From: an uncultured virus (IMG/VR IMGVR_UViG_3300048930_001385) | Taxonomy: Duplodnaviria > Heunggongvirae > Uroviricota > Caudoviricetes | Length of the DNA: 64,000 nt | IMG/VR virus record: IMGVR_UViG_3300048930_001385 | Strand: one strand, 5' to 3' | Shown here: piece by piece, positions 1 through 64,000 of the stretch | Layout of the letters: each line of letters opens with the position of its first letter | Position numbering within the stretch: the stretch's first letter is position 1 | The notes under the pieces: generated by a model | Seen by the model: the letters and a program-made list of their open reading frames with translations, nothing else | The model's database searches: none | Told to the model about the DNA's origin: nothing | Made by a program: the position numbers and the translations under genes

Positions 1-182
1 TTGCAAGCGCGGTAAGGAGCTCCATGCTCGCAGCATCCTTCTAGGTTTCGAACGCGCTCTTTGTAGTCGGTACTGATTTTGCCCTCAAGAATCTCTCGCT
101 TAGTATACATATTTGTATCATGACGTTACCCAGAGGCGCTGTCAAGACTCAATCCAGCTCGCACACCCCATATAATTAGGAC

Positions 183-1319
183 ATGAGCAGAGGCAGAGGA
201 CAAGGCGGTGATAGGATCGGTCTGCGTTATGACCCTGTCGGGTTTCGTGCGTGGTGGGAAACCGCAGATAGGGCCCAACGCAGAGAATATGTCTGGCCGC
301 GTGATCTGTCCGGATCCGACTTGGGCGGACTAGATCTGTCTGGCATAGACTTATCCGGTGTGGATCTGAGTAGTGCCGATCTGCGTGATACTAATCTGAG
401 CGGAGCCAAATTAGACCCTAACCGCACGCAAGGGGTTCTTTGGAACCATGCAACTCGTTTTGATAATAGCTACCTCCTACACGATCAGTGTCCGATTAAT
501 CTTGCTGATTATCGTTTAGCACAATCAACTCCGACTGAAATTTTTACTGACGACAACGGCGACTATGTTAAAAGGTGGCTTGACCGCAACGGACTCATGC
601 ACCGTATTGATGGACCGGCAGAAATCATTGAGGAAACGAATACTCATGACAAGCGCATACATTACACCTGGTATCGTCATGGCCAGTGTCATCGTGACAA
701 CGACGAACCTGCTGATATTGTTGAAAAGGATGGGGTGGTTATTGAGAGACATTGGTTTACTGATGACGTACACCACCGTGAAGTCGGCCCTGCAGAGATA
801 GTTGAGGACGAGGAAGGGGTACTTGAGTCCTGGATGTATCATGGCGTAGCGCATCGTCCAGACGGCGGCCCAACCCTGATTAACCGCACGCGAGCAGGTC
901 AGCTGCTCAATAGATCATATTCTCATCAAGGCGGAACACACCGTGACGAGGGGCCTGCTCGTGAAGAATGGAATGAGCAGGGAGTGAAAATCAAGGAGGA
1001 GTGGTGGCAGCATCGCCAGCTCCACCGTGAGGATGCTCCCGCGAGAACTCTCTGGAATGACCAGGGGGAGATTGAGCGCGAGATCTGGTGCTGTCAGGGC
1101 AGAGTGTCAAGAGACGATGGGCCTGCTGAAATTCATTACTACCCGAACGGTATTGTTAAGAGTGAGGTGTGGCGTCGGGGTGGGGTATACCATCGGGAGA
1201 ATGGTCCGGCGGAGATTCTCTACACACCTGAAGGAAATAAGCAATCCGAACGATGGGCTCTGAATGGTGAGTATTATGCTGGAGGACCAAACGGTGAACT
1301 CAGGCGAGATTATTATTAA
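183..1319 (+). CDS. Pentapeptide-repeat + MORN-like/YwqK-like (HRxDGPA) repeat protein with N-terminal MSRGR tag
   Basis: 378-aa ORF; DLSGxDL pentapeptide repeats followed by repeated HR.DGPA..W units; TATAAT 6 nt before ATG; paralog of 42314..43354. Confidence 0.85.
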   Translation: MSRGRGQGGDRIGLRYDPVGFRAWWETADRAQRREYVWPRDLSGSDLGGLDLSGIDLSGVDLSSADLRDTNLSGAKLDPNRTQGVLWNHATRFDNSYLLHDQCPINLADYRLAQSTPTEIFTDDNGDYVKRWLDRNGLMHRIDGPAEIIEETNTHDKRIHYTWYRHGQCHRDNDEPADIVEKDGVVIERHWFTDDVHHREVGPAEIVEDEEGVLESWMYHGVAHRPDGGPTLINRTRAGQLLNRSYSHQGGTHRDEGPAREEWNEQGVKIKEEWWQHRQLHREDAPARTLWNDQGEIEREIWCCQGRVSRDDGPAEIHYYPNGIVKSEVWRRGGVYHRENGPAEILYTPEGNKQSERWALNGEYYAGGPNGELRRDYY

Positions 1320-1330
1320 CACTGACTAGT

Positions 1331-1627
1331 TCAGTCAATCACCCAGTGACGACACCACTTACTGTTGATCTCTTCAAACGGATAAGAGAGCAATTCGGGG
1401 GCCTCGGGGTCAAACTGACGTGCGGTGCCGTCATACACGATTCCATCAACCAGGGTTACGTAGTGACTAATACACCGGCTCAGTCCCTTCTCAAAGAACT
1501 CTTGCCACCTCTCATCGACTCGTTCGGGGTCAACGTCAACAGGGTCAGCGACCTGTACCAGCTGACCGCCATTCGCATCGGCCCAAGCTCTTGCCCAATC
1601 GTAGCACCTGTCAAAACCATTATCCAT
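1331..1627 (-). CDS. hypothetical protein
   Basis: 98-aa ORF with protein-like composition, fills the gap between convergent genes. Confidence 0.6.
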   Translation of the reverse strand: MDNGFDRCYDWARAWADANGGQLVQVADPVDVDPERVDERWQEFFEKGLSRCISHYVTLVDGIVYDGTARQFDPEAPELLSYPFEEINSKWCRHWVID

Positions 1628-1956
1628 AACGTAGATATCGGCCTCTGCGAGAATGTTCTTGAGGCCAACTACTCGCTTGCAAGAAGCTGGAGTCGCTCGC
1701 CGAGTGCGATAATGCTCTGCCGGATCGGCTCCTTGTCAGTGATACCATGCGCTAAGAGGTCGTGCTTCTCTAGCCATTCTAGGAATGGATCAACAAGGGG
1801 CAGATATTTTGTCGCCAGTCGCTTCGCACGCGGCATATTCTCGTCTGGTGTCCAGTGGAGGCTTCCAGCATTATCAATATAGTCCACGAGTTTTACAAGG
1901 TAGGTGCCACTGTCAGAAGCGATCTTCACGACTACTCGGCGACAATATTCAGCGAA

Positions 1957-3980
1957 GGACTATTTATGATAAATTCACACATATTTGCGCTGAAAAAACG
2001 TCATGTGTTTCTTGCGCATAGAGCGGTTGTTATTTCTTGTTCTTTAGCTGGTTTTGTGATTGTTTCGTAAAAGAGGAATATGGTCATGATTGTTTGCTAA
2101 TATTTAGTATATGAAATTGCTTGCCCATCATAAAATGATTACGGACTTTAGGCGGCAAACTCCTTTGTCTTATTTTGAGTGTTTCCGTGTTTTAAAAATA
2201 TCAGGATGGGATTCAAAAGAGGCTCAAATAAAAGCCAGGGTTATCTATGATTACAAAATGGGTTATAGGTAAAAAAATAACTATCTGGTAAAACCAATTA
2301 CCGATTACTCCTGTTTACTTTGATATAATTATAGTATGAGTAATACTCATGTTATCAAAATCCCACTTCTGCTTGAAGAATGGGAAAAGAGTGAAATTGA
2401 CCGACGCTTTTACGCGCAGGGAACACTTTATAATGCTATCTTATTAACCTATTTGGAACGCATTGATCGATATCGCTCTCATCCAATAAGTCAACTAACG
2501 AGCAGCAAGGCTAATAATGAACGAAAGAATAAACTCAAGAAGAATATTGGATTATCAAAGTTTGATGTTCAAAAACTAGCTGGTAAGATAGCGAGAAGAT
2601 CAAAAAATCATTTATATGATGGGCTCACAGTAAATGAAACCGCTAGCAGGGCTCATCGAGCTTGTCAGAAATATTTGAAAACAGGAGCTTGCAAGCCTGC
2701 TGTCAAGAATCCTTATCACAATCATACGGTAATAGGATCTGGTATTCGTCAAAACCTGAGACTTGTGATGAGAGAAGAAGGTGGCCCAAAGCGCAAAAGC
2801 CAGATCAAAAGAACCCTTATCAATCCTGACTTGTTCGAGACTCATGATGATATTCACAATCTTTATCTATCATGGACTGGTCGCTTAGCTAATGAGAAAC
2901 TTCTTATGCGTATTGACTGGAATAGCATATCTCAGGTTAGGAGACAGTATTTCATCAAACATTTGAACAAGCTAGCCCAAACTGGCATTACGAAAGAACT
3001 CATCCGTGGTGAATGGAAGTATTATGCATTATTAGTTATAAATACTCCAGCTTATCGCAATAGTGACGATGAGAGAGACATGAAGGAAAAGACCGGTAAG
3101 AATATAGCTCTAGATACTGGACCTTATAGATCCCATACAGTAGATAGTGATAATCAATCATCAGAGATTACACCGTCCAAAGAGTTTATTACTAAGTACA
3201 AGACAGTAGAGGAGAAGATCAAAACTAAACAAAGAACAATAGAAAGATCCAGACGAGCTAATCCTAATTACCAAGAGAATTATAATCCGGATGGGACTAT
3301 AAAGAAAGGAGTAAGGTTTGACCCAGAACTCCGTTCTAATAATGCTAAAAAAGCAGGCCAAGAATTATACGAGTTGAACCGTAAACGATTAGCTATTCGA
3401 GATGAACTCATTCGTTATGAAGTCAAAGAGCTAGTTCGCGCTTACGATCAAGTCATTCTAGAAAAGATCAATTACTCCATATGGCAGAGACGCTATGGGA
3501 AAAGCATGCTCATACACACTCCCGGTTTGTTTCAGCATTTACTTCGCATAGAATTGGAGCGGCATAATAAAGAACTAATTATTATGCCGCTCAGGTATGC
3601 TTTCTCGCAATCATGCATATGCGGCAATAAAGTTAAGAAGAAACTGTCTAACCGTGTTCATGAGTGTGAGAATAATGACTGCTTATTATATAGCAAGCAA
3701 TACCAGCGCGATCAATTCTCAGCATGGCTTATGCTGCAATGCCATAAGCATAATCTAGCCCCTGCTGATTTACACTCAGGAAAACTACATAAACTTTTGG
3801 TATCTAAGATTAGCAATAATCAAAGAACCACTATTGAGACGCTACTGCCTCCAACCCTAGACCAAGCGAATAATACTAATATTAAACGCCGTTTAGAGCA
3901 AGACGCAATAATTCATGATAAACAAACACTACAAGCGGCAACTCAAGCTCAAACAAGTGTGAATTTATCATAAATAGTCT
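1957..3980 (+). mobile_element. TIR-bounded, transposase-less element carrying a TnpB-like nuclease
   Basis: Perfect 23-bp inverted repeats GACTATTTATGATAAATTCACAC (1958-1980) and 3957-3979; direct repeat TTCAGCGAA at 1948-1956 and 3980-3988; markedly AT-richer than the flanks. Confidence 0.9.
2336..3973 (+). CDS. tnpB: TnpB-like RNA-guided RuvC endonuclease
   Basis: 545 aa; RuvC-I IALDTG, RSRRANP..NYNPDGTIKKG clade motif, RuvC-II VILEK, Zn ribbon SQSCICG..HEC...C, RuvC-III RDQFSA; TATAAT-N6-ATG. Confidence 0.85.
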   Translation: MSNTHVIKIPLLLEEWEKSEIDRRFYAQGTLYNAILLTYLERIDRYRSHPISQLTSSKANNERKNKLKKNIGLSKFDVQKLAGKIARRSKNHLYDGLTVNETASRAHRACQKYLKTGACKPAVKNPYHNHTVIGSGIRQNLRLVMREEGGPKRKSQIKRTLINPDLFETHDDIHNLYLSWTGRLANEKLLMRIDWNSISQVRRQYFIKHLNKLAQTGITKELIRGEWKYYALLVINTPAYRNSDDERDMKEKTGKNIALDTGPYRSHTVDSDNQSSEITPSKEFITKYKTVEEKIKTKQRTIERSRRANPNYQENYNPDGTIKKGVRFDPELRSNNAKKAGQELYELNRKRLAIRDELIRYEVKELVRAYDQVILEKINYSIWQRRYGKSMLIHTPGLFQHLLRIELERHNKELIIMPLRYAFSQSCICGNKVKKKLSNRVHECENNDCLLYSKQYQRDQFSAWLMLQCHKHNLAPADLHSGKLHKLLVSKISNNQRTTIETLLPPTLDQANNTNIKRRLEQDAIIHDKQTLQAATQAQTSVNLS

Positions 3981-4476
3981 TCAGCGAATTTAACGTCATC
4001 CGACTGCTTTTTCCACGACTTATCTTCAATGGGGTTCGTTACACTGGCGACAAGATGCTTGACCCTGGCTCCGTAGTCGGCCTCAAGCTCGGCAAACATC
4101 GCCTCACGCGCATCCTCCGCACTCATGCTCTGATCGCGTAGCGCCATCCACTCGTCCATGCAGTCTTCTACCACATCATGGAATGCGGCTCCGATAAGGA
4201 CGTCTTCATCGGTGACGCCATAACGGATCAGCCTCAGGACATTGCGTAGGCAATGCTCGATGTACGGTGTCTCCTCTCGTCCCTGGACAGGCTCCTTGCG
4301 TGTCTGACCATCATGAAGGACGGTGGCGAGATCACAGGCTCGTTCTAACTGGACCCAGTCTCCACTCTCGCGAATTGCTTCGCGTAGAGTGATCGCGTCC
4401 ATATGCTTGAGCTTAACCATACCTAGTGTATCGGAAGAGGGTGGGCAAACTTGAGGCCAAGTGCTAGGCTGAGGAT

Positions 4477-4908
4477 ATGCAGATTCTCCCGCCTCATACT
4501 CGAGCCGTATACCTGGGGCTGGAGAGATCACAGCGGGCTCGGGTCCTGAGTGAAGGAACAAGAGGACCTGTATATGAGGCTCTGGTGCAGGAGTTGCGAG
4601 AAGTGCCAGAAATCGGAGCCAAAAGAGCCAGGTGTCTTGCTGGAGAGGAGTGGGTGATGTGGCTCAGACACTGGCAGAACAATCTTTACTATATAGTCAA
4701 CGAACCTGATCATCTATTAACATATCGCCAGGAAACTTATGAGCACAACAAGCTGATGGCGGGTATATTCGGTGCTCTTGGCGGTGTCGTGCTATCAGGC
4801 TCTGGACCAGAGTCTCCTAAGGAGCGGTACATGTTCACGCCATCATCGATCAGGTCGGTGCGCACTTGGGTAGTGTCCTGGCTTGATGTCGATGTGAAGA
4901 AGGTCTAG
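4477..4908 (+). CDS. HhH-motif paralog family protein
   Basis: LREVPEIGAKRA motif and C-terminal IRSVRTW; TAGGCT-N6-ATG. Confidence 0.7.
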   Translation: MQILPPHTRAVYLGLERSQRARVLSEGTRGPVYEALVQELREVPEIGAKRARCLAGEEWVMWLRHWQNNLYYIVNEPDHLLTYRQETYEHNKLMAGIFGALGGVVLSGSGPESPKERYMFTPSSIRSVRTWVVSWLDVDVKKV

Positions 4909-4925
4909 AAAAATTACTCAGTTTA

Positions 4926-5207
4926 TTACTCAGCAGCCCGAAGCTCACTCGCATAGAAGTGCCGCCGCGAGCCGAGCGCCGATACCAGCTGCCCCGCTGC
5001 CTCGTCATCACTGTCAAGCCAAAAGTCGCTGAGAGAGGCCATGGTCTCATAGGGGTCAAAATCCACCCAAAAGCGCGGCTCATCCGTCATCGCACCCTCA
5101 ATGTCAACCACTCGTCCCACCAGTCCCTGCTGATAGCGCAGCTCGCTGGTAACGACTACATTCTGTCCGAGATGAAAAGGGAGGGTCATAGTCATGGTAT
5201 CGGTCAT
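4926..5207 (-). CDS. hypothetical protein (SH3/KOW-like)
   Basis: 93-aa ORF, F.LGQ.V.V...G.VG.VV pattern. Confidence 0.6.
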   Translation of the reverse strand: MTDTMTMTLPFHLGQNVVVTSELRYQQGLVGRVVDIEGAMTDEPRFWVDFDPYETMASLSDFWLDSDDEAAGQLVSALGSRRHFYASELRAAE

Positions 5208-5216
5208 TCTGTTATT

Positions 5217-5438
5217 TTAATGAAGAGTGAGGACATCGTCATGGACAAGAAGGCTGCGCTGCTCTCCATTACGGGCGCAGACGGGGTAGTTGCCGTTCGG
5301 CAACTCTACGGCCTGCCGAAACTCATCACCATCATAGAGCTCTACCTTGCTACGGTCATGGGCGTCACCGTCCAGGTAGGACTGAACACTGTCCATATTG
5401 CGTGCGCCCACTCCGTGTAGAATAACTTCGTAAATCAT
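5217..5438 (-). CDS. hypothetical protein
   Basis: 73-aa ORF with GGAG RBS, downstream of the promoter at 5489. Confidence 0.55.
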   Translation of the reverse strand: MIYEVILHGVGARNMDSVQSYLDGDAHDRSKVELYDGDEFRQAVELPNGNYPVCARNGEQRSLLVHDDVLTLH

Positions 5439-5529
5439 CAGGACTCCGTCTCGTTAAGGCTGCCACTCCGTTTGCGGCTCAAGGAGTATATCGGCGCCCA
5501 GCCGGAGATCCCGAGGCCAACCGAGTGGC

Positions 5530-5766
5530 CTAGACGTCCCGTTCGCTGCGGATCACCTCGGACCCCGCCCGCATAGCCTGCTCAAGATTAGGGTAGACCT
5601 CGCTCCCGCGCTTACCCGCAACCTTAAGATAGTATCCCTCGTCATTTCGCCAAATCCCGATGTAATGGTACTGCCGCTCCACGGGCTGCCAGTGTTCTCG
5701 GCCATACATGCCGACAAAGCTATCTTGCTGCCAGACCTGACCCTCATGTTCTCTCGTCGTCACCAT
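5530..5766 (-). CDS. hypothetical protein
   Basis: 78-aa ORF; stop codon overlaps a GGCC box. Confidence 0.6.
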   Translation of the reverse strand: MVTTREHEGQVWQQDSFVGMYGREHWQPVERQYHYIGIWRNDEGYYLKVAGKRGSEVYPNLEQAMRAGSEVIRSERDV

Positions 5767-5769
5767 GCT

Positions 5770-7437
5770 TTAATTCTCCGCCATCCGTAGGTACACGTTT
5801 GTGAGGATACGCTGCATCGCTTCCCGCTCGGCCACGGGGGTCGATGTATCCATCATAGCCAAGGGAAACAGCATTGTCCCGCTGGCGAATGTCTCGGCTC
5901 CGCTGAGATGACGCATCATTCCACCGGCCACGGCATCAGGATTCTCGGGATCATGCCAGATTGGGGTGAAAATATCACGACTCGGGTGACCCACGGGAGG
6001 TGGTGAGTCGAACTCAATGGCGTAGGTGCCAATAGCACTACCCGCTGGAAGAGTGACACCATCCATAACGCCGGGTAGGTCTGCGGCCGAGGATGCGAGC
6101 ACGAAGGGGCGCACGAAATCGTACTCGTAACCGGTATAACCGACCCCTGAGATATTATAGTCGTTCCAATCCTGTGAACGCGAGCAAGCGCATGGAATTG
6201 TCATGTCCCATGCTGCGTACATTTTGTTACGCTTGCGGTTCATGATCACGCGGCGATAGAAAGTATTCGCTTGCAAAAACAGCATGTCCCCACCCCTGGC
6301 TCGGTAAGAGAGCAGGCGGTTATACATGGTCCCGGTGTAATACTCTGTGTGTCCCGGGAACACAAGCATACGGTACCGACGCAGGGTTGTTGGAGACATA
6401 CTTTCAAGCTCAATATCGGTCACTACCTGAATCGGGATTGCCCCAACCGCAGTGGCGGCGTTAGCCTTACGCCAGAGAAAGAATGGATTCAGCCATTCAT
6501 AATCCGCCTCACTTGACTCGGGCGTAGTCGTAATCATCGGGGCTATGATCGGAACATCGGCACCGACACGGCGGGTTCCCATGGCATACCAACTGTCCTG
6601 CCAGCCATCACTGTTCGTGTCCGGGCGATTGTAAGAGATCCATGTCAATGCAGGCATGACAATGAGCGCTGATCCATTGAGGGGCCGGTCAAGTGGAAGA
6701 GTTGAACGAACGACGACCGGTACGTTTACAGTAACCGATCCTGCCTTGACCCGGAGGCGGAGACTATCGCCCTCGGCCAGATAGGGCGCGTAGAGGCGGA
6801 AGGCTTGCGGGTCAGCGCCAAGCCACTCACCGATAGTATCCCCAGTTGATGATTGCAGTGTAATATCAACGCTCTTACGATCTGTCATGATATTGACGGG
6901 AACCCGGCTGCCTCCCGAATGGCTAACTGTCCAGTCCTTGCTCACCCAAAGAGAACGATCCTGAACAAGCACCGGATTCTCCGCACACGAACGGTTAAGC
7001 AGTGTCCGATCCGGCTTCCAGCCGTCAGCGCAAACTGTTAGCCAATACCCGCCCTGAGCAGGACTGAGGTAAGGGGCAATAATTTCTTTTTCACCGCGCC
7101 AAGTAACAAACCATCGACTTTCGCCTTGACGACAGCCCTTGGCCCCGATCTTTCTGAGGGAAGTCGTGCTCTCAGACGCTCGGATATAACCGCTCTGACG
7201 CGCGCGCAGCATGATAACTCGGCTAATCTTCTGCCCAGCCCGAGCGCAGACATGCATCCAAGCGGTATCATTTAGGCCATCACGATTTGGGGAGAAAACA
7301 ACCTGACTATGTGCGTAATCAACCGACGGAGGAGCCGGACTCTTGGGGCCGCTCGCTACCACTCGTAAATTAGCATTGGCGCTCGCGGGTAAAGCCATGA
7401 CCAGGAGCGCAATGGCGAGTACTAATCCCGACCTCAT
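5770..7437 (-). CDS. Secreted protein with N,N-dimethylformamidase beta-subunit-like domain
   Basis: Signal peptide MRSGLVLAIALLVMALPASANA; FSPNRDG motif; TWISYN, FPGHTEYYT and GGDMLFLQANTFY motifs. Confidence 0.7.
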   Translation of the reverse strand: MRSGLVLAIALLVMALPASANANLRVVASGPKSPAPPSVDYAHSQVVFSPNRDGLNDTAWMHVCARAGQKISRVIMLRARQSGYIRASESTTSLRKIGAKGCRQGESRWFVTWRGEKEIIAPYLSPAQGGYWLTVCADGWKPDRTLLNRSCAENPVLVQDRSLWVSKDWTVSHSGGSRVPVNIMTDRKSVDITLQSSTGDTIGEWLGADPQAFRLYAPYLAEGDSLRLRVKAGSVTVNVPVVVRSTLPLDRPLNGSALIVMPALTWISYNRPDTNSDGWQDSWYAMGTRRVGADVPIIAPMITTTPESSEADYEWLNPFFLWRKANAATAVGAIPIQVVTDIELESMSPTTLRRYRMLVFPGHTEYYTGTMYNRLLSYRARGGDMLFLQANTFYRRVIMNRKRNKMYAAWDMTIPCACSRSQDWNDYNISGVGYTGYEYDFVRPFVLASSAADLPGVMDGVTLPAGSAIGTYAIEFDSPPPVGHPSRDIFTPIWHDPENPDAVAGGMMRHLSGAETFASGTMLFPLAMMDTSTPVAEREAMQRILTNVYLRMAEN

Positions 7438-7778
7438 AGCCCTTCCTTCCATACTGGTGGGGCCGTGAATGGGCCGTTTGCGGCTCCACACGCGCAGCCA
7501 GCACAAATCGTCTGACAGTTAAGTGCTTGAACTTTCTCCTCAAGGCCTCCGTCAATAGTCAGCATCACCACTGACCGCTTCTTGTCTCGATTGACACTGC
7601 GCGCTCGCTGATCATGGAGGGCTGCGACGCTCCGTGGCGAGGAGCCGGTCGCCTCCATGAGCGCGATGGTTTTCGCAAGATTATCCTGACGAAGACGCTC
7701 AAGCTCTGAATTCGCCTGGGCGGAAGGGGCTGTGCTCAGGATCAGTGCACCAGTGATTGCGGGTAGCCACTTATTCAT
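7434..7778 (-). CDS. secreted hypothetical protein with Cys-rich C-terminus
   Basis: Signal-like N-terminus; CxxCxxCxC; ATG 8 nt after the CCGATA box. Confidence 0.6.
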   Translation of the reverse strand: MNKWLPAITGALILSTAPSAQANSELERLRQDNLAKTIALMEATGSSPRSVAALHDQRARSVNRDKKRSVVMLTIDGGLEEKVQALNCQTICAGCACGAANGPFTAPPVWKEGL

Positions 7779-7818
7779 ATTCAAGGTATCGGCAACAGAC
7801 TCAGTCTCTTGAGGCCAA

Positions 7819-7995
7819 CTAGTCGCGGAGGGCGCCGTAGTTGAGCATCCCCGTGAGTGTGAGCATGGCTCCGATAACAGGGTTGTTCTCTGCGAACATA
7901 AGCCACAGGCCACCTAGCACGAGCGGGAGCACCCAAATCGCGATAGTGATGATATGGATAAAGAGCTTACGGTTATTGTTCTCGGTAGTAGTCAT
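7819..7995 (-). CDS. small membrane protein
   Basis: Two hydrophobic segments; promoter at 8005. Confidence 0.55.
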   Translation of the reverse strand: MTTTENNNRKLFIHIITIAIWVLPLVLGGLWLMFAENNPVIGAMLTLTGMLNYGALRD

Positions 7996-8011
7996 CACTA
8001 TAGTTATCGTC

Positions 8012-8569
8012 CTATGAACGAGATTGCTTAAGGCCAATTGCTTGGCCAGTCTCTAACTCTTTTGCCCACCACTCACGCAGTGCTTTGATCTGCTTACGGC
8101 CAGCAGGACGCTCTGTTCTGTGACCATAATCTCGCCAACGTTCAGAAAGTCGCTGGATGATCTCTTCGGGGTACTGAATGATCGTCTCGGTAAACGTTAA
8201 TCCGTAGTGAGCGTTAGCAACCAGTGCATGGACAAGGTCCCAGGAATAGGCTGCACCGACTGAAGGCAGACTAGCTAATTTACTAGTTAAAATACCTCGG
8301 TAATAAGGATCGACAATACCCGTATAGCGAATGATTGCTGCATGAATATGGTAATAGTGATCACCATTGCTTACCCACAGGTCATTAGCCATTACAGAAT
8401 GGCTGGAAGGACTGGTATAACGGTCGTCAGGATGGCGCAGGCTATGTGGCAGGGCGAGGAAGAAAGGGCCCCGAATCCAATCATAGAGATCGTCCTCTGC
8501 CTCCCTGTCCGTCGGGCTACGGCGATGGAGAGAGGCGGGGTCGGCGAGAGGTGAATGGGAAATGTTCAC
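8012..8569 (-). CDS. HhH-motif paralog family protein
   Basis: LASLPSVGAAYSWDL ... IKALREWW; TATATT-N6-GTG. Confidence 0.75.
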   Translation of the reverse strand: MNISHSPLADPASLHRRSPTDREAEDDLYDWIRGPFFLALPHSLRHPDDRYTSPSSHSVMANDLWVSNGDHYYHIHAAIIRYTGIVDPYYRGILTSKLASLPSVGAAYSWDLVHALVANAHYGLTFTETIIQYPEEIIQRLSERWRDYGHRTERPAGRKQIKALREWWAKELETGQAIGLKQSRS

Positions 8570-8587
8570 TCTCTCAATATAGCACTA

Positions 8588-8998
8588 TCAAGGCTCGTTA
8601 ATCACCGTGGCCTTGCGGTACGAGTGAGGGCCGCGATCAAGACCACAGAGCTGCTGAAGTGTTTGTGGGGTCCCATACCGGCGTGCCTGCGTAACCTGGA
8701 GAGCAGTCACACTCTTCGCCGGCTTCGGATGATTGAAATAAGTATAGAGTGATCGTAGCTCACGCGGGTCGGCGTGATCCAGAGCCTGCGCCGGAGTGAC
8801 ACCGATCAGCGAACCCGGACCAACGATAAATTCACCAAGTACAACCTTATCGGGATAGGTCGCGTAGACCAGCACCCTGTCGCCGGGCTTCGCACCCATC
8901 TTCACACGGCGGTACTCGTGGAGCTTGGTGCCGTTCAGTAGCTCCTCCGCATACCAGCGATGGAGGGACACGAGCCATGTTGTTTGCTGATTACTCAT
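8588..8998 (-). CDS. ASCH-domain protein
   Basis: SLHRWYAEELLNGTKLHEYRR...GDRVLVYAT ASCH signature. Confidence 0.8.
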   Translation of the reverse strand: MSNQQTTWLVSLHRWYAEELLNGTKLHEYRRVKMGAKPGDRVLVYATYPDKVVLGEFIVGPGSLIGVTPAQALDHADPRELRSLYTYFNHPKPAKSVTALQVTQARRYGTPQTLQQLCGLDRGPHSYRKATVINEP

Positions 8999-9287
8999 TA
9001 GCATCACCATTGCACAGGCGATGCTCAACCTGCTGTCCGGGCTTCATAGAATTCGCCTTCTCCACAGTAGTATATTCAGTCCATGTATGCCCATTGCGAT
9101 GATACGTAATGATATACGCATTATTCTCGCGATAGGAGCTAGTGCCAACAGGATTAGGATTGGCCCCAACGCTCACAACACTTGAAGTGGTCATGATGCA
9201 TGGATTCTTTGCATGATACCACTCTATTGCCCCGAAAAATATGGCACCGATAACGAGGGTTAGCGCAAGTGTCCCGGTAGCACTCAT
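8991..9287 (-). CDS. membrane-anchored hypothetical protein
   Basis: N-terminal TM segment; GGAG RBS. Confidence 0.6.
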   Translation of the reverse strand: MSATGTLALTLVIGAIFFGAIEWYHAKNPCIMTTSSVVSVGANPNPVGTSSYRENNAYIITYHRNGHTWTEYTTVEKANSMKPGQQVEHRLCNGDANE

Positions 9288-9380
9288 TCTTGGCTCCTTG
9301 GTGGTACAACAGCTTCTATACACCCTATCGGCTAGGATTCCAGCGAGCCTTAGGCCAGTATGCTGGCCTTCTATCCAAAC

Positions 9381-9806
9381 TCAGGCTACAGCTGGCGTAT
9401 CCATCTCGTACACCACACGATCCCAGTGCCTTCGCACGCAGTAGATCCCAACCTGACCCGGTGAGTCGACGGGCATAAGATAGCCCCCATACGTTCGCGG
9501 AGCCCGGTTCTTGCGCTTGATTGAGTGAAGCTCAAGAATACTCCTTCCCAGATTAGTAGGGTAGACAAGATCGGTGGAATGGCGATATCCGGCGATGGTG
9601 CGCACGGGGGCGATGGTGATTAGCTCCATAGCCTGCAGGTCGCTGAAAATCTCCTTGACAATATCAACAGCGCACTCCTGGATCTCGACGAGATAGTTGC
9701 AGACGTCGGCCTCATTCATTTCACCGCCATCAACAATATACTCCATCGCGAGACAGTGCATGTCAGTCAGCTGGGGAGGGGCAAGCGGGAAAAGTCGCGG
9801 TGTCAT
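9381..9806 (-). CDS. hypothetical protein (possible winged helix)
   Basis: 141-aa ORF between two promoter elements. Confidence 0.6.
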   Translation of the reverse strand: MTPRLFPLAPPQLTDMHCLAMEYIVDGGEMNEADVCNYLVEIQECAVDIVKEIFSDLQAMELITIAPVRTIAGYRHSTDLVYPTNLGRSILELHSIKRKNRAPRTYGGYLMPVDSPGQVGIYCVRRHWDRVVYEMDTPAVA

Positions 9807-9901
9807 GATGGATAGCCTTTCGGTTTGGCGTTCTCAGTACGGTATATCGTTCATTCCGGGTTAGTCATGAGGCCAAAATCGTGGCCGCCAAGCTCTCTGA
9901 T

Positions 9902-10174
9902 CTACCGACGGAGCGATGAATGACGAGAGAGTACGTCCTGGATCTTGATATCCAGTTCAGCGTCTCCACCGCTGAGCTCGTTCAGCAGGCTCGGACACTC
10001 ACCGACAACAAGAGCATAGAGTTCGCTCAGGCAGGAGGCGAGATCGTCAGAGACCTCATCCGCGACTGCATGAGAGTCAATCAGATCCTCACGATCCCAA
10101 CCCACGCTCTCCCCGTTATAGATCATTGGGAGTGTATGACGGTCCTCAGCGGGAATGTAGTTCTTTTCAATCAT
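9902..10174 (-). CDS. hypothetical protein, paralog of 11794..11994
   Basis: Shared LV.GECPSLL.ELSGGDA segment. Confidence 0.7.
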   Translation of the reverse strand: MIEKNYIPAEDRHTLPMIYNGESVGWDREDLIDSHAVADEVSDDLASCLSELYALVVGECPSLLNELSGGDAELDIKIQDVLSRHSSLRR

Positions 10175-10253
10175 GGTTTCTCCTCAGCCTAAATTCGTAT
10201 CGGCGAAACAAGTCAGTCTTTCCAGGTCAATGTGATGGCCGCTAACAATATAT

Positions 10254-10285
10254 GGGGCGGGGTTAGTCCCCGATAGCCCCGCCCC
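10254..10285. terminator. GC-rich hairpin, probable terminator
   Basis: GGGGCGGGGTTA...TAGCCCCGCCCC inverted repeat. Confidence 0.45.
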
Positions 10286-10602
10286 TTTAGTCATCCATGT
10301 GCCGTCTCGCGGGGACACATTCCAGGCCGCTGTGGATGACCTAATAGTTACTAAGGCCTAGTCGTCCTACACTCACCAACCGAGCGACTTAGAAGCTGCG
10401 ACAAAAGACCCTGGCTCGGCTTCCTTGAGCTCTGCGATACGCTCACCGATGCGCTGCATTTTACTGTTATCCACGCTACCCACCGGTGAGAATCGCCACC
10501 AGCTAAGTAGCTGCTGGATACCTGCGTTTTCGATCTCGGCCTCGGTCATACCCTATGTATCGGTAGAGGGCGGGTGTACTTGAGGCCAAGGATGCGGCCT
10601 AT

Positions 10603-11025
10603 TCAGCCACCACAGGCGTCGCACTGCATTGTCGCGCCCGGCGCCGCGCCCTCACGGTAGTCTGGACAAATGCCCCACTCGTCGCAGTTATCACAGTCGT
10701 CAATATAAGGATTGCGCTCACTGCGGGCCATGCGGTCAATGTCTGGAACCTGATCGGCCATGACGGTGAAGTGGTAGCGCAGACGAGCATGAAACATCTC
10801 ATTGTCGCTTACGTTTTGAAGTTCCTTGATAATCGCTCGACGCTGATCGCGGTCGTAGCCCGCGTCCTTCATCACGTCGTCAGCCGTCTTGAGGATGGCA
10901 AAGACGTTCTGGTCCCGTACCGAAGCCATGATGACTGGGCGACCATCAAGATCAGGGCTCTGAATTCTGCCCCGCCCCTTCTGATCGTACCAAACGCGGG
11001 TGGGTCGGTCCTCAGTTCGTCGCAT
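10603..11025 (-). CDS. hypothetical protein with Cys-rich C-terminus
   Basis: 140 aa; AGGAG RBS; CxxC motifs. Confidence 0.65.
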   Translation of the reverse strand: MRRTEDRPTRVWYDQKGRGRIQSPDLDGRPVIMASVRDQNVFAILKTADDVMKDAGYDRDQRRAIIKELQNVSDNEMFHARLRYHFTVMADQVPDIDRMARSERNPYIDDCDNCDEWGICPDYREGAAPGATMQCDACGG

Positions 11026-11260
11026 GACATTCTCCTTGCTAGGTTACTGTTCTCAGTATCTATCGGCATCAACACTTGATAGGGGAGGACAATACGACGG
11101 CCTCTTTCCAATACCGATATAGAAATTCCCGGACTGCTAACCGAGTATCTGGCGCAGCATCGTCAGCCGCTGACGACACGATGACTGCACGGATCGTTCT
11201 CAAGCAAGGGCTCTGTATTTAAAATATTCTGGGTGTAGTCGACGCGCTCAGTTTAGCAGA

Positions 11261-11740
11261 CTAGAGAGCTTTCTGGTAATGATCAACCCTGACCCCGACC
11301 GTGGATTCGCGGTATCCGCCTCCCGACGGCATGAAACCGTGCTTGCGAACAAATCGCTGAGCAAGGGTGTTGGTGCGCCAGCAAGAGACTCGCATCGTCT
11401 CCAGCCCTAGCGCTCGTGCTTGTCGTTCTCTCCACGATTGGAGTAACGACCCTAGACCTTGTCCAGAGTCGAGCGTGTACATCCCTACACTCCCGCCGTC
11501 CGCTCGTGAACCGCGCTTGCGGAAGCCAGTGTAGCCGATGATCTTTCCATCCAGGATTGCAATCCAAAGATAGTAATCCTTGCGCCCAATACGATAGCGG
11601 AAATACTCTTCGCCAGCGGACTTATCAATCCAGGCACGGGCACCTTCACCGTAAGCTCGTTCTGCACTCACCCGCTTCAGAGCAGCAAGCTCTGCGATAT
11701 CATCGCGGTGTGCTGCGCGGATTGTAATGTCTTCTTCCAT
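11261..11740 (-). CDS. GNAT acetyltransferase
   Basis: IRAAHRDD start, GQGLGSLL acetyl-CoA motif, N..A.RF..KHGF; leaderless ATG. Confidence 0.85.
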   Translation of the reverse strand: MEEDITIRAAHRDDIAELAALKRVSAERAYGEGARAWIDKSAGEEYFRYRIGRKDYYLWIAILDGKIIGYTGFRKRGSRADGGSVGMYTLDSGQGLGSLLQSWRERQARALGLETMRVSCWRTNTLAQRFVRKHGFMPSGGGYRESTVGVRVDHYQKAL

Positions 11741-11793
11741 ATCACTGTTATCGGAGGAAAACACTGCTAGCCTGAGGCCAAGAATCTGGCCTG

Positions 11794-11994
11794 TTAGCTC
11801 TTGCGCAGGCGACAGCGGAACGACAAGGTCTCCTGGATTCGCATATACATGTCGGCATCGCCACCACTGAGCTCATCCAGAAGGCTGGGGCACTCACCCA
11901 TAACCAGAGAGAACAGATCGTCCAAGCACCCAGCGATGTTGTCACCCAAAGTATCCGACACCCAGGATTTCGCCGGTCTGTTATTGCTTGTCAT
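11794..11994 (-). CDS. hypothetical protein, paralog of 9902..10174
   Basis: LVMGECPSLLDELSGGDA; start uncertain. Confidence 0.6.
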   Translation of the reverse strand: MTSNNRPAKSWVSDTLGDNIAGCLDDLFSLVMGECPSLLDELSGGDADMYMRIQETLSFRCRLRKS

Positions 11995-12184
11995 CACTAT
12001 CGGTAAACCCGGCCCCATCCTTGAGGCCGAAGTGCTGGCCTCGCTGAGTTGCCAAATTGATGTATATTCCCCGCGTCCGACTTGAACGGACTGCCAACCA
12101 CCCACTCGCTTCTGTACTATCCACGAGGGCCTTATGGGACGGGGCAGAAAGTGACATCGCGTAGTACCACCATTCACTCCCCAG

Positions 12185-12268
12185 TTGGCGCGACAGGACT
12201 TGAACCTGCTATCTCCTCCTCGCAGGAAACTGACGGGAGGCGCTTATACCTATTAAGCTTCTGTGCCA
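12185..12268 (-). ncRNA. tRNA-like RNA with extended anticodon arm and imperfect acceptor stem
   Basis: D-arm GCTT..AAGC; stem CCTCC/GGAGG enclosing 16 nt; T-arm GCAGG-TTCAAGT-CCTGT. Confidence 0.6.
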
Positions 12269-12332
12269 ATGTGGTCACCCGTCCCATAGGGTGGTAACCC
12301 TCGGTTCCGGCCTTGGCCCTCCCCGACTCTAT

Positions 12333-12426
12333 GCGGCGTGGTGGGATTCGAACCCACGCTCGGCGGTTTTCCCTGGTTGGTTAGACCGGGTACTGGCCCC
12401 CTGCTCTACCACTGAGCTACACGCCT
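12333..12426 (-). ncRNA. tRNA-like RNA, anticodon loop replaced by a 30-nt loop-E/hairpin module
   Basis: GGCGTG-TA-GCTCAGTGGTAGAGC...CCAGTA-CCCGGT-CTAACCA-ACCAGG-GAAAA...GTGGG-TTCGAAT-CCCAC-CACGCC. Confidence 0.8.
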
Positions 12427-12536
12427 AATCTCGCCACGCGAAGCGACCAAGCCCCGGTATTGAGAAAGTTTACCTTACTGGTTATCTGTATCGGTTGCAA
12501 TGCCCGGAGCTTAAGGCCAAGCTCCGGGCCTATTTG

Positions 12537-12612
12537 GCGCCGCCCCCGGAGCTCCCCAGAGCTCGCCGCCCGCAATGGACGGCAGGGGATCGAACCACTC
12601 CCCGGCGTTGGC
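12537..12612 (-). ncRNA. Circularly permuted tRNA-like RNA (YrlA/Y RNA-like)
   Basis: Order: T-arm (GGTTCGATCCC), closed acceptor GCCGTCC-ATTGC-GGGCGGC, D-arm GCTC-TGGG-GAGC, closed by CCGG/CCGG. Confidence 0.6.
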
Positions 12613-12615
12613 AAA

Positions 12616-12712
12616 ACAGGTGACAAGGAATTGAACCTTGCTCTCCCCGCCCTTTTCACCCGCTGGTTAGGCTGGCTACTGGGGGCGAGTGTGCACCGTA
12701 CACCACACCTGT
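12616..12712 (-). ncRNA. tRNA-like RNA, anticodon loop replaced by a 30-nt loop-E/hairpin module (second copy)
   Basis: Acceptor ACAGGTG/CACCTGT; stem CTCGCCC/GGGCGGG enclosing CCAGTA-GCCAGC-CTAACCA-GCGGGT-GAAAA; T-arm CAAGG-TTCAATT-CCTTG. Confidence 0.8.
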
Positions 12713-12873
12713 CTGATCTATCGCTCATGACCACCACGGTCAGCGAAGATCAAAACCTCCGGGCAGTTTCAGCTCTTGCCCAGGAGCCTTACCTATCTTA
12801 TTCTCTTTGTTATACCGTATGTATCGGCACCAGCTAGGAGCGCTTGAGGCCAACCGTTTGGCCTCCTTCAAGA

Positions 12874-13200
12874 CTAGCTGACAAACTGGAAGATGATCCA
12901 GCCATAGAAAACGGCGAATACTGGCGCCCAGAGATAGATGGCGATCTTCATCGTATCGTACTCGTCGTCATCGTCCTTGAGGTTATTCGTTCCCTTAATG
13001 AGGCCAACGACAACCATGAATCCCGCTGCTTCCCAGATACCCACTCCTGGCACTCCCAGCGGGGTAACAAACCACTCCCACAGCTGTGACAGAGCCCAGC
13101 CGTAATAGTAGCTGAAAGCAAGACCGATTGGAGTGATAAGCAGATAGATGACTGGAGCAACAACCAGTCCTGCCAAAAAATCCCTACCCTTATTATTCAT
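12874..13200 (-). CDS. membrane protein
   Basis: 3 hydrophobic segments; LWEWFVTP motif. Confidence 0.7.
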   Translation of the reverse strand: MNNKGRDFLAGLVVAPVIYLLITPIGLAFSYYYGWALSQLWEWFVTPLGVPGVGIWEAAGFMVVVGLIKGTNNLKDDDDEYDTMKIAIYLWAPVFAVFYGWIIFQFVS

Positions 13201-13282
13201 GCCGACCTTCCCTATAAGATGGATTGCTTACCTTGCTTATCGCCATAGGATGTACTGAGGTTGAGGACATTGTGTGGCCTCT

Positions 13283-13594
13283 CTAGGACTCAACTACCAT
13301 TACCTTGCGGTAATTCGTCAGCTGATCATTATCACTAAAGTAGCCGACCCCGCGCAGCCTCCCGGTATCATCAACTTTCATGAACCCGGTTGCATAGACA
13401 CGGTTAAGTAGCTCCACGTGCGCGTTCTCGAGAATGAAGCGGTGTTCACGATCCGGATGCTCAGGCAACACAATATGAAGTTCCGAGGAGTGGTCGTTAT
13501 CGAATCCAGTGTGCAGATCACCAACGCCCTCCATCAGAACGACTTGTTCCCTGCCCGGGGTCATTGTAATAATCTTGAAATTCTTTTTGCTCAT
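13283..13594 (-). CDS. hypothetical protein
   Basis: 103 aa; near-leaderless start after the promoter at ~13604. Confidence 0.65.
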   Translation of the reverse strand: MSKKNFKIITMTPGREQVVLMEGVGDLHTGFDNDHSSELHIVLPEHPDREHRFILENAHVELLNRVYATGFMKVDDTGRLRGVGYFSDNDQLTNYRKVMVVES

Positions 13595-13630
13595 ACAGTC
13601 CTTATCGTCTCCATAGCTGAGTAGTTGAGG

Positions 13631-13927
13631 TCAGCCCTCTTCATAATGCTCATTCAAGGCGACCAGTTCGTACACCATTGGAGGCATCATCCCTAGAGCC
13701 CCAATAGTCCAGTCACCGAGCACACGCCAGATAACTGTAGCCCCGTAAGCCAATCCACCACCACAGAAGAAAGCAAGGATCCAGAGCGTCTGCATGAGGG
13801 CGGTACTGATCCCTCGGTCATGAGCCATAACCGCACGGTGTAGGCGGGTCAGGTAGTAGAACGGCCCGATGAACAGCACTAACAGTGTGTGGTGGAGTCG
13901 GCTACTGGGCGGGTAATTATCAAGCAT
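13631..13927 (-). CDS. membrane protein
   Basis: Hydrophobic segments; AGGAG RBS. Confidence 0.6.
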   Translation of the reverse strand: MLDNYPPSSRLHHTLLVLFIGPFYYLTRLHRAVMAHDRGISTALMQTLWILAFFCGGGLAYGATVIWRVLGDWTIGALGMMPPMVYELVALNEHYEEG

Positions 13928-13993
13928 GGTATTATCTCCTAGTCGTTGTTATCATCACCCTACTGGATAGCAGAATGACAATCTATTGGCCAT

Positions 13994-14455
13994 TTAGATA
14001 CGAATCCCCTTGCGCAGATCATCCTCGTCGGGGTGTGCCCGCCCGAGACGAGCAAGCGTGGCTTTGAGAATATCTGAGAACGTTCCCAAGTAGAGCAGGC
14101 TGATTGCATCGTATTCGCCGCACTCGCACCGGATCGGCTGGACAATGTCTCCGGTAGCGAGAATACCGTGGTACTCGTCGCTGTCTGCGTCGGTTCCGCC
14201 AAATTGGGTAAAGTCCACTTCACGAATCGTGACGCTATCGGGCATCATCAACTGGCAGTCATGCCTGAGGTGGCGGCTAATATCGTAGTCCTCCCAGCCA
14301 TAATAATCAATGTAGAATCCTGGATTCTTTGAAAAATCATCGCCCTTGGCATAACGAAGGTCAAAATCAACCGGCGAGCCAAGATCACGGATAACCTCGC
14401 GCATAGCCGCACGCACTTCTTCGTCGAGGATAATTTCTGATGACCGAGGATACAT
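13994..14455 (-). CDS. hypothetical protein
   Basis: 153-aa ORF in an operon with 14465..14695. Confidence 0.65.
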   Translation of the reverse strand: MYPRSSEIILDEEVRAAMREVIRDLGSPVDFDLRYAKGDDFSKNPGFYIDYYGWEDYDISRHLRHDCQLMMPDSVTIREVDFTQFGGTDADSDEYHGILATGDIVQPIRCECGEYDAISLLYLGTFSDILKATLARLGRAHPDEDDLRKGIRI

Positions 14456-14464
14456 ACCTAATCC

Positions 14465-14695
14465 TTAACTGACTGTCTGAGTATTGTTCGTATCTACAGT
14501 GAGAAAAGATTCTACGACTGCGAGCTTCTGATGAACCTCAGCCCATGCAAGAGTTGTGTCCTTGACCAGATCGAAGTACTCCGGATTCTCCGTCCGGAGA
14601 GTTTTGAGCTTATCAACATACTGACTCTGTAGCGAGTCTAGTTCTCCCTTACGGGTGGTCAGCTGCTCGCGCTCGGTATCAGAGAGATAGCTCAT
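14465..14695 (-). CDS. small coiled-coil protein
   Basis: Leaderless ATG 8 nt after the GCCGATA box. Confidence 0.65.
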   Translation of the reverse strand: MSYLSDTEREQLTTRKGELDSLQSQYVDKLKTLRTENPEYFDLVKDTTLAWAEVHQKLAVVESFLTVDTNNTQTVS

Positions 14696-14723
14696 GGCTA
14701 GAGTATCGGCATCTCATCCTGAC

Positions 14724-15173
14724 TCATGAGGCCAACTCTTGGCCAACCCACCACTGCCTGAGCGCTTGCACCGCTTTCCTAGAGGGCTTTCGTGGTCTAG
14801 CTCTGTAGCCCCAGTGTGCGATGAGTATGTCCGGATGGTCGTGGATAAGTTCATTCGGAGTCCACCTGCAAGCGCGGAATGTGTCGCTAAGGTCTCGTGC
14901 CCACGCGTCTCCGATTCCAGGGATCTCTCTAAATTCTGCATATAAGTTAGGGCCGCAGGCGGCGTAGATCTCCCATCTCCACTCAAGCTCTGTCATTGGT
15001 TGGGCCGGTACGATCTCTCCAGTCTGATGAACATATCGCAGTCTGGTTGGTATCACCTTGAGCATGGCCTGGTAGCCGCCACGATGCCAATGCCAAACGA
15101 ATTTGCGTGGCATTTGTCGCTGGCACTCCCGGACCCACGTGTAAGCTTCCTGATATATCTCCTCGTCAGTCAT
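14724..15173 (-). CDS. HhH-motif paralog family protein
   Basis: FREIPGIGDAWARDL ... AVQALRQWW; ATGA coupling to the upstream gene. Confidence 0.8.
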   Translation of the reverse strand: MTDEEIYQEAYTWVRECQRQMPRKFVWHWHRGGYQAMLKVIPTRLRYVHQTGEIVPAQPMTELEWRWEIYAACGPNLYAEFREIPGIGDAWARDLSDTFRACRWTPNELIHDHPDILIAHWGYRARPRKPSRKAVQALRQWWVGQELAS

Positions 15174-15610
15174 GATCCGTCCAATTTCTTTTCCTCTATC
15201 CACCACTGCCTGAGTTCTCGAATAGCCGCCCTTGTTGGTACTCGCAGTGCCTGATCGTGTCCATAACGGAGGAGTTCTCGGACGCCAGAAGTGCGGAGAA
15301 GCATTTCCGAATAATTCATTATCACATCGCCGACAGTAGTATGTTTTTCTGCAGCCAAGGCAACAATTGTTTGAGAGAGATCGTAACTCCATATGTCTCC
15401 AATCCCAGGGATGCTAGTTAGTACCTTTCTGAGCGCAAAGTCAACATTATATAATACAATCAGGTTCTGCGCGGGCAACTCTCCCGCTCCAATGATAAAG
15501 GGAATAAGCTTCTCCCGCTTAGGATCGGCAAGATTCTCCTTAGCTGAGGAAGGCAAGTCCTCGATCAAACGATCAATCCATTCTAGATATTCTCCAGCAG
15601 TCCTCGTCAA
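15170..15610 (-). CDS. HhH-motif paralog family protein
   Basis: LTSIPGIGDIWSYDL ... AIRELRQWW. Confidence 0.8.
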   Translation of the reverse strand: MTRTAGEYLEWIDRLIEDLPSSAKENLADPKREKLIPFIIGAGELPAQNLIVLYNVDFALRKVLTSIPGIGDIWSYDLSQTIVALAAEKHTTVGDVIMNYSEMLLRTSGVRELLRYGHDQALRVPTRAAIRELRQWWIEEKKLDGS

Positions 15611-16065
15611 CTATCCGCCCTCTTCTGTTCTACCCACCATTCGCGTACAGCTCTCACTATAGCCCGATTCGGATCCCGGACCGTCGTCTGATCAAGCAGC
15701 GACGTAAGCTTTCGCATCGGGCTTGCTCGATTCAAAAGATTAGCATGGTCAATGATAACGGTGCTAAGGACAACCTTATTCTCTATGGCTAGCGCGAGTA
15801 TCGCGATGGCCAAGTCTCTTGCCCAAGCTCTCCCGATATTAGGTATTGTTAATAATCCATCGTGCAGCGCTTGTCCAACGCGGTAATGCTGGAGCAGCTC
15901 CCAGTCATCATAATCCAATGACAATATCTTCGCACTAATTGCGGGGTCAGGTTGAGTAACTACTCGTTGCATAGCGAGTGGCAGGTCTTCATAGACCGCT
16001 TGAATCCACTCTATGCTGTCCGCTATTGCCTCGTGGTGTTGTCCTGCTTCTATCATTTCATCCAC
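15607..16065 (-). CDS. HhH-motif paralog family protein
   Basis: LLTIPNIGRAWARDL ... IVRAVREWW. Confidence 0.8.
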   Translation of the reverse strand: MDEMIEAGQHHEAIADSIEWIQAVYEDLPLAMQRVVTQPDPAISAKILSLDYDDWELLQHYRVGQALHDGLLTIPNIGRAWARDLAIAILALAIENKVVLSTVIIDHANLLNRASPMRKLTSLLDQTTVRDPNRAIVRAVREWWVEQKRADS

Positions 16066-16625
16066 TCTGCAAACAGCTGATTAAAGTAAGGCTCGATCTT
16101 ATCCCGATAAAGCTGATCCGAAGAATACCATTCACGGCCGTGTGTGAGGTCTGAGTGGTCTGGAAGCTTGCCGTCCAGGGTCCATATTACATATGCCCGG
16201 GCAAACAGCTCTATTGATAGGTGACGGTATATATGAGCAATCTCAATCCCCCGTGCAGCGTCTTCCTCGCGCCAGTGTTCAACGATCTCTACCCAGGGCT
16301 TATGATCATAGCACGACCAGTAAGTGCCGTCACCAAGGAGGTGGCAATCTACTGCATGCCCTAGTTCATGCAAGGGAACAGTGATATCGGCCAGACCCTT
16401 CTTGATGTAAATATTGTGCTCACGAGCATTATATTTTCCGACCTTCTTGTTTGTGATCAGGTTAGGGTACACCTTGCCGATCCTAAAAGATGGTGGAAAA
16501 GTGTGCTTCACCTTTGCCCACGCCTCGAGGACAAGAGGATGCTTACTAGGAAAGACATAGCTAACGGGACGCGACCAGCCCATAGGGGGAAGTAGAAGGG
16601 TCTGAGGGCGTGCAGCAGTCAGCAT
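16053..16625 (-). CDS. Zincin-like metallopeptidase (HExxH)
   Basis: LHELGHAVD and downstream ELFARAY; TATACT-N6-ATG. Confidence 0.7.
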   Translation of the reverse strand: MLTAARPQTLLLPPMGWSRPVSYVFPSKHPLVLEAWAKVKHTFPPSFRIGKVYPNLITNKKVGKYNAREHNIYIKKGLADITVPLHELGHAVDCHLLGDGTYWSCYDHKPWVEIVEHWREEDAARGIEIAHIYRHLSIELFARAYVIWTLDGKLPDHSDLTHGREWYSSDQLYRDKIEPYFNQLFAEWMK

Positions 16626-16711
16626 GATCACAGTATAGAGCTATCTGGCCCTGCGGTCAATATTATTAACATGGGCTATGTGGCAAGCTAAAGTTGCCAC
16701 ATGTCTACATA

Positions 16712-16912
16712 CTAGAGGCCAATTGACTCTCGGGCCTGGGCTGCTCGGTCAATCAGGTGAGAAGCCTCCAGGAGTAGCTCATGGCGCTTCTCTGAGCCTG
16801 CTGGCAGTAGCTCGGCCTCGTGAATAATATTGACCGCTGCGTTCATGCAGTCACCAACATACTGCTCTCGCTGGTCAGAGGGAACGATAGGATTGCTGTC
16901 AGGTTGGCTCAT
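16712..16912 (-). CDS. hypothetical protein
   Basis: 66-aa ORF directly following 16915..17313. Confidence 0.55.
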   Translation of the reverse strand: MSQPDSNPIVPSDQREQYVGDCMNAAVNIIHEAELLPAGSEKRHELLLEASHLIDRAAQARESIGL

Positions 16913-16914
16913 CC

Positions 16915-17313
16915 CTAGATCACGTGTCCGTAGTAGCCTTCATCATCAATGCGCGCTAGTTCGTCATCGCGGTAATTCGTGAACGTAAGAGGATGGCCAA
17001 GGCGCTTCATCGCCATCGCCGTGGCAAAATCCGTTCGCGCTGGATAGGCACGCTTCGTCGGCACTAGTGGTTCGGCCGGAAGCGACTCACCGCGAGAGTA
17101 GCTGACGACAACAATATCTGGATCATCAGGAGCCCGCCCCGGATGATAGCGCAGGCAGTGGATGGCCCCGTCCTTGTAGTAGACGTGTACCGTGGTTCGG
17201 TCTAGATCGTACCCAAAAATAAGGGTGCGGGCCGTAGGCAAGAAGTCATTAACCGTCAGGTCGGCGACCTCATGGACAGCCTTAGTCGCTAGCTCGTATT
17301 CATCGCGTCTCAT
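16915..17313 (-). CDS. hypothetical protein
   Basis: 132 aa; AGGAG RBS. Confidence 0.7.
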   Translation of the reverse strand: MRRDEYELATKAVHEVADLTVNDFLPTARTLIFGYDLDRTTVHVYYKDGAIHCLRYHPGRAPDDPDIVVVSYSRGESLPAEPLVPTKRAYPARTDFATAMAMKRLGHPLTFTNYRDDELARIDDEGYYGHVI

Positions 17314-17328
17314 TGTATCTCCTTTCTA

Positions 17329-17400
17329 TGGGCCCGGAGGGATTCGAACCCCCAACAAAGAGATTAAAAGTCTCCTACTCTACCGTTGAGTTACAAGCCC
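17329..17400 (-). tRNA. tRNA-Lys(UUU)
   Basis: Canonical cloverleaf GGGCTTG...GGAGA-CTTTTAA-TCTCT...GGTTCGAATCC...CGGGCCCA; own promoter at 17414. Confidence 0.92.
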
Positions 17401-17473
17401 TTGTTGAGATAAGTATCGGTTCAATCTGGCTTTTGCATTAGGCCAAAGAGTGGCCTTTTGGTGTGCTCTTACG

Positions 17474-17556
17474 GACCTACAGCCCACACTGTTCTACTCG
17501 TGTAGACCTACGGCCCACACTGTTCTACTCGTGCGGCTTCAGCCGCACTGTTCCCA
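17474..17556. repeat. 31-bp tandem repeat (2 copies plus a degenerate third overlapping a gene end)
   Basis: GACCTAC(A/G)GCCCACACTGTTCTACTCGTG at 17474 and 17505. Confidence 0.8.
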
Positions 17557-17976
17557 CCAGCCTCGGGTGTTGATGCGGGCACTGTCCACGGCCTCAATCA
17601 CATCCGGACTCATGCTCTTACCCTGCTCGGGTGCACCCCATCCTGCCCGTAGCATCGTCAGCGACACAGCTTCTCCGTCCTTGGAAAGAACACTGCCATC
17701 GTACTTGACGACTTGGCCCTCGGGAATATGATTGCGAAGCCACTGAGTTGCTTCTGCCGCTCCGCAAGCAGTAGAGCTGTCGGTGTCAACGGGTGGAACG
17801 ATGCCGGCGATGGTGACGACGCCAGATCCAGAGAGTTCTACTGTGCGGGCGTCAATGACCCTGACAACTGTCTCCACCTCGGGCTGATCGTAACCAGCGC
17901 GCACCTGGGAGAAGCCAATTGCGGCGACCAGCACACAGGCGATAATGATAGTTGAATGAATGGCACGATTCTTCAT
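17539..17976 (-). CDS. Secreted thermonuclease (SNase)-family protein, possibly inactive
   Basis: Signal peptide; VVRVIDARTV, CGAAEAT.WL, MLRAGW, AR....GWW; lacks canonical DGDT. Confidence 0.7.
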   Translation of the reverse strand: MKNRAIHSTIIIACVLVAAIGFSQVRAGYDQPEVETVVRVIDARTVELSGSGVVTIAGIVPPVDTDSSTACGAAEATQWLRNHIPEGQVVKYDGSVLSKDGEAVSLTMLRAGWGAPEQGKSMSPDVIEAVDSARINTRGWWEQCG

Positions 17977-18032
17977 ACTGTAGTTATCGGTGAATAATCA
18001 GCCGCTCAGGAGGCCAATAACATGGCCGCGAA

Positions 18033-18175
18033 TAAGGAGGGCGTGGAGTTGAACCACACTAGGGACCACCCAGTGACGGAATCGAACCGTCTGTTGCGAG
18101 GCACCCATAGTGGGCCTTCGTGTCTGTGTATTTCCGGGTTATTTTAATAGTTAAGGAGCCCGCCGCTCTCCTTAA
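18033..18175 (-). ncRNA. Possible tRNA-derived structured RNA with two T-arms
   Basis: GACGG-TTCGATT-CCGTC and GTGG-TTCAACT-CCAC separated by a short hairpin; transcribed from the promoter at ~18276. Confidence 0.45.
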
Positions 18176-18332
18176 CAGTAGTAGACCTCACGCACCGCCT
18201 GAGCAGTCGTGGCTTGGCTGCAATGTCTACTCCGCCTCATCGTTGTCGGGGCTGCCCCGCTCGTCGCTGCATATCTATCGGCACCGCAGGGCGCTCTCTT
18301 GAGGCCAATAACATGGCCAGGATATATCCTGG

Positions 18333-18815
18333 CTAGTCCTTTTTGCTCATACGAATTGCGAGCAGAAACTGACGAGCCGCCTTCTGTCCTCGCGCGTCTG
18401 AAGTCGGGTCAGCCTCGCCATGATCTACAGTGGTCAGAAAGTCCTGCCAGACCTGCTCGGGCTTTTCGTCCTCGCCAAGCAAGCTCAGAGCCTCCGCATA
18501 CTCGGTTGGGAACGAAAAGTAGATTGTGGCATAGGTGCTGTCGAAATCATCGTCCTCGTCGTAAAGATAATGCGGGTGCTGTGGCAATACCTCTTCGATG
18601 ATGCAGCCGGGGCAAGAGCATCCAGGATCGTCACCGTCCCCATGCGTTTCCCAGCACTCACGGTTGCCACCACCGTTACGTGTGTAGATAGCAATCTTGC
18701 CATCGGCGATGTAGGCATCACGGAACCGGCCAACATCTCCTGCGCTCAGCCCGAGCATAGATAGTAGTAGCGGTGACAACGGGTTCTGGCCAAAGACCAT
18801 GTTATACATACTCAT
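18333..18815 (-). CDS. conserved phage hypothetical protein
   Basis: GRFRDAY...YTRNGGGNR...HPHYLYDEDDDFDSTYA; AGGAG RBS. Confidence 0.75.
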   Translation of the reverse strand: MSMYNMVFGQNPLSPLLLSMLGLSAGDVGRFRDAYIADGKIAIYTRNGGGNRECWETHGDGDDPGCSCPGCIIEEVLPQHPHYLYDEDDDFDSTYATIYFSFPTEYAEALSLLGEDEKPEQVWQDFLTTVDHGEADPTSDARGQKAARQFLLAIRMSKKD

Positions 18816-18895
18816 GTCTACAACTCCTATTAAGCAATCTCTTAGTTTAATCTGTATCGGCAATAATAGATACTACCGAGAGGCCATCATCTGGC

Positions 18896-19177
18896 CTACA
18901 GTGGATCTCCGAAAGTGCTGAAGCGGACGGGGTGTTCGGCGGTGGCGCTCCAGCCAGTGATGATACCCCTGAAAACATTCATCCAGCCATCATCTTCGCC
19001 ACCATATCCGAGCTTGACTGAGTAAGTTTCCTCGTCCAATGGATACCCTGGCCTGCTCAGCGGCGGAGCCTCATCACCCTTACGGTAGGTCTCAAGAATA
19101 CGGGTTCCCCAGCACTCATTCCAAACCTTAGTCTGCCCCCGATGTCCGTCAAGGTCGTACTCTACGAATAGTCCCAT
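18896..19177 (-). CDS. hypothetical protein
   Basis: 93 aa; TAATG coupling. Confidence 0.6.
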   Translation of the reverse strand: MGLFVEYDLDGHRGQTKVWNECWGTRILETYRKGDEAPPLSRPGYPLDEETYSVKLGYGGEDDGWMNVFRGIITGWSATAEHPVRFSTFGDPL

Positions 19178-19449
19178 TAATGATCGCCTCCGATGAAAGC
19201 CTCGAGCTCGTCCATCTCGCTGTCAATGTTCTCCTGAGCCTCCTTGCTAATGATCCATCCTCCGTCGCTCCGCATCACCTGACGGGACCCAGCAAGCCGC
19301 TCAAGGCTCTGTACGATCTCACTTTCGCTCATCTCCGGACCGCCGTTGAGCTCGGCATCATAGGCAATCGAGCGCATGATACGTGCTGTATCGGCCTGAC
19401 CGCCGCAGACGTATAGGGAAAAGAGAACAATATCGTCAATGTCATGCAT
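19177..19449 (-). CDS. hypothetical winged-helix-like protein
   Basis: 90 aa; SEIVQSLERL...V....GGW. Confidence 0.55.
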   Translation of the reverse strand: MHDIDDIVLFSLYVCGGQADTARIMRSIAYDAELNGGPEMSESEIVQSLERLAGSRQVMRSDGGWIISKEAQENIDSEMDELEAFIGGDH

Positions 19450-19465
19450 GATTAGGTATCGCCTT

Positions 19466-19804
19466 CTACTGGTTTGACTTTAGAAAGATACTTTCGCTAG
19501 CTCGGTAGAGCTGACGAGACAAGATACGGTTCTCCTTAGCACAACGGCGGGTGTAAGCGGTTCGAGAACGGTGTGGTCGGAACGAGTTGCGGATATCCTC
19601 TGCAGACATCATCTTGCCGCCGGGGAAGGCAGCATTGACATGAGCATGAGCCGCCGCGATAGCCGCTTCGAGATTATGTCCTGCATATAACTCGCGCTCA
19701 CCGCGTGGAGTATCAGCATGAACAAGGATCCGCGCCAACCGACTCTTTTCAAAGCACAGCGTGGTGAAATATTGACGACTGGGATCGCGATGGATGATTA
19801 GCAC
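19466..19804 (-). CDS. hypothetical protein
   Basis: 112-aa ORF, GTG start with GAGG. Confidence 0.55.
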   Translation of the reverse strand: MLIIHRDPSRQYFTTLCFEKSRLARILVHADTPRGERELYAGHNLEAAIAAAHAHVNAAFPGGKMMSAEDIRNSFRPHRSRTAYTRRCAKENRILSRQLYRASESIFLKSNQ

Positions 19805-19897
19805 AGTATAAACCTCTCGTTATTACTAGTACAATCGGCTCTTGGAGTGATATCGGCTACTAGCGGGTTAAACAGTAGGCCAAAACCTGGCCCTAGC

Positions 19898-20116
19898 CTA
19901 ATCCAGGCCTTCTTCGCTTGCTTTCTGATCACGTTGACGCCGCTTCTTCCTTGTTACCTGCTTCGCCATCGGACGCAGCGCAGGGTCAGCATCGAGGCCG
20001 TGATGGGCGCGATTGTAGAGCACCGCGTCACGGCTACGCAGGTCCTCTGTCTTCTGCCGCCCCATCTGCTCGTCAGGACGGGCATAGACCTGATTGTGGC
20101 TATTCTTGTTCTTCAC
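19898..20116 (-). CDS. small basic hypothetical protein
   Basis: 72 aa, K/R-rich; AGGAG RBS. Confidence 0.55.
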   Translation of the reverse strand: MKNKNSHNQVYARPDEQMGRQKTEDLRSRDAVLYNRAHHGLDADPALRPMAKQVTRKKRRQRDQKASEEGLD

Positions 20117-20191
20117 AGCTTGCTCCTAATCGTGATGGCTTAATTAAATGTCATTGACGAAGCGGATGACCGTGGTAATACTACTGACCGC

Positions 20192-20757
20192 TTAGGCCTC
20201 GACCTCGGTGCCGAGCATTTGTATTACGCGGAAAGTGTAGACCTGCTCAATATCTGGCTCGTCAGCTAGGTACTCACACTGAGGCTCGTGCTTGCCGATA
20301 TACTCACCCACTTATGCCAACGCCAGCCACCTCGCTCAGGCTCACCTGCTCGGGTAAACAGGTCTAGGACGATGATGAATTCGCGCTCGTCCTCAAGAAG
20401 CTGCGGCCAGCGCTCAAGGATTTGTGTATAGTCATCACAGACCCCGTAGTCAGCAGGAGTCTTATCCAGCTCGTCAAACCAATCGTAGTCATCACGAATT
20501 GATCCATCCTCGTTAAGCATCGCCTTCTGGCGCTGACGGCGGAATACAAATTCGCTCGTTGCTAGACCCGCGAAGCGAAGATCACTAGTAAGCATACCCG
20601 TGTTCACGTATACGCCCTGAGCAAGTCGCTCAGGAGCACGAAGTTCTAGATCAACCCATGCTGGATCGTCGGCACGGACAGTTGCATTCATCTCGTCGTA
20701 ACGCTTACGAGCAGGACACTCTGGACCGGCGAAGCTCTCTGGAATGTCTACTAGCAT
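20192..20757 (-). pseudogene. Phage hypothetical protein with an apparent 1-nt frameshift at ~20308
   Basis: Frame ends WRWHKW-VSIS; the alternative frame continues GEYIGKHEPQCEYLADEPDIEQVYTF...* at 20192. Confidence 0.6.
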
Positions 20758-20834
20758 GGGTTCTGCTCTCCTACTTGGGATCTGTCTAGTTGGGTATCGG
20801 CGCACCATCATGCACCTGGAGGCCAATCTGTGGC

Positions 20835-21275
20835 CTATGCGCAGCGGAGGCTCGGCCCCTTGATTCCGCGCTGCTTTGCCCAGCGAGCCTCTTCACGAGC
20901 TTGATGACGACGGTGCAAGCTATAAGCGTCACTATACTCCTGCTCAACCCACTTCTCACGAAGCCATTCGATGACCGCCTCACCCGAGAGACCAAGAATC
21001 TCTTCCCGCCACTCGTTAGCGACAATAACGACCTGCAAATTAGGATAGGCGGCCCGACACCAGCGCACCTTCACCCTTTTATGAGCAGGATTACCAACCT
21101 CGATATAAAGCTCGTGTTCAGGAAGGTAAAAGTCCGGATTGAAGCCCGAGAGCTTGCCATTGGGATGATGGATCCGAAAGGTACGCGGCTCATAGTGAAA
21201 CCTCTCCCCCGCCCGCACAAGGGCAGCGGCCATCGCCTCTTCAGTCGGCGTCACGCATGTTCGGCTTGCTCCCAT
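20835..21275 (-). CDS. PD-(D/E)XK-like nuclease
   Basis: E...FHYEP...FNPDFYLP...YIEV. Confidence 0.65.
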   Translation of the reverse strand: MGASRTCVTPTEEAMAAALVRAGERFHYEPRTFRIHHPNGKLSGFNPDFYLPEHELYIEVGNPAHKRVKVRWCRAAYPNLQVVIVANEWREEILGLSGEAVIEWLREKWVEQEYSDAYSLHRRHQAREEARWAKQRGIKGPSLRCA

Positions 21276-21325
21276 ATAGTTCTCATCGGCTAGTGGATGG
21301 TAGAATCTGAGGCCAGGTGTGTGGC

Positions 21326-21676
21326 CTAGTCGTAACTCACTGTCAGCGTGACAGGCGAACCTGCGGCAACCAGTTCTTCATTCAAAAGTTTGATCCCACT
21401 CGGCAGTTTGAGAAACACAATTTTCTGAATGAGATGATCAAGCGCTGACCGCATCGCTTCCTGACGTAACATCGCAAGTTCATTGGGCCCCAGTAAAGAG
21501 CCAAGGGGTTCGCCCTGAACCCTCTTAACTTTTTCCTCTGCCATGCCTACATAGCCCTGAATGACACTCTTAAGGGCTGGCCGTAGAGACTCCAAGGTCT
21601 GTTCGTCAAGAGCCGCGTCAAGCCGAGCTGCGAACAACTTGGCCTCGCCAACCCCGGTGTCATCATTAATCGTCAT
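21326..21676 (-). CDS. hypothetical protein
   Basis: Leaderless start 8 nt after CCGATA; stop overlaps the next GGCC box. Confidence 0.7.
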   Translation of the reverse strand: MTINDDTGVGEAKLFAARLDAALDEQTLESLRPALKSVIQGYVGMAEEKVKRVQGEPLGSLLGPNELAMLRQEAMRSALDHLIQKIVFLKLPSGIKLLNEELVAAGSPVTLTVSYD

Positions 21677-22142
21677 AGACTATGTATCGGTGTGGACGGG
21701 TTAACTCTTAAGGACAAGATCGTGGCCTGGAGTCTTAGTATTCTCAACTAGATAGACGCGCAGGAGCAGCGGGTAGATAATGCTTCGAAATGAGAAAGGC
21801 GCCCCTGCGGACGCCCCTCTCTAATCCAAAAATAGTCATTCAATAAAATATTATAGTCAAGGCGGTGAGCGATTACTCAAACGATTCTCCTTAGGGTTTA
21901 CACTTACTACTCTGTCTATCGGACGGTGTCAGGTTTTCTGTAGGCCAGTTATGTGGCCTAATCTCCTCAAAAAAATGCAGCTTAGAATCTATGTATAGCT
22001 ACCTAAGATATTATAGCTAAATAATTAAAAAGAACTATAGCTATAAGCTCTTTCTTTTGTGGGTAAAAATTCTTTACTAGGCTAACCCCTCCGTAGAAGC
22101 AAAAAATCTCTCTGGTAAAGACGCCGGTTTGCGCTTTGAAGC

Positions 22143-22367
22143 TTACTGCTGTGTGAGAGAGATTTCCACCAGGATAGTGTCACTACCATGGATCCCATCA
22201 ACCTGTGACTTGGCAATAGTCATACTACGATCTTTGACAATATATCGTTGTGTAGAAGCGTTACGAGGCCTCAAAAAGACCGTCTCTCCAATATTGGGAG
22301 CGAAACTACACTCCACGGTTGAAAGATGAGTTGAATCCTCATCGTCTAGATAGTAAGATACTAGCAT
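22143..22367 (-). CDS. hypothetical protein
   Basis: 74 aa, directly follows 22369..22569. Confidence 0.55.
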   Translation of the reverse strand: MLVSYYLDDEDSTHLSTVECSFAPNIGETVFLRPRNASTQRYIVKDRSMTIAKSQVDGIHGSDTILVEISLTQQ

Positions 22368-22368
22368 G

Positions 22369-22569
22369 TTAGACACTATCCTCGTAGACACAGACAACGG
22401 CGTGTGCAGGTATGAGAAGACGATTGCTCTGGAAGGCAACAAAATGGTCACGCTGCATTGACTCTAGGGTGTGACGTGCGTCGCAGGGCGGGTACTCACC
22501 GTTTGCGGTAATGATCTGGTCAATCAGCCGGGTTCCGCCGTCAGAGCACTTACAATAAACTTTCATCAT
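22369..22569 (-). CDS. hypothetical protein
   Basis: 66 aa after the promoter at ~22590. Confidence 0.5.
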   Translation of the reverse strand: MMKVYCKCSDGGTRLIDQIITANGEYPPCDARHTLESMQRDHFVAFQSNRLLIPAHAVVCVYEDSV

Positions 22570-22622
22570 CTTTCCCTTCTTCAGTTCTTTATCGGCAATG
22601 CAAAAGATAGCTGTAGGCCAAA

Positions 22623-23327
22623 TTACTTGCCGTGCGCGGCCAGCTCACTGATTTTGAGAATTGGCACCTGTGCACAGACAACGTCCTGCACATGCTCGGG
22701 CAGGCTTTCCCCTCGCTCGCACGGAGACCAGAGGCTTTCTGTCCATCCGTCCACGGGGATCATCCTGCTCTCACGAATCTCGGCCATAAGCTGTCGCAGT
22801 CCATCACGCACGTTCCAACTAGCGACCTTCACATCAGCTAAGTCATGGCGCCGGACATTGACGGTGCCACTAGCTCGCCCGGGGCAAAGCTCCCACACCG
22901 GAGTATCATCCGGCGAAACAAACTGTCCCGTAATCGTTAGAGAGTTGAGCTTTTCTCGCCGAGGAGCGTCTTCGGCGATATACTGCATGTAGGAATCAAT
23001 CTCGCCGAGGATATGCAGCGTGGGGTGCCATAGTGTCCACGCACGAGCATCATTGGAATGCCTGCTGTGCTTGACACGCTCGTTGAAGATCTCGAACCCC
23101 TCCTCGGCGAGGATGCGCAGGCAATTCTGAATGTCCAGGTCGTAGTAAATATCATCATGCTCGGAACAGAGCGCCTGAATCATATCCCGCTGCTCGTGCA
23201 AAAGGGCAAGGCCAATCCCGGTTGTTGCCGGATCATCCTTGTAGGAGCGACCCGTAAGAATTTCTGCAGCTCCCAGTGGATCGATATCCTGAAGCTCATT
23301 GATTCGCTCGCGAGTTTGCTTGTCCAT
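22623..23327 (-). CDS. hypothetical protein
   Basis: 234 aa; DPLGAAEILTGRSYK; GAGG RBS. Confidence 0.75.
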   Translation of the reverse strand: MDKQTRERINELQDIDPLGAAEILTGRSYKDDPATTGIGLALLHEQRDMIQALCSEHDDIYYDLDIQNCLRILAEEGFEIFNERVKHSRHSNDARAWTLWHPTLHILGEIDSYMQYIAEDAPRREKLNSLTITGQFVSPDDTPVWELCPGRASGTVNVRRHDLADVKVASWNVRDGLRQLMAEIRESRMIPVDGWTESLWSPCERGESLPEHVQDVVCAQVPILKISELAAHGK

Positions 23328-23366
23328 AATTATACCTCGGGGTAGGTTCTGCCCTATTTCTATCGG

Positions 23367-23795
23367 CTAAAGGCTGAGCAAGCTAGAGGCCAGATAATGG
23401 CCCAATGCTTTGCGAGCGCTCTCGGTTAGCGGATAAGCAATAGCACGCTCCGGATTTTGCCAAGTCCAGTCACTATGCTCGCGAGCATTGAGGGTGACCT
23501 TTGCTTGCCCCTGAATGAACGACCGATAAAATGCAGCGCGGAGAATACGGCCACTGTGGAGGCCTTGATAGTCGCAGAATGGTTCGGGGTCAAGACTAAC
23601 AACAAGGCCAGTCTCCTCATGCAATTCTCGTCGTGCAGCCGTTCGGGGATCCTCACCGGCATCGATTTTGCCACCAGGTAGCTCCCAGTCTCCCGCCAGC
23701 GCTGATCCTTGACTGCGCTGAACCAAGAGAACCTGCCCGTGCTCATTCACGACTAGCGTGCGAGCGCAGAGAATCGGATTTTGCGTGAGGTTCAT
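23367..23795 (-). CDS. NUDIX hydrolase (MutT-like)
   Basis: Nudix box GGKIDAGEDPRTAARRELHEETGL. Confidence 0.92.
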   Translation of the reverse strand: MNLTQNPILCARTLVVNEHGQVLLVQRSQGSALAGDWELPGGKIDAGEDPRTAARRELHEETGLVVSLDPEPFCDYQGLHSGRILRAAFYRSFIQGQAKVTLNAREHSDWTWQNPERAIAYPLTESARKALGHYLASSLLSL

Positions 23796-23854
23796 AATCT
23801 ATGTATCGTCATGGGATATCTAAATAGGAGGACAGGATTGTGGCCTGCGAAGTT

Positions 23855-24466
23855 CTAATCTAGAGTGTTCGCCCAGTGGATCAGCTCATCAACTTGCTCA
23901 TCGGTTAGACCGACTCGGGCATCGGGGATGATAAATTTATGAGCACGAGCGAACGCAAGCTCATCGGCAGGATCGTCTTGAACGGTGAACTTACTGAGGA
24001 GGCCGTTGGTTTCGCTTTCCCAGATGCCTGAAGCTTGAAGCCAGTGCGGAGGAATGTGATCATCATCAACCCATGCGAACGGTGTGCCCCCGCGCTCCGT
24101 GATGTAGGCCTCGATTCCCGGGTGCTTGAAGCTCGCGCTGAGTCGATGCTGCACAGGAATGATATCAGCGTGCTGTGGCCATTCAGGGATGAGTGGCAAG
24201 AACTTCGCTACTCGCTCCTCCCACATTGTCGCCCACACCAGTTCGTAGTGTTGGAGTAGGCGGCTGACTCGCTGGATCATAGACTCGGTGACGAGCACCT
24301 GCATTTCCCAGACAGTCCCCCGGATATTACCACTCATGTGAAAGTTGAGTGTTCGGTAAGGCTCGTGTGGAATATAGTCAAGCCGGGGGTCGTCAATGTG
24401 CACAGAGCCGTTGGGGAAGATAACCCCATCGACGTCAAGCATTAAGTATGGCTTTTCGTGCAGCAT
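23855..24466 (-). CDS. HAD-family phosphatase (Swiss-Army-knife RNA-repair type)
   Basis: LDVDGV, LVWATMW, K, FAWVDD, GLT motifs. Confidence 0.8.
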   Translation of the reverse strand: MLHEKPYLMLDVDGVIFPNGSVHIDDPRLDYIPHEPYRTLNFHMSGNIRGTVWEMQVLVTESMIQRVSRLLQHYELVWATMWEERVAKFLPLIPEWPQHADIIPVQHRLSASFKHPGIEAYITERGGTPFAWVDDDHIPPHWLQASGIWESETNGLLSKFTVQDDPADELAFARAHKFIIPDARVGLTDEQVDELIHWANTLD

Positions 24467-24570
24467 AGTATCTTTATCGGTTTCAGGAGCGATGCCTTGA
24501 GGACAGCGTAATGGCCTTGCAACTGCTCGGTATGGCTGACCCGGCTTTTAGCGATGGTGTAGTAGCAACA

Positions 24571-24828
24571 CTAGCTGATTGTCAGCAGGCGCACATTACC
24601 CTTGGAAGAGCTCTTTCCCGTTCGGAATGCATTAATCTCTCCACACCAGTTGCAACCTGAAAATGCAATCCGGGTGGAGCGATCAATGCGTGGCGTGTGC
24701 TTGCGATTGTACTTGCCGCAATCACCACACACGTATTCGATGTTCGCCTTGAACATTCCTCCAGCGCTCCACGCACTGGCGATAGTCAAGTCAACCTTGG
24801 TGCCCTGAATGTCTACTGTCACCTGCAT
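24571..24828 (-). CDS. zinc-ribbon protein
   Basis: CGDC...CNWC; AGGAG RBS. Confidence 0.6.
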   Translation of the reverse strand: MQVTVDIQGTKVDLTIASAWSAGGMFKANIEYVCGDCGKYNRKHTPRIDRSTRIAFSGCNWCGEINAFRTGKSSSKGNVRLLTIS

Positions 24829-24872
24829 GTCTGCTCCTTTAATGCGGTAATAAGTCTATCGGCAAGCCATAG

Positions 24873-25106
24873 TTACAACGCGAGGCCAGCCTTATAGCCT
24901 CGCACCGGCTCTTGTGTGGTTGGATCAATCTCAATGAAAATCTTACCGAAAGTGTGGCGGCGACCGTCACCGGCAAGGTCGGAGCCCTTATGGTCGACTC
25001 GGACAACATACCCTTCTGCACGCAGCTCCTTGGCCTTTGTGCGACAGAAATCCATGGTGTAGTCGCTTGTACACCACGCTAGCCACTTTCGCTTCTTACC
25101 ACTCAT
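24873..25106 (-). CDS. hypothetical protein
   Basis: 77 aa; GAGG RBS. Confidence 0.55.
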   Translation of the reverse strand: MSGKKRKWLAWCTSDYTMDFCRTKAKELRAEGYVVRVDHKGSDLAGDGRRHTFGKIFIEIDPTTQEPVRGYKAGLAL

Positions 25107-25180
25107 GTCTTGCCTCTCGTTTGCCTACGGTATGATTATCGGCATACCCGACAGTCTTGTCGAGGACAAAAGGATGGCCG

Positions 25181-25969
25181 TTACTGCTCGCAGACTACCC
25201 CGTCTCCGTCGCCATCGCGGTACCACTCATATTCAGGGTCCACGCCCTGGGTGTAAGGGCCGTAGCCAGCCGCATTAGCCTCTGCACAGGTATCAAAACG
25301 AGGATCGTCACCCGTGGTTGCGGGTGGCTCGGCGCTGACTACCCCGACTGGTGGCCTCTGGGGTCGGGTTAGGTTGACGCGCGGACAAGCTCGGAGGCGA
25401 GTGCGGATGTTATTGCGCTCGGCCTCGTTCATGGTTAGCCGCCAGCGCCACTTAACAAGGATCCATTGATTAAGATACTGACAACGATACACCGCCCTCG
25501 GCACCATCCACTGGCTAGGGTCCTTGTCACCCTTAGAGCGATTAACCGATGCCGTGACAGCAATCAGTGAAGGGCCGTAGAGGTCGTTTGCGAAACGCTC
25601 GCGGGTGTTCGAGTCCCACTGCCGGGCGCCGCTACGCCAAGCTTCGGCGAGTGCGACAACATGATCAATGTCCATGCCCCGTGAACGAGTGTGGTAGCGA
25701 CCATCGTAAGGAGAATACCATCGTCCAGTTATTGTGTTGTTGCACGCAGGCTTAGGGCGACGGAGACTCTCTGCCTGTAAGACCTCTCGGCGAGTATCGC
25801 ACCCGTCGCGGTCTGCATCGACCCAATGCCTGAAGAGGGCGCGGTCGTAACCCTGCATAGGTTGATCGACAGATACAGGGATCTCACTGAGTAGCTGAGT
25901 AGGAGTCGCTGCCGAAGCCGGAGCGCTGAACGCAAGCATTGATACAATAAATATGGAGAAGGCCTTCAT
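25181..25969 (-). CDS. Secreted HNH-family nuclease (DUF1524-like) with C-terminal Excalibur Ca-binding domain
   Basis: Signal peptide; DIDHVVALAEAW, FAND, NRSKGDKDP..W; F.TCAEA.AAG...DGDGDGVVCE. Confidence 0.88.
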   Translation of the reverse strand: MKAFSIFIVSMLAFSAPASAATPTQLLSEIPVSVDQPMQGYDRALFRHWVDADRDGCDTRREVLQAESLRRPKPACNNTITGRWYSPYDGRYHTRSRGMDIDHVVALAEAWRSGARQWDSNTRERFANDLYGPSLIAVTASVNRSKGDKDPSQWMVPRAVYRCQYLNQWILVKWRWRLTMNEAERNNIRTRLRACPRVNLTRPQRPPVGVVSAEPPATTGDDPRFDTCAEANAAGYGPYTQGVDPEYEWYRDGDGDGVVCEQ

Positions 25970-26006
25970 AGGCTTATTATCGGCAACTGCTACGGATCCC
26001 GGAGGC

Positions 26007-26786
26007 CTACTCTTGGCCGTACCAGGCATACTCGTAACACTGCATCAAGAGCGTGTTCACTTGATCACGGTCAGGAGCATCCGGCAGACTGCTCAACTCG
26101 ATAGCCGCCTTGAGCTTTTCGTCAAGCTCGCGAGCTTGTTCAGTGACCTCGGAGAGCGTGTACTTACCAGCACGTACGTCCATTAGGTAAGCACGCTGAG
26201 CTTCGGGAAGAGGCAATACCAGCTTGCCATTGGCAAGGAAATCGATACCCTGCTGGCCAAGGCGCAGAACATGATAAGCAAACTTAACGTCATAACCGTA
26301 CTTTTCAACGAGCTCGGGGCGCTTGACCTCCATGCCTACACCGGTGTTCAGGCTCTTCATTTGTCCGTTCATATAACCCAGATACCGTCGGCCAGCAAGC
26401 TTTGACGAGAACAGACCAGCATTTTCGCGGAGCATCTTGCCAACGCCGTTGGCCTCACCCACGAGAGGAGCGTAGAGCACGCCGAGAACGTCAGGATTAC
26501 CCTTAGCTGCTAGGGAGACAAACTTCTTAAGGCCATGCATCTTGACCTCAACATCGCCGTGACCCTTACGGACGTCCTTATCAGAGGTGGCTCCCTCCCA
26601 GTAATCATACTGACGAAGACCAAGAACCGCTTCTTTGGGCTCAACGAAGACGCCCATGTAGTCTTCATCGCTAGAATCTACTGTCTGACAGCCAAGAGCA
26701 CGGGAACCGGCGACGACCATCAGGACAGTATTCTGTCTGACCTCATCGGGCACGGGATTGCTGAGCATGTTAAAAACTGTCTCCAT
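26007..26786 (-). CDS. Pol-beta superfamily nucleotidyltransferase (YcgL/RlaP-like); an in-frame upstream start at 26879 adds an MSRGR extension
   Basis: GSRALG...SDEDYMGVF, KGNP, YDVKFAYHVLRL motifs. Confidence 0.85.
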   Translation of the reverse strand: METVFNMLSNPVPDEVRQNTVLMVVAGSRALGCQTVDSSDEDYMGVFVEPKEAVLGLRQYDYWEGATSDKDVRKGHGDVEVKMHGLKKFVSLAAKGNPDVLGVLYAPLVGEANGVGKMLRENAGLFSSKLAGRRYLGYMNGQMKSLNTGVGMEVKRPELVEKYGYDVKFAYHVLRLGQQGIDFLANGKLVLPLPEAQRAYLMDVRAGKYTLSEVTEQARELDEKLKAAIELSSLPDAPDRDQVNTLLMQCYEYAWYGQE

Positions 26787-26919
26787 GCCCATTCTATCGG
26801 CTGAATCAGCCTCACCCTTGAGGCCAGACCTGTGGCCCCGAAGAACATGAGGGTGATTGTCTGATCGTCCACGTGACATATTATAATTATAGCATAGACA
26901 GCAGATCGGACCTGTCTTA

Positions 26920-27108
26920 TCAGGCTTCGTCGACCCACCAGCCGCCTGGGTTCGCGTGGTTTGCGCTCAGGTGCGCAACAGCCTTTTCATATGTAGCGAA
27001 GGGTCCATAGGAGTCATACTCCTCACGGTTGTCCCAGCGCTCAATCTCATACGTCCAGGTGCCGTCCTTAGCTTTAATAAAACCGCAGTCAAGACCAGTG
27101 CTCATCAC
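26920..27108 (-). CDS. hypothetical protein
   Basis: 62 aa; GPF......L..NHANPGG. Confidence 0.6.
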   Translation of the reverse strand: MMSTGLDCGFIKAKDGTWTYEIERWDNREEYDSYGPFATYEKAVAHLSANHANPGGWWVDEA

Positions 27109-27215
27109 ACTACCTCTGGTTGATTGGTGGCCGCATGAGAACGCAGAAGAGCTCTGCGTGGCTGATAGTGAAGGGGTAGTCGATCATGGTGTCCTTTCAG
27201 TTTGGGTATAATTAG

Positions 27216-27352
27216 TAGCAAGGGTAGGAATCGAACCTACGGATGGTCTTAACCAGTTAAACGACTGCCGCATCCCTGCAGCAGCTGGGGACTCGAACCC
27301 CAGATCCTTGGGTCAGTGACCCAAGCGCATTACCAACATACGAGCCTTGCTA
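27216..27352 (-). ncRNA. Double tRNA-like RNA with swapped acceptor strands
   Basis: AGCAAGG..D..palindromic arm..T1 (TGGGG-TTCGAGT-CCCCA)..CTGCTGC-AGGGAT-GCGGCAG..D2..T2 (GTAGG-TTCGATT-CCTAC)-CCTTGCT; promoter at ~27360. Confidence 0.75.
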
Positions 27353-27538
27353 AGCCTTTCTTCGGCAGCGGGGTGGCTGCTCATGAGGCCAAGATCCTGG
27401 CCTCTACGAATAGCGGTTGATTGATTATCAGAGAGACCACGAGACATGTATTAATTACAGCGCGGTTCGTCTCAGGAGACTAATTCTACTTGAAAATAGC
27501 GGTGTCGTCTTCAAGTGGGAGAGTCTCATTGGCAAGCA

Positions 27539-28093
27539 TTAGCGAAGCATTGCCTGCACCATCGCCCCAAGCGGCCCGTGGCGCTTCACTGACTCCTCGA
27601 ACTCTACTCGGCGCTGCTCGCGGTAGTCACGGATACGATTGTAGAGGGTCTCCGCGCTATCCAGTGGCAGTCGCGTTGAGTGAGAATCGATTCGGTCGTG
27701 GCTATAGGGAGAATTGATATAACGCAGGTCTAGTCCCAGTGCCGGACGACCTCCTACGCCGTCCATGTGCCACGCGACATAGCGGCTCTCGGTCAGAGGG
27801 AGAATATCAGCAAGATAGCGGAAGCTGACCGTCGGCTCGCCGTGCTGATATTCAACGACGTCAACGAGGTTTGCATCGCAAGAGCCGCGATTTGCTCGGC
27901 GCTCGCCCCAAGAAACGTCACCCCAGCCTGCATTATGAACCTTGACTACGAGATCCCGCCCCAGCGGCTTAACACTGCGGTTACCCCGCGCGTCATAACG
28001 AGTCACGGGAGTACCGCGCTTGATCCTAACGGTGTCCCCAGCCTGAATCGTGTCCTGCTGGGTCGGCGCAAACGGCTTGAAGTTGTCCATCAT
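27539..28093 (-). CDS. hypothetical protein
   Basis: 184 aa; GGAG RBS. Confidence 0.65.
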   Translation of the reverse strand: MMDNFKPFAPTQQDTIQAGDTVRIKRGTPVTRYDARGNRSVKPLGRDLVVKVHNAGWGDVSWGERRANRGSCDANLVDVVEYQHGEPTVSFRYLADILPLTESRYVAWHMDGVGGRPALGLDLRYINSPYSHDRIDSHSTRLPLDSAETLYNRIRDYREQRRVEFEESVKRHGPLGAMVQAMLR

Positions 28094-28247
28094 GTCTCCC
28101 TGCTTCCGGTTGGTTCGTGATCAGTGTATCGTCACCAGCGATAGTGCTCTCAAGGTCAAGATAGTGGCCTCGCTATTGATGCTACCAATACCAACGGTAA
28201 AGGTTAGGAAGCCATGGAGAAACTCTCATGAGAGATATCGGTACAAG

Positions 28248-28547
28248 TTACATGAGCCTATTCTGGTGGGCATAGTACTCGATACTGTTCATGCCATGGG
28301 AGTACGCAAAAAACTGATGGAGAGGGTTACCGAACATATAATAATGGAGAGCGCCCTGGAATCCGTACCCTCCAACCAACAGAAGAAGAGCTGGAGTTAT
28401 CAACCCCATGCCGATTAGGAGAATACTCATACCAATATAGGCAGCATCACCGAAGAATTTCATTCGGCCCGGAAGCCGGGACTCTGTGAAGGTGATGATC
28501 ACGAAACCAGCTACGAACAGCCACTCGCCCGCGAGAGCGAGAAGCAC
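28248..28547 (-). CDS. membrane protein
   Basis: Hydrophobic segments; GTG start with AGGAG. Confidence 0.55.
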   Translation of the reverse strand: MLLALAGEWLFVAGFVIITFTESRLPGRMKFFGDAAYIGMSILLIGMGLITPALLLLVGGYGFQGALHYYMFGNPLHQFFAYSHGMNSIEYYAHQNRLM

Positions 28548-28749
28548 AATCGCTCCTACTCAGCACAGCAGCGTGGCCAAGGAGGAGAGGAAGATCTTGA
28601 TCTTCGTGCTCTCGGGTAAACTATCCACCAGCTCCTTACGAAGTTCACTGTTGCTCTGCATCAGGTATTCCCTCAGTTGGTTGTTATGAGTGTTTATCGG
28701 ACCGAGATTGCTGGCCCTAAAGGCCAAGGTAGTGGCCTGTGCAATTTCA

Positions 28750-28929
28750 GTTGATGTGCTATTACGCCAAATGGGTCTTACTTATAGGTTAGGTGATGAC
28801 GCCATCACCTTCCACCACGCTTATTCGTTGCTCCACAGAGTAGCAGTCGCGTCCGCTCCCCGCTTCACAGCCCGTTAACAAGCTGCCCAACTCCTTAGAT
28901 GATGGCTGCCTCTAAGCCAACATTTCAAC
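28750..28929 (-). ncRNA. 23S rRNA GTPase-associated-centre (H43/H44, L11-binding) mimic with a ~120-nt insertion
   Basis: GTTGA-AATGTTGGCTTAGAGGCAGCCATCATCTAAGGAGT[insert]GCGTAATAGCACA-TCAAC; own promoter at 28961; no ORF on this strand. Confidence 0.8.
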
Positions 28930-29036
28930 CTACGTCGTATGCATCCGACGATATGGTATGTATCGTCAACCCTTGCTTTTGCTTGAGGCCAAATGCTTGG
29001 CCCATACTAGGTTATAACAAGCACCAGGCACTAGGA

Positions 29037-29384
29037 TCAGTCGAGAAAATGATCAAGGGTCTGCTGGCGGGCCTTGGCGTCGCCACGAACTTGCAAGAGA
29101 GTATTGCGGATCAGCAAGTTCTGCTCGCTAGTAATCCGTCGCTCTACCTCATTACTACCGCTCCCCAGAGTAAGGACACTCAGACCGCCTCCGAAGTTTG
29201 TGAACAGGTAGACACGTTGACCCTTATAATTGCCAGAAAGAGAGGGGTCGTCTGCAGGATAATTGTTCCAAATAACTGTTCCCGCAGTGGTACCATCGAC
29301 AATCTTCTGAACGATAGTTGCGGTCTCTGCCTTGAACTGCTGCTTGCGATTGTGGTTGCGAAGCATCTTTGCGAACGGATTCAT
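29037..29384 (-). CDS. hypothetical protein
   Basis: 115 aa; GGAGGAG RBS. Confidence 0.65.
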   Translation of the reverse strand: MNPFAKMLRNHNRKQQFKAETATIVQKIVDGTTAGTVIWNNYPADDPSLSGNYKGQRVYLFTNFGGGLSVLTLGSGSNEVERRITSEQNLLIRNTLLQVRGDAKARQQTLDHFLD

Positions 29385-29464
29385 GGCTCTCCTCCTATTT
29401 AGTGCTGCTGGTTAGACTGTCGGCAACTCGACGGATAAGTATGAGGCCACGCTTGTGGCCTGTG

Positions 29465-29650
29465 TCAGTCAACCTGTACCCAGACGCCATCCTGGTACTG
29501 GATCAGGGCTTCGCCGCTCGTGTATCCAGCAACCAGCCAAGCGCCCTCATCCTCATCGTAAGCGTGTATGGTGTCAATCTCATCTTCTTCTTCGTATCCG
29601 TTTACAAACGTATCACCGGCGCTAGGCTTATGTTCGTAAAAACCGTACAT
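29465..29650 (-). CDS. small acidic hypothetical protein
   Basis: 61 aa; AGGAGG RBS. Confidence 0.6.
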   Translation of the reverse strand: MYGFYEHKPSAGDTFVNGYEEEDEIDTIHAYDEDEGAWLVAGYTSGEALIQYQDGVWVQVD

Positions 29651-29679
29651 CTTTCCTCCTGCTAGATAGGGCGACTGGC

Positions 29680-30123
29680 TTACATACCAGTAGCCAGCTC
29701 ACGCTCCTGCTCGCGCTTAGCCTTGTAATGTTCATAATTGTCCAGAACATAATCTGCTTGGCTAATATTCTCAAAAGCGCCGTAAGTGATTCCCATGAAT
29801 CCATACGTCTTGCCGAGAGGCAGGGGAACCTCGCCCTCGCCTACCTTGGCAAGGTAGTGCTCGCGGGTGACAGGGTAAGCGAACTGCTGGCCGTCACCGA
29901 ATTCAACAAGAATACAGCCCTCTGACCACTCGTACCCACCGCTATCACGGATGAAGTCAGCAGGCTTCTCCAGCGCTACCACACGCCCCTGAAAAACAGG
30001 ACGCTCTTTCTCGATCTGCTCAGGCGCGGAGTCCTTATCGAGGAAACACTGCATGTAGTACACTTGCCAGTCGATAACCTCGTCGCCGACCTTGACATTC
30101 AGCGGGTACGGGTGAAGATCCAT
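29680..30123 (-). CDS. hypothetical protein
   Basis: 147 aa; GAGG RBS. Confidence 0.65.
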   Translation of the reverse strand: MDLHPYPLNVKVGDEVIDWQVYYMQCFLDKDSAPEQIEKERPVFQGRVVALEKPADFIRDSGGYEWSEGCILVEFGDGQQFAYPVTREHYLAKVGEGEVPLPLGKTYGFMGITYGAFENISQADYVLDNYEHYKAKREQERELATGM

Positions 30124-30214
30124 TGTTCTGCCTCGTCTAGTTGGATGGTAACTGTCTTGGGGTATATCGGTAGCCAGGTCATGACCTCAAGGCCAATAGC
30201 TTGGCCTCTCTGAT

Positions 30215-31666
30215 CTAGATATAGTCGTCGGACGCTTGGGAATGCGCACTCTGCTCGGCCTTGATACGCTTAAGCTCTGCCTCGTACCTTGCCCGCATTC
30301 GCTCAATGCCTCGTGTGGAAACGTAAGAGCGAGTCTCGGCATTCTTATTGAGGGCTTCAAGAGTACCCAACTTTAGTTCAATCACTTCCTGCTTCTGCTG
30401 GAGCTTCTTAAGTGATTCTGAGTTTGCGTTGGTGTGGTTTTGATGCCCCGCCCGCTTTAGGTGGTAACGGACTGCGCTAGGGGTCATACCCTCCGACCGT
30501 GCAACACGATTGATTGCGACGGCCTCACTCTTGCCGTTCTTAATCTCGGCCTTAACCGCTCGGATTACCTGCTTGTTGCGCTCAGTGAGCTTGCTAGGGG
30601 TCTTGGAGAAAGTGTGGATATTTTGCTTATGGAGGGTGCCTTCATAAGCTCTCTGTAGCGCCTCACCCCCATTCATCTTAGCGTACTGGACGAGTATATT
30701 CCCGACCTGAACGGGAGAAATGCGATACTCATATCCTAATCCCTCTACTGCACGAGCCCGTGACTGACCACTCTCTCGCCGCCGACTAAGAGAGTAGGCA
30801 ACATTCTGTGGGTTCGGCTCTTGTCCGGTGCTGGCATTCTTCGTGGGTGATAAGAGTAAACGTCCTTGGTCAGATATGTAAACGTCCTTGGCAAGATATT
30901 TATCTTGCATCGGCGTTAGGTAATCGTCCTCAAACCCGACGACAAGACCATGGTTCTCAATATCAATATCATAATTTACTGACCTACTGTCGAACTGCTC
31001 GTCGCTCAGGCAACGGATGGTGCCGGTCAGTGGCTTGCCCCACTTATATTCATACCCCACGTCCCAATTCCAGTGGCTGCAAAAATTGGACAGTCCACCA
31101 TCCCATTCGTCGACCATGCGAACAAGATCAATTTCTACCCGGTCTCCCGGCTGGTAAATTGGCTTATCTTTCTTTGGCTCTGGCAGGGCCGCTGGAGCAA
31201 ACTTGTCGGCTGCGGAGACCTCGGGCAGTTCCTTGACCTCAAGCCTCTGCATGAGAAAATTACGCTGAACGATGATACTGTCACCTGACGCCTGCTCCTG
31301 CTGGTCAGCGATGTTTGTCAGCTTGCCTTCAATCATATGAATATTCTGCTGACACACCTGAGCGGCGGTTAGCTCTCCATCAAGGAGCTTGCCGGCGTGG
31401 CCCTGCGCCTCGGCTACTCGGTACTGCTCAACAATCTCTGGCAAGTAGACGTTGCGGATCTGGTCGAGAATATGAGCCGTTTCCGGATTGAGCAGGTCAC
31501 GCTTTTCATCTACCTGCTGCCATTGCGCGATACAACGCTTGAGCGACAAGACCATTTCTGAGGGTAGGCCTCGGGTTGAAATCGCATCCACATGCGCGTG
31601 CTCAGGGGCCACGACCTCGGGGACCGTGGGCTGACCCTTCCTTGTTTTACGCTTCTTCCAAAACAT
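30215..31666 (-). CDS. Multidomain protein; N-terminus resembles TelA-associated (XpaC-like) partners, C-terminal HTH-like segment
   Basis: 483 aa; YLPEIVEQY helix; VARSEGMTPSAVRYHL; adjacent to telA. Confidence 0.6.
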   Translation of the reverse strand: MFWKKRKTRKGQPTVPEVVAPEHAHVDAISTRGLPSEMVLSLKRCIAQWQQVDEKRDLLNPETAHILDQIRNVYLPEIVEQYRVAEAQGHAGKLLDGELTAAQVCQQNIHMIEGKLTNIADQQEQASGDSIIVQRNFLMQRLEVKELPEVSAADKFAPAALPEPKKDKPIYQPGDRVEIDLVRMVDEWDGGLSNFCSHWNWDVGYEYKWGKPLTGTIRCLSDEQFDSRSVNYDIDIENHGLVVGFEDDYLTPMQDKYLAKDVYISDQGRLLLSPTKNASTGQEPNPQNVAYSLSRRRESGQSRARAVEGLGYEYRISPVQVGNILVQYAKMNGGEALQRAYEGTLHKQNIHTFSKTPSKLTERNKQVIRAVKAEIKNGKSEAVAINRVARSEGMTPSAVRYHLKRAGHQNHTNANSESLKKLQQKQEVIELKLGTLEALNKNAETRSYVSTRGIERMRARYEAELKRIKAEQSAHSQASDDYI

Positions 31667-31729
31667 CGTGCTATCCTCTTTGCTAACTAGAGGTTATATC
31701 GGCATCGGGCAGACGAGGCATTAGGCCAA

Positions 31730-32869
31730 TCAAGCGACCTGCTCTGATGGTGGTTCAAGCTGCCGCTGCTCGCCCGCCTCAAGCTGTGCTGCGCCGTTGT
31801 GAACCTCGCCGAGTCGTGCCATTTCGCTCTCAAGGGCGGCAATCTCTCGGTTCATGCTTTCAAGGCCGACGGTCTTAGCGTTCTCAAGTGTCTGCATGGC
31901 CTCAAAGACATTCGTGAATGCTTCCTTGAGCTTGCTAGTATCAATACCGCTCGCCATCGCCTGCTGGGCAATCTCGCCAGTCTGCTGCTTGATACGCTTG
32001 GAGTTGCTCAGGAGAATACTATTAGTAGTCTCATTGACGCTGTTGATGTGCTGGATGGATGCCTGCTGGGTGGCGAGCGCGCTATTGATCATAACAGCAG
32101 CGTTGAGTGCCGTCACCGTCGTTCGGGCAGCACGATCCACACCCTTGATAAGTTCAACGTTATTCTTACCAATAGTGTCAAGAGCGACATAGCTCTGTAG
32201 TGTCACCGCCTGATGGACCATAAGATCCTGATGCCGCTGGCGAGCCGGGAAAAGCATATCATTAGCCAGTCGCTCTGCCTGCTCTCCGTCAGTAGCGCGA
32301 AGCTCCTCGACCTGACGCTCAAGCTCGGCCTCTACCTCGGCAGCGACAGCGATGTGCTCCTTAATATTATGCATCGACTCGTACATGGACTTAAGCTCAA
32401 CCTCAATCGCGGCGTTATCGCGGATAAGCTCTTCCTTGCCGTTATAAAGCCCCTTGACAACGGCATCGATCTGAGTCTTAGCAGGCTCAAACTCGCGCAT
32501 GTATCGCTGCATGGAACGGGCCGCTCCGCCGACCAGCGGGAGCTTCGCAAGGAAGCCGTTGAGGGTGCGGGAGCGATTGGGATCGATAGCCTCAACCTTA
32601 TTGCGAAGATCGATCAGCGACCCCGAGACCTTTGCACTACCACCGTCAACGTCCTTCATGTGGCGCATCGTCTTGGCGAGCATGCGCTCGGCAGCGGCTC
32701 CGGTACGGTAGATATCCTCGTCACCGATCTTTGACAGGCTCTCCACCCGTGCCTGCCACTCAGGGGTATGCGGACGCAGGCTCGTGATATCAGCCGTGTA
32801 CTCGCTCGCTCGCTTCGAGACCTCTACGGTCTGAGCGGTATCAAGGATAACGATATCGGTGTTAGTCAT
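31730..32869 (-). CDS. telA: Toxic anion resistance protein (TelA/KlaA family)
   Basis: L.DLR.KVE.IDP, QID.VV..L..GK.EL.RDN, NN.ELIKGVDRA..TTV.AL...V...ALATQ. Confidence 0.88.
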   Translation of the reverse strand: MTNTDIVILDTAQTVEVSKRASEYTADITSLRPHTPEWQARVESLSKIGDEDIYRTGAAAERMLAKTMRHMKDVDGGSAKVSGSLIDLRNKVEAIDPNRSRTLNGFLAKLPLVGGAARSMQRYMREFEPAKTQIDAVVKGLYNGKEELIRDNAAIEVELKSMYESMHNIKEHIAVAAEVEAELERQVEELRATDGEQAERLANDMLFPARQRHQDLMVHQAVTLQSYVALDTIGKNNVELIKGVDRAARTTVTALNAAVMINSALATQQASIQHINSVNETTNSILLSNSKRIKQQTGEIAQQAMASGIDTSKLKEAFTNVFEAMQTLENAKTVGLESMNREIAALESEMARLGEVHNGAAQLEAGEQRQLEPPSEQVA

Positions 32870-32971
32870 GGTATTCCTTATTGGTTGATTGACTTCTAGG
32901 TTACTATCGGCAGCAGCATCATAAGGCATTAGGCCAAAGGTATGGCCGCCCTGTATAACGGAAGACGGTTA

Positions 32972-33307
32972 TTAACTTAATTCCGATGCAAAATGACCCT
33001 CAGGTGAAAGTCTTTCCAACTTCCCGCTCCTGCGCTCACGCCAAATCTGCGGCTCGCTCTTTGTACCCCGTGCATCGTCTAGGTATGGCTGATCCATTAC
33101 ATTGGCATCGGTGCCGCAATTTACCAAGCCCCACCAGTATGTTCCCCATGGCTCAGAGATACGAGCCGCGTGTGAGAATGACCTTGCCCAGACAAGTAGC
33201 TTGGTGCCACCCTTCTCATGCTGAACATAGCACCGGCAAGGACGAGCTGCATTAGCCTCCATAGCAGCTCGTCGCTCAGCCTTTCGCTTGTCTCGGTCAG
33301 TGCTCAT
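32972..33307 (-). CDS. hypothetical protein
   Basis: Leaderless ATG 8 nt after CCGATA. Confidence 0.6.
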   Translation of the reverse strand: MSTDRDKRKAERRAAMEANAARPCRCYVQHEKGGTKLLVWARSFSHAARISEPWGTYWWGLVNCGTDANVMDQPYLDDARGTKSEPQIWRERRSGKLERLSPEGHFASELS

Positions 33308-33360
33308 AGATACTGTATCGGTAAGGGTTGTGATCAATATTAGGCCAACTCGCTGGCCTT

Positions 33361-33702
33361 TCACTGCGCCCACTCCGGCCCAAAGTCAGCTACAAAAGCC
33401 TCGCAGCGCTGGCAAGGCACCGAGCGACCCTCGCGCTCGGCGCAAGACTTGGCGCTAAGGGAGACGAAGAAAGCCGCGTCCTTTTCGCACATTCCTCGTT
33501 CAATCATGCGGATGCGGAGAGCATAGGGACCGCTACCCTCACAGCGATTAGGATCCTGGGGGAATAGCTCCTCAAGTCGCAGACAAAGAGCTACATGAAG
33601 TTCCTCTGGTACACTATCCCAAAAGCGGTTCAGCGACTTCTGGTCTTCACACTGGTGCCAACCGAGAACATAGCGGTCAATATTATCATCAAGCGAGTCC
33701 AT
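33361..33702 (-). CDS. hypothetical protein
   Basis: AGGAG RBS; Cys-containing C-terminus. Confidence 0.6.
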   Translation of the reverse strand: MDSLDDNIDRYVLGWHQCEDQKSLNRFWDSVPEELHVALCLRLEELFPQDPNRCEGSGPYALRIRMIERGMCEKDAAFFVSLSAKSCAEREGRSVPCQRCEAFVADFGPEWAQ

Positions 33703-33837
33703 AGTGATTCTCCTAGACCGGGGCAAGAGCCTCTCTCCTGCCTCTCGCTTATTACATCCGCCCTCAGCGAAGAAAACGTTCAAGATCCATGCGGCCAATA
33801 CTTTGGCCTAATTATGCGACGTCAAGGGATTAAAATT

Positions 33838-34305
33838 TCATGCGAAGAACTCATCGGCCCAGGAGAACTTGACCCCTGCTGCAGCTGCCGCCTGTTCGTC
33901 GACTTCCATATCGCCGACATAGTGTGTATCCTCTGCGGCGACGCCATGATCGCGCATCGCCTCGGTGATCATCAAACCACTGGGCTTGCGTCGTGCTGCC
34001 CCCTTGGCTTCTCGCCATTTACCTCTCCCGCTAGGGTGATGATAACAAACATACACGGGTGTATCCTCGGGCAGGCCGACAGCGACTTTGACCTCGCGGA
34101 ATTTACGCTCAGCATCGGCGACAGTATTTTTATAGAACGCTACACCAGCTTGATTTGTTACGATGGCGATACTGTCTCCTGCCCCTAGGAGTGAACGGAT
34201 CCCTTCAGCGCGCCCGGGCAGTGTCTCCCAAACATGATAGCGTTTGAGAGGATCCGTCATGAACGACGTGATCAGGGTGCCATCCATATCAAATAAGTAG
34301 AGCAT
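33838..34305 (-). CDS. HAD-IIIA phosphatase (GmhB / polynucleotide 3'-phosphatase-like)
   Basis: FDMDGTL, IVTNQAG, RRKPSGLM, YVGD...D..AA..AGV. Confidence 0.88.
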   Translation of the reverse strand: MLYLFDMDGTLITSFMTDPLKRYHVWETLPGRAEGIRSLLGAGDSIAIVTNQAGVAFYKNTVADAERKFREVKVAVGLPEDTPVYVCYHHPSGRGKWREAKGAARRKPSGLMITEAMRDHGVAAEDTHYVGDMEVDEQAAAAAGVKFSWADEFFA

Positions 34306-34346
34306 ACATACTATATCGGCAACATGGCCAGGGACTGGAGGCCAAT

Positions 34347-34592
34347 TTACAGGGACAGGTCGTTGTCGCTGACGCCGGTATCGCCATAGCGCATCCACGC
34401 TGGTAGGCCACCGACTTCTTGGGCATGGACAGTCTCACAGTGATTCTTTGCGTCTTCAACTGTCAGAAAATCACGCTTCAGCCACTCTTCTTCAACATAA
34501 TCTCGTACAGAGAATGTACCATCCTCGTTATCGCGGATGAGCCAGCGCCAGTCATCCGATGAGATGCCCTGTTGATCTTCGTTCCAATTCAT
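34347..34592 (-). CDS. hypothetical protein
   Basis: TATAAT-N6-ATG; 81 aa. Confidence 0.6.
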   Translation of the reverse strand: MNWNEDQQGISSDDWRWLIRDNEDGTFSVRDYVEEEWLKRDFLTVEDAKNHCETVHAQEVGGLPAWMRYGDTGVSDNDLSL

Positions 34593-34643
34593 AATTTTAT
34601 TATACCACTCTTCAGGCAGTGTACGCAGATTATTGAACCCGGG

Positions 34644-35228
34644 CTAGCGGAGAAATTTCACCCAGAGGTTCACGGCCGTTAGTACCTGTGTAGCAGTTAG
34701 CTGAACGCCCGAAATGGTGATCTTATCAACACCCGCTGCTGGGAGCTTCGTGATATTGAATTTGCGCGACATCCGACTCTGGACTTCTTCAGCGACTACG
34801 CCGGTCTTGCCCTGTGCCCCGACTACCTCCCACAAGCCTCCGTGACTGTCAGTAAGCTCGATCTTTGCACCCCTCGCAAGCGCATGCTGGACGATTTCAG
34901 CAACCTCTTTTGGCTGGAGGGGCCGCTTCGTCGGGTCTGTCTGGCTGGAGACGAGATAGGCGTCTTGAGGGCATGAGGATCCCATCCAGTGGTGGCGGTA
35001 ATGCTGGTAATTTGTCTCAAAGAACCAGTCGCTGTCCGTGACAGTAACCCTGTCTAGTTCACGGTAGATGACACGGTCATGGACATTGCACTGAGGGCAC
35101 CAGTAATCCATTGTTGAGAGTTGATCAGGGAGGAAGGTGCCCGGAGACGGAGTATTGGGGTGATTCAGTGACTGACAATGAATACATTCAGCATAGAGGA
35201 GCTTACCCTTGGGGATGGTTATAATCAT
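34644..35228 (-). CDS. hypothetical protein with N-terminal Zn ribbon
   Basis: CIHC...CPQC; GAGG RBS. Confidence 0.65.
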   Translation of the reverse strand: MIITIPKGKLLYAECIHCQSLNHPNTPSPGTFLPDQLSTMDYWCPQCNVHDRVIYRELDRVTVTDSDWFFETNYQHYRHHWMGSSCPQDAYLVSSQTDPTKRPLQPKEVAEIVQHALARGAKIELTDSHGGLWEVVGAQGKTGVVAEEVQSRMSRKFNITKLPAAGVDKITISGVQLTATQVLTAVNLWVKFLR

Positions 35229-35329
35229 TTATTGTCCTCATTAGCATTGTCTGGGTGTTGCCTAGCTGCTCTCCGTTGATGGTTTATCGTCATTTCTGGC
35301 ATGGACTAAAGGCCAACCATTTGGTAAAA

Positions 35330-35363
35330 GTGATGGACCCCACCGCCAGGCAGGGTCCATCAC
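35330..35363 (-). terminator. Rho-independent terminator
   Basis: GTGATGGACCC/GGGTCCATCAC stem followed by TTTT on the minus strand, just after the ligase stop codon. Confidence 0.7.
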
Positions 35364-35366
35364 CTT

Positions 35367-35930
35367 TTACAGAGGCGGCAGATCGCGCTTCTTGATCTTC
35401 ACCATGTCACCTGTTGCACTATCAGGGTTGCGATGAAACACGACACCTTCGAAGCTAATGCCTCTTAGATACTCCACCAGCCCCTCGTAGTCTCGCGGCA
35501 CGTCTTCAAGAACTTCTGCTCGGTCGTGAGAGATCAGCCTGTAAGACTCTCCCTCATTTCCGCCCTGAATACGGGCGCCAACCGCCTCATAAGTCCCGTC
35601 AGGAAGATCATTGCCATTGGAATTTTCAAATGCCTGGATAAAGTACTTATCCTCTGGAGCATCAAAATTCACTGGCACCCAGCCGATTGTCTTGTGAGTC
35701 ATCGGGTCAAAATGAACCTGCTCAAAGTCAGCGGGGACCGGCTTTCCAGCCTTAACCTCGCGTCGCTTATAGAACTTGCCATTCCGAATCAGGCATGAGT
35801 TACCATCGTACTTCCTGGTGGCAACGCCCTCTCCAGCAAGGACCCACTCGCAGCCCTCGTTGACCTCATTGATAACATGGCGTGTCTTGCTATTCCAATC
35901 TCGCTTGAATAGAGTTGGGATCTTCTTCAT
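35367..35930 (-). CDS. RNA ligase-like nucleotidyltransferase (DUF5565/RLIG1-like)
   Basis: KIPTLF, motif I ATRKYDG, GTYEAVG..IQG.N, EGVVFH, MVKIK. Confidence 0.8.
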   Translation of the reverse strand: MKKIPTLFKRDWNSKTRHVINEVNEGCEWVLAGEGVATRKYDGNSCLIRNGKFYKRREVKAGKPVPADFEQVHFDPMTHKTIGWVPVNFDAPEDKYFIQAFENSNGNDLPDGTYEAVGARIQGGNEGESYRLISHDRAEVLEDVPRDYEGLVEYLRGISFEGVVFHRNPDSATGDMVKIKKRDLPPL

Positions 35931-36455
35931 TGTCTTGCTCCTATGGTTGTGGTTTGGTTTTCGAGTCCACTCACCCGCACCATAGGTATGGTAGAGACCT
36001 TTTGACGGAGCCTTCCCCGCCGTTGATCTCTGCCATTGTTATCGGGGTCTAAGCCCTGATCCTTGAGGCCAATCGTATGGCCCGATCCGTGAAGCCAGAT
36101 GTATGGCCTCGGTTCTGAGAGTGCTACTTTGTCTTGGGCAGCTGGCAGTCACCCTTGCCGCCAATAACAACATGCACAGGGTCTACAACAGTAGCAATTG
36201 AAACAACTTGCCCATCGAGGCGAGTAGTCGTAGTCTTGCCGTCTTCACTGACGGTCTTTGTGATCTGCTCTGACATGAGAGGACTCCTTTGATTTTGAAG
36301 GAATACTCCAATCTCGTGTATAGAGAGTTGGAACCTTCTTTGCTTTTGTTCTCTTAGGTTAGTTGATGGTTTTCTGCGTTAGAAGGTAAAAGTACCCTCT
36401 ACCTTTGTCTCGGAATCCAAGGTTTAAGTCTTGAGGCCAAATGAGTGGCCACTGT

Positions 36456-36995
36456 TTAGCCTAACTGACCGTCATTTTCTAACCACCACTGCCGTAGGGC
36501 TCTCAGGGTCGGCTGAGTCACTGGTTTCGCCGAGTTGTGACGGTGGCTGGCAACACGGGCGCACTCTCTCTGTAAGGCGGTAACTTCACCAACGCTCTGG
36601 TTTAATGGAGCTCCTTGGTGAGCAGCAAGATTTAACAGCGCCTGAGCCATATCCCTACTCCAGCTGAGCGATACACCAGGAATCAGGGTGAAATGACGAT
36701 ACATCAACATAAAGATATTGGCCTCGCCAAGAATAACCATCCGTGACAATCTTTTATAATATTCCTCGTCCAGCGCCGGCTCTAATCCAACACCTAACAA
36801 CACCATGCCTAGGCGATAACGGTATTTTTCTGAGGCAAGCCGTGCACTACGTTCATCACCTGCACGATCCACGCTGAGAACGATCCCTGGTCTCAATGGC
36901 TCTGGAAGACCCTGAAACAGTTCAAGGTTCTTGGAATGCTCTGCACGGGCGATCTCGCGATAAAGACTATGGTCTATGTCCTTGAATTTATCCAC
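36456..36995 (-). CDS. HhH-motif paralog family protein
   Basis: FTLIPGVSLSWSRDM ... TLRALRQWW. Confidence 0.75.
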   Translation of the reverse strand: MDKFKDIDHSLYREIARAEHSKNLELFQGLPEPLRPGIVLSVDRAGDERSARLASEKYRYRLGMVLLGVGLEPALDEEYYKRLSRMVILGEANIFMLMYRHFTLIPGVSLSWSRDMAQALLNLAAHQGAPLNQSVGEVTALQRECARVASHRHNSAKPVTQPTLRALRQWWLENDGQLG

Positions 36996-37389
36996 GCATC
37001 CACCATTCTAACACCGTCCGCATGGCTGCTCGTGAAGGGGGTCGCGCAGATTCATTGCTGAGCGGAGGGATAAAGCGATCATGAAGCCTGGAATAGTAAG
37101 TATCAAAATAATTTTCAAGATCATGACCATTCAATACCAAGACCGAAGTGATATCACCGGCGATATCCCAAGCCCACAGTGTGCCCACGCCAGACAAGCT
37201 CATGAATTCTTGCTGGAGATGATCAGTCAGTAAGACAACGTGATCTAAGATATTTCTTCGCGCGGCCATATTACCGCGAGGCCGAGACCGATATAGATCA
37301 TGTTGCGCTACCTCGTCAGGAACAAGTAGCCGCGCCCTAGCGCTAGCAGGCAGTTGATTATAGACACTATCACGATACCAGTTGATCAT
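36988..37389 (-). CDS. HhH-motif paralog family protein
   Basis: FMSLSGVGTLWAWDI ... AMRTVLEWW. Confidence 0.75.
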   Translation of the reverse strand: MINWYRDSVYNQLPASARARLLVPDEVAQHDLYRSRPRGNMAARRNILDHVVLLTDHLQQEFMSLSGVGTLWAWDIAGDITSVLVLNGHDLENYFDTYYSRLHDRFIPPLSNESARPPSRAAMRTVLEWWMRG

Positions 37390-37429
37390 CAGCCCTCTTA
37401 GTATAGCCTAAGACAGGCAACAGAACGTG

Positions 37430-38110
37430 TCAGTCGGTGACAGCATCGGTAAAGTCGGCTCCGGTAAGATCGGAGTCGGTGAAATTCACTCCTGTAGTAT
37501 TTGCACCCTGGAAATTTGTGCCGTATAGGGAACGACCAGACAGGTCACAGCCGCGCAAATCCATACCCGCAAGGTTAGCCCAATCAAGGTTCTTGGGCCA
37601 CACGTACCCAGCTCGTTGCATCCAGTCAAGGCTTGCCCACTGAAGGGAAAAGCCAATTGGGTCAATCAGCGGGTCAGGCATCAATCCCTGCGCAGCGTCA
37701 ATCCGGTCAGCGATAAATGTCCTTGAGTGGCCGCCCTCATCGTTATGCTTAATCAGGGCCTCTGCTAGAGAATGACCCCGACTCGAGAGCGGGATCACGG
37801 GGTCAAGAAGCTGCTGGGCAGAGCGCGTTGTTGCGTACTCGCACAGGCCATAGACAATGAAATCATTAATACAATCCCAATCATCATGGTCACAGATGAT
37901 ACCAACCTTGGTGCGGGTGCCGTAATCAGTGATTCGGCCACCATCCCCAGCAAGGATGCCGTTGTGCTTACCTGTCCGCATGTAGCGACGCTTCAGGACC
38001 GCATTGCGCTCATTGTCGTTATGGTAAAGATCGATGAGCAGCTGCCAATGATCACGTCCCCACTCGGTGATGGGAATCTTAAGCTCGGGGATACGAATGG
38101 TTGATGTCAT
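37430..38110 (-). CDS. Protein with C-terminal pentapeptide repeats
   Basis: DPIGF..W..Y.WP..L cap followed by ANLAG/CDLSG/TNFQG repeats. Confidence 0.75.
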   Translation of the reverse strand: MTSTIRIPELKIPITEWGRDHWQLLIDLYHNDNERNAVLKRRYMRTGKHNGILAGDGGRITDYGTRTKVGIICDHDDWDCINDFIVYGLCEYATTRSAQQLLDPVIPLSSRGHSLAEALIKHNDEGGHSRTFIADRIDAAQGLMPDPLIDPIGFSLQWASLDWMQRAGYVWPKNLDWANLAGMDLRGCDLSGRSLYGTNFQGANTTGVNFTDSDLTGADFTDAVTD

Positions 38111-38173
38111 GTTTGATGTATCGTCCCCTCTAGGGTTGAATATGAGGCCAAGCGCATGGCCTATCCCGCACTG

Positions 38174-38437
38174 CTAGTAGTAGTTCTTGCGATCCTGCTC
38201 TGCGCGCTTACGAACGCGAGCGCGGAACTCTGGGTCTCTGAATTGAGCAATCATCGCCCAGCCGGTTCCGAGTACACTGAGGATAGTCATAGCAGCCAAG
38301 ATCGGTACTGCAAGCTGGCTGGTAGTCTTAATGGAGACTCCGTAGCCGTGGTAAGTGATCATGACCGAGGCCATAAGACAAACCCCGAGTACGAGGACGA
38401 GAGCGGCCTGAGAGGCGGTAAGCTGACGCTGCATCAT
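38174..38437 (-). CDS. membrane protein
   Basis: Two TM segments; AGGAG RBS. Confidence 0.6.
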   Translation of the reverse strand: MMQRQLTASQAALVLVLGVCLMASVMITYHGYGVSIKTTSQLAVPILAAMTILSVLGTGWAMIAQFRDPEFRARVRKRAEQDRKNYY

Positions 38438-38650
38438 ATCTTTCTCCTAACGATGGTAATGGTAACCAGTATCGCTCCAGCAATGATAATCGCCCTGTGG
38501 CCAGTCACCATTGTCTTGGTTGTCCCGCGTGTAAGTGGCGGGAATAATGATACCGAGTAGTTGCATGAGGTACTGCCAGAACATTTGGTATGGCCTCCTT
38601 TATCCTTGTATCGTCCTCAAACCGTGAAGCCATGAGGACAACTGTTTGGC

Positions 38651-39190
38651 CTATGCCAATGGGCAAGGCGAGTCTATATCTTTGGGGCCATGATGGCTAT
38701 ATGCCCACTCTCTCGCAGATCGCAGCACTCGTGCTGGGTAATGGGGTAGGGGCATATGATAGCCATACTGTTCCTCTTCTTGACGAGTGCGCTTGCCGAC
38801 CTTGAATAGGTCAATCTGATCGCGGAAAACCCGCCAGGGATTGTAGCCTCGCAAGGGCAGGGCGTCAGTAAGAGCGTGAGCGAACCATCCGGCATAGACT
38901 GGGCCGATACCATGTGCAGTTTGAAGGGAGCGTTCGTAGGCGCCTTGAGGTCCAGAGATTGAATAATAATAGATAACGCCATAGAGCGGGTTACCCCACC
39001 ACTGGTGTCGCCCATAGAGAAGGTTTGAATGTATCCCCGTAATGACACCTTCGGCTAGTGGCGCCAGACCAAAAAGACGTGCATACCATTCACTCCAAGA
39101 ACCGATATCGTCAATGCTCATTCGTTCGCTGCCGACTAAGGGCTTGTGATGCCATGCAGGAAACAGTTTGGTTTCGAGGGCTTCGCTCAT
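38651..39190 (-). CDS. HhH-motif paralog family protein (divergent)
   Basis: LQTAHGIGPVYA ... VLRSAREW. Confidence 0.65.
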   Translation of the reverse strand: MSEALETKLFPAWHHKPLVGSERMSIDDIGSWSEWYARLFGLAPLAEGVITGIHSNLLYGRHQWWGNPLYGVIYYYSISGPQGAYERSLQTAHGIGPVYAGWFAHALTDALPLRGYNPWRVFRDQIDLFKVGKRTRQEEEQYGYHMPLPHYPARVLRSAREWAYSHHGPKDIDSPCPLA

Positions 39191-39978
39191 GATTCTAACC
39201 ACGGGATAATAAGGCTTGCAACAGCGTCAGGCTCGTCAAGGTGCAGCATGTGTCCAGCGCGCTCATAGTGGGCATGAGGCCAGGCTGTGCGCTCTGCGAG
39301 GCGACGCATGAATGTGGGAAAGATAATCCGGTCGGAATCTCCCCATAATAGGTATGTCGGCACCGCCAGCTCTGTTGCGGCCTGGTCTACATTATATTGG
39401 ACTAGTCCAGTGATCGCTCTGGCGGTGTGGGTCGGATCCCACTCGCTGTTCCAATAACTCGCTGAATCCTTACTGCGGCGTAGCGCAGCCCAGGCAATGA
39501 GCTTACGCCCCCAGTCGCGCTTAGATACAGCTCGGGCGGTATGAACGAAGGCGTTGCCAGAGAATCGGGCAATGTACTCATCAAGATTCTCCAGCCGTCC
39601 GCGAGAGCGAGGGCTTGGGTAACATCCTCCAGGAGCAATTAGTACCATTTTGTCGACTAGATCTGACCTCTCGCGGGCAATTATAATCCCTACCCCACCA
39701 CCGTAAGAATGGCCGATGATATGGACTGGCTTGGGGACCTTCTCCAACCACCGAATGAGAGCATGAGCAGTTTGCTCGGCGAGATTGCCGTCCGGGTATG
39801 CTGGTGACATGCCATAACCGGGTAAGTCCGGCATCACCAGTGTGTAATTCGCATCGATAAAATGCTGGGGCAAGCTCTCGCCCCAGGAGCGGTGTGTAAC
39901 GTTAACGCCGTGCAGCATCAAAACATGTGGCCCATGACCACTTACCTGAGCATGAATACCAGGGACTAGCTCTTGCAT
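39187..39978 (-). CDS. alpha/beta-fold hydrolase
   Basis: LHG, DLPGYG.S, nucleophile GHSYGG, WGDSD, AGHMLH. Confidence 0.92.
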   Translation of the reverse strand: MQELVPGIHAQVSGHGPHVLMLHGVNVTHRSWGESLPQHFIDANYTLVMPDLPGYGMSPAYPDGNLAEQTAHALIRWLEKVPKPVHIIGHSYGGGVGIIIARERSDLVDKMVLIAPGGCYPSPRSRGRLENLDEYIARFSGNAFVHTARAVSKRDWGRKLIAWAALRRSKDSASYWNSEWDPTHTARAITGLVQYNVDQAATELAVPTYLLWGDSDRIIFPTFMRRLAERTAWPHAHYERAGHMLHLDEPDAVASLIIPWLES

Positions 39979-40005
39979 AAACCTAGTATAACTCTTGCTA
40001 GGCCG

Positions 40006-40254
40006 CTAGGCTGCGAGCTTATGCCGCCAACGACCATTCTCATAACAGAGTTCAGAACTGTCGAGCAAGTAATACCCTTCCCAGCCGTCAAGCCGACCGC
40101 CCTGCTGACGCTGACTGAGACTGCGCGGCCAGTCAATCACACTCGTGTCATTGTTCAGCTCCCAGCGAGATAAATATATATCTGCCTCAGCAGGCGTGGC
40201 ATCCATATAGTTGAGGGCGTGAGTAAACATAATCTCCTTATCGGCAAAGAGCAT
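40006..40254 (-). CDS. hypothetical protein
   Basis: 82-aa ORF; true start probably internal. Confidence 0.5.
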   Translation of the reverse strand: MLFADKEIMFTHALNYMDATPAEADIYLSRWELNNDTSVIDWPRSLSQRQQGGRLDGWEGYYLLDSSELCYENGRWRHKLAA

Positions 40255-40287
40255 GGAAGTGAGAAGTCAAATGAGGCCGCTCTCTTG

Positions 40288-40485
40288 TTAGAGAGCCGAA
40301 GCTAGGGTCAGAGCTTGATTGGCCTTCCAATCAGCGTAGGCGATCTCCTCGTGAACAGCATGGATAAGCTGTTCGCGGGTTGCACTCCAGCCTTCGCGAC
40401 GGATAGCGATGTCGGCCTGCTGCTCGGTGCAGCCGGTCTCCCGAATCAGCATCTCTCGGTATTGCAGTAATGGTACACAAGGCAT
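40288..40485 (-). CDS. hypothetical protein
   Basis: 65 aa; AAGGAG RBS. Confidence 0.6.
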   Translation of the reverse strand: MPCVPLLQYREMLIRETGCTEQQADIAIRREGWSATREQLIHAVHEEIAYADWKANQALTLASAL

Positions 40486-40590
40486 ATTGTATTCTCCTTT
40501 CTACCTATATTATCGGCACTTTGCCGGCAGATCATGAGGCCAATCGGTGGCCTTTCACACTCAGCGAAGGACGGGCGCTATACTAAGGTT

Positions 40591-41151
40591 ATGAAGATTG
40601 GGGTGTTTAGCGACTTACACGCACGCGAGCGAATGCTCGAGAGTTTCTTGCGCGCCAGCTCAGCATGTAACGACCTCTGGTTTTTAGGCGATTGCTACGA
40701 TTTTCAATGGAGTGATGAGGGTGAGCGGTGCTGGAAGACGATCCGAGAGATGTGCTCAATAGCTCTCGTCGGCAACCATGAAGAGATGGCTATTGGTTAT
40801 GATAGTAGTCCTTTCTATGATGAATATTCACAGGCGCGGTCAATGCAGACATTCAGCCTGGCATCGAGGCCAGTGACCCTGGTTCACGGAACCCCTGAGG
40901 ACTCGCTGTGGGGGTTTATGAACGATAGCGCTGACTGTGATAATGCTCTCGCTGAAACAGGCTCCGATATTGTTATTTGTGGCCACACGCATCAGAGCTT
41001 TATTTATTCGAGGGCAAGAGGCTATTACCCACGAGGTCGCGAGGATATCAGCAGGGGTAAGTGGGTGCTGAATCCGGGGACTTTAAAGAAAGGGCAGTGG
41101 GCACTACTAGAGTTAGGGGATACGATTATCTGGAGTCCACAGCAAATTTAA
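40591..41151 (+). CDS. Calcineurin-like metallophosphoesterase
   Basis: SDLH, LGD, GNHE, VHG, GHTH, NPG motifs; TATACT-N6-ATG. Confidence 0.92.
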   Translation: MKIGVFSDLHARERMLESFLRASSACNDLWFLGDCYDFQWSDEGERCWKTIREMCSIALVGNHEEMAIGYDSSPFYDEYSQARSMQTFSLASRPVTLVHGTPEDSLWGFMNDSADCDNALAETGSDIVICGHTHQSFIYSRARGYYPRGREDISRGKWVLNPGTLKKGQWALLELGDTIIWSPQQI

Positions 41152-41182
41152 CAAGAGACTGTGCACGAGGTAAGATAAAGAC

Positions 41183-41728
41183 ATGGAAGATAAGCCTAAC
41201 CTGTCAAACATGAGTTCGACTCCTCCTGCTCAGTCAGAGACAGGGGAGAGAGTAGAGATGCTACTCGATAGAATGGGTAGGTTCAATACTGAGTGTCGAC
41301 ATACTATCGCCTTGGAAAAAGGATTATATGATGGTTCAAAGTATCAAGGAGTACAAAATAAGCTTGTCCAGCAACTAGAGCAATTCAGTGCAGATCTAGC
41401 GCTTATCAGAGGACCAGTCCTAGAGGCAAATGCAAGGCAAACTCCTGAAGATGATCCGGTAGAAGTGAAAGTGGACGATTTAGATAGCCTAGCGGAATTA
41501 ATGAAGTCAAGGCAAGCTAGGCTTGAAGAGACACTCAATGCCGTTTCCCGCGCAAAAGATTTTATTGACGACTCGGAAACAACGCGGGCAACACCGAAGA
41601 TGCCCCTGCACAGCAGGCTAGCGGAGACAGTAAGAATATATGGGGGGCTTTCCGAAGATCTACATAAGCTCGCTGATTCCTTAGCTAGAGAACACGGTAT
41701 CGCCCGCGATAATGACATCCCTCTCTAG
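41183..41728 (+). CDS. helical hypothetical protein
   Basis: 181 aa; TAAGAT-N6-ATG. Confidence 0.65.
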   Translation: MEDKPNLSNMSSTPPAQSETGERVEMLLDRMGRFNTECRHTIALEKGLYDGSKYQGVQNKLVQQLEQFSADLALIRGPVLEANARQTPEDDPVEVKVDDLDSLAELMKSRQARLEETLNAVSRAKDFIDDSETTRATPKMPLHSRLAETVRIYGGLSEDLHKLADSLAREHGIARDNDIPL

Positions 41729-42030
41729 GTGCCCGTGTGCAGCTCTTGAGCAAGAGCTTTTAAGCAACGCCGTAAACAATCAGACTTCTGGTCTGGTGAA
41801 GAGTAGCTGCACGGACAAGAGATAACGGCCACTCCGTATGCGTCACATGCGGTAGCACTCATTTGCCAGCGCTCACCATCGTAGCGCTCACTGATGACAA
41901 CACTCCATCCACAGTCAAGGGGTAGGGTATCATGGGGAACACTAACCGTTTCAGCGATGTAAGCAATCTCCTCTGCTGCCCGTGTCACTTGCGAGGCCGC
42001 CCTCGCCTGCGGGTGGGGAGACCGGCCCAT
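41725..42030 (-). CDS. hypothetical protein
   Basis: 101-aa ORF; start uncertain. Confidence 0.45.
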   Translation of the reverse strand: MGRSPHPQARAASQVTRAAEEIAYIAETVSVPHDTLPLDCGWSVVISERYDGERWQMSATACDAYGVAVISCPCSYSSPDQKSDCLRRCLKALAQELHTGT

Positions 42031-42212
42031 TCTAGCCCTGCACTGACTGATCCGAATTCAGTGACATAGCTCTGTGTGGTTGGGTACCCTTCTCCCTGGG
42101 AATTGATCTGAGCGACACCTACATGGCTGTGTTCAGCGCTCAGCCACACGAGGTTCAGCACTAGCTGTTCGCGAGTGAACTTGCGCTTGCGACCTCGCCT
42201 GCTGTCGTTCAT
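41985..42212 (-). CDS. Homing-endonuclease-associated repeat protein
   Basis: FTREQL...L...P....Y..EFGS....L..AGL; GGAGG RBS. Confidence 0.65.
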   Translation of the reverse strand: MNDSRRGRKRKFTREQLVLNLVWLSAEHSHVGVAQINSQGEGYPTTQSYVTEFGSVSAGLEWAGLPTRRRGRPRK

Positions 42213-42313
42213 CGTTCCTCCATCGTTGCCTATAGGTAGTATCGGCAACAGAGTCTAATACTTGAGGCCGGGTCATGGCCTTCAGGGTGCAGAGTATGTG
42301 ATAATATAAGATT

Positions 42314-43354
42314 ATGAGCAGGGGAAGAGGACAAGGAGAGGTTGGCAGACGCGCACCCAGTCTTGTCTATGATCCGGTTGGTTTTCGCGCTTGGTGGGAT
42401 GGAGCAAGCTTAGCTGAACGCCTCCAATATGAGTGGCCTCAAGACCTGTCCTATCTTGATCTCAGCGACCTTGATCTTCGCGGTCAAGACCTCCGTTCAC
42501 GACAATTCACGGGAACAAACCTTCTGGGTACAGATTTAGAAGGGGCGCTGCTTGCAGGGGCTGATGTACACTCTGCAAAACTGGATGGGACGACTAGGTT
42601 GGACGAGGATGCTTTCTCCTCAGCCCGGATGCCGATGACGCGAGAAGAGTATTTGGCCATGCCTCATAAAATTATTCGAGAGGGACTGTTTACCCTACAT
42701 TATTGGTTTGACCGCGAGGGCAGGGAACATCGCGACAACTATCCTGCTGTAATTTATTATAATAATCACGATGGTAGCCTATCAAGAAAAGAGTGGTATA
42801 CACATGGCGAGAACTCACCTCAAAACGGAATGCCTTCTAAAGAGTATTATCGCGATGGACAAGTAGTTACAAGAATCTGGGAAAAGGCTGGGCAGCGTCA
42901 TCGCGATGGCGACAGGCCAGCTGTTGTCGAGTACAATCATGAGAATGGCACTCTCTCCTCAGAAACCTGGTATCGGCACGGGGAAGTTTATCGTGAAAGT
43001 GGGCCGTCCAGAGTAACGTATGATCGTCAGGGAAGGGTAGATACAGAAGAGTGGGTTAGAGAGGGTAATATCTATAACCCGAATGGACCGGCCAAGCGAG
43101 TATACCATTCTCCTTCAGGAAAAGTAGTACTAGAAGAGTATCATGACGAGCAAGGCAGACGCCACCGTGAGCGCAAGGCCGCTGTTGTTAAATATTTCAA
43201 AAGCGGCAGGGTAATACAATCCATGGAATGGTATCAGCATGGCAAGCGCCATCGGATTGAAGGACCAGCCATTGTCCAGTACAGTGGTGATGGTAAGGCG
43301 ATGCAGAAAGAATGGTATCGTGATGGTTCCAGGGTTGCCCCGATGACCGCTTAG
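42314..43354 (+). CDS. Pentapeptide-repeat + MORN-like (HRxxGPA) repeat protein with MSRGR tag
   Basis: Paralog of 183..1319 (MSRGRGQG...YDPVGFRAWW...Y.WP.DLS). Confidence 0.85.
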   Translation: MSRGRGQGEVGRRAPSLVYDPVGFRAWWDGASLAERLQYEWPQDLSYLDLSDLDLRGQDLRSRQFTGTNLLGTDLEGALLAGADVHSAKLDGTTRLDEDAFSSARMPMTREEYLAMPHKIIREGLFTLHYWFDREGREHRDNYPAVIYYNNHDGSLSRKEWYTHGENSPQNGMPSKEYYRDGQVVTRIWEKAGQRHRDGDRPAVVEYNHENGTLSSETWYRHGEVYRESGPSRVTYDRQGRVDTEEWVREGNIYNPNGPAKRVYHSPSGKVVLEEYHDEQGRRHRERKAAVVKYFKSGRVIQSMEWYQHGKRHRIEGPAIVQYSGDGKAMQKEWYRDGSRVAPMTA

Positions 43355-43968
43355 GCAAATTCCATGACAATCTGGCCATCATCCGCGTGCTGCACCGGGC
43401 CGATAAGATTCTGTCCGAGGTCAAGGATTGCCTCGCAGTCACGCTGCACTAGGCCTCGGGCACGCACAACGTCTCCTCCGCCAAGGAGATAGTCAAGGCG
43501 CTTGGAGTCGTTGATCTGCATGAGCTTCACACGCTTGTAAAAGTCGGTGAGAGCGTAGTTAACAGGATCTTCAACCTGCTGGTGGTGTGAGTAGATTAGT
43601 GTCCGGGCAACATACCAAACGTCGTCTGGGAAGAGGGTTGTTTCCATACGATCCGGAGCGGACAGCAAGGACCGGGCAGCTGCCATGTTGGCCTCAATCT
43701 CTTCCATGAGGCGCTTATGGGCATCAACAAGCTCTCGCAGACGCTCGGACTCCTTCGCCCGTCCATCGAGCCAGACGATAAAGAGAGCTGAAGCCAGGGC
43801 AAGGATGGTCGAGGCGAGCGCCATGACGCCCTCAGCGATAGCTCCGGCAAGTGCATTCTCACGCAGTCCCTGGGGCAGGAGCATGGTGATACCAGCAAGA
43901 CCCAGCCCAGCGCTTACAAAGCCCGCAGCAAAGAGTATAACGATGTTCTTACCACGAATGTTCATCAT
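43351..43968 (-). CDS. membrane protein
   Basis: Two TM segments plus a helical domain; AGGAGG RBS. Confidence 0.7.
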   Translation of the reverse strand: MMNIRGKNIVILFAAGFVSAGLGLAGITMLLPQGLRENALAGAIAEGVMALASTILALASALFIVWLDGRAKESERLRELVDAHKRLMEEIEANMAAARSLLSAPDRMETTLFPDDVWYVARTLIYSHHQQVEDPVNYALTDFYKRVKLMQINDSKRLDYLLGGGDVVRARGLVQRDCEAILDLGQNLIGPVQHADDGQIVMEFA

Positions 43969-44028
43969 GTCCTCCTTCCACTAGTATTATCGGCATCACA
44001 GCTCAAGTGCGGAGGCCAACCGTTTGGC

Positions 44029-44547
44029 CTACTTGCGGTGCCAGTCAGCGGTGTGCTGTGCGAAGGCGATCACGTCTGCGTCCGTCCAGTTTTTCTTCGC
44101 ATAATTGGCCATACGACACAGTAGTTGCACGTTACCCGGGACATACCCCTTACTTGAGTCAATCCGATCCAGCGAAGCCACCCATGGATTGTTAGCTCCA
44201 CCGTCTCGCTTAGCTGGCATAATCAACTTGATTCCTGATATCGCGCAGCAACCCTTCTGGCTGGTGTAAAGATTGTGGATATCGTCAACAGTGATCGTGT
44301 GTTCAAGAGTTCGAGCCTGGGCTTTTGTCTTGACATTCTTTCTGCTCAGGCGCAGCATCTCATAGATATGATTGAATTCTTCGCTGCGGTGCTCAGGCTT
44401 GCGCTTGGACCAATTGCGCATTTGATTGGCTCGGGCGGTTGCACAAGAAACCGAGCAGTAACGTCCGTGGCGGTCCTCACCCCGATTGTATTCTACTGTG
44501 GAGCGCTTAAAGTCTTTGCCGCACTGATCGCACCGTAAGGTGATCAT
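44029..44547 (-). CDS. HNH-like endonuclease with N-terminal Zn finger
   Basis: CDQCGK.F...YCSVSC; SLDRIDSSKGYVPGNVQLLC...N..K. Confidence 0.82.
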   Translation of the reverse strand: MITLRCDQCGKDFKRSTVEYNRGEDRHGRYCSVSCATARANQMRNWSKRKPEHRSEEFNHIYEMLRLSRKNVKTKAQARTLEHTITVDDIHNLYTSQKGCCAISGIKLIMPAKRDGGANNPWVASLDRIDSSKGYVPGNVQLLCRMANYAKKNWTDADVIAFAQHTADWHRK

Positions 44548-44580
44548 GATGTAACCCCTCCTAGAAAGCTGTTATAGCAG

Positions 44581-44868
44581 TTATCGGCATGAGGCGCAGA
44601 CAGGGGAGGCCAGCCATGTGGCCGCGCTAGTTTGACGCTTAGTGGCTCTAACTCCGACAAAATTTATCTTTTCAGGATTTACTAGGCTTCCGTCAGCACC
44701 AACCTCTCCCAGGTAGAGAGTATTATCTCCTCCAAGCTGCTTGCTAACCCAGTCACGCAGATTCACACTAGTGCGAATATATTCTATTGCACTCTGCCCT
44801 TCGGCCCGAGCAAGATACTCGAGTTGTTCCCACCACTCACTATTAACGGTTAACTGTACTCGTTTCAT
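44581..44868 (-). CDS. ribbon-helix-helix-like protein
   Basis: KRVQLTV.....EQLE.LA..EG.S..EYIR; TATACT-N6-ATG. Confidence 0.65.
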   Translation of the reverse strand: MKRVQLTVNSEWWEQLEYLARAEGQSAIEYIRTSVNLRDWVSKQLGGDNTLYLGEVGADGSLVNPEKINFVGVRATKRQTSAATWLASPVCASCR

Positions 44869-44913
44869 AATCTCAGTATATCATGGAATCCCGTGGAGTC
44901 AGTATCATCTGAA

Positions 44914-45249
44914 TTATTGATCAGGACAATCACGATAGACTAGCAAAACCTCGTCACTTAGCTTATAACAAAGCACCGCCTCCTGGTCATAATAAGCCAA
45001 GGTCATATTGATAACGCGGTCAATCTCTTCGCGAGTAGCGACAATTCGCACAGGGATCATCCGCTCGGCGAAGAGCTCTCCACTCGGCGAGACCCACTGA
45101 CCACGTGCGGGAGTCATGATTGTCAAGCCACCTGTGATTTCTCGTACTTTCTCATCCCAGACGCGGTGATAGCGAGTTCGGTAATAGTCACCAGGGTGGT
45201 GCGAAGGGCGTTCAGTAGGTACCAGGATTTCCCAGAGACACTTACTCAT
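44914..45249 (-). CDS. conserved phage hypothetical protein
   Basis: LWEILVPT...H..WD.KVR.ITGGLT...G.W..P.GELF.ERMIPVRI. Confidence 0.75.
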   Translation of the reverse strand: MSKCLWEILVPTERPSHHPGDYYRTRYHRVWDEKVREITGGLTIMTPARGQWVSPSGELFAERMIPVRIVATREEIDRVINMTLAYYDQEAVLCYKLSDEVLLVYRDCPDQ

Positions 45250-45454
45250 TCTTCTGCTCCCTGTCTAACATTTTGTAATTATCATAGGCTGCACGCGTAC
45301 CCTCTAATGAGAACGCCCACGGCGCCGCGAGAAGTAGTGCAAGGACCTCACTATCAAGATAGAAGGTCCATAGGATCATTAACGAGATTAGCGTGGTTGA
45401 TGCCACCCCGGAGAAGAAAAGGATCCTTGACTTTTTGCGGTTCATGCGCTGCAT
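45242..45454 (-). CDS. small membrane protein
   Basis: Two hydrophobic segments. Confidence 0.5.
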   Translation of the reverse strand: MQRMNRKKSRILFFSGVASTTLISLMILWTFYLDSEVLALLLAAPWAFSLEGTRAAYDNYKMLDREQKNE

Positions 45455-45484
45455 ATTTCCCTATCGTACGATAACGATAACGCT

Positions 45485-45790
45485 TTAGGTCGTGACCTTG
45501 TCGATGATCGCGAATGGCGCGTTGGTATTGCCTGTACCGAAGCGACCAGTCTTGTCGTCAAGCTGGATCACGGCTCGGGTCTTGTTGACCTTGACCACCG
45601 TTGCCTGCGCTCCGCGAAGGTACTTGGGGCGCACCTTGTCGTTGAAGCAGACCCTGTCACCGGGGCGCAAGAACATACCCTTAACCTGTTCCTGCTGCTT
45701 GCGTCGTTCGCGGATAACATTAGTAAGTGTGTCTAGGTCAGCATCGTACTGTCCGCTCATAATTGCCATTGCCAGATCTTCGCTGTTCAT
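45485..45790 (-). CDS. hypothetical protein (SH3/KOW-like C-terminus)
   Basis: LRPGDRV.F....RPKYL.G..ATVVKVN. Confidence 0.65.
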   Translation of the reverse strand: MNSEDLAMAIMSGQYDADLDTLTNVIRERRKQQEQVKGMFLRPGDRVCFNDKVRPKYLRGAQATVVKVNKTRAVIQLDDKTGRFGTGNTNAPFAIIDKVTT

Positions 45791-45803
45791 TACTAGCCCT
45801 TCG

Positions 45804-46007
45804 TTAGAGTGTGATCATGTAACCAGTGATATCGCGAGCCCATCGCTGGGCGTCTGCCCACGCGTTCTCACCCCGCCAGAGCTGCTCTTCGAGAATAGCA
45901 CCGTCATCAAGTCGGGAAAGTTCAGCAAGATACAGTTGCTCGTCACGGGTACGAGCAATTACTAGTCGGTTTTCACCATCGGTAGCGTTGTAAACAATGT
46001 CCATCAT
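45804..46007 (-). CDS. hypothetical protein
   Basis: AGGAGG RBS; 67 aa. Confidence 0.6.
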   Translation of the reverse strand: MMDIVYNATDGENRLVIARTRDEQLYLAELSRLDDGAILEEQLWRGENAWADAQRWARDITGYMITL

Positions 46008-46229
46008 CGCCTCCTTACTTGTATTATCGGCCTGTGCTGCCCCAGCAAGAGGACAGCGACGTGGCCGGTTAGGGCCTAAGAATCGACGGGACGCTGAAAG
46101 AGTGCTCCACACTCGTGACCGAGTCAATAAGCTCAGTGGGCTCGGCGTCAATATCGCGAACCCACCTGATGCCGATTACCCCAATCGCTTGCAGCCTCAG
46201 ACCAGCCTCGTAAGGGGCCAATTCTAGTA

Positions 46230-46589
46230 TTAGATTTCCCCTCGTCGCACCAACTCGTCCTTATCCATCAGCCGTCGAACACTGGCACTGTCAAAACAAC
46301 CAGATACTGACGGGGAAGAGCCTACAAGATGGTCGGGAATGCGATAACCCTTCTTGACCTTTGCCTGCGAGCGCTTCATCGCCGCATCCAGCGCTGCATC
46401 TGGGGTTAGATGGAGACCAATAATCGTGCTCTGGCGGCGAGGCTTGTCGGCCGGACCATACGTGGCCCATGAACACCACATATGGCACTCACGGTCAAAC
46501 GAAACGTGAGCCTGGTAGGCTTTCTGACTGGTCTTACCTTGGTAGTGCATGCGCTCGGTAGAGGCGTCTGCTGGGTCAAGTGGATGCAT
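46230..46589 (-). CDS. WGR-like domain protein
   Basis: G.SQK.Y.......W..YG...A......K.KKGY. Confidence 0.6.
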   Translation of the reverse strand: MHPLDPADASTERMHYQGKTSQKAYQAHVSFDRECHMWCSWATYGPADKPRRQSTIIGLHLTPDAALDAAMKRSQAKVKKGYRIPDHLVGSSPSVSGCFDSASVRRLMDKDELVRRGEI

Positions 46590-46645
46590 CGTGTCTCCAA
46601 TCTTTGCTTACACTACTATTATCGGCACGCAGGAGAGAATGGTTG

Positions 46646-46746
46646 AGGACAGTGCGGTGGCCGCTTTGGGGCGGTCTCTGCACGATTAGGACAGTGCGGT
46701 GGCCGCTTTGGGGCGGATGCTGCACGATTAGGACAATGCAGGGGCC
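46646..46746. repeat. 42-bp tandem repeat triplicating the GGAC-N8-GGCC box
   Basis: AGGACAGTGCGGTGGCC at 46646 and 46688; AGGACAATGCAGGGGCC at 46730. Confidence 0.85.
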
Positions 46747-46793
46747 TAGTGACTACACTAATTGGAACGTAGGAAGAGTTTCACATAGGTTGA

Positions 46794-47234
46794 TCAGTTG
46801 GGATCGTAAAGGCCAACATCAGTGTCGCTTACCTTGCGAACATCCGAATAGTGGGGGGAAGTATGACGGTTAGTGAGCGCTCTCCAAATATATTCTTTTC
46901 CGGCAGGGTTAGAGGTGTGAATATAAATGGTACGAATCCTGATGGGTTCACGCTCACCTAGGGCGCAGATCCGCTCAAGCTCATCTACAAACGGCCGGCT
47001 GGTAATCGGGTTGCCATATTCGTCTTCGCCCAAGTCATGATCAAGGTATAATGCTTCAATTTCAGTGTCAAGAGCTCCAGCGTGTAGCAGGGCCAGAGCT
47101 TCTTCAGCTGTCTTACAAAGGATGGTGCCTTCGTGCGGACTTCGCTCTACACGCCTATCATCAATAATTAGACGGGGGATCGGTCCGCGTAAACTGGCTT
47201 GACTAATACCACCCTCTCCTCTGCCCCTGCTCAT
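46794..47234 (-). CDS. Cyclic-phosphate-processing receiver-domain protein with MSRGR tag
   Basis: IIDDRR, LYLDHDLG, IHTSNPAG; TATAAT-N6-ATG. Confidence 0.75.
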   Translation of the reverse strand: MSRGRGEGGISQASLRGPIPRLIIDDRRVERSPHEGTILCKTAEEALALLHAGALDTEIEALYLDHDLGEDEYGNPITSRPFVDELERICALGEREPIRIRTIYIHTSNPAGKEYIWRALTNRHTSPHYSDVRKVSDTDVGLYDPN

Positions 47235-47498
47235 AATAATATTATAGCTTATCCGAGCACTATGCGAGTATTTGTGAGAACGTGATTTCCTTGACTGGTC
47301 TCTCCCCAATCCTGGCATACTCTGACAGGCCATTCCTCACAGGCGAGCTTGAGGCGAGCTTTTCATCGGCTGACGAGTCAACGAAGATACAATACTTATA
47401 TACAGCGGATACAATCGTAGTCATGGCGATACTATCGATATAGGGGTAGAGAACCTGAGGTCAGCGTTTGGCCTATGAATAACACGCATTTCGGGGAA

Positions 47499-48530
47499 TT
47501 ACTTGGCCGTTATCATTCCCTGGTACTGCTCGCGATTGAGGCCGAATGAGCGGGCAATGACCGTCAAGGCATCATCGCCCCATGAGCGCGGGTAGATGAG
47601 CCCATACCGGCGACGGGATCCATCACGATCCAGTGAAGCGTTATCGCAGAAGACGATGCGAGCCTCACCCAGGTAAGGGTCTAGATTCGGCGGGAAGTCG
47701 CAGAGGCGGAGCGAGTGGCCCGGATTACCGGGATCAGGCTGCTCATCAATCAGAATGAATTGGCCCTCGTATTGTTCCCAGCCCCCGTTCTCCTCGAACC
47801 ATACTCGGCGCTGCTCCGTGTTCTCGGTCTGGATAGCATCCTCGATGGTCCAAGAGTAGAAGGCGGGATCAATCTCGACACTACGACAGTAGTATTTCTC
47901 ACTCCATAATTGTCCATCCTCATGCCATTTTCGCCACGCTGGCTCGCCCGAGAGTGGGTCATGCCGCTGACCATTCTGGTGATGTTCCTCATTCCGTAGT
48001 TGTCTGTTCTCATACCACATTCGGTGCGCTGGATCACCCGAGACCGGATCATGCGCTCGATTATTCTGACAATACGTCTCAACCCGCAATGACCCCTTTT
48101 CATACCATTCTCGGTACGCTGGATCACCCGAGACCGAATCATGCCACTGATTGTTCTGGTAGTGCACCTCAGCCCGCAATACCCCGTTCGCATACCATGC
48201 TCGGTACGCTGGTTCACCCGAGGGTGGGTCATGCGCTTGATTGTTCTGACAATACGTCTCGCTCCGCAGTCGCCCGTTCTCATGCCATTCCCGGGACGCT
48301 GGTTCACCCGAGGGTGGGTCATGCGCTTGATTGTTCTGATAATACGCTTCACTCCGCAGTCGTCTGTTCTCATGCCATTCCCGGGAGGCTGGCTCGCCCG
48401 AGGGTGGGTCATGCCACTGACTGTTCAGCTTGTAGACTAGCTTTTTCCGCTCTAGTTCAACAGTCCATCCCACCCGGATGTCCTCTTCAGTTAATTGGTA
48501 ATAGTCAGAGGGATTGTAGAGAGTGCCCAT
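47499..48530 (-). CDS. MORN-like 30-aa repeat protein with DUF6745-like C-terminal domain
   Basis: Six HDP.SG.PA.R.W.E.G.L..E repeats; C-terminal ENTEQRRV...NAS.D.DGS.RRY...A.SFGL. Confidence 0.8.
   Translation of the reverse strand: MGTLYNPSDYYQLTEEDIRVGWTVELERKKLVYKLNSQWHDPPSGEPASREWHENRRLRSEAYYQNNQAHDPPSGEPASREWHENGRLRSETYCQNNQAHDPPSGEPAYRAWYANGVLRAEVHYQNNQWHDSVSGDPAYREWYEKGSLRVETYCQNNRAHDPVSGDPAHRMWYENRQLRNEEHHQNGQRHDPLSGEPAWRKWHEDGQLWSEKYYCRSVEIDPAFYSWTIEDAIQTENTEQRRVWFEENGGWEQYEGQFILIDEQPDPGNPGHSLRLCDFPPNLDPYLGEARIVFCDNASLDRDGSRRRYGLIYPRSWGDDALTVIARSFGLNREQYQGMITAK
47885..48420. repeat. Intragenic 90-bp tandem repeat x6
   Basis: (G/A)TCATGC anchors recur with exact 90-bp periodicity. 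Confidence 0.9.
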
Positions 48531-48581
48531 TGTGGTGATACTATCGGTGTCACGTTGAAGCCCTTGAGGCCAGTATTTGGC

Positions 48582-48968
48582 CTAGTCTTCACCTAGTTGC
48601 CCACCCTCGCTTGCCCCGTGACAGAACGCTTCTCCGTAGGTTAGAAAGTTGTGTTCCCAGTGGTCGGTGCCGGGCCAGTAAATGTCAAACATGCCGTCAC
48701 TCTTGTGGATGATAAAATTGGGCCTTGCATCGGCATGATCAGTATTCTGAACCGTAACCAGGGCATCGAGGATCATTCGCTCGCGGTATTGCTGAGCGTT
48801 TGAGGACATGACTTCGATAACAGCCTCTAGCTGAATAGGGTCTACATCCAGCTTTTTCATCAAGTCCATGATCTCGTCTAGATTAAAATACACTGATACC
48901 ATACCATAGACATTCTCGCCATGATCAAGCTGCTTTGCAATTCTACCGCTCAAGGCTGACCCTTCCAC
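48582..48968 (-). CDS. hypothetical protein
   Basis: 128-aa ORF; stop overlaps a GGCC box. Confidence 0.55.
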   Translation of the reverse strand: MEGSALSGRIAKQLDHGENVYGMVSVYFNLDEIMDLMKKLDVDPIQLEAVIEVMSSNAQQYRERMILDALVTVQNTDHADARPNFIIHKSDGMFDIYWPGTDHWEHNFLTYGEAFCHGASEGGQLGED

Positions 48969-49235
48969 TGTTAACCATTATATCGCCCTGGGTGGTCTCT
49001 CCCCAATGCGTCCGAACGTATCCAGCCCAGTCTGCCCATGCCTCACGGAGGGTCTGGCGCTCATCGGCACTCGCAAGGACAACCCCGCGATACAACTCGC
49101 TTCCGCTCTCGTCAGAGACTCGATAAACTTGAACAGTTGTCTACTGGGATTGCATAGGGTGATTATCGTCATCCGAGCCGCGACGCTTAAGGACAAAGGG
49201 ATGGCCGTCCCAGTTGCACGCGATAGCATAAAGGT

Positions 49236-49757
49236 ATGGCTAAATACGCAGACACTGACGGGTACCCTGTTGAAGTAGAACCGGGTGAATGGGGCGGAAA
49301 TGCCCGGCACCTTTTTATGAACGGTCAATGTCATGCTCTCGCCTATGCGGTAGCGGAGCGAATGGACTGGGAACTAGCACTGATTACTGTTAATGATATT
49401 GATAATGGGATGGTTGTGGCAGAACCGCATGTGACGTTTGTAACGGATGATGGCCGACTTGGCGATGCGGACGGGCTGCATAATGAGGACGTTCTCTTTG
49501 CAGGCTATGAAAACCGGGATGAAGCCGAACCACCGTTCTATATTGATATTCAATACTGGGATGACCGCCAAGCGCTCATGGATTACTTAGTTGAGAGCCC
49601 GTATGAATGGCAGCGACCTGAACTGGAGCTGGCTGAGAGCATGGTTAGCGCTTATATGCGAGAACAAAATCTCGTCCCGGTCCTGGGCGATCTCCATGCT
49701 GCCTCAGAGGCGCCGCCGTTTAACGACGGGCAAAGCCCAGAACTTCATCAACTGTGA
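49236..49757 (+). CDS. acidic hypothetical protein (possible Cys-His-Asp papain-like fold)
   Basis: F.NGQCHALAYA...H......DG...DADG; TAGCAT-N6-ATG. Confidence 0.6.
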   Translation: MAKYADTDGYPVEVEPGEWGGNARHLFMNGQCHALAYAVAERMDWELALITVNDIDNGMVVAEPHVTFVTDDGRLGDADGLHNEDVLFAGYENRDEAEPPFYIDIQYWDDRQALMDYLVESPYEWQRPELELAESMVSAYMREQNLVPVLGDLHAASEAPPFNDGQSPELHQL

Positions 49758-50811
49758 CGAACTCGTAGCCGCGAGAACGGTATGAATTAATGATCCCGGC
49801 AACAGCCGCTGCGGTCTGTGGACGTGATCCTGGACCGTCGTGCATGAGGACGATAGAGCCGTTGCTGCCGGAAGAGCCGACACGGATAATCTGACTCGTT
49901 CCTGGGGAACGCCAATCATTCGTGTCGATATCCCAAATGATCGTTGCCATACCCTCTCGGGCGGCGTTACCAACCACTGTTGAATTAACAGCGCCATAGG
50001 GTGGACGGAAGGTGCAGGGAGTTACCCCCGACACCGCACGGATACGCTGACTAGTCCTCCTCAGCGAAGACTGACTGGGCAGACGCTCATGGCCCCAAGA
50101 ATGATTAGCAAGCTCGTGTCCTTCGCGGCGCATGCGATTGAGGAGGGGAGCGTAAGAACTAGAAATATTTGCCCCATTCATATAGAACGTCGCTGGAACT
50201 TGATAATCGCGCAATGTGTTCATGATCCGCGCAGTGTAAGGCCCGGTTCCATCATCAAACGTTAGTGCGACCGTCTTCGCACCACGCCAGCCGTGATGGT
50301 ACATACGCCCCTGCGCCTGACAATTAGCCTGCCCAGAGTAGGCGATCTTCAACCCGGGAGTCACCTCGGTGCAGATAGCAGCGCACGGGTCAGAAGCAGT
50401 TGTGAGGAATACGCGAGCCCGAGCTCGAACTCCAGATCCAGGAGCATAATCAAGATAAGAAGCACGAACCCAAATGCGGATAACCCGGCCATGATAAGAG
50501 ATACGTGCGGGCCGATTCTTGCCCTGCCAGCGAACAAGCTGATGAGAGGGTACCATGCAGGCCAGACCCTTGCTCATATCAATACAAACACGAATACGCT
50601 GACTTGGCCGAGGAGCCTCGTAACGGAATATCAGGTTGTAAACGATCCCACGTCCACTCTGTGCGACACTGAAACCAGTCATGTCGATAGAGTTGCCACC
50701 GACGACATCCCCTGCTGGATCAGATGTACTCGCACGAGAAGGTAGAGCCATCGCCGATGAGGCGGTCATGAGCATGATAATAATTGCGATAATCGGAGCG
50801 TACCTGTTCAT
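49720..50811 (-). CDS. Secreted polysaccharide deacetylase (CE4/NodB)
   Basis: Signal peptide; ALTFDDG, NHSWGH, FRPPYG, DTNDW, IVLMHD. Confidence 0.93.
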   Translation of the reverse strand: MNRYAPIIAIIIMLMTASSAMALPSRASTSDPAGDVVGGNSIDMTGFSVAQSGRGIVYNLIFRYEAPRPSQRIRVCIDMSKGLACMVPSHQLVRWQGKNRPARISYHGRVIRIWVRASYLDYAPGSGVRARARVFLTTASDPCAAICTEVTPGLKIAYSGQANCQAQGRMYHHGWRGAKTVALTFDDGTGPYTARIMNTLRDYQVPATFYMNGANISSSYAPLLNRMRREGHELANHSWGHERLPSQSSLRRTSQRIRAVSGVTPCTFRPPYGAVNSTVVGNAAREGMATIIWDIDTNDWRSPGTSQIIRVGSSGSNGSIVLMHDGPGSRPQTAAAVAGIINSYRSRGYEFVTVDEVLGFARR

Positions 50812-50889
50812 GTGTCCTCAATTCTAGTTTGGGTCAGGGTAGACCATATGGGTTTTATCGGTGTTGTAGGCTAGTTGCTATAGGCCAAC

Positions 50890-51642
50890 TTATGGCCGCC
50901 AAGCCTCACAGTAAAATGGACCGTCCCAATCCTGTACCCATGAAGGAGCGCCTGGATCATAACGCAGCTCGTCAGAAAGATCAGTGGAGAGCTGGGTTGC
51001 TTCTTCGATAGCGCTTTCAATAGTATGGGTGTAATTTTTGACAGCGTATTCAACAAGCTTTTTAAGATACATCGGCGTCACATTCCACTGGGAAGGGCCC
51101 TCGTCATCAACAATCACAGCATAGTCGTTGACCCAAGCCTGAGGTACAATTCGGGCGACGTAGCCAGCATAGAGCGCCTCGTCCTCGTCTGTCAAGGGGA
51201 CAGAGCTGGGTACAATCTCATTCTGCAAACGGGTGACGATATCCCGGACCTCTTCGGAAGAAAGCTTGCCAGCCTTGTCAGGGTGTTCCCACGGGGGTCG
51301 GGTTGGCACCAGGTCATTCTTGTAACGCGGGATAATATGAGTATGTACATGGGCCAGAGTGTTCCCCAGTGTGGCGTAATTGACACGAGCAGCGCCCATC
51401 ACCTTGCGCACCGCACCACCGGCATGGATAGTCTCACGCATGAACGCCTCGGCGATATAGCTCGGTACCTCGTCGAGGTGCTCGTAATGACCCTTAATCA
51501 TTAGGATGCATCGACCTGGGAAACGGTCATCGTTATACAAACCAAGAACCGAGTGCTCATATTCAGCGACGGGAATCCAAAGATCAAAGCCGCAGTCCTC
51601 GCATTGCAGGAGGGTGGTCTCGCCGGGGATATTAGTTTTCAT
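50890..51642 (-). CDS. HIT-family hydrolase with C-terminal extension
   Basis: PGRC.L..K.H, NYATLGN..AHVHTHIIPRY. Confidence 0.85.
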   Translation of the reverse strand: MKTNIPGETTLLQCEDCGFDLWIPVAEYEHSVLGLYNDDRFPGRCILMIKGHYEHLDEVPSYIAEAFMRETIHAGGAVRKVMGAARVNYATLGNTLAHVHTHIIPRYKNDLVPTRPPWEHPDKAGKLSSEEVRDIVTRLQNEIVPSSVPLTDEDEALYAGYVARIVPQAWVNDYAVIVDDEGPSQWNVTPMYLKKLVEYAVKNYTHTIESAIEEATQLSTDLSDELRYDPGAPSWVQDWDGPFYCEAWRP

Positions 51643-51937
51643 AAGTACTCCTGTGTTTGCGGATGATTGAAGAAGTAGTGGCGTCAGGCATCCATACTTG
51701 TGCGCGTATACGTCCGTCAGTCATCATCTGAGCAAGTTCGGGATTGTAGTGCAGTAGCGCCCAGTCGCGACGATACTCTCGCTCCACTCCATCCTTGTCA
51801 ATAAGACACCAGCGGTGCTGATTATCATCGTAATCGTAATAGCCGAGCTGGTATGGCCCGACCTGAATCATACGGCCGTAGGCAATAGATCGCAGCGGCT
51901 GCAGTGAACGACATAGGATTGTCAGAACGTGGAACAT
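51632..51937 (-). CDS. hypothetical protein
   Basis: GAGG RBS; overlaps the HIT gene start. Confidence 0.55.
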   Translation of the reverse strand: MFHVLTILCRSLQPLRSIAYGRMIQVGPYQLGYYDYDDNQHRWCLIDKDGVEREYRRDWALLHYNPELAQMMTDGRIRAQVWMPDATTSSIIRKHRSTYEN

Positions 51938-52015
51938 TATGACCTCGGTTAGGTTTTGTGGCGCTACTACTTGTATCGGCATTCTTGAGCAAAGCTGTAG
52001 GCCAGGGCCATGGCC

Positions 52016-52261
52016 CTAGACGGGGGCGATCATCTCAAGCACACACAGCTCTATCTGTGTCAGGTGCGCACACAGATTACCCTTCTCCAGAGACCATTCT
52101 CCGTAGAGCACCTCTGTCCCCGAATCTCTCGCGCTCAGGCTCAGGCACTGATCAGAGATTTCGCCGTGGATGAGGAACTCATTGTAAGCAAGTACAAAAT
52201 CACCCTCACTCACACCCACCCTGTGCCGTAATGACCACTCGCGAATACAGACCTTGTTCAT
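52016..52261 (-). CDS. hypothetical protein
   Basis: 81 aa; ATGA coupling. Confidence 0.55.
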   Translation of the reverse strand: MNKVCIREWSLRHRVGVSEGDFVLAYNEFLIHGEISDQCLSLSARDSGTEVLYGEWSLEKGNLCAHLTQIELCVLEMIAPV

Positions 52262-53211
52262 TCGACCTCTCGCAAGAGGTTATACATTGCCAGCGGCAAG
52301 GCGTACCAGGTATCCATGGCCACAGCCCCATTACGGCCATAGAAAGCTGCCATCCAACCACCGTCACCGGTGCCCATGAGTGATGAGCCATACCTCAGTA
52401 CGAGAGCTAGGTTTGATTCGTCACTATGGTGGACCAATCGCTGGAGAAGTTCTAAGTCATCGGGGATCATGCTGGTGCGTAGACTGTATGGCTCAGCGGG
52501 TGTTGTCTGTCCAATGACTCTCTGGATTGTTTGTATCCACTGAGTGATGGCTGCGGGACTGAAAGAGCCATCTTTGCTAGCCCGGAGAGAAGGGAGAAGA
52601 TAAACCGGATCATTCCAGCGCTCCTCGCGGTCATAGACAGTCCCGGGTTCAAGAACACTGGTTGTGTACAAAGCACCAGGATTGCCCTGATAATCCAGGA
52701 GTAAGGACGGCTTTATTGCCACTGAGCGAACACCCTCTGGCGAGAGGATCTGATAATGAATTACTTGTGCAAGGTTCCCGAACCCGGAGCACTGATAGCA
52801 GGAGGGGCGGTAACGACCGCTACCATGGCAATGTGTACACCTGGGATCGCTTTTACAATGGCAGTCACGCTCTGGTATCTGTCCTGCTCCGTTGCAAACC
52901 TCGCATCGGACTAGCTCTTGAGGAGTATCAGTGTCGACAAGGTGCTCTAGAACAGGTGTATAAGTCAGACCTGAACGGTGTCCCTCATAACCTGAAGCCC
53001 ATCGGAGAAAAGTATCTAAATCAGGATAATTTGATATTGGATCACTGGCTAGATCAGGAACATCCACACGGTGCGGAATGCCAGAGATCTTTATCCAAAT
53101 AGGCGTTGTTGTAGATCCCCTGCGAAGCCCCTCTATCTGAAAGCCTAACTGCGCGTGGTAAGATAACTCAGGCGCGCCAGAGAGTGAATGTAATGCCTGA
53201 GCTATGTTCAT
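52258..53211 (-). CDS. Protein with DnaJ-type CxxCxGxG zinc finger
   Basis: CEVCNGAG, CTHCHGSG, CYQCSGFG; TATGTT-N6-ATG. Confidence 0.7.
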   Translation of the reverse strand: MNIAQALHSLSGAPELSYHAQLGFQIEGLRRGSTTTPIWIKISGIPHRVDVPDLASDPISNYPDLDTFLRWASGYEGHRSGLTYTPVLEHLVDTDTPQELVRCEVCNGAGQIPERDCHCKSDPRCTHCHGSGRYRPSCYQCSGFGNLAQVIHYQILSPEGVRSVAIKPSLLLDYQGNPGALYTTSVLEPGTVYDREERWNDPVYLLPSLRASKDGSFSPAAITQWIQTIQRVIGQTTPAEPYSLRTSMIPDDLELLQRLVHHSDESNLALVLRYGSSLMGTGDGGWMAAFYGRNGAVAMDTWYALPLAMYNLLREVE

Positions 53212-53238
53212 ACGTAGAACATACCACATCGGTGTTGA

Positions 53239-54354
53239 TTAGCGGTTCTGCATAGCGAGCTGACGAGCTTTCATATTAGCCAGTACACCAGTCAAGATAA
53301 ACACGATGCCCCAGAGGATCATAAGTGTCTCGTTGCGACCAGTGTGTGGCAGCTTGCCTTCGGGAGTGGCAATATTCGCAGTTGGCGCTGCATCAGCAGG
53401 ACCCGCTACAATTGGTTCTCCATCTTCAACCGGCTCACCATTCTCTCCACCAGTTTCTCCCCCGGTCTCACCACCATTCTCGCCCCCGGTCTCACCGCCA
53501 GTTTCGCCTCCAGTTTCGCCTCCAGTTTCTCCCCCGGTCTCTCCGCCAGTTTCACCGCCGGTGTCGCCACCACCGCCAGTAGTAGTGAGAATACAGTTGC
53601 CGTTGCTGTCAGCTGTGTGTCCCGCTGGAACAGAAGTCTGCATCCCGTCAATATTTAGACACAGATCAGTTTCTTGGGTTGGGGTGATGCATTGACCCTC
53701 AACCATCTGCATTCCATCGGGGACGCTTAGCTGATTACCATCAATATTCGGACAGACATCAATGGGGACACAGTTGCCACCAACTAGCTCCATGCCAGCA
53801 GGAACGCCAGGCTGATGACCATCAAGGTTCGGGCAGACATCGGCAATACACTTGGGATCTCCCTTCGGATCCCAAATTCCACCAGCATCTTCACATTGGC
53901 GCTTACCTTCGTCACCACCACCACCTTGGTTGTCACCGGTGCCGCCATCGTTGCCTCCGCCACCGTTTGTTGGGGTCACACAATTGCCATTGCCATCAAC
54001 AATCATCCCATCGGGCACGTTCTGTTGCATGCCATTGATGTTTGGGCAAAGATCGGTAGGCTGACCACCGCTTCCTCCCCCACCATTGTTAGGAGTAACG
54101 CAGTTTCCATTGCCATCAACAATCATGCCATTAGGCACGCTTTGCTGCATACCGTTGATGTTCGGGCAGAGATCAGTAGGCGCTCCGCCCCCTTGTCCAC
54201 CGCCCGGAGCAGCATAACTACTGATACCCCCTACAACACCGAAAAGAACTAAGCTTGATATTAGTAGTAAAATAATTTTTGATTTGTTAAATAGAGTGGT
54301 TGATCCTTGTTGAGACCGCTTCATGACGTCTTCCTTTCTTATTAGAGACGTCAT
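53239..54354 (-). CDS. Secreted LPXTG-anchored surface protein with D(L/V)CPNI(D/N)G Cys repeats and GGET low-complexity repeats
   Basis: Signal/TM segment, five DxC.N..G.Q..VP.G repeats, LPHTG + hydrophobic segment + basic tail. Confidence 0.85.
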   Translation of the reverse strand: MTSLIRKEDVMKRSQQGSTTLFNKSKIILLLISSLVLFGVVGGISSYAAPGGGQGGGAPTDLCPNINGMQQSVPNGMIVDGNGNCVTPNNGGGGSGGQPTDLCPNINGMQQNVPDGMIVDGNGNCVTPTNGGGGNDGGTGDNQGGGGDEGKRQCEDAGGIWDPKGDPKCIADVCPNLDGHQPGVPAGMELVGGNCVPIDVCPNIDGNQLSVPDGMQMVEGQCITPTQETDLCLNIDGMQTSVPAGHTADSNGNCILTTTGGGGDTGGETGGETGGETGGETGGETGGETGGENGGETGGETGGENGEPVEDGEPIVAGPADAAPTANIATPEGKLPHTGRNETLMILWGIVFILTGVLANMKARQLAMQNR

Positions 54355-54505
54355 TTATACTATTACTAATATGAAAAGGGCACGTAAATTGTGCATACTT
54401 TTAGGTAACTTCAGACCAATAACGATAATGAGTTCTGATTAAGATTGCAAAAGAGATCGCGAAAGAGAGAACAGATCCCTCTTTAGAGGTAGTAGCATAT
54501 AGTCT

Positions 54506-54904
54506 ATGGATATGTGGACTCTTGAGCAAGTAAAAAATATATTACCAGCAAGCTCGCGCAGGTATCTTCTGGACGTTGATGCTAGTCGGGCTATGCCGCT
54601 TGATGAGTGGTCCAGTAAGATCTCGCGGCAGCCACAGGTGCTCTACGCTCTAATCAGAGAGCTTGGGGAAATCCCGGGTATTGGTCCCATGCGCGCCCGT
54701 GCGCTCGTCTTTGGCGAAGGTAGCAAGGATCAGTGGCTTGTACAGTGGAGCCAGATCGTACGTGATATCAAGCACGACCCATCGGTATTACGAAGCGACT
54801 GGGATCCATTCACGGGGCGAAAGGGTCTCGCTTATACTCGTGAAGCCGTCTACAATATCTGCAAATGGCTGTGGTCCTGGCATAACGTGCGCACTACTGT
54901 CTGA
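54506..54904 (+). CDS. HhH-motif paralog family protein
   Basis: LGEIPGIGPMRARAL ... AVYNICKWLWSW; closest to 4477..4908. Confidence 0.75.
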   Translation: MDMWTLEQVKNILPASSRRYLLDVDASRAMPLDEWSSKISRQPQVLYALIRELGEIPGIGPMRARALVFGEGSKDQWLVQWSQIVRDIKHDPSVLRSDWDPFTGRKGLAYTREAVYNICKWLWSWHNVRTTV

Positions 54905-54922
54905 AATCCACAGGATGTGGTC

Positions 54923-54951
54923 TTGCAGGGTAGAGTTTGATCTGCTATAAT
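54923..54951 (+). promoter_or_regulatory. sigma70/SigA-type promoter of tRNA-Met
   Basis: TTGCAG-N17-TATAAT. Confidence 0.7.
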
Positions 54952-54956
54952 AAGAA

Positions 54957-55043
54957 TGCGGAGTAGAGAAGTGGTATCTCGCCGGGCTCATAACCCGGAG
55001 GCTGTTAGACGGGCAAAAGTTGGTTCGATTCCCCCCTCCGCTA
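54957..55043 (+). tRNA. Initiator-type tRNA-Met(CAU), aberrant (~15-nt insertion, mismatched T-stem)
   Basis: CCGGG-CTCATAA-CCCGG with three G-C pairs; 1:72 mismatch; GCGGAG/CTCCGC acceptor. Confidence 0.7.
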
Positions 55044-55045
55044 TA

Positions 55046-55082
55046 AATAGAGGGAGAGCAGATTATCTGCTCTCCCTCTATT
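55046..55082. terminator. Perfect 18-bp hairpin between convergent units
   Basis: AATAGAGGGAGAGCAGAT-T-ATCTGCTCTCCCTCTATT. Confidence 0.75.
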
Positions 55083-55104
55083 GCGTATAAGTTAATTTGT
55101 CAAC

Positions 55105-55551
55105 TCAAGAAAAGAGCCCATAGCCTCCATAGCTAAGGTGCCGGCCCTGATCGTCACGGCCGTTGAAGACCAGCGAAGGCATTCGCTCAATCTCCAGATC
55201 AATTTCCAGGTCGGGATCACTGGCCTTGAGCACCATCACCAGCAGACGGGCATAGCCCTCGCTATGCTCTCGGAGCATGTTCCAATCAACATCGTCGCGC
55301 TCAAAGAGACTAACTGCCTCGGGAATTACACTGACGATAGAATCGAGCTGAGCATCGGTAATGTGCGCTGCTTCGTACTCGGCGAAGAATCCGCTGAATC
55401 CCGGAATAAGGGTATCCATCTGAAAGACAACCTCTCGCACTTCTTCCACAGGCTTATTACTGATCGCAGTGTACCAGTCACAGCGCCCGTGCCCATCGCC
55501 TGACCAGTCGCCGACGGGGATCTGGAAGCGGTATCCGTTGATAGGGGTCAT
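55105..55551 (-). CDS. conserved phage hypothetical protein
   Basis: GDWSGDGHG motif and terminal GYGLF. Confidence 0.75.
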   Translation of the reverse strand: MTPINGYRFQIPVGDWSGDGHGRCDWYTAISNKPVEEVREVVFQMDTLIPGFSGFFAEYEAAHITDAQLDSIVSVIPEAVSLFERDDVDWNMLREHSEGYARLLVMVLKASDPDLEIDLEIERMPSLVFNGRDDQGRHLSYGGYGLFS

Positions 55552-55588
55552 GTCTTCTTGCTCCTTGGGTAGTTGTTCATTATAGAGC

Positions 55589-56263
55589 TTAGGCCAACGA
55601 GCTAGAGAGAGTACAGTCCGCTTTTCGTCCTTCGTAGGCATCACAGTAGTCGCGCAGGTCACGAGCGAGTTGCTTAACGTTCTCAATCTTCAGGAGGGTA
55701 GAGGCTCCTGAATTAAACGGGGACATGTAATTAGCAGTGTAGCGAGCGCGATGGTTATGGATTGCTTCGTGCTGCTGCTCCGTAAGCGGGCCGTAAGGTC
55801 GCTTGGCCAGTGGCCCAAAGCCATACCAAGCCTGCTCAGCCGGATCAGTGATCTCGTATGCACTGCCCATGCTCAGACAAAAATACTCCTGCTCCCAAGG
55901 ATTGCCGTTCTGGTCAAGCTCTTCTTCATCGCCATCGTAAGGATGCGAGGGCCAGCCATCGAGTACGAGATAATTCTCACTACCGTACTGGTCATCGGGA
56001 ACACGAATTGTGCGCGCATGACCCGCACCCTTCCCACCCTTGTTGCGGGTTTCCTTATAGATCGCAAGAAATTGGATCAGCTGGCCCTGGAAGCGACGCA
56101 GACTCATAGTGCTGAGCAGCATTGCCCCATTGCTGATTCGTAGAACATGGAGGTCGGTCCCATAGAACTCACATGGCTCGGTTTCGCGGGAGTCAATGGT
56201 TACCGGTTCGTCCTCGGGAAAGCCTGAGGGGATGTTGACGACGTACTGCTGTGCAAGTGCCAT
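55589..56263 (-). CDS. hypothetical protein
   Basis: 224 aa; GAGG RBS. Confidence 0.7.
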   Translation of the reverse strand: MALAQQYVVNIPSGFPEDEPVTIDSRETEPCEFYGTDLHVLRISNGAMLLSTMSLRRFQGQLIQFLAIYKETRNKGGKGAGHARTIRVPDDQYGSENYLVLDGWPSHPYDGDEEELDQNGNPWEQEYFCLSMGSAYEITDPAEQAWYGFGPLAKRPYGPLTEQQHEAIHNHRARYTANYMSPFNSGASTLLKIENVKQLARDLRDYCDAYEGRKADCTLSSSLA

Positions 56264-56349
56264 GATTTACCTCTTCAGTTGCTAGTGTGTGAGAGTGTTG
56301 TCGGCACAGAGCAAGTCTTGTCTGAGGCCGACTCTTTGGCCGTGCCAAG

Positions 56350-56432
56350 TACCGGAGGCGGGATTCGAACCCGCACGTCCTTACGGACAGAGGTTTTTGA
56401 GACCTCCGCGTCTACCATTCCGCCACTCCGGC
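56350..56432 (-). tRNA. tRNA-Leu(CAA)
   Basis: GCCGGAG..GGCGGAATGGTAGACGC-GAGGT-CTCAAAA-ACCTC, long variable arm, GGTTCGAATCC; own promoter at 56445. Confidence 0.93.
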
Positions 56433-56477
56433 TTGTATCTGTTGTATCGGCCTAGCTTGATTTTACTGAAGGCCGAC

Positions 56478-58076
56478 CTACTGGCCGCTTACACCAGCCT
56501 CCTGCTCACGAAGCTGCTTTGTAAGAGCTTCGAGTCGCTGGAGCCGCTTCTGATCCTCAGCCGCATCGGCACGCTCCTCTGCAAGCAACGCCTCAAGCTG
56601 CTCTGCAATAGTCGCGTTCTCGCCAAGATCCTCTACGCTATCAGGAACACTCTTCTCCGGCAGCTTGCCGCTCTCTAGCGACTCCAGGAGCTTGTCTGTA
56701 GCTTCAGGGTCGGTGTCATGGTTGAACACGGCGACAACACGGTTCTTGTCGGCGTCTACAATCACGCTCTTAGTAACCTCGGTTCGGGTGGAAGGAATGA
56801 TAGAGATAAGATAATGGAGGCGGTTATCATAGAAGACCGGCCTCGGCTCTGCTGCCTTGAACTTGCCGCGACCCGAGCCAAAGACGATGCCCTCGTAGTT
56901 ACGACCAGCGGCAGCATCAAGCGCTCGGCGCGGACCAGCGAAACTCTGGCTTTTGTTTACGCGCCAGATTTCAGTCTTACCATCTACCGCGTCGGTCAAG
57001 AAGACTGCCTTAACAGCCCCTTCCTTACTCGCTGGCTCTGCCACAGATACCCACTTAAGACTGTCACCAAACGATAGCAAGTACGGTTGCGAGTTATTCT
57101 CATCGGGATCAGGGATCTGAGTCACATCCTGCTTAGCGAACCACTTATTAAGAATACCGCCGTTGTAAGCATAAGCATCGTGGATCTGGCGAGCAAGCTT
57201 CTCAGGGAAGAGTCTCCCACTCTCGGCAAGAATACTATTCTTTGCTGCCTGCTCGGGTGTCAAGTCTTCAATTCTGCCGTCATGATGGACAAGAACCACA
57301 CCGGCAAAGTACGGGCTCTTCTTGAGGAAGCCCTTATACTTCACATAAGGAGCGGCAAACAGAACCTCGTTCTCACCAACTGGGATTGCGAAGATTTCGG
57401 TCACGTTCGCAAGGTAGTGCTTCTTATATACTCGCCAGCGGATACCGTCCGAGTATCGCATGGAAGGGCCAACATCAAACTTTTGCTCGTAGTTTACAGT
57501 GTCACCATTTACCTCAGAGGCAGTGATACTGACTGCCCCTGCCGTGTTCTGGGTGATGGAGCGCCACATGCCGTTAGGGGCCTGCTCATAAGTCCAGTGG
57601 AGCTGCCCATCACGCTCACGAACAATATGACTATTGCGCAGGGTCTCAGTTGAGGAGGAGAAATTGTTATTAACGATCTGATCAGCGACTTCCTTCGGCA
57701 TCACCCGAACCACGCCACCCTCGGGCAGAGTTGTCACAGCCTTGTAATCGCTAGTAGCGTATAGAGCCTCGGCATTCCAAGCATGCTGGAACACCATTCC
57801 TGTGAGCGCAACCAAGACACCGATGATGCCAAATAGCCAAGCAGAAACAGTGACCGCAAAGTTCTCTGCAATATTAAAGAGCGCTGCGAGAAAGGCTACC
57901 CCTACCATTCCCAACCCGATAGTCAACACCGGGTGGAGGTAGAAGAACATTACCGTCCCGTGGAGGACGCCAAGCGGCCGGATTGCGTAGAGTCCGAGCG
58001 TGATAGCAGCCAAGATGCCGACAATGACGGCGATAGTGATAGCTACTGCGGTGATTCTTGCCTTGTTCTTGTCCAT
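56478..58076 (-). CDS. Membrane protein with a large extracytoplasmic domain
   Basis: 532 aa; 3 N-terminal TM segments; C-terminal coiled coil; leaderless start. Confidence 0.8.
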   Translation of the reverse strand: MDKNKARITAVAITIAVIVGILAAITLGLYAIRPLGVLHGTVMFFYLHPVLTIGLGMVGVAFLAALFNIAENFAVTVSAWLFGIIGVLVALTGMVFQHAWNAEALYATSDYKAVTTLPEGGVVRVMPKEVADQIVNNNFSSSTETLRNSHIVRERDGQLHWTYEQAPNGMWRSITQNTAGAVSITASEVNGDTVNYEQKFDVGPSMRYSDGIRWRVYKKHYLANVTEIFAIPVGENEVLFAAPYVKYKGFLKKSPYFAGVVLVHHDGRIEDLTPEQAAKNSILAESGRLFPEKLARQIHDAYAYNGGILNKWFAKQDVTQIPDPDENNSQPYLLSFGDSLKWVSVAEPASKEGAVKAVFLTDAVDGKTEIWRVNKSQSFAGPRRALDAAAGRNYEGIVFGSGRGKFKAAEPRPVFYDNRLHYLISIIPSTRTEVTKSVIVDADKNRVVAVFNHDTDPEATDKLLESLESGKLPEKSVPDSVEDLGENATIAEQLEALLAEERADAAEDQKRLQRLEALTKQLREQEAGVSGQ

Positions 58077-58134
58077 GATCAGGGTATCGGCACTTTCTCT
58101 TTAGGGTAGAGGCCAAAAGGATGGCCCTGAGCGA

Positions 58135-58545
58135 TCAGAGTTGAGCGTTCTCGTAATAGGGGAGGACCTGGAGCTGCTCCATTGCTTCATAGATCTTGCG
58201 CATATTGTGGAGAGAACCGCCGCCGAGCTTGTCATTCATCACCTTTTCTGCACGAATAACTATAAACACACTGCCGCCGTTCTCTTCATTAACAAACTCG
58301 TCATAGATACTTGCAAGGTATTCTTGCGCGCGTTCTTGTTCTGAGTGCATTGCGCGCTGGAGGCGAATGAGCATATTCATCAGGTGTTCGTCGCCCTGAT
58401 AAGGTAGATCATCACGATCTTGGGCTTGGGCTACAATACCGTCAGCGTACTTACGATGATTCTGAACTTCACTGCGTAGCGCTACCAGCCTGTTCATGAG
58501 GCTGTCATCCCGACTAATTTCCTGATGTACCCACTCGGTTTCCAT
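58135..58545 (-). CDS. hypothetical protein
   Basis: Leaderless ATG 8 nt after GCCGATA. Confidence 0.7.
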   Translation of the reverse strand: METEWVHQEISRDDSLMNRLVALRSEVQNHRKYADGIVAQAQDRDDLPYQGDEHLMNMLIRLQRAMHSEQERAQEYLASIYDEFVNEENGGSVFIVIRAEKVMNDKLGGGSLHNMRKIYEAMEQLQVLPYYENAQL

Positions 58546-58666
58546 AAGAAAGGTATCGGCACAATCAGCAACGAGCTTGAGGACAGTGTGGTGGCCGCCC
58601 TGCGGGCGCTACACGAGTAGGGCAGCGTGGCGACCTCTGACCATTGATCACTCAGTCTATTTATCC

Positions 58667-59055
58667 CTATGGACGTTTTACCTTCAGGAGGGAATACTGA
58701 GTACCGCCAAGCCATTCACCCGGCCAGCCACTAACGGGAGGTGCTTCTGCGTCCCAGGACTCTGCCCATGCTCGTAACGAGCGAATAGCCAACTTGTCTA
58801 GTCGGCGTATTGCCTGGCCTTCGTTCACAAATAATTTTTCATCCTCATTCGTGGCGCTGTGAACAAGAGACACGGGAGGAACCTTCTTGTCCTTGTGGAG
58901 AGAATACAGGACTTCTGGGGAGTGCAAAAGCAAGTAAATAAAAGAATGCCAGGAGCATCCAACGGTGAGGCTATTCTTCTGATCTCCAGCAGCGTTTGAT
59001 AAGTAATAACTCCGTGCGAATAGCCCGGTAAGATAGCGTGCTCTGACATCCCCAA
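58667..59055 (-). pseudogene. Possibly frameshifted, divergent member of the ..LR.W paralog family
   Basis: Two overlapping ORFs (58825..59055 and 58667..58933); AIRSLRAWAESW end. Confidence 0.35.
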
Positions 59056-59138
59056 TACCGCGTAGGGCTCCTATAGCTCATGATAGAGGGCTTGGGCTGG
59101 CGTAGGGCTATCAAGTACAGTCTCAGGGGCGAGCTTCA

Positions 59139-59519
59139 TTAATTATCCTCTCCATACTTACGCGCAACCTGACAAAGACCACAGTCATCGTCACCGTGTT
59201 GGTGGTAATGGGCCATTACAGCTGCCTTATAATCATCCCGCTCTGCCCGAACACAGGTGGGGCAGTTTTCTTGCGACATGTCTGAGCGGCGCATAATCGT
59301 CACATAGGGACAGTCCTTGCGCTCGTGCCTCCAGCCCTTATCAAATGGCTGAATTGAACTATAGGCTCCTGGGCCGTAATCGTCAACGCGAGAGTACCAC
59401 TGGTGGCCATTATCCGCGTCCAGGTGTCCGCCCGCATGACCAGCTGGCAGTGTACACTGTCCATAAGACTCTGATTCTGAGCCTGCGTTATCGCCACATA
59501 TCTGCTGGAGAGAATTCAT
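59139..59519 (-). CDS. Cys/His-rich hypothetical protein
   Basis: CTLPAGHAGGH and CxxC motifs. Confidence 0.65.
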   Translation of the reverse strand: MNSLQQICGDNAGSESESYGQCTLPAGHAGGHLDADNGHQWYSRVDDYGPGAYSSIQPFDKGWRHERKDCPYVTIMRRSDMSQENCPTCVRAERDDYKAAVMAHYHQHGDDDCGLCQVARKYGEDN

Positions 59520-59578
59520 ACCCTCGGTGTATCGGCAAGCTCAGAAGAATACTTGAGGCCAGGTGCTGGCCCGTGAGG

Positions 59579-59887
59579 TCAGTTATCCCCTTCAAGCCGC
59601 TTGATCGTTTCCTCGCGCATGCGCCTAGCCTGATCAAGAAGATCGTCTGCTTTGCTTGCCGCCTCGCCACTTGTTTCAGTGGGCCCGTCGGGTAAGTGAT
59701 TACCATGCCAGGTTTCTTGACTCGTGATATGAGCACCCTTGCAGTGGTCACACTCGTATGCCCGTGTAGGAAGGTCACTTGAGTTTGGGTGGTGATACTG
59801 AATCGTTTTAATCGCTTCTTTGGCCTGAGCTAAGTCATGGTAACGACGTTTGCCGTCACAACCATACCGTATCAGACTACCCTCCAT
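59579..59887 (-). CDS. hypothetical Zn-binding protein
   Basis: C.GKRRY...A...RAYECDHC.G.HITS. Confidence 0.7.
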   Translation of the reverse strand: MEGSLIRYGCDGKRRYHDLAQAKEAIKTIQYHHPNSSDLPTRAYECDHCKGAHITSQETWHGNHLPDGPTETSGEAASKADDLLDQARRMREETIKRLEGDN

Positions 59888-59888
59888 A

Positions 59889-60095
59889 TTAATGGATGGA
59901 GTAATCGTTATCGCTAGTGATCAGTAGCGACCCAATCTCACCCGAGAGCGCACAGACCTTGAAATTGCCAGCGCCCACCTGCTCAGGCGTCTTGACGGTA
60001 TCTCCGTCAATGAGTGTCAGCTTCCCCTGCGCCAGCGCCTTGCGTGCCTGCGCGAGGCTCTCGGCAACTGTTCCGTTCACGTTCAGCTCGTACAT
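59889..60095 (-). CDS. hypothetical protein
   Basis: 68 aa; GAGG RBS. Confidence 0.55.
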   Translation of the reverse strand: MYELNVNGTVAESLAQARKALAQGKLTLIDGDTVKTPEQVGAGNFKVCALSGEIGSLLITSDNDYSIH

Positions 60096-60180
60096 GGTCT
60101 ACCTCTTTCGGTGGTTTGTTAAATCCTGCTCTTTGTATCGTCTTGAATGCTAGGTGTCTAAAGGCCAAAAGAGTGGCCTC

Positions 60181-60456
60181 TCAGCGATTGATTTTCACCA
60201 CTCCACTACCCTCGCAATAATCACACTTTTCGCTGCGCTCGTGTCCGTAATCGCAATCGCCGTATGCGCAGTTGCCGCAGTTATCAGGATCGCTAACTGT
60301 CCAGACTTCCCGGCCCGAGCCATTACACCCACCACATGGCTCTGTGAGAACAGATTCTCCCAGCCACTCCACTATTCGCAAGGCTAGGTTTGGCTCAACC
60401 TGATTGCTGGCTTCGTTGAGAAGTTCACGGGCTTGTTTTAATAAATTCTCACTCAT
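60181..60456 (-). CDS. small CxxCxGxG zinc-finger protein
   Basis: CGGCNGSG...CDYCEGSG. Confidence 0.65.
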   Translation of the reverse strand: MSENLLKQARELLNEASNQVEPNLALRIVEWLGESVLTEPCGGCNGSGREVWTVSDPDNCGNCAYGDCDYGHERSEKCDYCEGSGVVKINR

Positions 60457-60458
60457 TG

Positions 60459-60809
60459 TTACACCGTGAGACCAAGACGGCGCAGGGTCTCTTCCTGATA
60501 ATTATCTAGTTCGTCACTGTACTCCTCGGGATCGTCGCTCGTGGCCACGTCATCATACTGAACAGGGGCGCCATATCTGTCTGCACTCTCGAGCATCTGC
60601 CGGGTAGAAAAATCGCCCTGCCCAGCAATCTCTGGGGCCTCGTTCTCGCGGTAGATAATGTACTGTCCGTTGTCGTAAGAAACGATCATGCGCTTTCCAT
60701 TATCAGCCTCGCAGTAAAGGTCAAGAGCTTCATCACGAGGGTCGGCGAGCCAACACCCAAACCCGGTGAGAGCGTTACGCATATCGTCAATCATGTCTTC
60801 AGTGATCAT
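60459..60809 (-). CDS. acidic hypothetical protein
   Basis: 116 aa; GAGGAG RBS. Confidence 0.65.
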   Translation of the reverse strand: MITEDMIDDMRNALTGFGCWLADPRDEALDLYCEADNGKRMIVSYDNGQYIIYRENEAPEIAGQGDFSTRQMLESADRYGAPVQYDDVATSDDPEEYSDELDNYQEETLRRLGLTV

Positions 60810-60990
60810 AGCTACTCCTCACATGGATATAAGGGCTTTATCGGCAGGGTTTTCTTGAACATTAGGCCAAGTTCTTGGCCTAAGACCTACGACTCAGGGA
60901 AAGCTCACGGAAATTATGTTATGCCCTGAATCACATATCTACCAACCGCCCTTGAAGTTCTTAGCCAATTAGAGACCTAGGAATCTTTTA

Positions 60991-61032
60991 GGTTGATGCC
61001 GCAAAAAACCTAGGTATTTTGCGGCATCAACC
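60991..61032. repeat. 42-bp near-perfect palindrome
   Basis: GGTTGATGCCGCAAAAAACCT|AGGTATTTTGCGGCATCAACC, one mismatch. Confidence 0.85.
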
Positions 61033-61102
61033 CTATTTAGGAGTATTGGAGCACTTTAATAAGAACTCTGGCGCTGGTCTCTGATCGCGTTAGAGTATAG
61101 AC

Positions 61103-62263
61103 ATGCGTGAAAAGAATAAATTGATGTTATTTCATGCATGCATGACGACTGCAGGAGGGATGTACTTTATTGCCCTGCCTTTGCTAGCACTTCAGCTTGG
61201 CACTTCAGCCTCACAAGCAGCAGTGCTTATTGGAGTCGGTAGTTATCCAGCTCTCGCTCTTTCACCTTGGCTTGCAGCGCACGCGGACGCGGGAAGCCGT
61301 AGGCAGCTATTGCGCCTATCCTCTGTCCTGATGCTCTTCGCAACCCTGTCTGTCGGAGGAGCAGTATATCTTCCAGGTCCTGATCTGACATGGCTTGGGG
61401 CGGCCGCGACGTTTATCTCAGGGTCGCTATTAACTCACGGCGTAGGATTATTTTCATATATTGCTGAGCAGGCCAACTCTGAAGAACACCGACGAGCCAC
61501 TGCGAGTTACGATGCGATCAGCAAAGTGGCATCTATCGTGGGCACCGCACTCGGGGGACTGATCGCCGCAACAGGTCTGGTAGTGATCGGCCTGGCGATT
61601 GCCACGGTCACTGTTATCGCTAGTGTTCTTACGCTCAGAAACAAGATGATACCTCAGGAGCCGACGTATAGGACGCCTGCAGAGGCTTTTGGTAACGCCC
61701 TCCGGGTAATCTCTTCACAAGGTATGCGGAAGATAGTCCTTCTTGGATTCTTAGTGGTGCTTGCCTTCGCGCCAGCTAGTCGCTCGTTCTTGGCAGCCGT
61801 GCTGGTTGGTGTTCAAGGAGTATCTGAATTGCAGGTGACAGTGATATTCTCGGTAGCAGCTATCCTGGCAGCAGTCCTTTTGCAGGGTCTGAATAAAGCA
61901 GTCTTGAGCTCGTCAGAGAATATGGTCTTAATCGCAGCCCTCGCCATGTGCGCACTCGGGTATGGGTTACTCTTCACAGCTGGGAATATGATCTTGTTGA
62001 TTACAGTGTCGATTATGATTATGCAGATCGGATCGACTACAGTATTGTCACTATTGCGCGCAATTCGGCATGAGAAGGCTCCTGCCGATAGTAAGGGAGG
62101 AGTCACTGTCGGTAACGATCTGATAATGTGGACAGGAACGGCTACGGGAACATTGGCAGCAGGTCAAGCACTAACTGTTATGGGCATCGGAATTTATATT
62201 GTTTTCATTCCCCTGCTTGGCTTGTGCGCAATCATCGCTAGGACGCGTAAGCCAAAGTTATGA
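61103..62263 (+). CDS. MFS transporter
   Basis: 386 aa, ~12 TM segments, ADAGSRR motif-A-like loop; TAGAGT-N6-ATG. Confidence 0.8.
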   Translation: MREKNKLMLFHACMTTAGGMYFIALPLLALQLGTSASQAAVLIGVGSYPALALSPWLAAHADAGSRRQLLRLSSVLMLFATLSVGGAVYLPGPDLTWLGAAATFISGSLLTHGVGLFSYIAEQANSEEHRRATASYDAISKVASIVGTALGGLIAATGLVVIGLAIATVTVIASVLTLRNKMIPQEPTYRTPAEAFGNALRVISSQGMRKIVLLGFLVVLAFAPASRSFLAAVLVGVQGVSELQVTVIFSVAAILAAVLLQGLNKAVLSSSENMVLIAALAMCALGYGLLFTAGNMILLITVSIMIMQIGSTTVLSLLRAIRHEKAPADSKGGVTVGNDLIMWTGTATGTLAAGQALTVMGIGIYIVFIPLLGLCAIIARTRKPKL

Positions 62264-62671
62264 CTTGGCATCAGACAAGTAAACCGTGTAACCGATTCGC
62301 TCCCAGATATGAGGAAAGCTCTTGCGCGAAGCAAGAATAATTTCATCGTAGTTCATAACCGCTGGGTAGGCAAAGATAATATTAGATTGCGGGCGCTTGT
62401 CTGCACTACGGTCTTCCCAGGACACTGCAGTCCAGCCACCGCGCTGATGAAGGGCAGCCTCCCCTTCTCGCGTGGACGGGTTAAGGGCCGCATCCCACCT
62501 TGGCCACGGAAAACCCTCTGGTGGATAACGAAGCCGCATGTGCATCGTTTCGTCAAACCAGTAGTGGCCGAGTTCGCTGGCAGAGCGGCAGCCGAAGTAG
62601 TAACCTTTCGGCGTCAAGTCTGGTCGGTCTTCGAACGCCGAGAGGCCATCGTCAGCGCTGCGAAAGCACAA
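62258..62671 (-). CDS. hypothetical protein (start uncertain)
   Basis: YYFGC....GHYW...D..L.P...EG.A.LH...GWT.VSW.DRS.D.RP.SN. Confidence 0.6.
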   Translation of the reverse strand: MCFRSADDGLSAFEDRPDLTPKGYYFGCRSASELGHYWFDETMHMRLRYPPEGFPWPRWDAALNPSTREGEAALHQRGGWTAVSWEDRSADKRPQSNIIFAYPAVMNYDEIILASRKSFPHIWERIGYTVYLSDAKS

Positions 62672-62813
62672 CCGACACCAGCAATCAGCAGGAGGTCAGG
62701 AAGGAACAGGGTCATAACGGTGCCTGCGAGAGCGCCACCGAGGAATGTAGTTGGAGTAGTCATACTTGAGTTATCGGCGCAGGGAGAGGATCCTTGAGGA
62801 CACCTTGCTGGCC

Positions 62814-63101
62814 TTAAGGGAGAAGTTCCAATTCTGAATCATCCAAAAACCAGTCCCACTGACATCCAGTCTTTCCATCAATGTCCCACGGACGGTGCTC
62901 CATACGGGTGGCCTCACTCGGGTCAGAAACATCGTAGCTGATCATGACAGGGTTATAGAGTAGGCGGGTGTATTCAATGTAGGGAATTAAAGGGGAGCGC
63001 CGGTCGCGGGTAGCCCGGGCCACGTCAATGACTACCCCTTCATTACCCGTTGCAACAACACGGACCTTATCGCCGATCTTGAATTGTGTATCACGCGTCA
63101 T
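62814..63101 (-). CDS. hypothetical SH3/KOW-like protein
   Basis: FKIGDKVRV..TG.EGVV; AAGGAG RBS. Confidence 0.65.
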   Translation of the reverse strand: MTRDTQFKIGDKVRVVATGNEGVVIDVARATRDRRSPLIPYIEYTRLLYNPVMISYDVSDPSEATRMEHRPWDIDGKTGCQWDWFLDDSELELLP

Positions 63102-63115
63102 AATAGTTTTCTCCT

Positions 63116-63832
63116 TTAACCTATATAATGCTCGACGGCCCTTAGTCTTTCGCCATGCTCATCGTAGTAAATTTCATACTCACCATGCTCATCGTAGTAA
63201 ATTTCATACTCAATCTGACCATTGCGGTAGCGTTCAACGAGTACGGCGCCATCCGGATTAAAACGGATACCGTGCTGATACCATTCACTACGCTCCCATT
63301 CGCCGCAGGGAAGCGGCCTGCTTGTTCGCGCCGGACCATCTTCACGATGAAGAACACCATGTGTATACCATTCCTGGCTGGTAACTGGAGCGCCTTCTAC
63401 GTTGTATTGCTGAGCAAGGAAATAATCATACTTGATCCACGCGGGGCCATCCTCGCGGTGAAGGAATCCATGCTTACAGTACTTTTCCTCAATGACATTA
63501 CCTACCGGCGTTACAGTAATCCAGGCTGGTCCATCCTCGCGGTGCAGCTCGCCATTCTGAAGGTACTCGATAGTAAAGAGGCCGTTGGTTCCCCAAGACT
63601 GACGAAATACTCGTGCTGGACCGTTTTCGCGGTGCAACACACCCATCGTCCGCCACTCTGAGTAGTAAGCCTTGGGCACGCCTCCCCTGCCACCTTCTCC
63701 GCGCAAGAGGGCCGGCCCGTTCGTGCTGTGCAACACGTTGAGAACGGGGTCAATGACAGAGCGCTCGCCTCCCCCTGCGGGCCAATCGCTCGGGAACGGG
63801 TCGATGTAGTCAGCGACGTTGAGTCTATTCAT
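63116..63832 (-). CDS. MORN-like LHREDGPA repeat protein
   Basis: Five LH..(D/N)GPA units; leaderless ATG; 30-bp tandem duplication at 63151-63211. Confidence 0.8.
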   Translation of the reverse strand: MNRLNVADYIDPFPSDWPAGGGERSVIDPVLNVLHSTNGPALLRGEGGRGGVPKAYYSEWRTMGVLHRENGPARVFRQSWGTNGLFTIEYLQNGELHREDGPAWITVTPVGNVIEEKYCKHGFLHREDGPAWIKYDYFLAQQYNVEGAPVTSQEWYTHGVLHREDGPARTSRPLPCGEWERSEWYQHGIRFNPDGAVLVERYRNGQIEYEIYYDEHGEYEIYYDEHGERLRAVEHYIG

Positions 63833-64000
63833 ATAGGGTGTATCGGCAATCATAAGTGTAGGGTTAGGCCATTGCGTTAGCAGCAAGAAGCTGTTCTGCG
63901 CTTTCCAGCGCCCCGGCAAGGGCCAGGTCAATAACTGCCTGTACAGCTCGGACCCGTCCCTGACTCGAGGGAATCTCCACACGGTAGAAGGTCGCATCGT

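Follow-up and report, generated by a model that had tools for sequence, protein, structure and literature searches.

TnpB nucleases, the ancestors of Cas12 and now in use as compact genome editors, have been characterised nearly always in IS605 and IS607 elements, whose excision is scarless and whose insertion makes no duplication. The locus studied here raises a question: how did a gene of this family come to lie between inverted repeats flanked by a duplication, and what might move such a unit? We examined this in a 64-kb stretch of DNA from an uncultured phage-like virus (hereafter the window), starting from an earlier note, made from the sequence alone, that had described a TnpB-like nuclease in an element with terminal inverted repeats, a target-site duplication, and no transposase.

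The element spans positions 1957 to 3979/80 (2.02 kb; 2023 bp) and is AT-rich. Its left terminal inverted repeat (1957–1991, plus strand) has a perfect core at 1958–1980 and an imperfect extension running inward up to 1991; the right repeat (3946–3980, minus strand) has its perfect core at 3957–3979. As arms, 1958–1991 and 3946–3979 are 91% complementary over 34 nt, the outer 23 nt without mismatch, which bears out the 23-bp perfect repeats, extended to ~34 bp, that had been described. With up to 3 mismatches allowed, the 23-mer occurs at only 2 places in the 64-kb window, a result reached in 0 of 100 dinucleotide shuffles. The flanking sequence TTCAGCGAA is identical at 1948–1956 and 3980–3988, and both copies abut the inverted ends without a gap; the chance of an exact 9-bp match at abutting positions is ~4e-6. 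An 8-bp duplication, TCAGCGAA (left copy 1949–1956), with termini GGAC...GTCT is an alternative fit. As first reported, then, the duplication fits either 8 or 9 bp, both lengths being compatible with the sequence. G+C content drops from 47.6–56.8% in all other 1-kb bins to 36.7–38.1% in the element.

The AT-rich, non-coding left part (1992–2335, plus strand) includes a 53-aa ORF (2111–2272) that had no Pfam match. TGATATAAT, at 2321–2329 directly before the ATG of the main ORF, can be read as a putative promoter element; a scan for consensus promoters and terminators gave 5 promoter-like sites against 7.3 expected. Treated as RNA, the left non-coding 379 nt folded no better than shuffles (z = 0.08). 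We considered whether a decayed TnpA survives in the 53-aa ORF or the left region and discarded the idea, since tblastn of a Y1 TnpA against the window gave no match better than E 3.5.

The flanks identify what was interrupted. The N-terminal part of an HD-domain (HD_4) gene lies at 3989–4561 on the minus strand (Pfam HD_4 profile positions 1–84 of 156; residues 5–147 of the homolog P0172, E 2e-36), and its C-terminal part lies at 1669–1947 on the same strand (P0172 residues 152–208, 63% identity, E 2e-22); TTCAGCGAA codes for F-A-E at the breakpoint. Both halves are open, are 46–63% identical to P0172, and are colinear with this intact 242-aa protein, only 4 residues separating the matched parts. 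In-silico excision of the element with one copy of the repeat joined them into a single uninterrupted minus-strand frame of 320 codons. Because this colinearity with an intact protein holds and excision restores the frame, TTCAGCGAA is a true target-site duplication and the element inserted into a working gene. Together with the G+C step, the split gene and the restored frame back the claim of a genuine insertion. The perfect ends, the perfect duplication, the open gene halves, and the G+C contrast point to a recent event.

The replicon that received the element is phage-like and roughly 552 kb in size; in the window its genes are dense and small, belong to bacterial and phage families, and are accompanied by 3 bacterial-type tRNAs. 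Megablast of window positions 1–12000 against phages gave no match. Among sequencing runs searched for window words, no RNA run was listed, and one DNA run contained 12% of the sampled words; its reads placed 3 short identical pieces and 1 unrelated piece on the window, and included no junction or empty-site read.

The element's main gene (2336–3973, plus strand) is a 545-aa ORF that occupies 1638 of the 2023 bp, the 53-aa ORF being the sole other ORF of at least 50 aa. Its TAA stop, at 3971–3973, lies within the right repeat, as the earlier note had observed. Alignments place the RuvC triad at D260 (codon 3113–3115), E376 (3461–3463), and D459 (3710–3712) and the zinc ligands at C427/C429/H442/C444/C449 (3614–3682), in a zinc-finger (TNB) insert that separates RuvC-II from RuvC-III. 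All these residues are invariant in a 7-protein alignment (A1); across a 95-protein alignment D260 and E376 show no variation, and conservation is 90% or more for D459 and the Cys/His ligands. The description of a single ORF with an intact RuvC D/E/D triad and zinc ribbon thus holds in both alignments. Matches to curated TnpB models were significant, yet all fell below the cut-offs: NCBIfam guided_TnpB matched residues 59–447 (E 6e-12; 45.5 bits, cut-off 100), Pfam OrfB_IS605 scored 24.9 against 30.5, and TNB scored 16.9 against 26.3. Cas12f1-like_TNB matched weakly at residues 399–446, and the phage family phrog_506 matched with E 2e-18. An AF2 model (pLDDT 92.1, pTM 0.85) gave 68 Foldseek matches at E ≤ 0.001, among them ISFba1 TnpB (8iaz; E 2.5e-10, TM by target 0.63); other top matches were AsCas12f, Cas12m2, ISDra2 TnpB (8h1j/8exa), and, at rank 14, mimivirus Fanzor2 (9b0l). 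The model superposes on guide-RNA-bound TnpB and Cas12f across 470–520 columns, with no extra DNA-binding domain evident. Judged by its alignments and modelled structure, the 545-aa protein is a divergent TnpB/Cas12f-fold protein whose active-site residues are intact.

What the element appears to lack is an enzyme to move it. In agreement with the earlier note, no transposase turned up in the element, in a Pfam scan of 106 window ORFs, or in a PHROGs scan of 21; tblastn revealed no Y1 TnpA in the window, and the window ORFs scanned included no recombinase and no Cas1. Searching with the end repeat, which had been suggested as a route to sister copies and the cognate transposase, was unproductive: the exact 23-mer had 0 matches in viral and metagenome contigs. 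Matches to a 17-mer of the ends at 8 loci in viral contigs were set aside, all being single chance matches without a partner repeat or TnpB. The left 388 bp had no blastn match in plasmids, and scanning viral, metagenome, and genome contigs for the protein pattern gave no confirmed relative from the close clade. Across viral, metagenome, and genome contigs and plasmids, the searches yielded neither a cognate transposase nor an autonomous partner nor a second copy of the DNA; the evidence of mobility is one insertion event. Of the suggestion that this is a non-autonomous, DDE-mobilised element, the part that stands is an inverted-repeat insertion whose only recognised gene is of the TnpB family; a DDE enzyme is suggested solely by the end architecture, and these searches gave no cognate.

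The close clade comprises 8 proteins among ~15 billion, with 5 representatives at E ≤ 1e-30 among 1.84 billion. FastTree trees, whose support values are SH-like, place the clade on a long stem of 1.0–1.2 changes per column with 100% support; the 21 nearest proteins outside it have no known context, so that the inverted-end architecture may have arisen in this clade or before it. For the locus scan an outgroup sub-alignment (A3) was used, the sequences of the wide alignment (A2) being too diverse. The C-termini of P0002, P0003, and P0004, which are 54–65% identical to the window protein, read IYHK, IYHK, and FYHK, and IYHK-stop is encoded by the +1 frame of the right repeat in the window; the extreme C-terminus of the window protein is in a different frame from those of its three closest relatives. 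In the more distant members P0005, P0006, P0007, and P0022 the C-termini differ. Because the (I/F)YHK endings of three relatives correspond to the right repeat in another frame, these C-terminal peptides, seen in 3 of 7 relatives, indicate that the overlap of ORF and end repeat is probably old and long-standing. The word 'captured' in the earlier note, which implies a recent event, fits poorly with an association kept at 54–65% identity. By the same peptides, in 3 of 7 relatives, inverted ends and duplications may be a trait of the clade.

The end repeat occurs a third time, in degenerate form and left-end orientation with 16 of 23 matches, at 3907–3930 (plus strand), where it codes for the conserved peptide IHDK. 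This copy can pair as a 5' arm with the right repeat (3911–3930 with 3956–3975; 20 nt, 80% complementary), and the resulting hairpin occurs in the minimum-free-energy fold. A chance origin of the third copy is only moderately unlikely: 6 of 400 shuffles had such a copy at most 80 nt from an end, and 65 of 400 had one anywhere. The segment 3740–3988 (plus strand), in which the ORF ends and the right repeat lies, is a candidate omega/reRNA scaffold; as a single sequence it folded with a z-score of −2.47, and 3 of 200 shuffles were as good. Rfam gave no match in 1500–4500 at E ≤ 1. The scaffold is proposed by analogy with TnpB, with Fanzor1, whose guide RNAs take in the end repeat and the duplication (PMC10711439), and with a hairpin in actinobacterial TnpB elements.

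These actinobacterial loci (L019–L079; e.g., from Streptomyces sp. AP-93) have 20-bp inverted ends in 15 of 50 cases, 1.9–3.75 kb apart, with the TnpB stop 19 nt before the right end. Their termini, CTAAG...CTTAG, are what a duplication of TA within CTAG would give, and not one of 9 bp; the proteins are 640–680 aa long, come from high-G+C sequence, and form a separate clade in trees. An upstream transposase-type HTH_Tnp_4 gene is present in some copies and absent in others. The upstream ORFs of L030 and L019 showed no DDE catalytic domain by Pfam or NCBIfam, and HTH_Tnp_4 was found in L019 only. The hairpin, which draws on the inner portion of the right repeat, was 85% paired compared with 20–37% when slid, a figure biased towards it because we named the structure ourselves; 1 of 500 shuffles attained its 13 compensatory cells, and it was not returned in RNAalifold's own consensus on the right ends. 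The window element and this family share inverted ends, a TnpB stop near or in the right end, and an end-repeat hairpin. They differ in that the actinobacterial elements have ends that fit a TA duplication, proteins of 640–680 aa, and, in L019, HTH_Tnp_4, whereas the window element has an 8–9-bp duplication and a 545-aa protein.

Transposases of the ISL2, IS630, and IS1031 types make 2–3-bp duplications; the window element differs with its 8–9 bp, and no partner transposase was found for it in the collections searched. These three are the types linked to TnpB so far (PMC13565253). In Altae-Tran et al. 2023 (PMC10691335), prokaryotic DDE-associated TnpBs with inverted terminal repeats form six branches, DDE-1 to DDE-6, and solo TnpBs with matching ends are presumed to be moved in trans; a 2026 review restates the existence of prokaryotic DDE-linked TnpBs (PMC13565253). 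The window element resembles the DDE-1 to DDE-6 elements in having a prokaryote-type TnpB within inverted terminal repeats and a TnpB 3' end near the transposon end. Elements of this kind are recognised by inverted repeats and a TnpB 3' end at most 250 bp from the end; here the ends are 23–34 bp and the stop is inside the right repeat. The pairing of TnpB with inverted ends in prokaryotes is rare and previously described (PMC10691335), and the earlier note, which took Fanzors as the sole comparison, overstated its novelty. New here is the 9-bp (or 8-bp) duplication combined with no recognised transposase.

Similar in some respects is Fanzor1 of eukaryotes and eukaryotic viruses (Bao & Jurka 2013, PMC3627910; Yoon et al. 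2023, PMC10711439): a TnpB homolog is the only gene, the element is non-autonomous and has inverted ends and a target duplication, and the end repeat and duplication are proposed parts of the guide-RNA scaffold. Fanzors reside in eukaryotes or eukaryotic viruses; the window, in contrast, holds bacterial and phage genes and 3 tRNAs, and the best matches of its protein are bacterial TnpB and Cas12f, with Fanzor2 14th. With the IS200/IS605 elements, including the IS1341 group, the element shares a homologous nuclease, and TnpB-only copies in that group are also thought to be moved in trans. IS605-type relatives with retrievable DNA had Y1 TnpA, one-strand subterminal hairpins, no inverted ends, and no duplication, which confirmed that carriers of this type lack such features; the window element, with inverted ends, a 9-bp duplication, and no TnpA, lies outside the IS200/IS605 group. 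It likewise lies outside IS607, which is defined by a serine recombinase TnpA and by the lack of inverted ends and duplication.

Taken jointly, the evidence leads us to favour, with appreciable reservation, a non-autonomous inverted-repeat insertion sequence with a TnpB-family gene, moved in trans by a DDE-type enzyme and using guide-RNA homing. Such an element would have entered the HD-domain gene by cut-and-paste-type transposition, giving the 8–9-bp target duplication. The DDE-type enzyme, most likely encoded elsewhere, would bind the 23–34-bp ends and mobilise the element in trans. By analogy with IS605 TnpB and Fanzor1, transcription through the ORF's 3' end and the right repeat would yield a guide-RNA scaffold, the neighbouring flank serving as guide, and the nuclease would cut genomes with an uninterrupted site, so that the element is retained or copied by recombination. 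We infer the kind of transposase, the movement in trans, the guide RNA, and the homing; what the data show directly are the ends, the duplication and the split gene, the fold and active site of the nuclease, the scarcity of the clade, and the conserved overlap between ORF and repeat.

The element could instead be a relic or domesticated copy, inserted once and now immobile, whose nuclease serves the replicon, e.g., by cutting competing genomes or host DNA. We regard this as unlikely, if worth keeping in mind. It would account for the single copy within the 64-kb window, for the great rarity of the clade (the 5 representatives noted above), and for the C-terminal reading frame, unlike that of the three closest relatives; moreover, the sole relative on a contig of equal length is 65% identical, which makes it an old paralog rather than a recent copy. 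Against this, the perfect 23-bp ends and duplication, the open gene halves (46–63% identical to the homolog), and the G+C contrast argue for a recent event, and both ends are intact, which a domesticated gene would not need.

Casposon duplications are ~14–15 bp long, whereas 8–9 bp is typical for many DDE families; this length, and the lack of Cas1 among the window ORFs scanned, argue against movement by an integrase outside the DDE group that acts on inverted ends and leaves duplications, such as a Cas1-type casposase or an unrecognised enzyme. We consider this improbable, even though the transposase of the window element was not recognised and repeat-flanked TnpB loci linked to Asgard Cas1 are reported (PMC10691335).

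Another account, which we hold to be quite improbable, is an autonomous element in which the TnpB-like protein, whose RuvC domain has the RNase-H fold found in DDE transposases, itself recognises the inverted ends, excises the element, and integrates it in a staggered manner. The element has no space for another gene, the overlap of ORF and end repeat is retained across relatives at 54–65% identity, and the long stem of the clade (1.0–1.2 changes per column, 100% support) suggests a functional change. However, no TnpB is known to transpose DNA, and TnpB is dispensable in IS605 transposition (PMC13565253); the model superposes on guide-RNA-bound TnpB and Cas12f over 470–520 columns with no evident extra DNA-binding domain; and related inverted-end elements carry a separate transposase-type gene, both among the actinobacterial loci and in PMC10691335. 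In a bolder form, to which we give very little credence, the eight-member clade would be a TnpB lineage turned into its own transposase, perhaps guided by right-repeat RNA and performing cut-and-paste with staggered cuts and a 9-bp duplication; the 2-kb unit would then be a self-sufficient RNA-linked transposon and not a passenger moved in trans. Accidental repeats with no transposition, for which the one copy seen is the sole support, can be dismissed given the 0 of 100 shuffles, the ~4e-6 chance of the 9-bp match, the colinear split gene, and the G+C step.

For a trans-mobilised insertion sequence with a guided nuclease, the favoured reading, cut-and-paste movement has a consequence: the sequence beside the right end is the duplicated target, so that the scaffold must accommodate the end repeat and possibly the duplication as well. 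To our knowledge, this has been studied in eukaryotic Fanzor1 only. The element is a clean and evidently recent prokaryotic case, with perfect ends and duplication, a reconstructable empty site, intact nuclease residues, and an ORF that extends into the end repeat, and it would allow the guide problem of cut-and-paste TnpB carriers to be tested in bacteria. The length of the duplication, 8–9 bp, suggests a partner from a transposase family so far unlinked to TnpB. The locus also shows the invasion of a very large phage-like genome by a TnpB-only insertion. If directed at the empty allele, its nuclease would, by analogy, behave like a homing endonuclease between co-infecting genomes.

The element at 1957-3979/80 is bounded by the sole outstanding inverted pair recovered by repeat search, 1958-1991 and 3946-3979 (34 nt, 91% complementary), the outermost 23 nt of which match perfectly. 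Allowing up to three mismatches, this 23-mer occurs at just two places in the 64-kb window, the element's own ends; no dinucleotide shuffle of 100 contained two matches. The sequence TTCAGCGAA lies immediately outside the repeats at 1948-1956 and again at 3980-3988. Because the left terminus carries an extra G, the element can be read as 1957-3979 with a 9-bp duplication, or as 1957-3980, in which case the duplication is 8 bp and one terminal base is mismatched. Its longest and only long ORF, 2336-3973 (+), encodes 545 aa and has its stop codon within the right repeat. The region reads as the earlier note described it: inverted ends, a duplication, and one TnpB ORF stopping in the right repeat.

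The element is a true insertion. The two 1-kb bins within it have G+C contents of 36.7% and 38.1%, against 47.6%-56.8% in the remaining bins of the window, and it is adjoined by two minus-strand ORFs, 3968-4561 and 1669-1929, the upstream piece of which matches HD_4 over the first half of the domain (Pfam profile positions 1-84 of 156). Deleting the element along with one copy of the repeat, by coordinates, joined the flanks into a single 320-codon open frame. One intact relative of the split gene, P0172 (242 aa), came up in a protein search: 3989-4561(-) matched its residues 5-147 (E 2e-36), 1672-1947(-) matched residues 152-208 (63% identity, E 2e-22), and the four residues matched by neither half mark the position of the duplicated 9 bp. 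The insertion therefore hit a functional gene, and it is probably recent because the ends and the duplication are perfect and both gene halves are still open.

Curated profiles recognise the element's protein weakly. NCBIfam guided_TnpB matched at E 6e-12 (45.5 bits versus a cut-off of 100), the Pfam OrfB_IS605 and Cas12f1-like TNB domain matches both fell under cut-off, and phrog_506 ('transposase') matched at E 2e-18. An alignment of seven of the eight members of the close clade shows no variation at the predicted catalytic residues, D260 (IDTGP), E376 and D459 (RDQFS), or at the CxC...HxC...C ligands; in a 95-sequence alignment D260 and E376 remain invariant, and D459 and the Cys/His ligands are at least 90% conserved. 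An AlphaFold2 model built from the latter alignment has a mean pLDDT of 92.1 and a pTM of 0.85, with disorder limited to residues 522-545. Foldseek returned 68 PDB matches at E ≤ 0.001, headed by ISFba1 TnpB (8iaz), AsCas12f, Cas12m2 and Cas12p, with mimivirus Fanzor2 (9b0l) at rank 14, followed by ISDra2 TnpB (8h1j, 8exa). As modeled, the protein is a full-length nuclease of the TnpB/Cas12f fold with an intact active site. An extended -10-like motif, TGATATAAT, at 2321-2329 ends 6 nt ahead of the ATG; it was not among the sites given by a consensus promoter scan, and reading the sequence between motif and ATG revealed no Shine-Dalgarno-like sequence. The TnpB-like mRNA may be leaderless.

Close relatives are very rare. 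Among 1.84 billion cluster representatives, searched exhaustively, 597 proteins reached E ≤ 0.001 and five reached E ≤ 1e-30; combined with a word-indexed search, this defined a clade of eight, namely the window protein, P0002 (65% identical), P0003 (54%), P0004 (55%, encoded on a 218,747-bp contig), and P0005, P0006, P0007 and P0022 (39-45%). All proteins outside this clade were at most 39% identical and gave partial matches. The C-termini of P0002, P0003 and P0004 are ...IYHK, ...IYHK and ...FYHK, and the right repeat of the window, read one frame off its ORF, encodes IYHK and then a stop, so in these three relatives (54-65% identity) the ORF likewise runs on into an end that shares this terminal sequence. 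These termini indicate that the association of the ORF with the end repeat is old. The window ORF stops 5 nt earlier, in a different frame, inside the tail that is disordered in the model; P0005, P0006, P0007 and P0022 have different C-termini, which allow no statement on their ends. At 3907-3929 lies a third, degenerate repeat copy in left-end orientation (16 of 23 positions matching). A 20-nt pairing, at 80%, joins it to the right repeat (3911-3930 to 3956-3975). It encodes IHDK, a peptide that is conserved in P0002 and, in part, in the other relatives. Among 400 shuffles of the interior such a copy arose within 80 nt of an end in six and anywhere in 65, making the third copy suggestive, not compelling.

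The inverted ends and duplication set the element apart from its IS605-type relatives. Of the 80 loci from bacterial genomes returned by an outgroup-alignment scan, 13 have a Y1 TnpA gene directly adjoining the TnpB gene. Among these is a 2132-bp Nitrospirota element with Y1 tnpA (151.9 bits to Pfam Y1_Tnp at locus L003) and a 505-aa tnpB, present in one genome in at least six full copies of ~98% identity (L003, L005, L006, L007, L009 and L013, 5457-7588 in each) and a seventh, rearranged one (L011); it is probably active. Boundaries set by these copies, and likewise by two copies in a Janthinobacterium genome, showed neither inverted ends nor a duplication in either element, unlike the window element; their two ends carry similar hairpin-forming sequences on one strand, the pattern expected of IS200/IS605. 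Of the two best annotated plasmid relatives examined, that of Acidithiobacillus caldus adjoins an annotated IS200/IS605 tnpA, and that of Scytonema has no annotated transposase beside the TnpB gene.

Inverted ends do occur in actinobacterial TnpB elements. A right end, ...GATCAAGTCTTAG, is common to 50 of 62 actinobacterial loci, mostly Streptomyces (L019 to L079; e.g., L030, 4012-6967), and 15 of these 50 have an inverted copy of its final 20 nt 1.9-3.75 kb upstream (≤5 mismatches). In L019, an ORF between the left end and TnpB carries HTH_Tnp_4 (34.1 bits, cut-off 27), a domain that forms the N-terminal part of a DDE transposase family; neither Pfam nor NCBIfam recognised a catalytic part. 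In both L019 and L030 this upstream gene looks frameshifted. Shorter copies lack the HTH_Tnp_4 gene and keep the ends, as in L069 (4667-6685, 2019 bp). The 20-bp ends read CTAAGAC...GTCTTAG; termini of CTAAG...CTTAG fit a TA duplication within CTAG, in contrast to the 8-9 bp of the window element. TnpB terminates 19 nt short of the element end. A hairpin with the inner part of the right repeat as its 3' arm, named by the analyst after the RNAalifold consensus did not return it, is 85.4% paired over 49 sequences, versus 20-37% with the partner slid, and has 13 compensatory cells, a count that 1 of 500 shuffles attained.

ISL2-, IS1031- and IS630-type elements make 2-3-bp duplications, and those of 8-9 bp are typical of families such as IS1, IS4/IS10, IS903-group IS5, IS256, IS1595, ISL3 and IS6. 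In the literature searched, no prokaryotic TnpB element was reported to have a duplication of 8-9 bp. Pairing TnpB with inverted ends is not new for prokaryotes: PMC10691335 describes TnpB branches linked with DDE transposases, of which the actinobacterial family is probably one, and a 2026 review (PMC13565253) gives the transposases as ISL2, IS630 and IS1031 types and calls such associations rare in prokaryotes. FastTree trees of 106 and 124 proteins resolved the window clade as a single group on a long stem (100% SH-like support), nearest to 21 P0026-like proteins, with the Y1-linked loci and the actinobacterial inverted-end group placed elsewhere; being midpoint-rooted with local support, the trees show separateness, not direction. 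The novelty lies in a very rare clade that combines a duplication of 8-9 bp with a gene overlapping its end repeat, and in a clean insertion into a large phage-like genome that can be reconstructed.

The ~100 ORFs of the window are for the most part small and lie largely on a single strand, with three tRNA genes (Lys-ttt, 17329-17400; Met-cat, 54957-55043; Leu-caa, 56349-56432) scattered among small ORFs without family matches. Megablast of 1-12000 matched no known phage. P0002 lies on a contig of the same length as that of the window, 552,685 bp, and so probably on the same replicon; together with the tRNAs, this length points to either a very large phage or a megaplasmid, and both fit. The few family matches include TelA and an RNA-repair or conflict-type cluster at 23367-26879(-) comprising NUDIX (23367-23795), HAD_SAK_2 (23855-24466), GmrSD_C + Excalibur (25181-26029) and an RlaP nucleotidyltransferase (26007-26879), all on the minus strand, as well as a cREC_REC protein (46794-47333). 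Pentapeptide-repeat or MORN_2-like proteins (183-1319, 37430-38110, 42314-43354, 47499-48530) look like a paralogous repeat-protein family scattered over the window; an H-R-x-D-G-P-A motif recurs in their MORN_2-like repeats. A secreted-looking 578-aa protein (5770-7506) has a DMFA2_C domain (E 1.8e-21), the C-terminal domain of the N,N-dimethylformamidase beta subunit type, an unusual cargo for a phage-like region.

The earlier note took the element to be non-autonomous, DDE-mobilised, and to have taken up TnpB. That account is partly supported: its architecture and nuclease are real, and the DDE partner, movement in trans and the guide are what we infer. The 23-34-bp ends would be bound by a transposase, most likely a DDE enzyme, whose gene lies elsewhere and which would move the element in trans. 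The last 200-250 nt of the ORF and the right repeat would form a guide-RNA scaffold (fold z-score -2.47; 3 of 200 shuffles fold equally well), and the flank next to the right end would provide the guide. An IS605-like guide starting at 3980, as first proposed, would match fully only at the empty site; the left junction of the occupied site matches 9 nt only, so self-cutting would be avoided, and the proposal is logically consistent. In Fanzor1, as shown in PMC10711439, the end repeat and target duplication belong to the guide-RNA scaffold and the guide reaches ~15 nt past the duplication. A comparable guide from 3989 would have its target in both alleles, and an upstream motif would have to discriminate between them. 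The sequence fits either start. A nuclease of this kind in a phage-like genome would behave as a homing endonuclease does, attacking co-infecting genomes without the insertion.

Follow-up and report, generated by a model that had tools for sequence, protein, structure and literature searches.

Sequence evidence for a recurrent sigma-28-like promoter adjoined by a GGCC dyad in an uncultured viral contig

We find that a composite motif, [GGCCA-N5/6-T]GGCC-T(C/A)A(A/T)G-N14/15-tGCCGATA(A/C), recurs 70 times on the minus strand of the window (the whole stretch of 64,000 nucleotides analysed here). The element that bears it appears to be phage-like, very large and uncultivated. Sequence evidence supports reading the composite units as promoters: they are co-oriented with the genes, have a purine fixed at the position where transcription is predicted to begin, place an ATG at that position in a part of the cases (leaderless genes) and are also found before tRNAs. 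The full explanation, in which these promoters are read by a sigma-28-type factor and the dyad is bound by a protein, has in our judgement about an even chance of being correct.

The anatomy and register of the units can be read directly from the sequence. The first-pass annotation had estimated some 65-70 co-oriented copies at about one per kb, in close agreement with the 70 copies counted here over ~62 kb (one per 0.9 kb). Its range of 4429..63882 takes in nearly all of them, but one further copy (1627-1668) lies outside; its example at 10558-10599 reads as described. A loose regular expression, G[GTA]CCT-N17-21-CGA[TCG][AG], yields 73 matches on the minus strand and 4 on the plus strand of the whole window, against a mean of 7.2 (maximum 15) for order-1 Markov random sequences. 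The spacer is exactly 20 nt in 33 copies and 21 nt in 37, together 70 of the 73 minus-strand matches. The palindrome GGCC-N7/8-GGCC is observed 47 times where 2.3 are expected (shuffle maximum 6). Between 3 and 7 of the 70 copies may be chance matches (for example those at 34370 and 45453). All copies are provided in Table 1.

Table 1. Putative composite promoters, all on the minus strand. Distal: spacing of the GGCC arms (none, no exact distal GGCC). Distance: nt to CGATA. Leader: length, or +1 where the start codon lies at the predicted +1.
Positions	Distal	Proximal	Distance	Leader	Start	ORF (aa)	Remarks
1627..1668	none	GGCC	21	+1	ATG	98	
4420..4460	none	GGCC	20	+1	ATG	150	HD domain
5480..5530	N8	GGCC	20	42 nt	ATG	73	
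7778..7818	none	GGCC	20	+1	ATG	114	
7996..8047	N8	GGCC	21		ATG	58	ATG one base past predicted +1
9317..9368	N8	GGCC	21	8 nt	TTG	51	
9836..9886	N8	GGCC	20	30 nt	ATG	141	
10189..10240	N8	GACC	21	15 nt	ATG	90	
10549..10599	N8	GGCC	20	+1	ATG	58	example of the first-pass annotation
11052..11102	N8	GTCC	20	22 nt	ATG	52	
11740..11791	N8	GGCC	21	+1	ATG	159	GNAT
11989..12040	N8	GGCC	21	28 nt	GTG	55	
12480..12530	N8	GGCC	20				no ORF; then tRNA-like genes 12426-12333, 12267-12186 (Rfam)
12813..12863	N8	GGCC	20				283-nt unit, tRNA-like T-arm hairpins; nearest ORF 76 nt off
13229..13279	N7	GTCC	21	29 nt	ATG	108	
13594..13634	none	GACC	20	+1	ATG	103	
14695..14744	N7	GGCC	20	+1	ATG	76	
17405..17455	N7	GGCC	21				before tRNA-Lys
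17976..18027	N8	GGCC	21	+1	ATG	145	
18267..18318	N8	GGCC	21				no ORF; 240-nt unit, two tRNA-like T-arm hairpins
18846..18896	N7	GGCC	21	31 nt	ATG	160	
19842..19892	N7	GGCC	21	38 nt	GTG	112	
20786..20835	N7	GGCC	20	29 nt	ATG	163	
21275..21326	N8	GGCC	21	+1	ATG	146	-10 CGATG
21676..21727	N8	GTCC	21	+1	ATG	116	
21908..21958	N8	GGCC	20				no ORF of at least 40 aa within 200 nt; 181-nt unit
22581..22621	none	GGCC	20	12 nt	ATG	66	
23352..23402	N7	GGCC	21	25 nt	ATG	234	
23795..23845	N8	GTCC	20	+1	ATG	142	NUDIX
24466..24516	N8	GTCC	20	+1	ATG	203	HAD_SAK_2
24848..24889	none	GGCC	21	20 nt	ATG	85	
25128..25179	N8	GTCC	21	22 nt	ATG	77	
25969..26018	N7	GGCC	20	+1	ATG	262	GmrSD_C + Excalibur
26786..26837	N8	GGCC	21	+1	ATG	259	RlaP
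28118..28169	N8	GACC	21	25 nt	ATG	184	
28686..28737	N8	GGCC	21	139 nt	GTG	99	
28952..29002	N8	GGCC	20				no ORF of at least 40 aa within 200 nt; 215-nt unit
29409..29460	N8	GGCC	21	25 nt	ATG	115	-10 CGACA
30156..30206	N8	GGCC	20	33 nt	ATG	147	
31688..31729	none	GGCC	21	22 nt	ATG	483	
32896..32947	N8	GGCC	21	27 nt	ATG	379	TelA
33307..33358	N8	GGCC	21	+1	ATG	111	
34305..34345	none	GGCC	20	+1	ATG	155	HAD/PNK phosphatase
34370..34411							doubtful copy; -10 GGCGATA, no distal arm; fits the regular expression only, may be chance
35276..35316	none	GGCC	20	48 nt	ATG	194	
36031..36082	N8	GGCC	21	101 nt	ATG	187	RNA ligase phrog_14301
36399..36450	N8	GGCC	21				-10 CGAGA; 317-nt unit, short ORFs only
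38110..38161	N8	GGCC	21	+1	ATG	226	pentapeptide repeats
38600..38651	N8	GTCC	21	16 nt	ATG	45	
40502..40552	N7	GGCC	21	17 nt	ATG	65	
42231..42280	N7	GGCC	20	19 nt	ATG	75	
43979..44029	N8	GGCC	20	11 nt	ATG	205	
44573..44623	N8	GGCC	20	26 nt	ATG	172	HNH/endonuclease VII-like
45453..45493		GACC					doubtful copy; -10 ACGATA, no distal arm; fits the regular expression only, may be chance
46016..46066	N8	GTCC	20	9 nt	ATG	67	
46611..46746							with two further tandem palindrome copies upstream (42-nt repeat, 46646-46729, family D9)
47424..47473	N7	GACC	20	+1	ATG	54	
48533..48582	N7	GGCC	20	3 nt	ATG	343	MORN repeats
49155..49206	N8	GTCC	21	60 nt	TTG	50	
50847..50897	N7	GGCC	21	36 nt	ATG	363	polysaccharide deacetylase
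51965..52015	N8	GGCC	20	28 nt	ATG	101	
56290..56341	N8	GGCC	21	27 nt	ATG	224	-10 CGACA
56436..56486	N8	GGCC	20				before tRNA-Leu
58076..58126	N8	GGCC	20	+1	ATG	532	
58545..58596	N8	GTCC	21	+1	ATG	136	
59521..59571	N7	GGCC	21	2 nt	ATG	126	
60127..60178	N8	GGCC	21	32 nt	ATG	68	
60830..60880	N8	GGCC	20	21 nt	ATG	116	
62763..62813	N8	GTCC	20	+1	ATG	49	
63832..63872	none	GGCC	20	+1	ATG	238	

The coupling of both boxes is confirmed by two non-circular checks, each anchored on one box. Starting from GCCGATA, 35 of the 39 minus-strand occurrences have G.CCT exactly 20 or 21 nt upstream of CGATA (plus strand: 0 of 5). Starting from TTGGCCT, CGAYA is found at 20 or 21 nt for 33 of 42 (plus strand: 0 of 15). 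Conservation of the -35 box itself, with TCAAG as its consensus here, is weak (0.4-0.9 bits per position), and the GGCC that adjoins it is a much stronger signal.

Of the 70 copies, 66 have a purine as the ninth nucleotide past CGATA (A in 52, G in 14), and this also holds for 43 of the 46 copies that have no start codon at or beside the predicted start. Transcription is predicted to begin at this purine. An ATG that opens an ORF has its A exactly 9 nt after CGATA in 22 copies (about 1 would be expected by chance), with the ATG one base off in 2 further copies; the 16 ATGs listed by the first-pass annotation are all exactly 8 nt after CGATA and each opens an ORF. In these units, about a third of the total, the start purine would be the A of the ATG and the mRNA leaderless, so that the earlier description of leaderless cassettes applies to this third only. 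Most other copies leave a leader of 8-40 nt with a GGAG-type sequence, the putative ribosome site. An SD-like 4-mer is found ahead of the start in 32 of the 42 units with a leader and in 1 of the 22 leaderless ones; among random 13-mers the share is 15%.

Some units would transcribe tRNAs and tRNA-like RNAs. As claimed before, copies are located ahead of tRNAs: the predicted +1 at 17405 is 5 nt ahead of the start of tRNA-Lys (17400), and that at 56436 is 4 nt ahead of tRNA-Leu (56432). For protein genes the notion of promoter-driven cassettes holds in part. Out of 82 minus-strand ORFs (called greedily, at least 60 aa), 44 come first downstream of a copy, but the other 38 do not, and many genes belong to short operons and have no copy to themselves.

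The GGCC dyad could act as DNA or as RNA. Its half-sites are spaced by N8 in 44 copies and by N7 in 14, and the proximal arm stands in fixed register with the -10 box. The dyad may have a structural role, as a PeSL-like terminator/promoter, and indeed 53 of the 70 palindromes would be able to form a hairpin in RNA, at about -8.7 kcal/mol. Nonetheless, no covariation between the arms was found across the 70 copies: the inner positions pair about as often as chance predicts (observed/expected: 10/8.2, 9/11.0 and 13/11.2). Seventeen copies have GTCC or GACC as the proximal arm, a change that goes uncompensated, and the exact distal GGCC is absent from 12 copies while TTGGCCT is kept. Fixed register, lack of covariation and uncompensated changes speak for protein recognition of the DNA rather than for an obligatory hairpin.

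Most likely, then, the dyad would be bound as DNA by a sequence-specific protein working together with the polymerase. With the centre of GGCCA-N5/6-TGGCC near -42.5/-43.5 and the proximal arm adjoining the -35 box, such a protein would resemble in its action a co-activator of the class II type or a specificity factor. The variable N7/N8 spacing is unusual for a rigid dimer and counts against a dimer-bound dyad. In the accessible parts of the literature we found no precedent for sigma-28 promoters with a class-II-like activator; CRP brought into the class II position of such a promoter in E. coli was unable to activate it, according to the available text of PMC2859248. The first-pass annotation had recognised no DNA-binding regulator in the window, which needs amendment: a CopG-like ribbon-helix-helix protein (44581-44868) is one candidate, for which no link to the palindrome was found.

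A second leaderless class, sigma-70-like, has the form TATAnT-N6-ATG. Of nine protein genes inspected on the plus strand, six are preceded by it; TATAnT promoters are also seen before tRNA-Met and several minus-strand genes. The presence of this canonical class implies that the composite class is not simply of the housekeeping type and that a distinct holoenzyme reads it. Three unrelated contigs also contain the composite motif, a hint of one factor common to them, possibly the host's. With respect to that host, two proteins of the window have their best named homologues in Actinomycetota, and these matches (35-41% identity to proteins of metagenome-assembled genomes) weakly suggest a host in this lineage (Thermoleophilia). 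In the accessible portions of the respective papers, WhiG homologues are described as widespread across Actinomycetota (PMC12871210) and leaderless genes as common there (PMC3160421). Together with the homologues, this makes a sigma-28-type host factor plausible. The sigma-70-like leaderless class, the recurrence in three contigs and the pointer to Actinomycetota are new here.

We infer that the composite promoters are read by a bacterial RNA polymerase with an alternative sigma of the sigma-28 (FliA/SigD/WhiG) kind, which would contact two boxes, T(C/A)A(A/T)G (about -34..-30) and tGCCGATA (about -16..-9). A scan of 118 ORFs of the window returned no Sigma70-family domain, and no sigma-28-like or other sigma gene was found within the 64 kb, in line with the first-pass annotation; the factor could be supplied by the host or be encoded elsewhere on the element.

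The likeness to the FliA/SigD/WhiG consensus, which had been claimed before, is borne out by the available text of two papers. The published sigma-28 consensus is TAAAGTTT-n11-GCCGATAA (PMC2859248), and '-35 TAAA; -10 GCCGATAA' is given as the consensus common to WhiG (PMC8325347). The units found here read TCAAG-(N14/15)-tGCCGATA(A/C), i.e. TCAA-N15/16-GCCGATA, and fit that consensus in -10, -35 and spacing. Two differences stand out: the -35 box is TCAAG here whereas it is TAAAG in sigma-28 promoters, and the adjoining GGCC is a feature of the promoters described here that sigma-28 promoters do not have.

The palindrome GGCC-N7/8-GGCC occurs 47 times in the window against 2.3 expected from shuffles, and when the minus strand is read almost all copies lead on to T(C/A)A(A/T)G and, after some variable sequence, to (G)CCGATA. 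A permissive regular expression that joins the proximal palindrome arm to the -10 box, with some letters fixed by the pattern, matches 73 times on the minus strand and four times on the plus strand (order-1 Markov random sequences: mean 7.2, maximum 15). Of the 73 minus-strand matches, 70 have exactly 20 nt (33 copies) or 21 nt (37 copies) between GGCCT and CGATA. These 70 amount to one copy per 0.9 kb and yield the consensus GGCCA-N5/6-tTGGCC-T-c-A-a-G-N14/15-t-G-C-CGATA-(A/C)-N7-(T)-A/G. Because the expression itself fixes letters, each box was also checked on its own. GCCGATA has G.CCT 20/21 nt upstream of CGATA in 35 of 39 minus-strand cases (0 of 5 on the plus strand), and TTGGCCT has CGAYA at 20/21 nt in 33 of 42 (0 of 15). 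The composite motif described in the first-pass annotation is borne out by the 70 minus-strand copies, their fixed spacing and the independent box checks. A few of these copies, for example 34370 and 45453, fit the expression only and may be chance matches. Restriction avoidance was rejected as an explanation: GGCC is found 352 times where about 308 would be expected, and 239 occurrences lie outside the motifs.

Several observations bear on the function of these units. The ninth base after CGATA, which we predict to be the +1 position, is a purine in 66 of the 70 copies (A in 52, G in 14). The purine is kept in 43 of the 46 copies without a start codon at or beside that position, and is therefore the signature of a fixed start point and not of a start codon. 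An ATG whose A falls on the ninth base starts an ORF of 30 codons or more in 22 copies, while 2 more are offset by one base; all 16 ATG positions listed in the first-pass annotation fall among the copies with an ATG at the predicted start. Its claim of leaderless genes accordingly holds for about a third of the copies, but not for the 42 copies that have a leader and an ORF no more than 200 nt away. In 32 of these 42 a GGAG, GAGG, AGGA or AAGG word is present 4-16 nt before the start, compared with 15% of random 13-mers and only one of the 22 leaderless copies.

Copies ahead of tRNA and ncRNA genes, which had been proposed as well, were confirmed: predicted starts lie 5 nt ahead of tRNA-Lys and 4 nt ahead of tRNA-Leu, and four copies without a following ORF precede units of 180-300 nt, several with tRNA-like T-arm hairpins and two called as tRNA (Rfam). 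Two tRNAs called by Rfam only (94 and 82 nt) have an oversized anticodon region, which may be an insertion or intron, and a weak tRNA-Sec-like match is seen at 27218-27350. Genes and promoters are tightly packed: of 67 upstream ORFs, 27 end inside the promoter or palindrome (14 of them with the stop codon at -53..-35), and another 19 have their stop 20-45 nt upstream of the palindrome (-80..-54). After greedy calling of minus-strand ORFs of at least 60 aa (n=82), 44 are the first after a copy; the remaining 38 are not, which shows that short operons exist. Overall, the positions of starts, leaders and RNA genes strongly support the view that the composite units are promoters. The coordinates of the main features are collected in the table.

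Features of the window and of one related metagenome contig (L008, in its own coordinates). Single numbers are positions of individual promoters or genes.
Feature	Position	Strand	Remarks
Low-G+C stretch	1-4000		44% vs about 52%; pentapeptide-repeat gene and TnpB/OrfB_IS605-like gene (545 aa)
Promoter-driven non-coding units	12180-12813, 18028-18267, 27200-27365	-	several tRNA-like T-arm hairpins
HAD_SAK_2 gene	23855-24466	-	
RlaP gene	26007-26879	-	
PNK-type phosphatase gene	33838-34305	-	
RNA ligase gene (phrog_14301)	35367-35930	-	
95-aa CopG-like ribbon-helix-helix protein (N-terminus)	44581-44868	-	TATACT-N6-ATG promoter
Tandem 42-nt repeat	46646-46729		adds two extra GGCCACCGCACTGTCC palindromes upstream of promoter 46611-46662
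cREC_REC gene	46794-47333	-	
343-aa MORN-repeat protein	47499-48530	-	built of 90-nt repeats
371-aa protein	53239-54354	-	12-nt tandem repeats, LPXTG-like C-terminus
TATAAT-like leaderless promoters	183, 2336, 41183, 42314, 54506, 61103	+	protein genes
TATAAT-like promoter	54957	+	before tRNA-Met
TATAAT-like leaderless promoters	44868, 39978, 34592, 26879, 16625, 8569	-	minus-strand genes without composite motif
L008	1-1822	-	1.8-kb metagenome contig, three small-gene cassettes

The two arms of the palindrome are not equally conserved. The distal GGCC is exact in 58 copies (N8 in 44, N7 in 14); 4 copies have it with one mismatch and 8 lack it. Whether the gap is N7 or N8 does not depend on the 20/21 spacer. 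The proximal arm reads GTCC in 12 copies and GACC in 5 (together 17 of 70) without a compensating change in the distal arm, and pairing beyond the 5-bp arms is at the level of chance (10 vs 8.2, 9 vs 11.0 and 13 vs 11.2, observed vs expected). If the conserved purine is taken as +1, the dyad reaches from about -50 to -35, and its centre, computed for the N8 form, is at -42.5 (spacer 20) or -43.5 (spacer 21). By these patterns the proximal arm behaves as part of the promoter recognition sequence, and the distal arm appears as its frequent but dispensable partner. Given the register, the arm mismatches, the chance-level pairing and the partial distal arms, we favour the dyad as the predicted site of a sequence-specific DNA-binding protein that would work with the polymerase. 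The sole DNA-binding candidate seen in the window is the 95-aa ribbon-helix-helix protein (weak Pfam match to RHH_5, E 0.009; RHH_1 in 25 of 30 named atlas neighbours, score 0.90). As binder of the dyad it is a candidate only. Each GGCCACCGCACTGTCC palindrome copy in the tandem 42-nt repeat adjoins a small CCGC..GCGG hairpin, and a single unit resembling this repeat is present at 58580-58621.

Alternatively, the palindrome might act as an RNA (or DNA) stem-loop, serving the upstream gene as terminator, attenuator or 3'-end stabiliser and fused to the promoter of the next gene as in the PeSL cassettes of T4-like phages; the composite would then also be a recombination substrate by which small genes are shuffled. 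The order of elements described for those phages (stem-loop, promoter, ribosome site, start codon, small variable genes; PMC4122927) does match, and in many units the upstream stop falls in or just before the palindrome and leaves no room for another terminator. Canonical terminators are not enriched either (21 against 13.8 +/- 4.4 in shuffles, scan of 4001-24000). Nonetheless, an intrinsic terminator would have a U-run, which is absent here (2.5 T on average among the 8 nt that follow the proximal arm), and it would not need the exact register of the proximal arm with the -10 box. For the 24-nt RNA window at the palindrome the median folding energy is -8.8 kcal/mol (random windows: -2.2), but the arms are only 5 bp without above-chance pairing beyond them, the uncompensated GTCC/GACC forms (17 of 70) reach only about -4 kcal/mol, 14 of 70 copies are weaker than -3 kcal/mol and 12 of 70 promoters have the proximal arm without an exact distal arm. 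Recombination at the arms would fit the three copies of L008, which share an identical promoter and leader and differ in the palindrome centre; in the window, however, the promoter spacers differ among copies, so that the promoters are not copies of each other and identical stretches would be short for homologous recombination. We regard this stem-loop explanation as unlikely.

A second possibility, which we rate as quite improbable, is that the dyad is the operator of an element-encoded global repressor that silences dozens to hundreds of promoters (in lysogeny, a carrier state or a temporal switch), comparable to Cluster A stoperators or Cluster O palindromes. Repressor sites in many copies and linked to orientation are on record across phage genomes (PMC9283540), as is a 17-bp dyad present 34 times in a phage genome (PMC4351075). 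The overlap of the dyad with the -35 side is at a usual place for repression, yet a repressor would not need the single-base register with the -10 box that is seen in 35 of the 39 GCCGATA sites. Three tandem palindromes stand ahead of one promoter (46611-46746); on the other hand, no part of the promoter is conserved as well as the proximal arm, which better suits a positive recognition element. The window does encode the CopG-like ribbon-helix-helix protein, behind a sigma-70-like promoter, though nothing ties this candidate to the palindrome sequence.

A site for a DNA-bound partner of the polymerase remains our preferred reading of the dyad, and the boxes themselves give an indication of the polymerase. 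The flagellar sigma-28 consensus is reported as TAAAGTTT-n11-GCCGATAA (PMC2859248), and the specificity is also given as '-35 TAAA; -10 GCCGATAA', common to actinobacterial WhiG (PMC8325347). At the 70 sites the -10 counts are T 40, G 50, C 55, the pattern-fixed CGATA and then A 23 / C 27, which fits GCCGATAA; tGCCGATA(A/C) agrees with the sigma-28 -10 box at 7 of 8 positions, and CCGATA occurs 61 times on the minus strand vs 18 times on the plus strand. The spacing TCAA-N15/16-GCCGATA agrees with the requirement of sigma-28 for about 15 nt between TAAA and GCCGATAA. The -35 counts (pattern-fixed T, C 45/A 14, A 42, A 41/T 15, G 53) give TCAAG and not TAAAG, with a low information content and a weak preference for T two to three positions further on. 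The sigma-28 likeness put forward in the first-pass annotation hence stands for the -10 box and the spacing and fits in part for the -35 box. We would assign the composite promoters to a sigma-28-type factor purely by likeness.

Pfam found no sigma-70-family domain in the 118 scanned ORFs of the window, nor was one found in relaxed scans (Pfam E up to 5, NCBIfam). A PDB sequence search with the 95-aa protein and an atlas search with a 185-aa protein likewise gave no sigma-like match. Of the earlier statement that neither a sigma factor nor a regulator is recognisable in the window, the first half is upheld and the second is countered by the CopG-like candidate.

The window also contains a second promoter class, with a TATAAT-like hexamer 6 nt before a leaderless ATG and sometimes a TTGNNN box 17-18 nt upstream. 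This class is seen at 6 of 9 inspected plus-strand protein genes (those at 1346, 40534 and 62309 are without it) and may reflect a separate temporal or host-dependent programme. Since such housekeeping-type promoters exist beside the composite type, it can be argued that the latter uses a different holoenzyme. A housekeeping promoter with TTGGCC as its -35 box was rejected, as the box is 22-23 nt from the -12..-7 hexamer.

The window has a G+C content of 52-55%, except for 44% in the first 4 kb. Both genes of this stretch (pentapeptide-repeat and TnpB/OrfB_IS605-like) lie behind TATAAT-type leaderless promoters, and a composite promoter at 1627-1668 is on the strand opposite to them. Two window proteins are each recorded from a single 552,685-bp contig, which we take to be the window's own. 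The gene content comprises RNA-repair proteins (RlaP, HAD_SAK_2, cREC_REC, RNA ligase, PNK-type phosphatase) and NUDIX, HD, HNH endonuclease, GmrSD_C and TelA domains, together with pentapeptide-repeat proteins, a TnpB-like gene and several tRNAs. With this content the window would belong to the accessory part of a phage-like element of very large size; within it no capsid or terminase gene was found, so that the term 'phage' is one we infer. The scattered RNA-repair genes and the element's own tRNAs suggest that the tRNA pool is defended from anticodon nucleases of the host.

Megablast of 30000-50000 gave no match among 50,697 phage records, the last 50 nt of the window have no match in IMG/VR, and no relatives of the 532-aa protein (56478-58076) were found in phage records (tblastn) or in IMG/VR (single sequence or 19-sequence alignment). 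Sequence variation for footprinting was not obtained: the DNA run X1 (0.07 of words) gave a few identical 151-nt contigs over 12000-31999. Indications of the host are weak but consistent and point to Actinomycetota. The best named homologues of TelA all belong to this phylum (36-39% identity), the named homologues of the 532-aa protein come from Solirubrobacterales genomes (about 36-41%), and the LPXTG-like tail of the 371-aa protein hints at a Gram-positive host. Leaderless genes are reported to be concentrated in Actinobacteria and Deinococcus-Thermus (PMC3160421), and WhiG homologues to be widespread in Actinomycetota (PMC12871210). The TnpB-like protein was discarded as host marker; its one weak match in the species genomes, in a Bacteroidetes, does not help to assign a host.

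The composite motif is rare but not unique to this element. In a pattern scan of metagenomes 116 of the 119 stretches listed are single matches, which are probably due to chance; this does not apply to the short metagenome contigs L008 and L094 (three and two copies among the matches listed), and possibly not to the locus L059. In each of the three L008 cassettes the promoter and 45-nt leader are identical and the palindrome centre is different; in two additional promoters of the contig the CTAGATGCCGATAC part is all that is shared. A first IMG/VR pattern scan gave 6 single matches, taken as chance. When both GGCC arms and GCCGATA are demanded, IMG/VR yields 88 matches, of which 4 have GGCCA..TGGCC flanks, and 3 of these lie in one 42-kb siphovirus-like contig (G001) as GGCCA-N6-TGGCCT(T/A)(G/A)AC..tGCCGATA. 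The best named match of the G001 portal protein is in a Thermoleophilaceae genome (35% identity). G001, L008 and L094 show no DNA or protein similarity to the window. Relatives of the RNA ligase in IMG/VR amount to 5 loci, with one loose regular-expression match among them (L223).

Given that unrelated elements share the composite, a shared trans-acting factor is suggested, possibly one of the host, as far as can be judged from few and short sequences. A rival view would be convergence: TTGGCCT..tGCCGATA would be read by a divergent element-encoded sigma factor or by the element's own RNA polymerase, with the dyad as part of the recognition sequence. GGCC(T) is indeed conserved far better than the TAAA-like box, transcription machinery of their own is reported as frequent in very large phages (PMC7598289, PMC7824862), and the composite is very rare (the 4 of 88 matches). 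However, a bipartite motif with a strict 20/21-nt spacer of variable sequence is typical of sigma-70-family recognition, and the agreement with the sigma-28 -10 box at 7 of 8 positions speaks against convergence. Moreover, no sigma domain was found in the 61 scanned ORFs of G001 (estimated to be only 49% complete), and as the same composite is present there and in two unrelated short contigs, a common factor is indicated, possibly that of the host. Convergence seems rather doubtful to us.

Extending the idea of a shared factor, one may speculate, with little confidence, that the composite is a common 'dialect' of phages of one actinobacterial lineage (Thermoleophilia-like), read by a WhiG/FliA-type sigma factor and a dyad-binding factor of the host. 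Most gene expression of the ~550-kb element, and of small phages unrelated to it, would in that case depend on the motility or developmental (c-di-GMP-controlled) state of the host, with a minority of genes on housekeeping promoters, and the phage life cycle would be gated genome-wide by an alternative host sigma factor. If the promoters work as proposed, most of a half-megabase element would be transcribed gene by gene from one non-housekeeping promoter type, unusual in its fused dyad, and one message in three would be leaderless. For an uncultivated giant phage-like element this would be a testable regulatory code, with predicted starts for about 70 genes of the window, and the two-class promoter map could separate temporal or host-state programmes. 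In addition, GGCCA-N6-TGGCCT..GCCGATA can serve as a sequence tag to find elements of the same host group in metagenomes.

In comparison with known systems, the composite resembles sigma-28 (FliA/SigD/WhiG) promoters in its -10 box and its spacing and in part in its -35 box (T(C/A)AAG against TAAAG), with a predicted start 8-9 nt after the -10 box. It differs from them in the invariant GGCC that abuts the -35 box, in the second GGCC arm 7-8 nt upstream and in the leaderless third of the copies. Large sigma-28-type regulons are on record, for example in the Bdellovibrio attack phase (PMC3627812), but such regulons count a few dozen promoters per chromosome, whereas here one is present per 0.9 kb of a mobile element. 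A dyad of the form 5-N6-5 that overlaps or abuts the -35 region is also found at class II activator sites (CRP/FNR, centre -41.5), although the predicted site here is centred 1-2 bp further upstream and its half-site spacing varies from 5 to 6. According to one report, E. coli CRP at -41.5 failed to activate a sigma-28 promoter (PMC2859248); if our reading is true, sigma-28-type recognition and an abutting dyad site would be joined in the very arrangement that failed there.

The Cluster O 17-bp palindrome (PMC4351075) and the Cluster A stoperators (PMC9283540) likewise occur in dozens of copies, mostly at gene boundaries and with a bias in direction, in phages of Actinomycetota. As described in these sources, however, they are not fused to a promoter at a fixed distance, and stoperators are asymmetric 13-mers bound by a monomer, unlike the dyad found here. 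The PeSLs of T4-like phages share the unit of palindrome, promoter, ribosome site and start, repeated before small accessory genes on one strand (PMC4122927). Their stems are taken to be terminators and their promoters are described as sigma-70-like, with variants of TTGACA-N17-TATAAT (PMC4122927), whereas the promoters here are sigma-28-like, with GCCGATA and not TATAAT as -10 box. At the position of the PeSL stem the composite has a 5-bp dyad in fixed promoter register. The dyad is present in 58 of the 70 copies, its median fold is -8.8 kcal/mol, and it is often mismatched (17 of 70), with no pairing beyond the arms and no U-run. In literature searches aimed at the composite motif, which covered open-access papers and preprints, no description of it was found. 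The closest described systems are sigma-28 promoters by sequence and T4-like PeSL cassettes by anatomy; the composite is a new combination of both, to which frequent leaderless starts are added.
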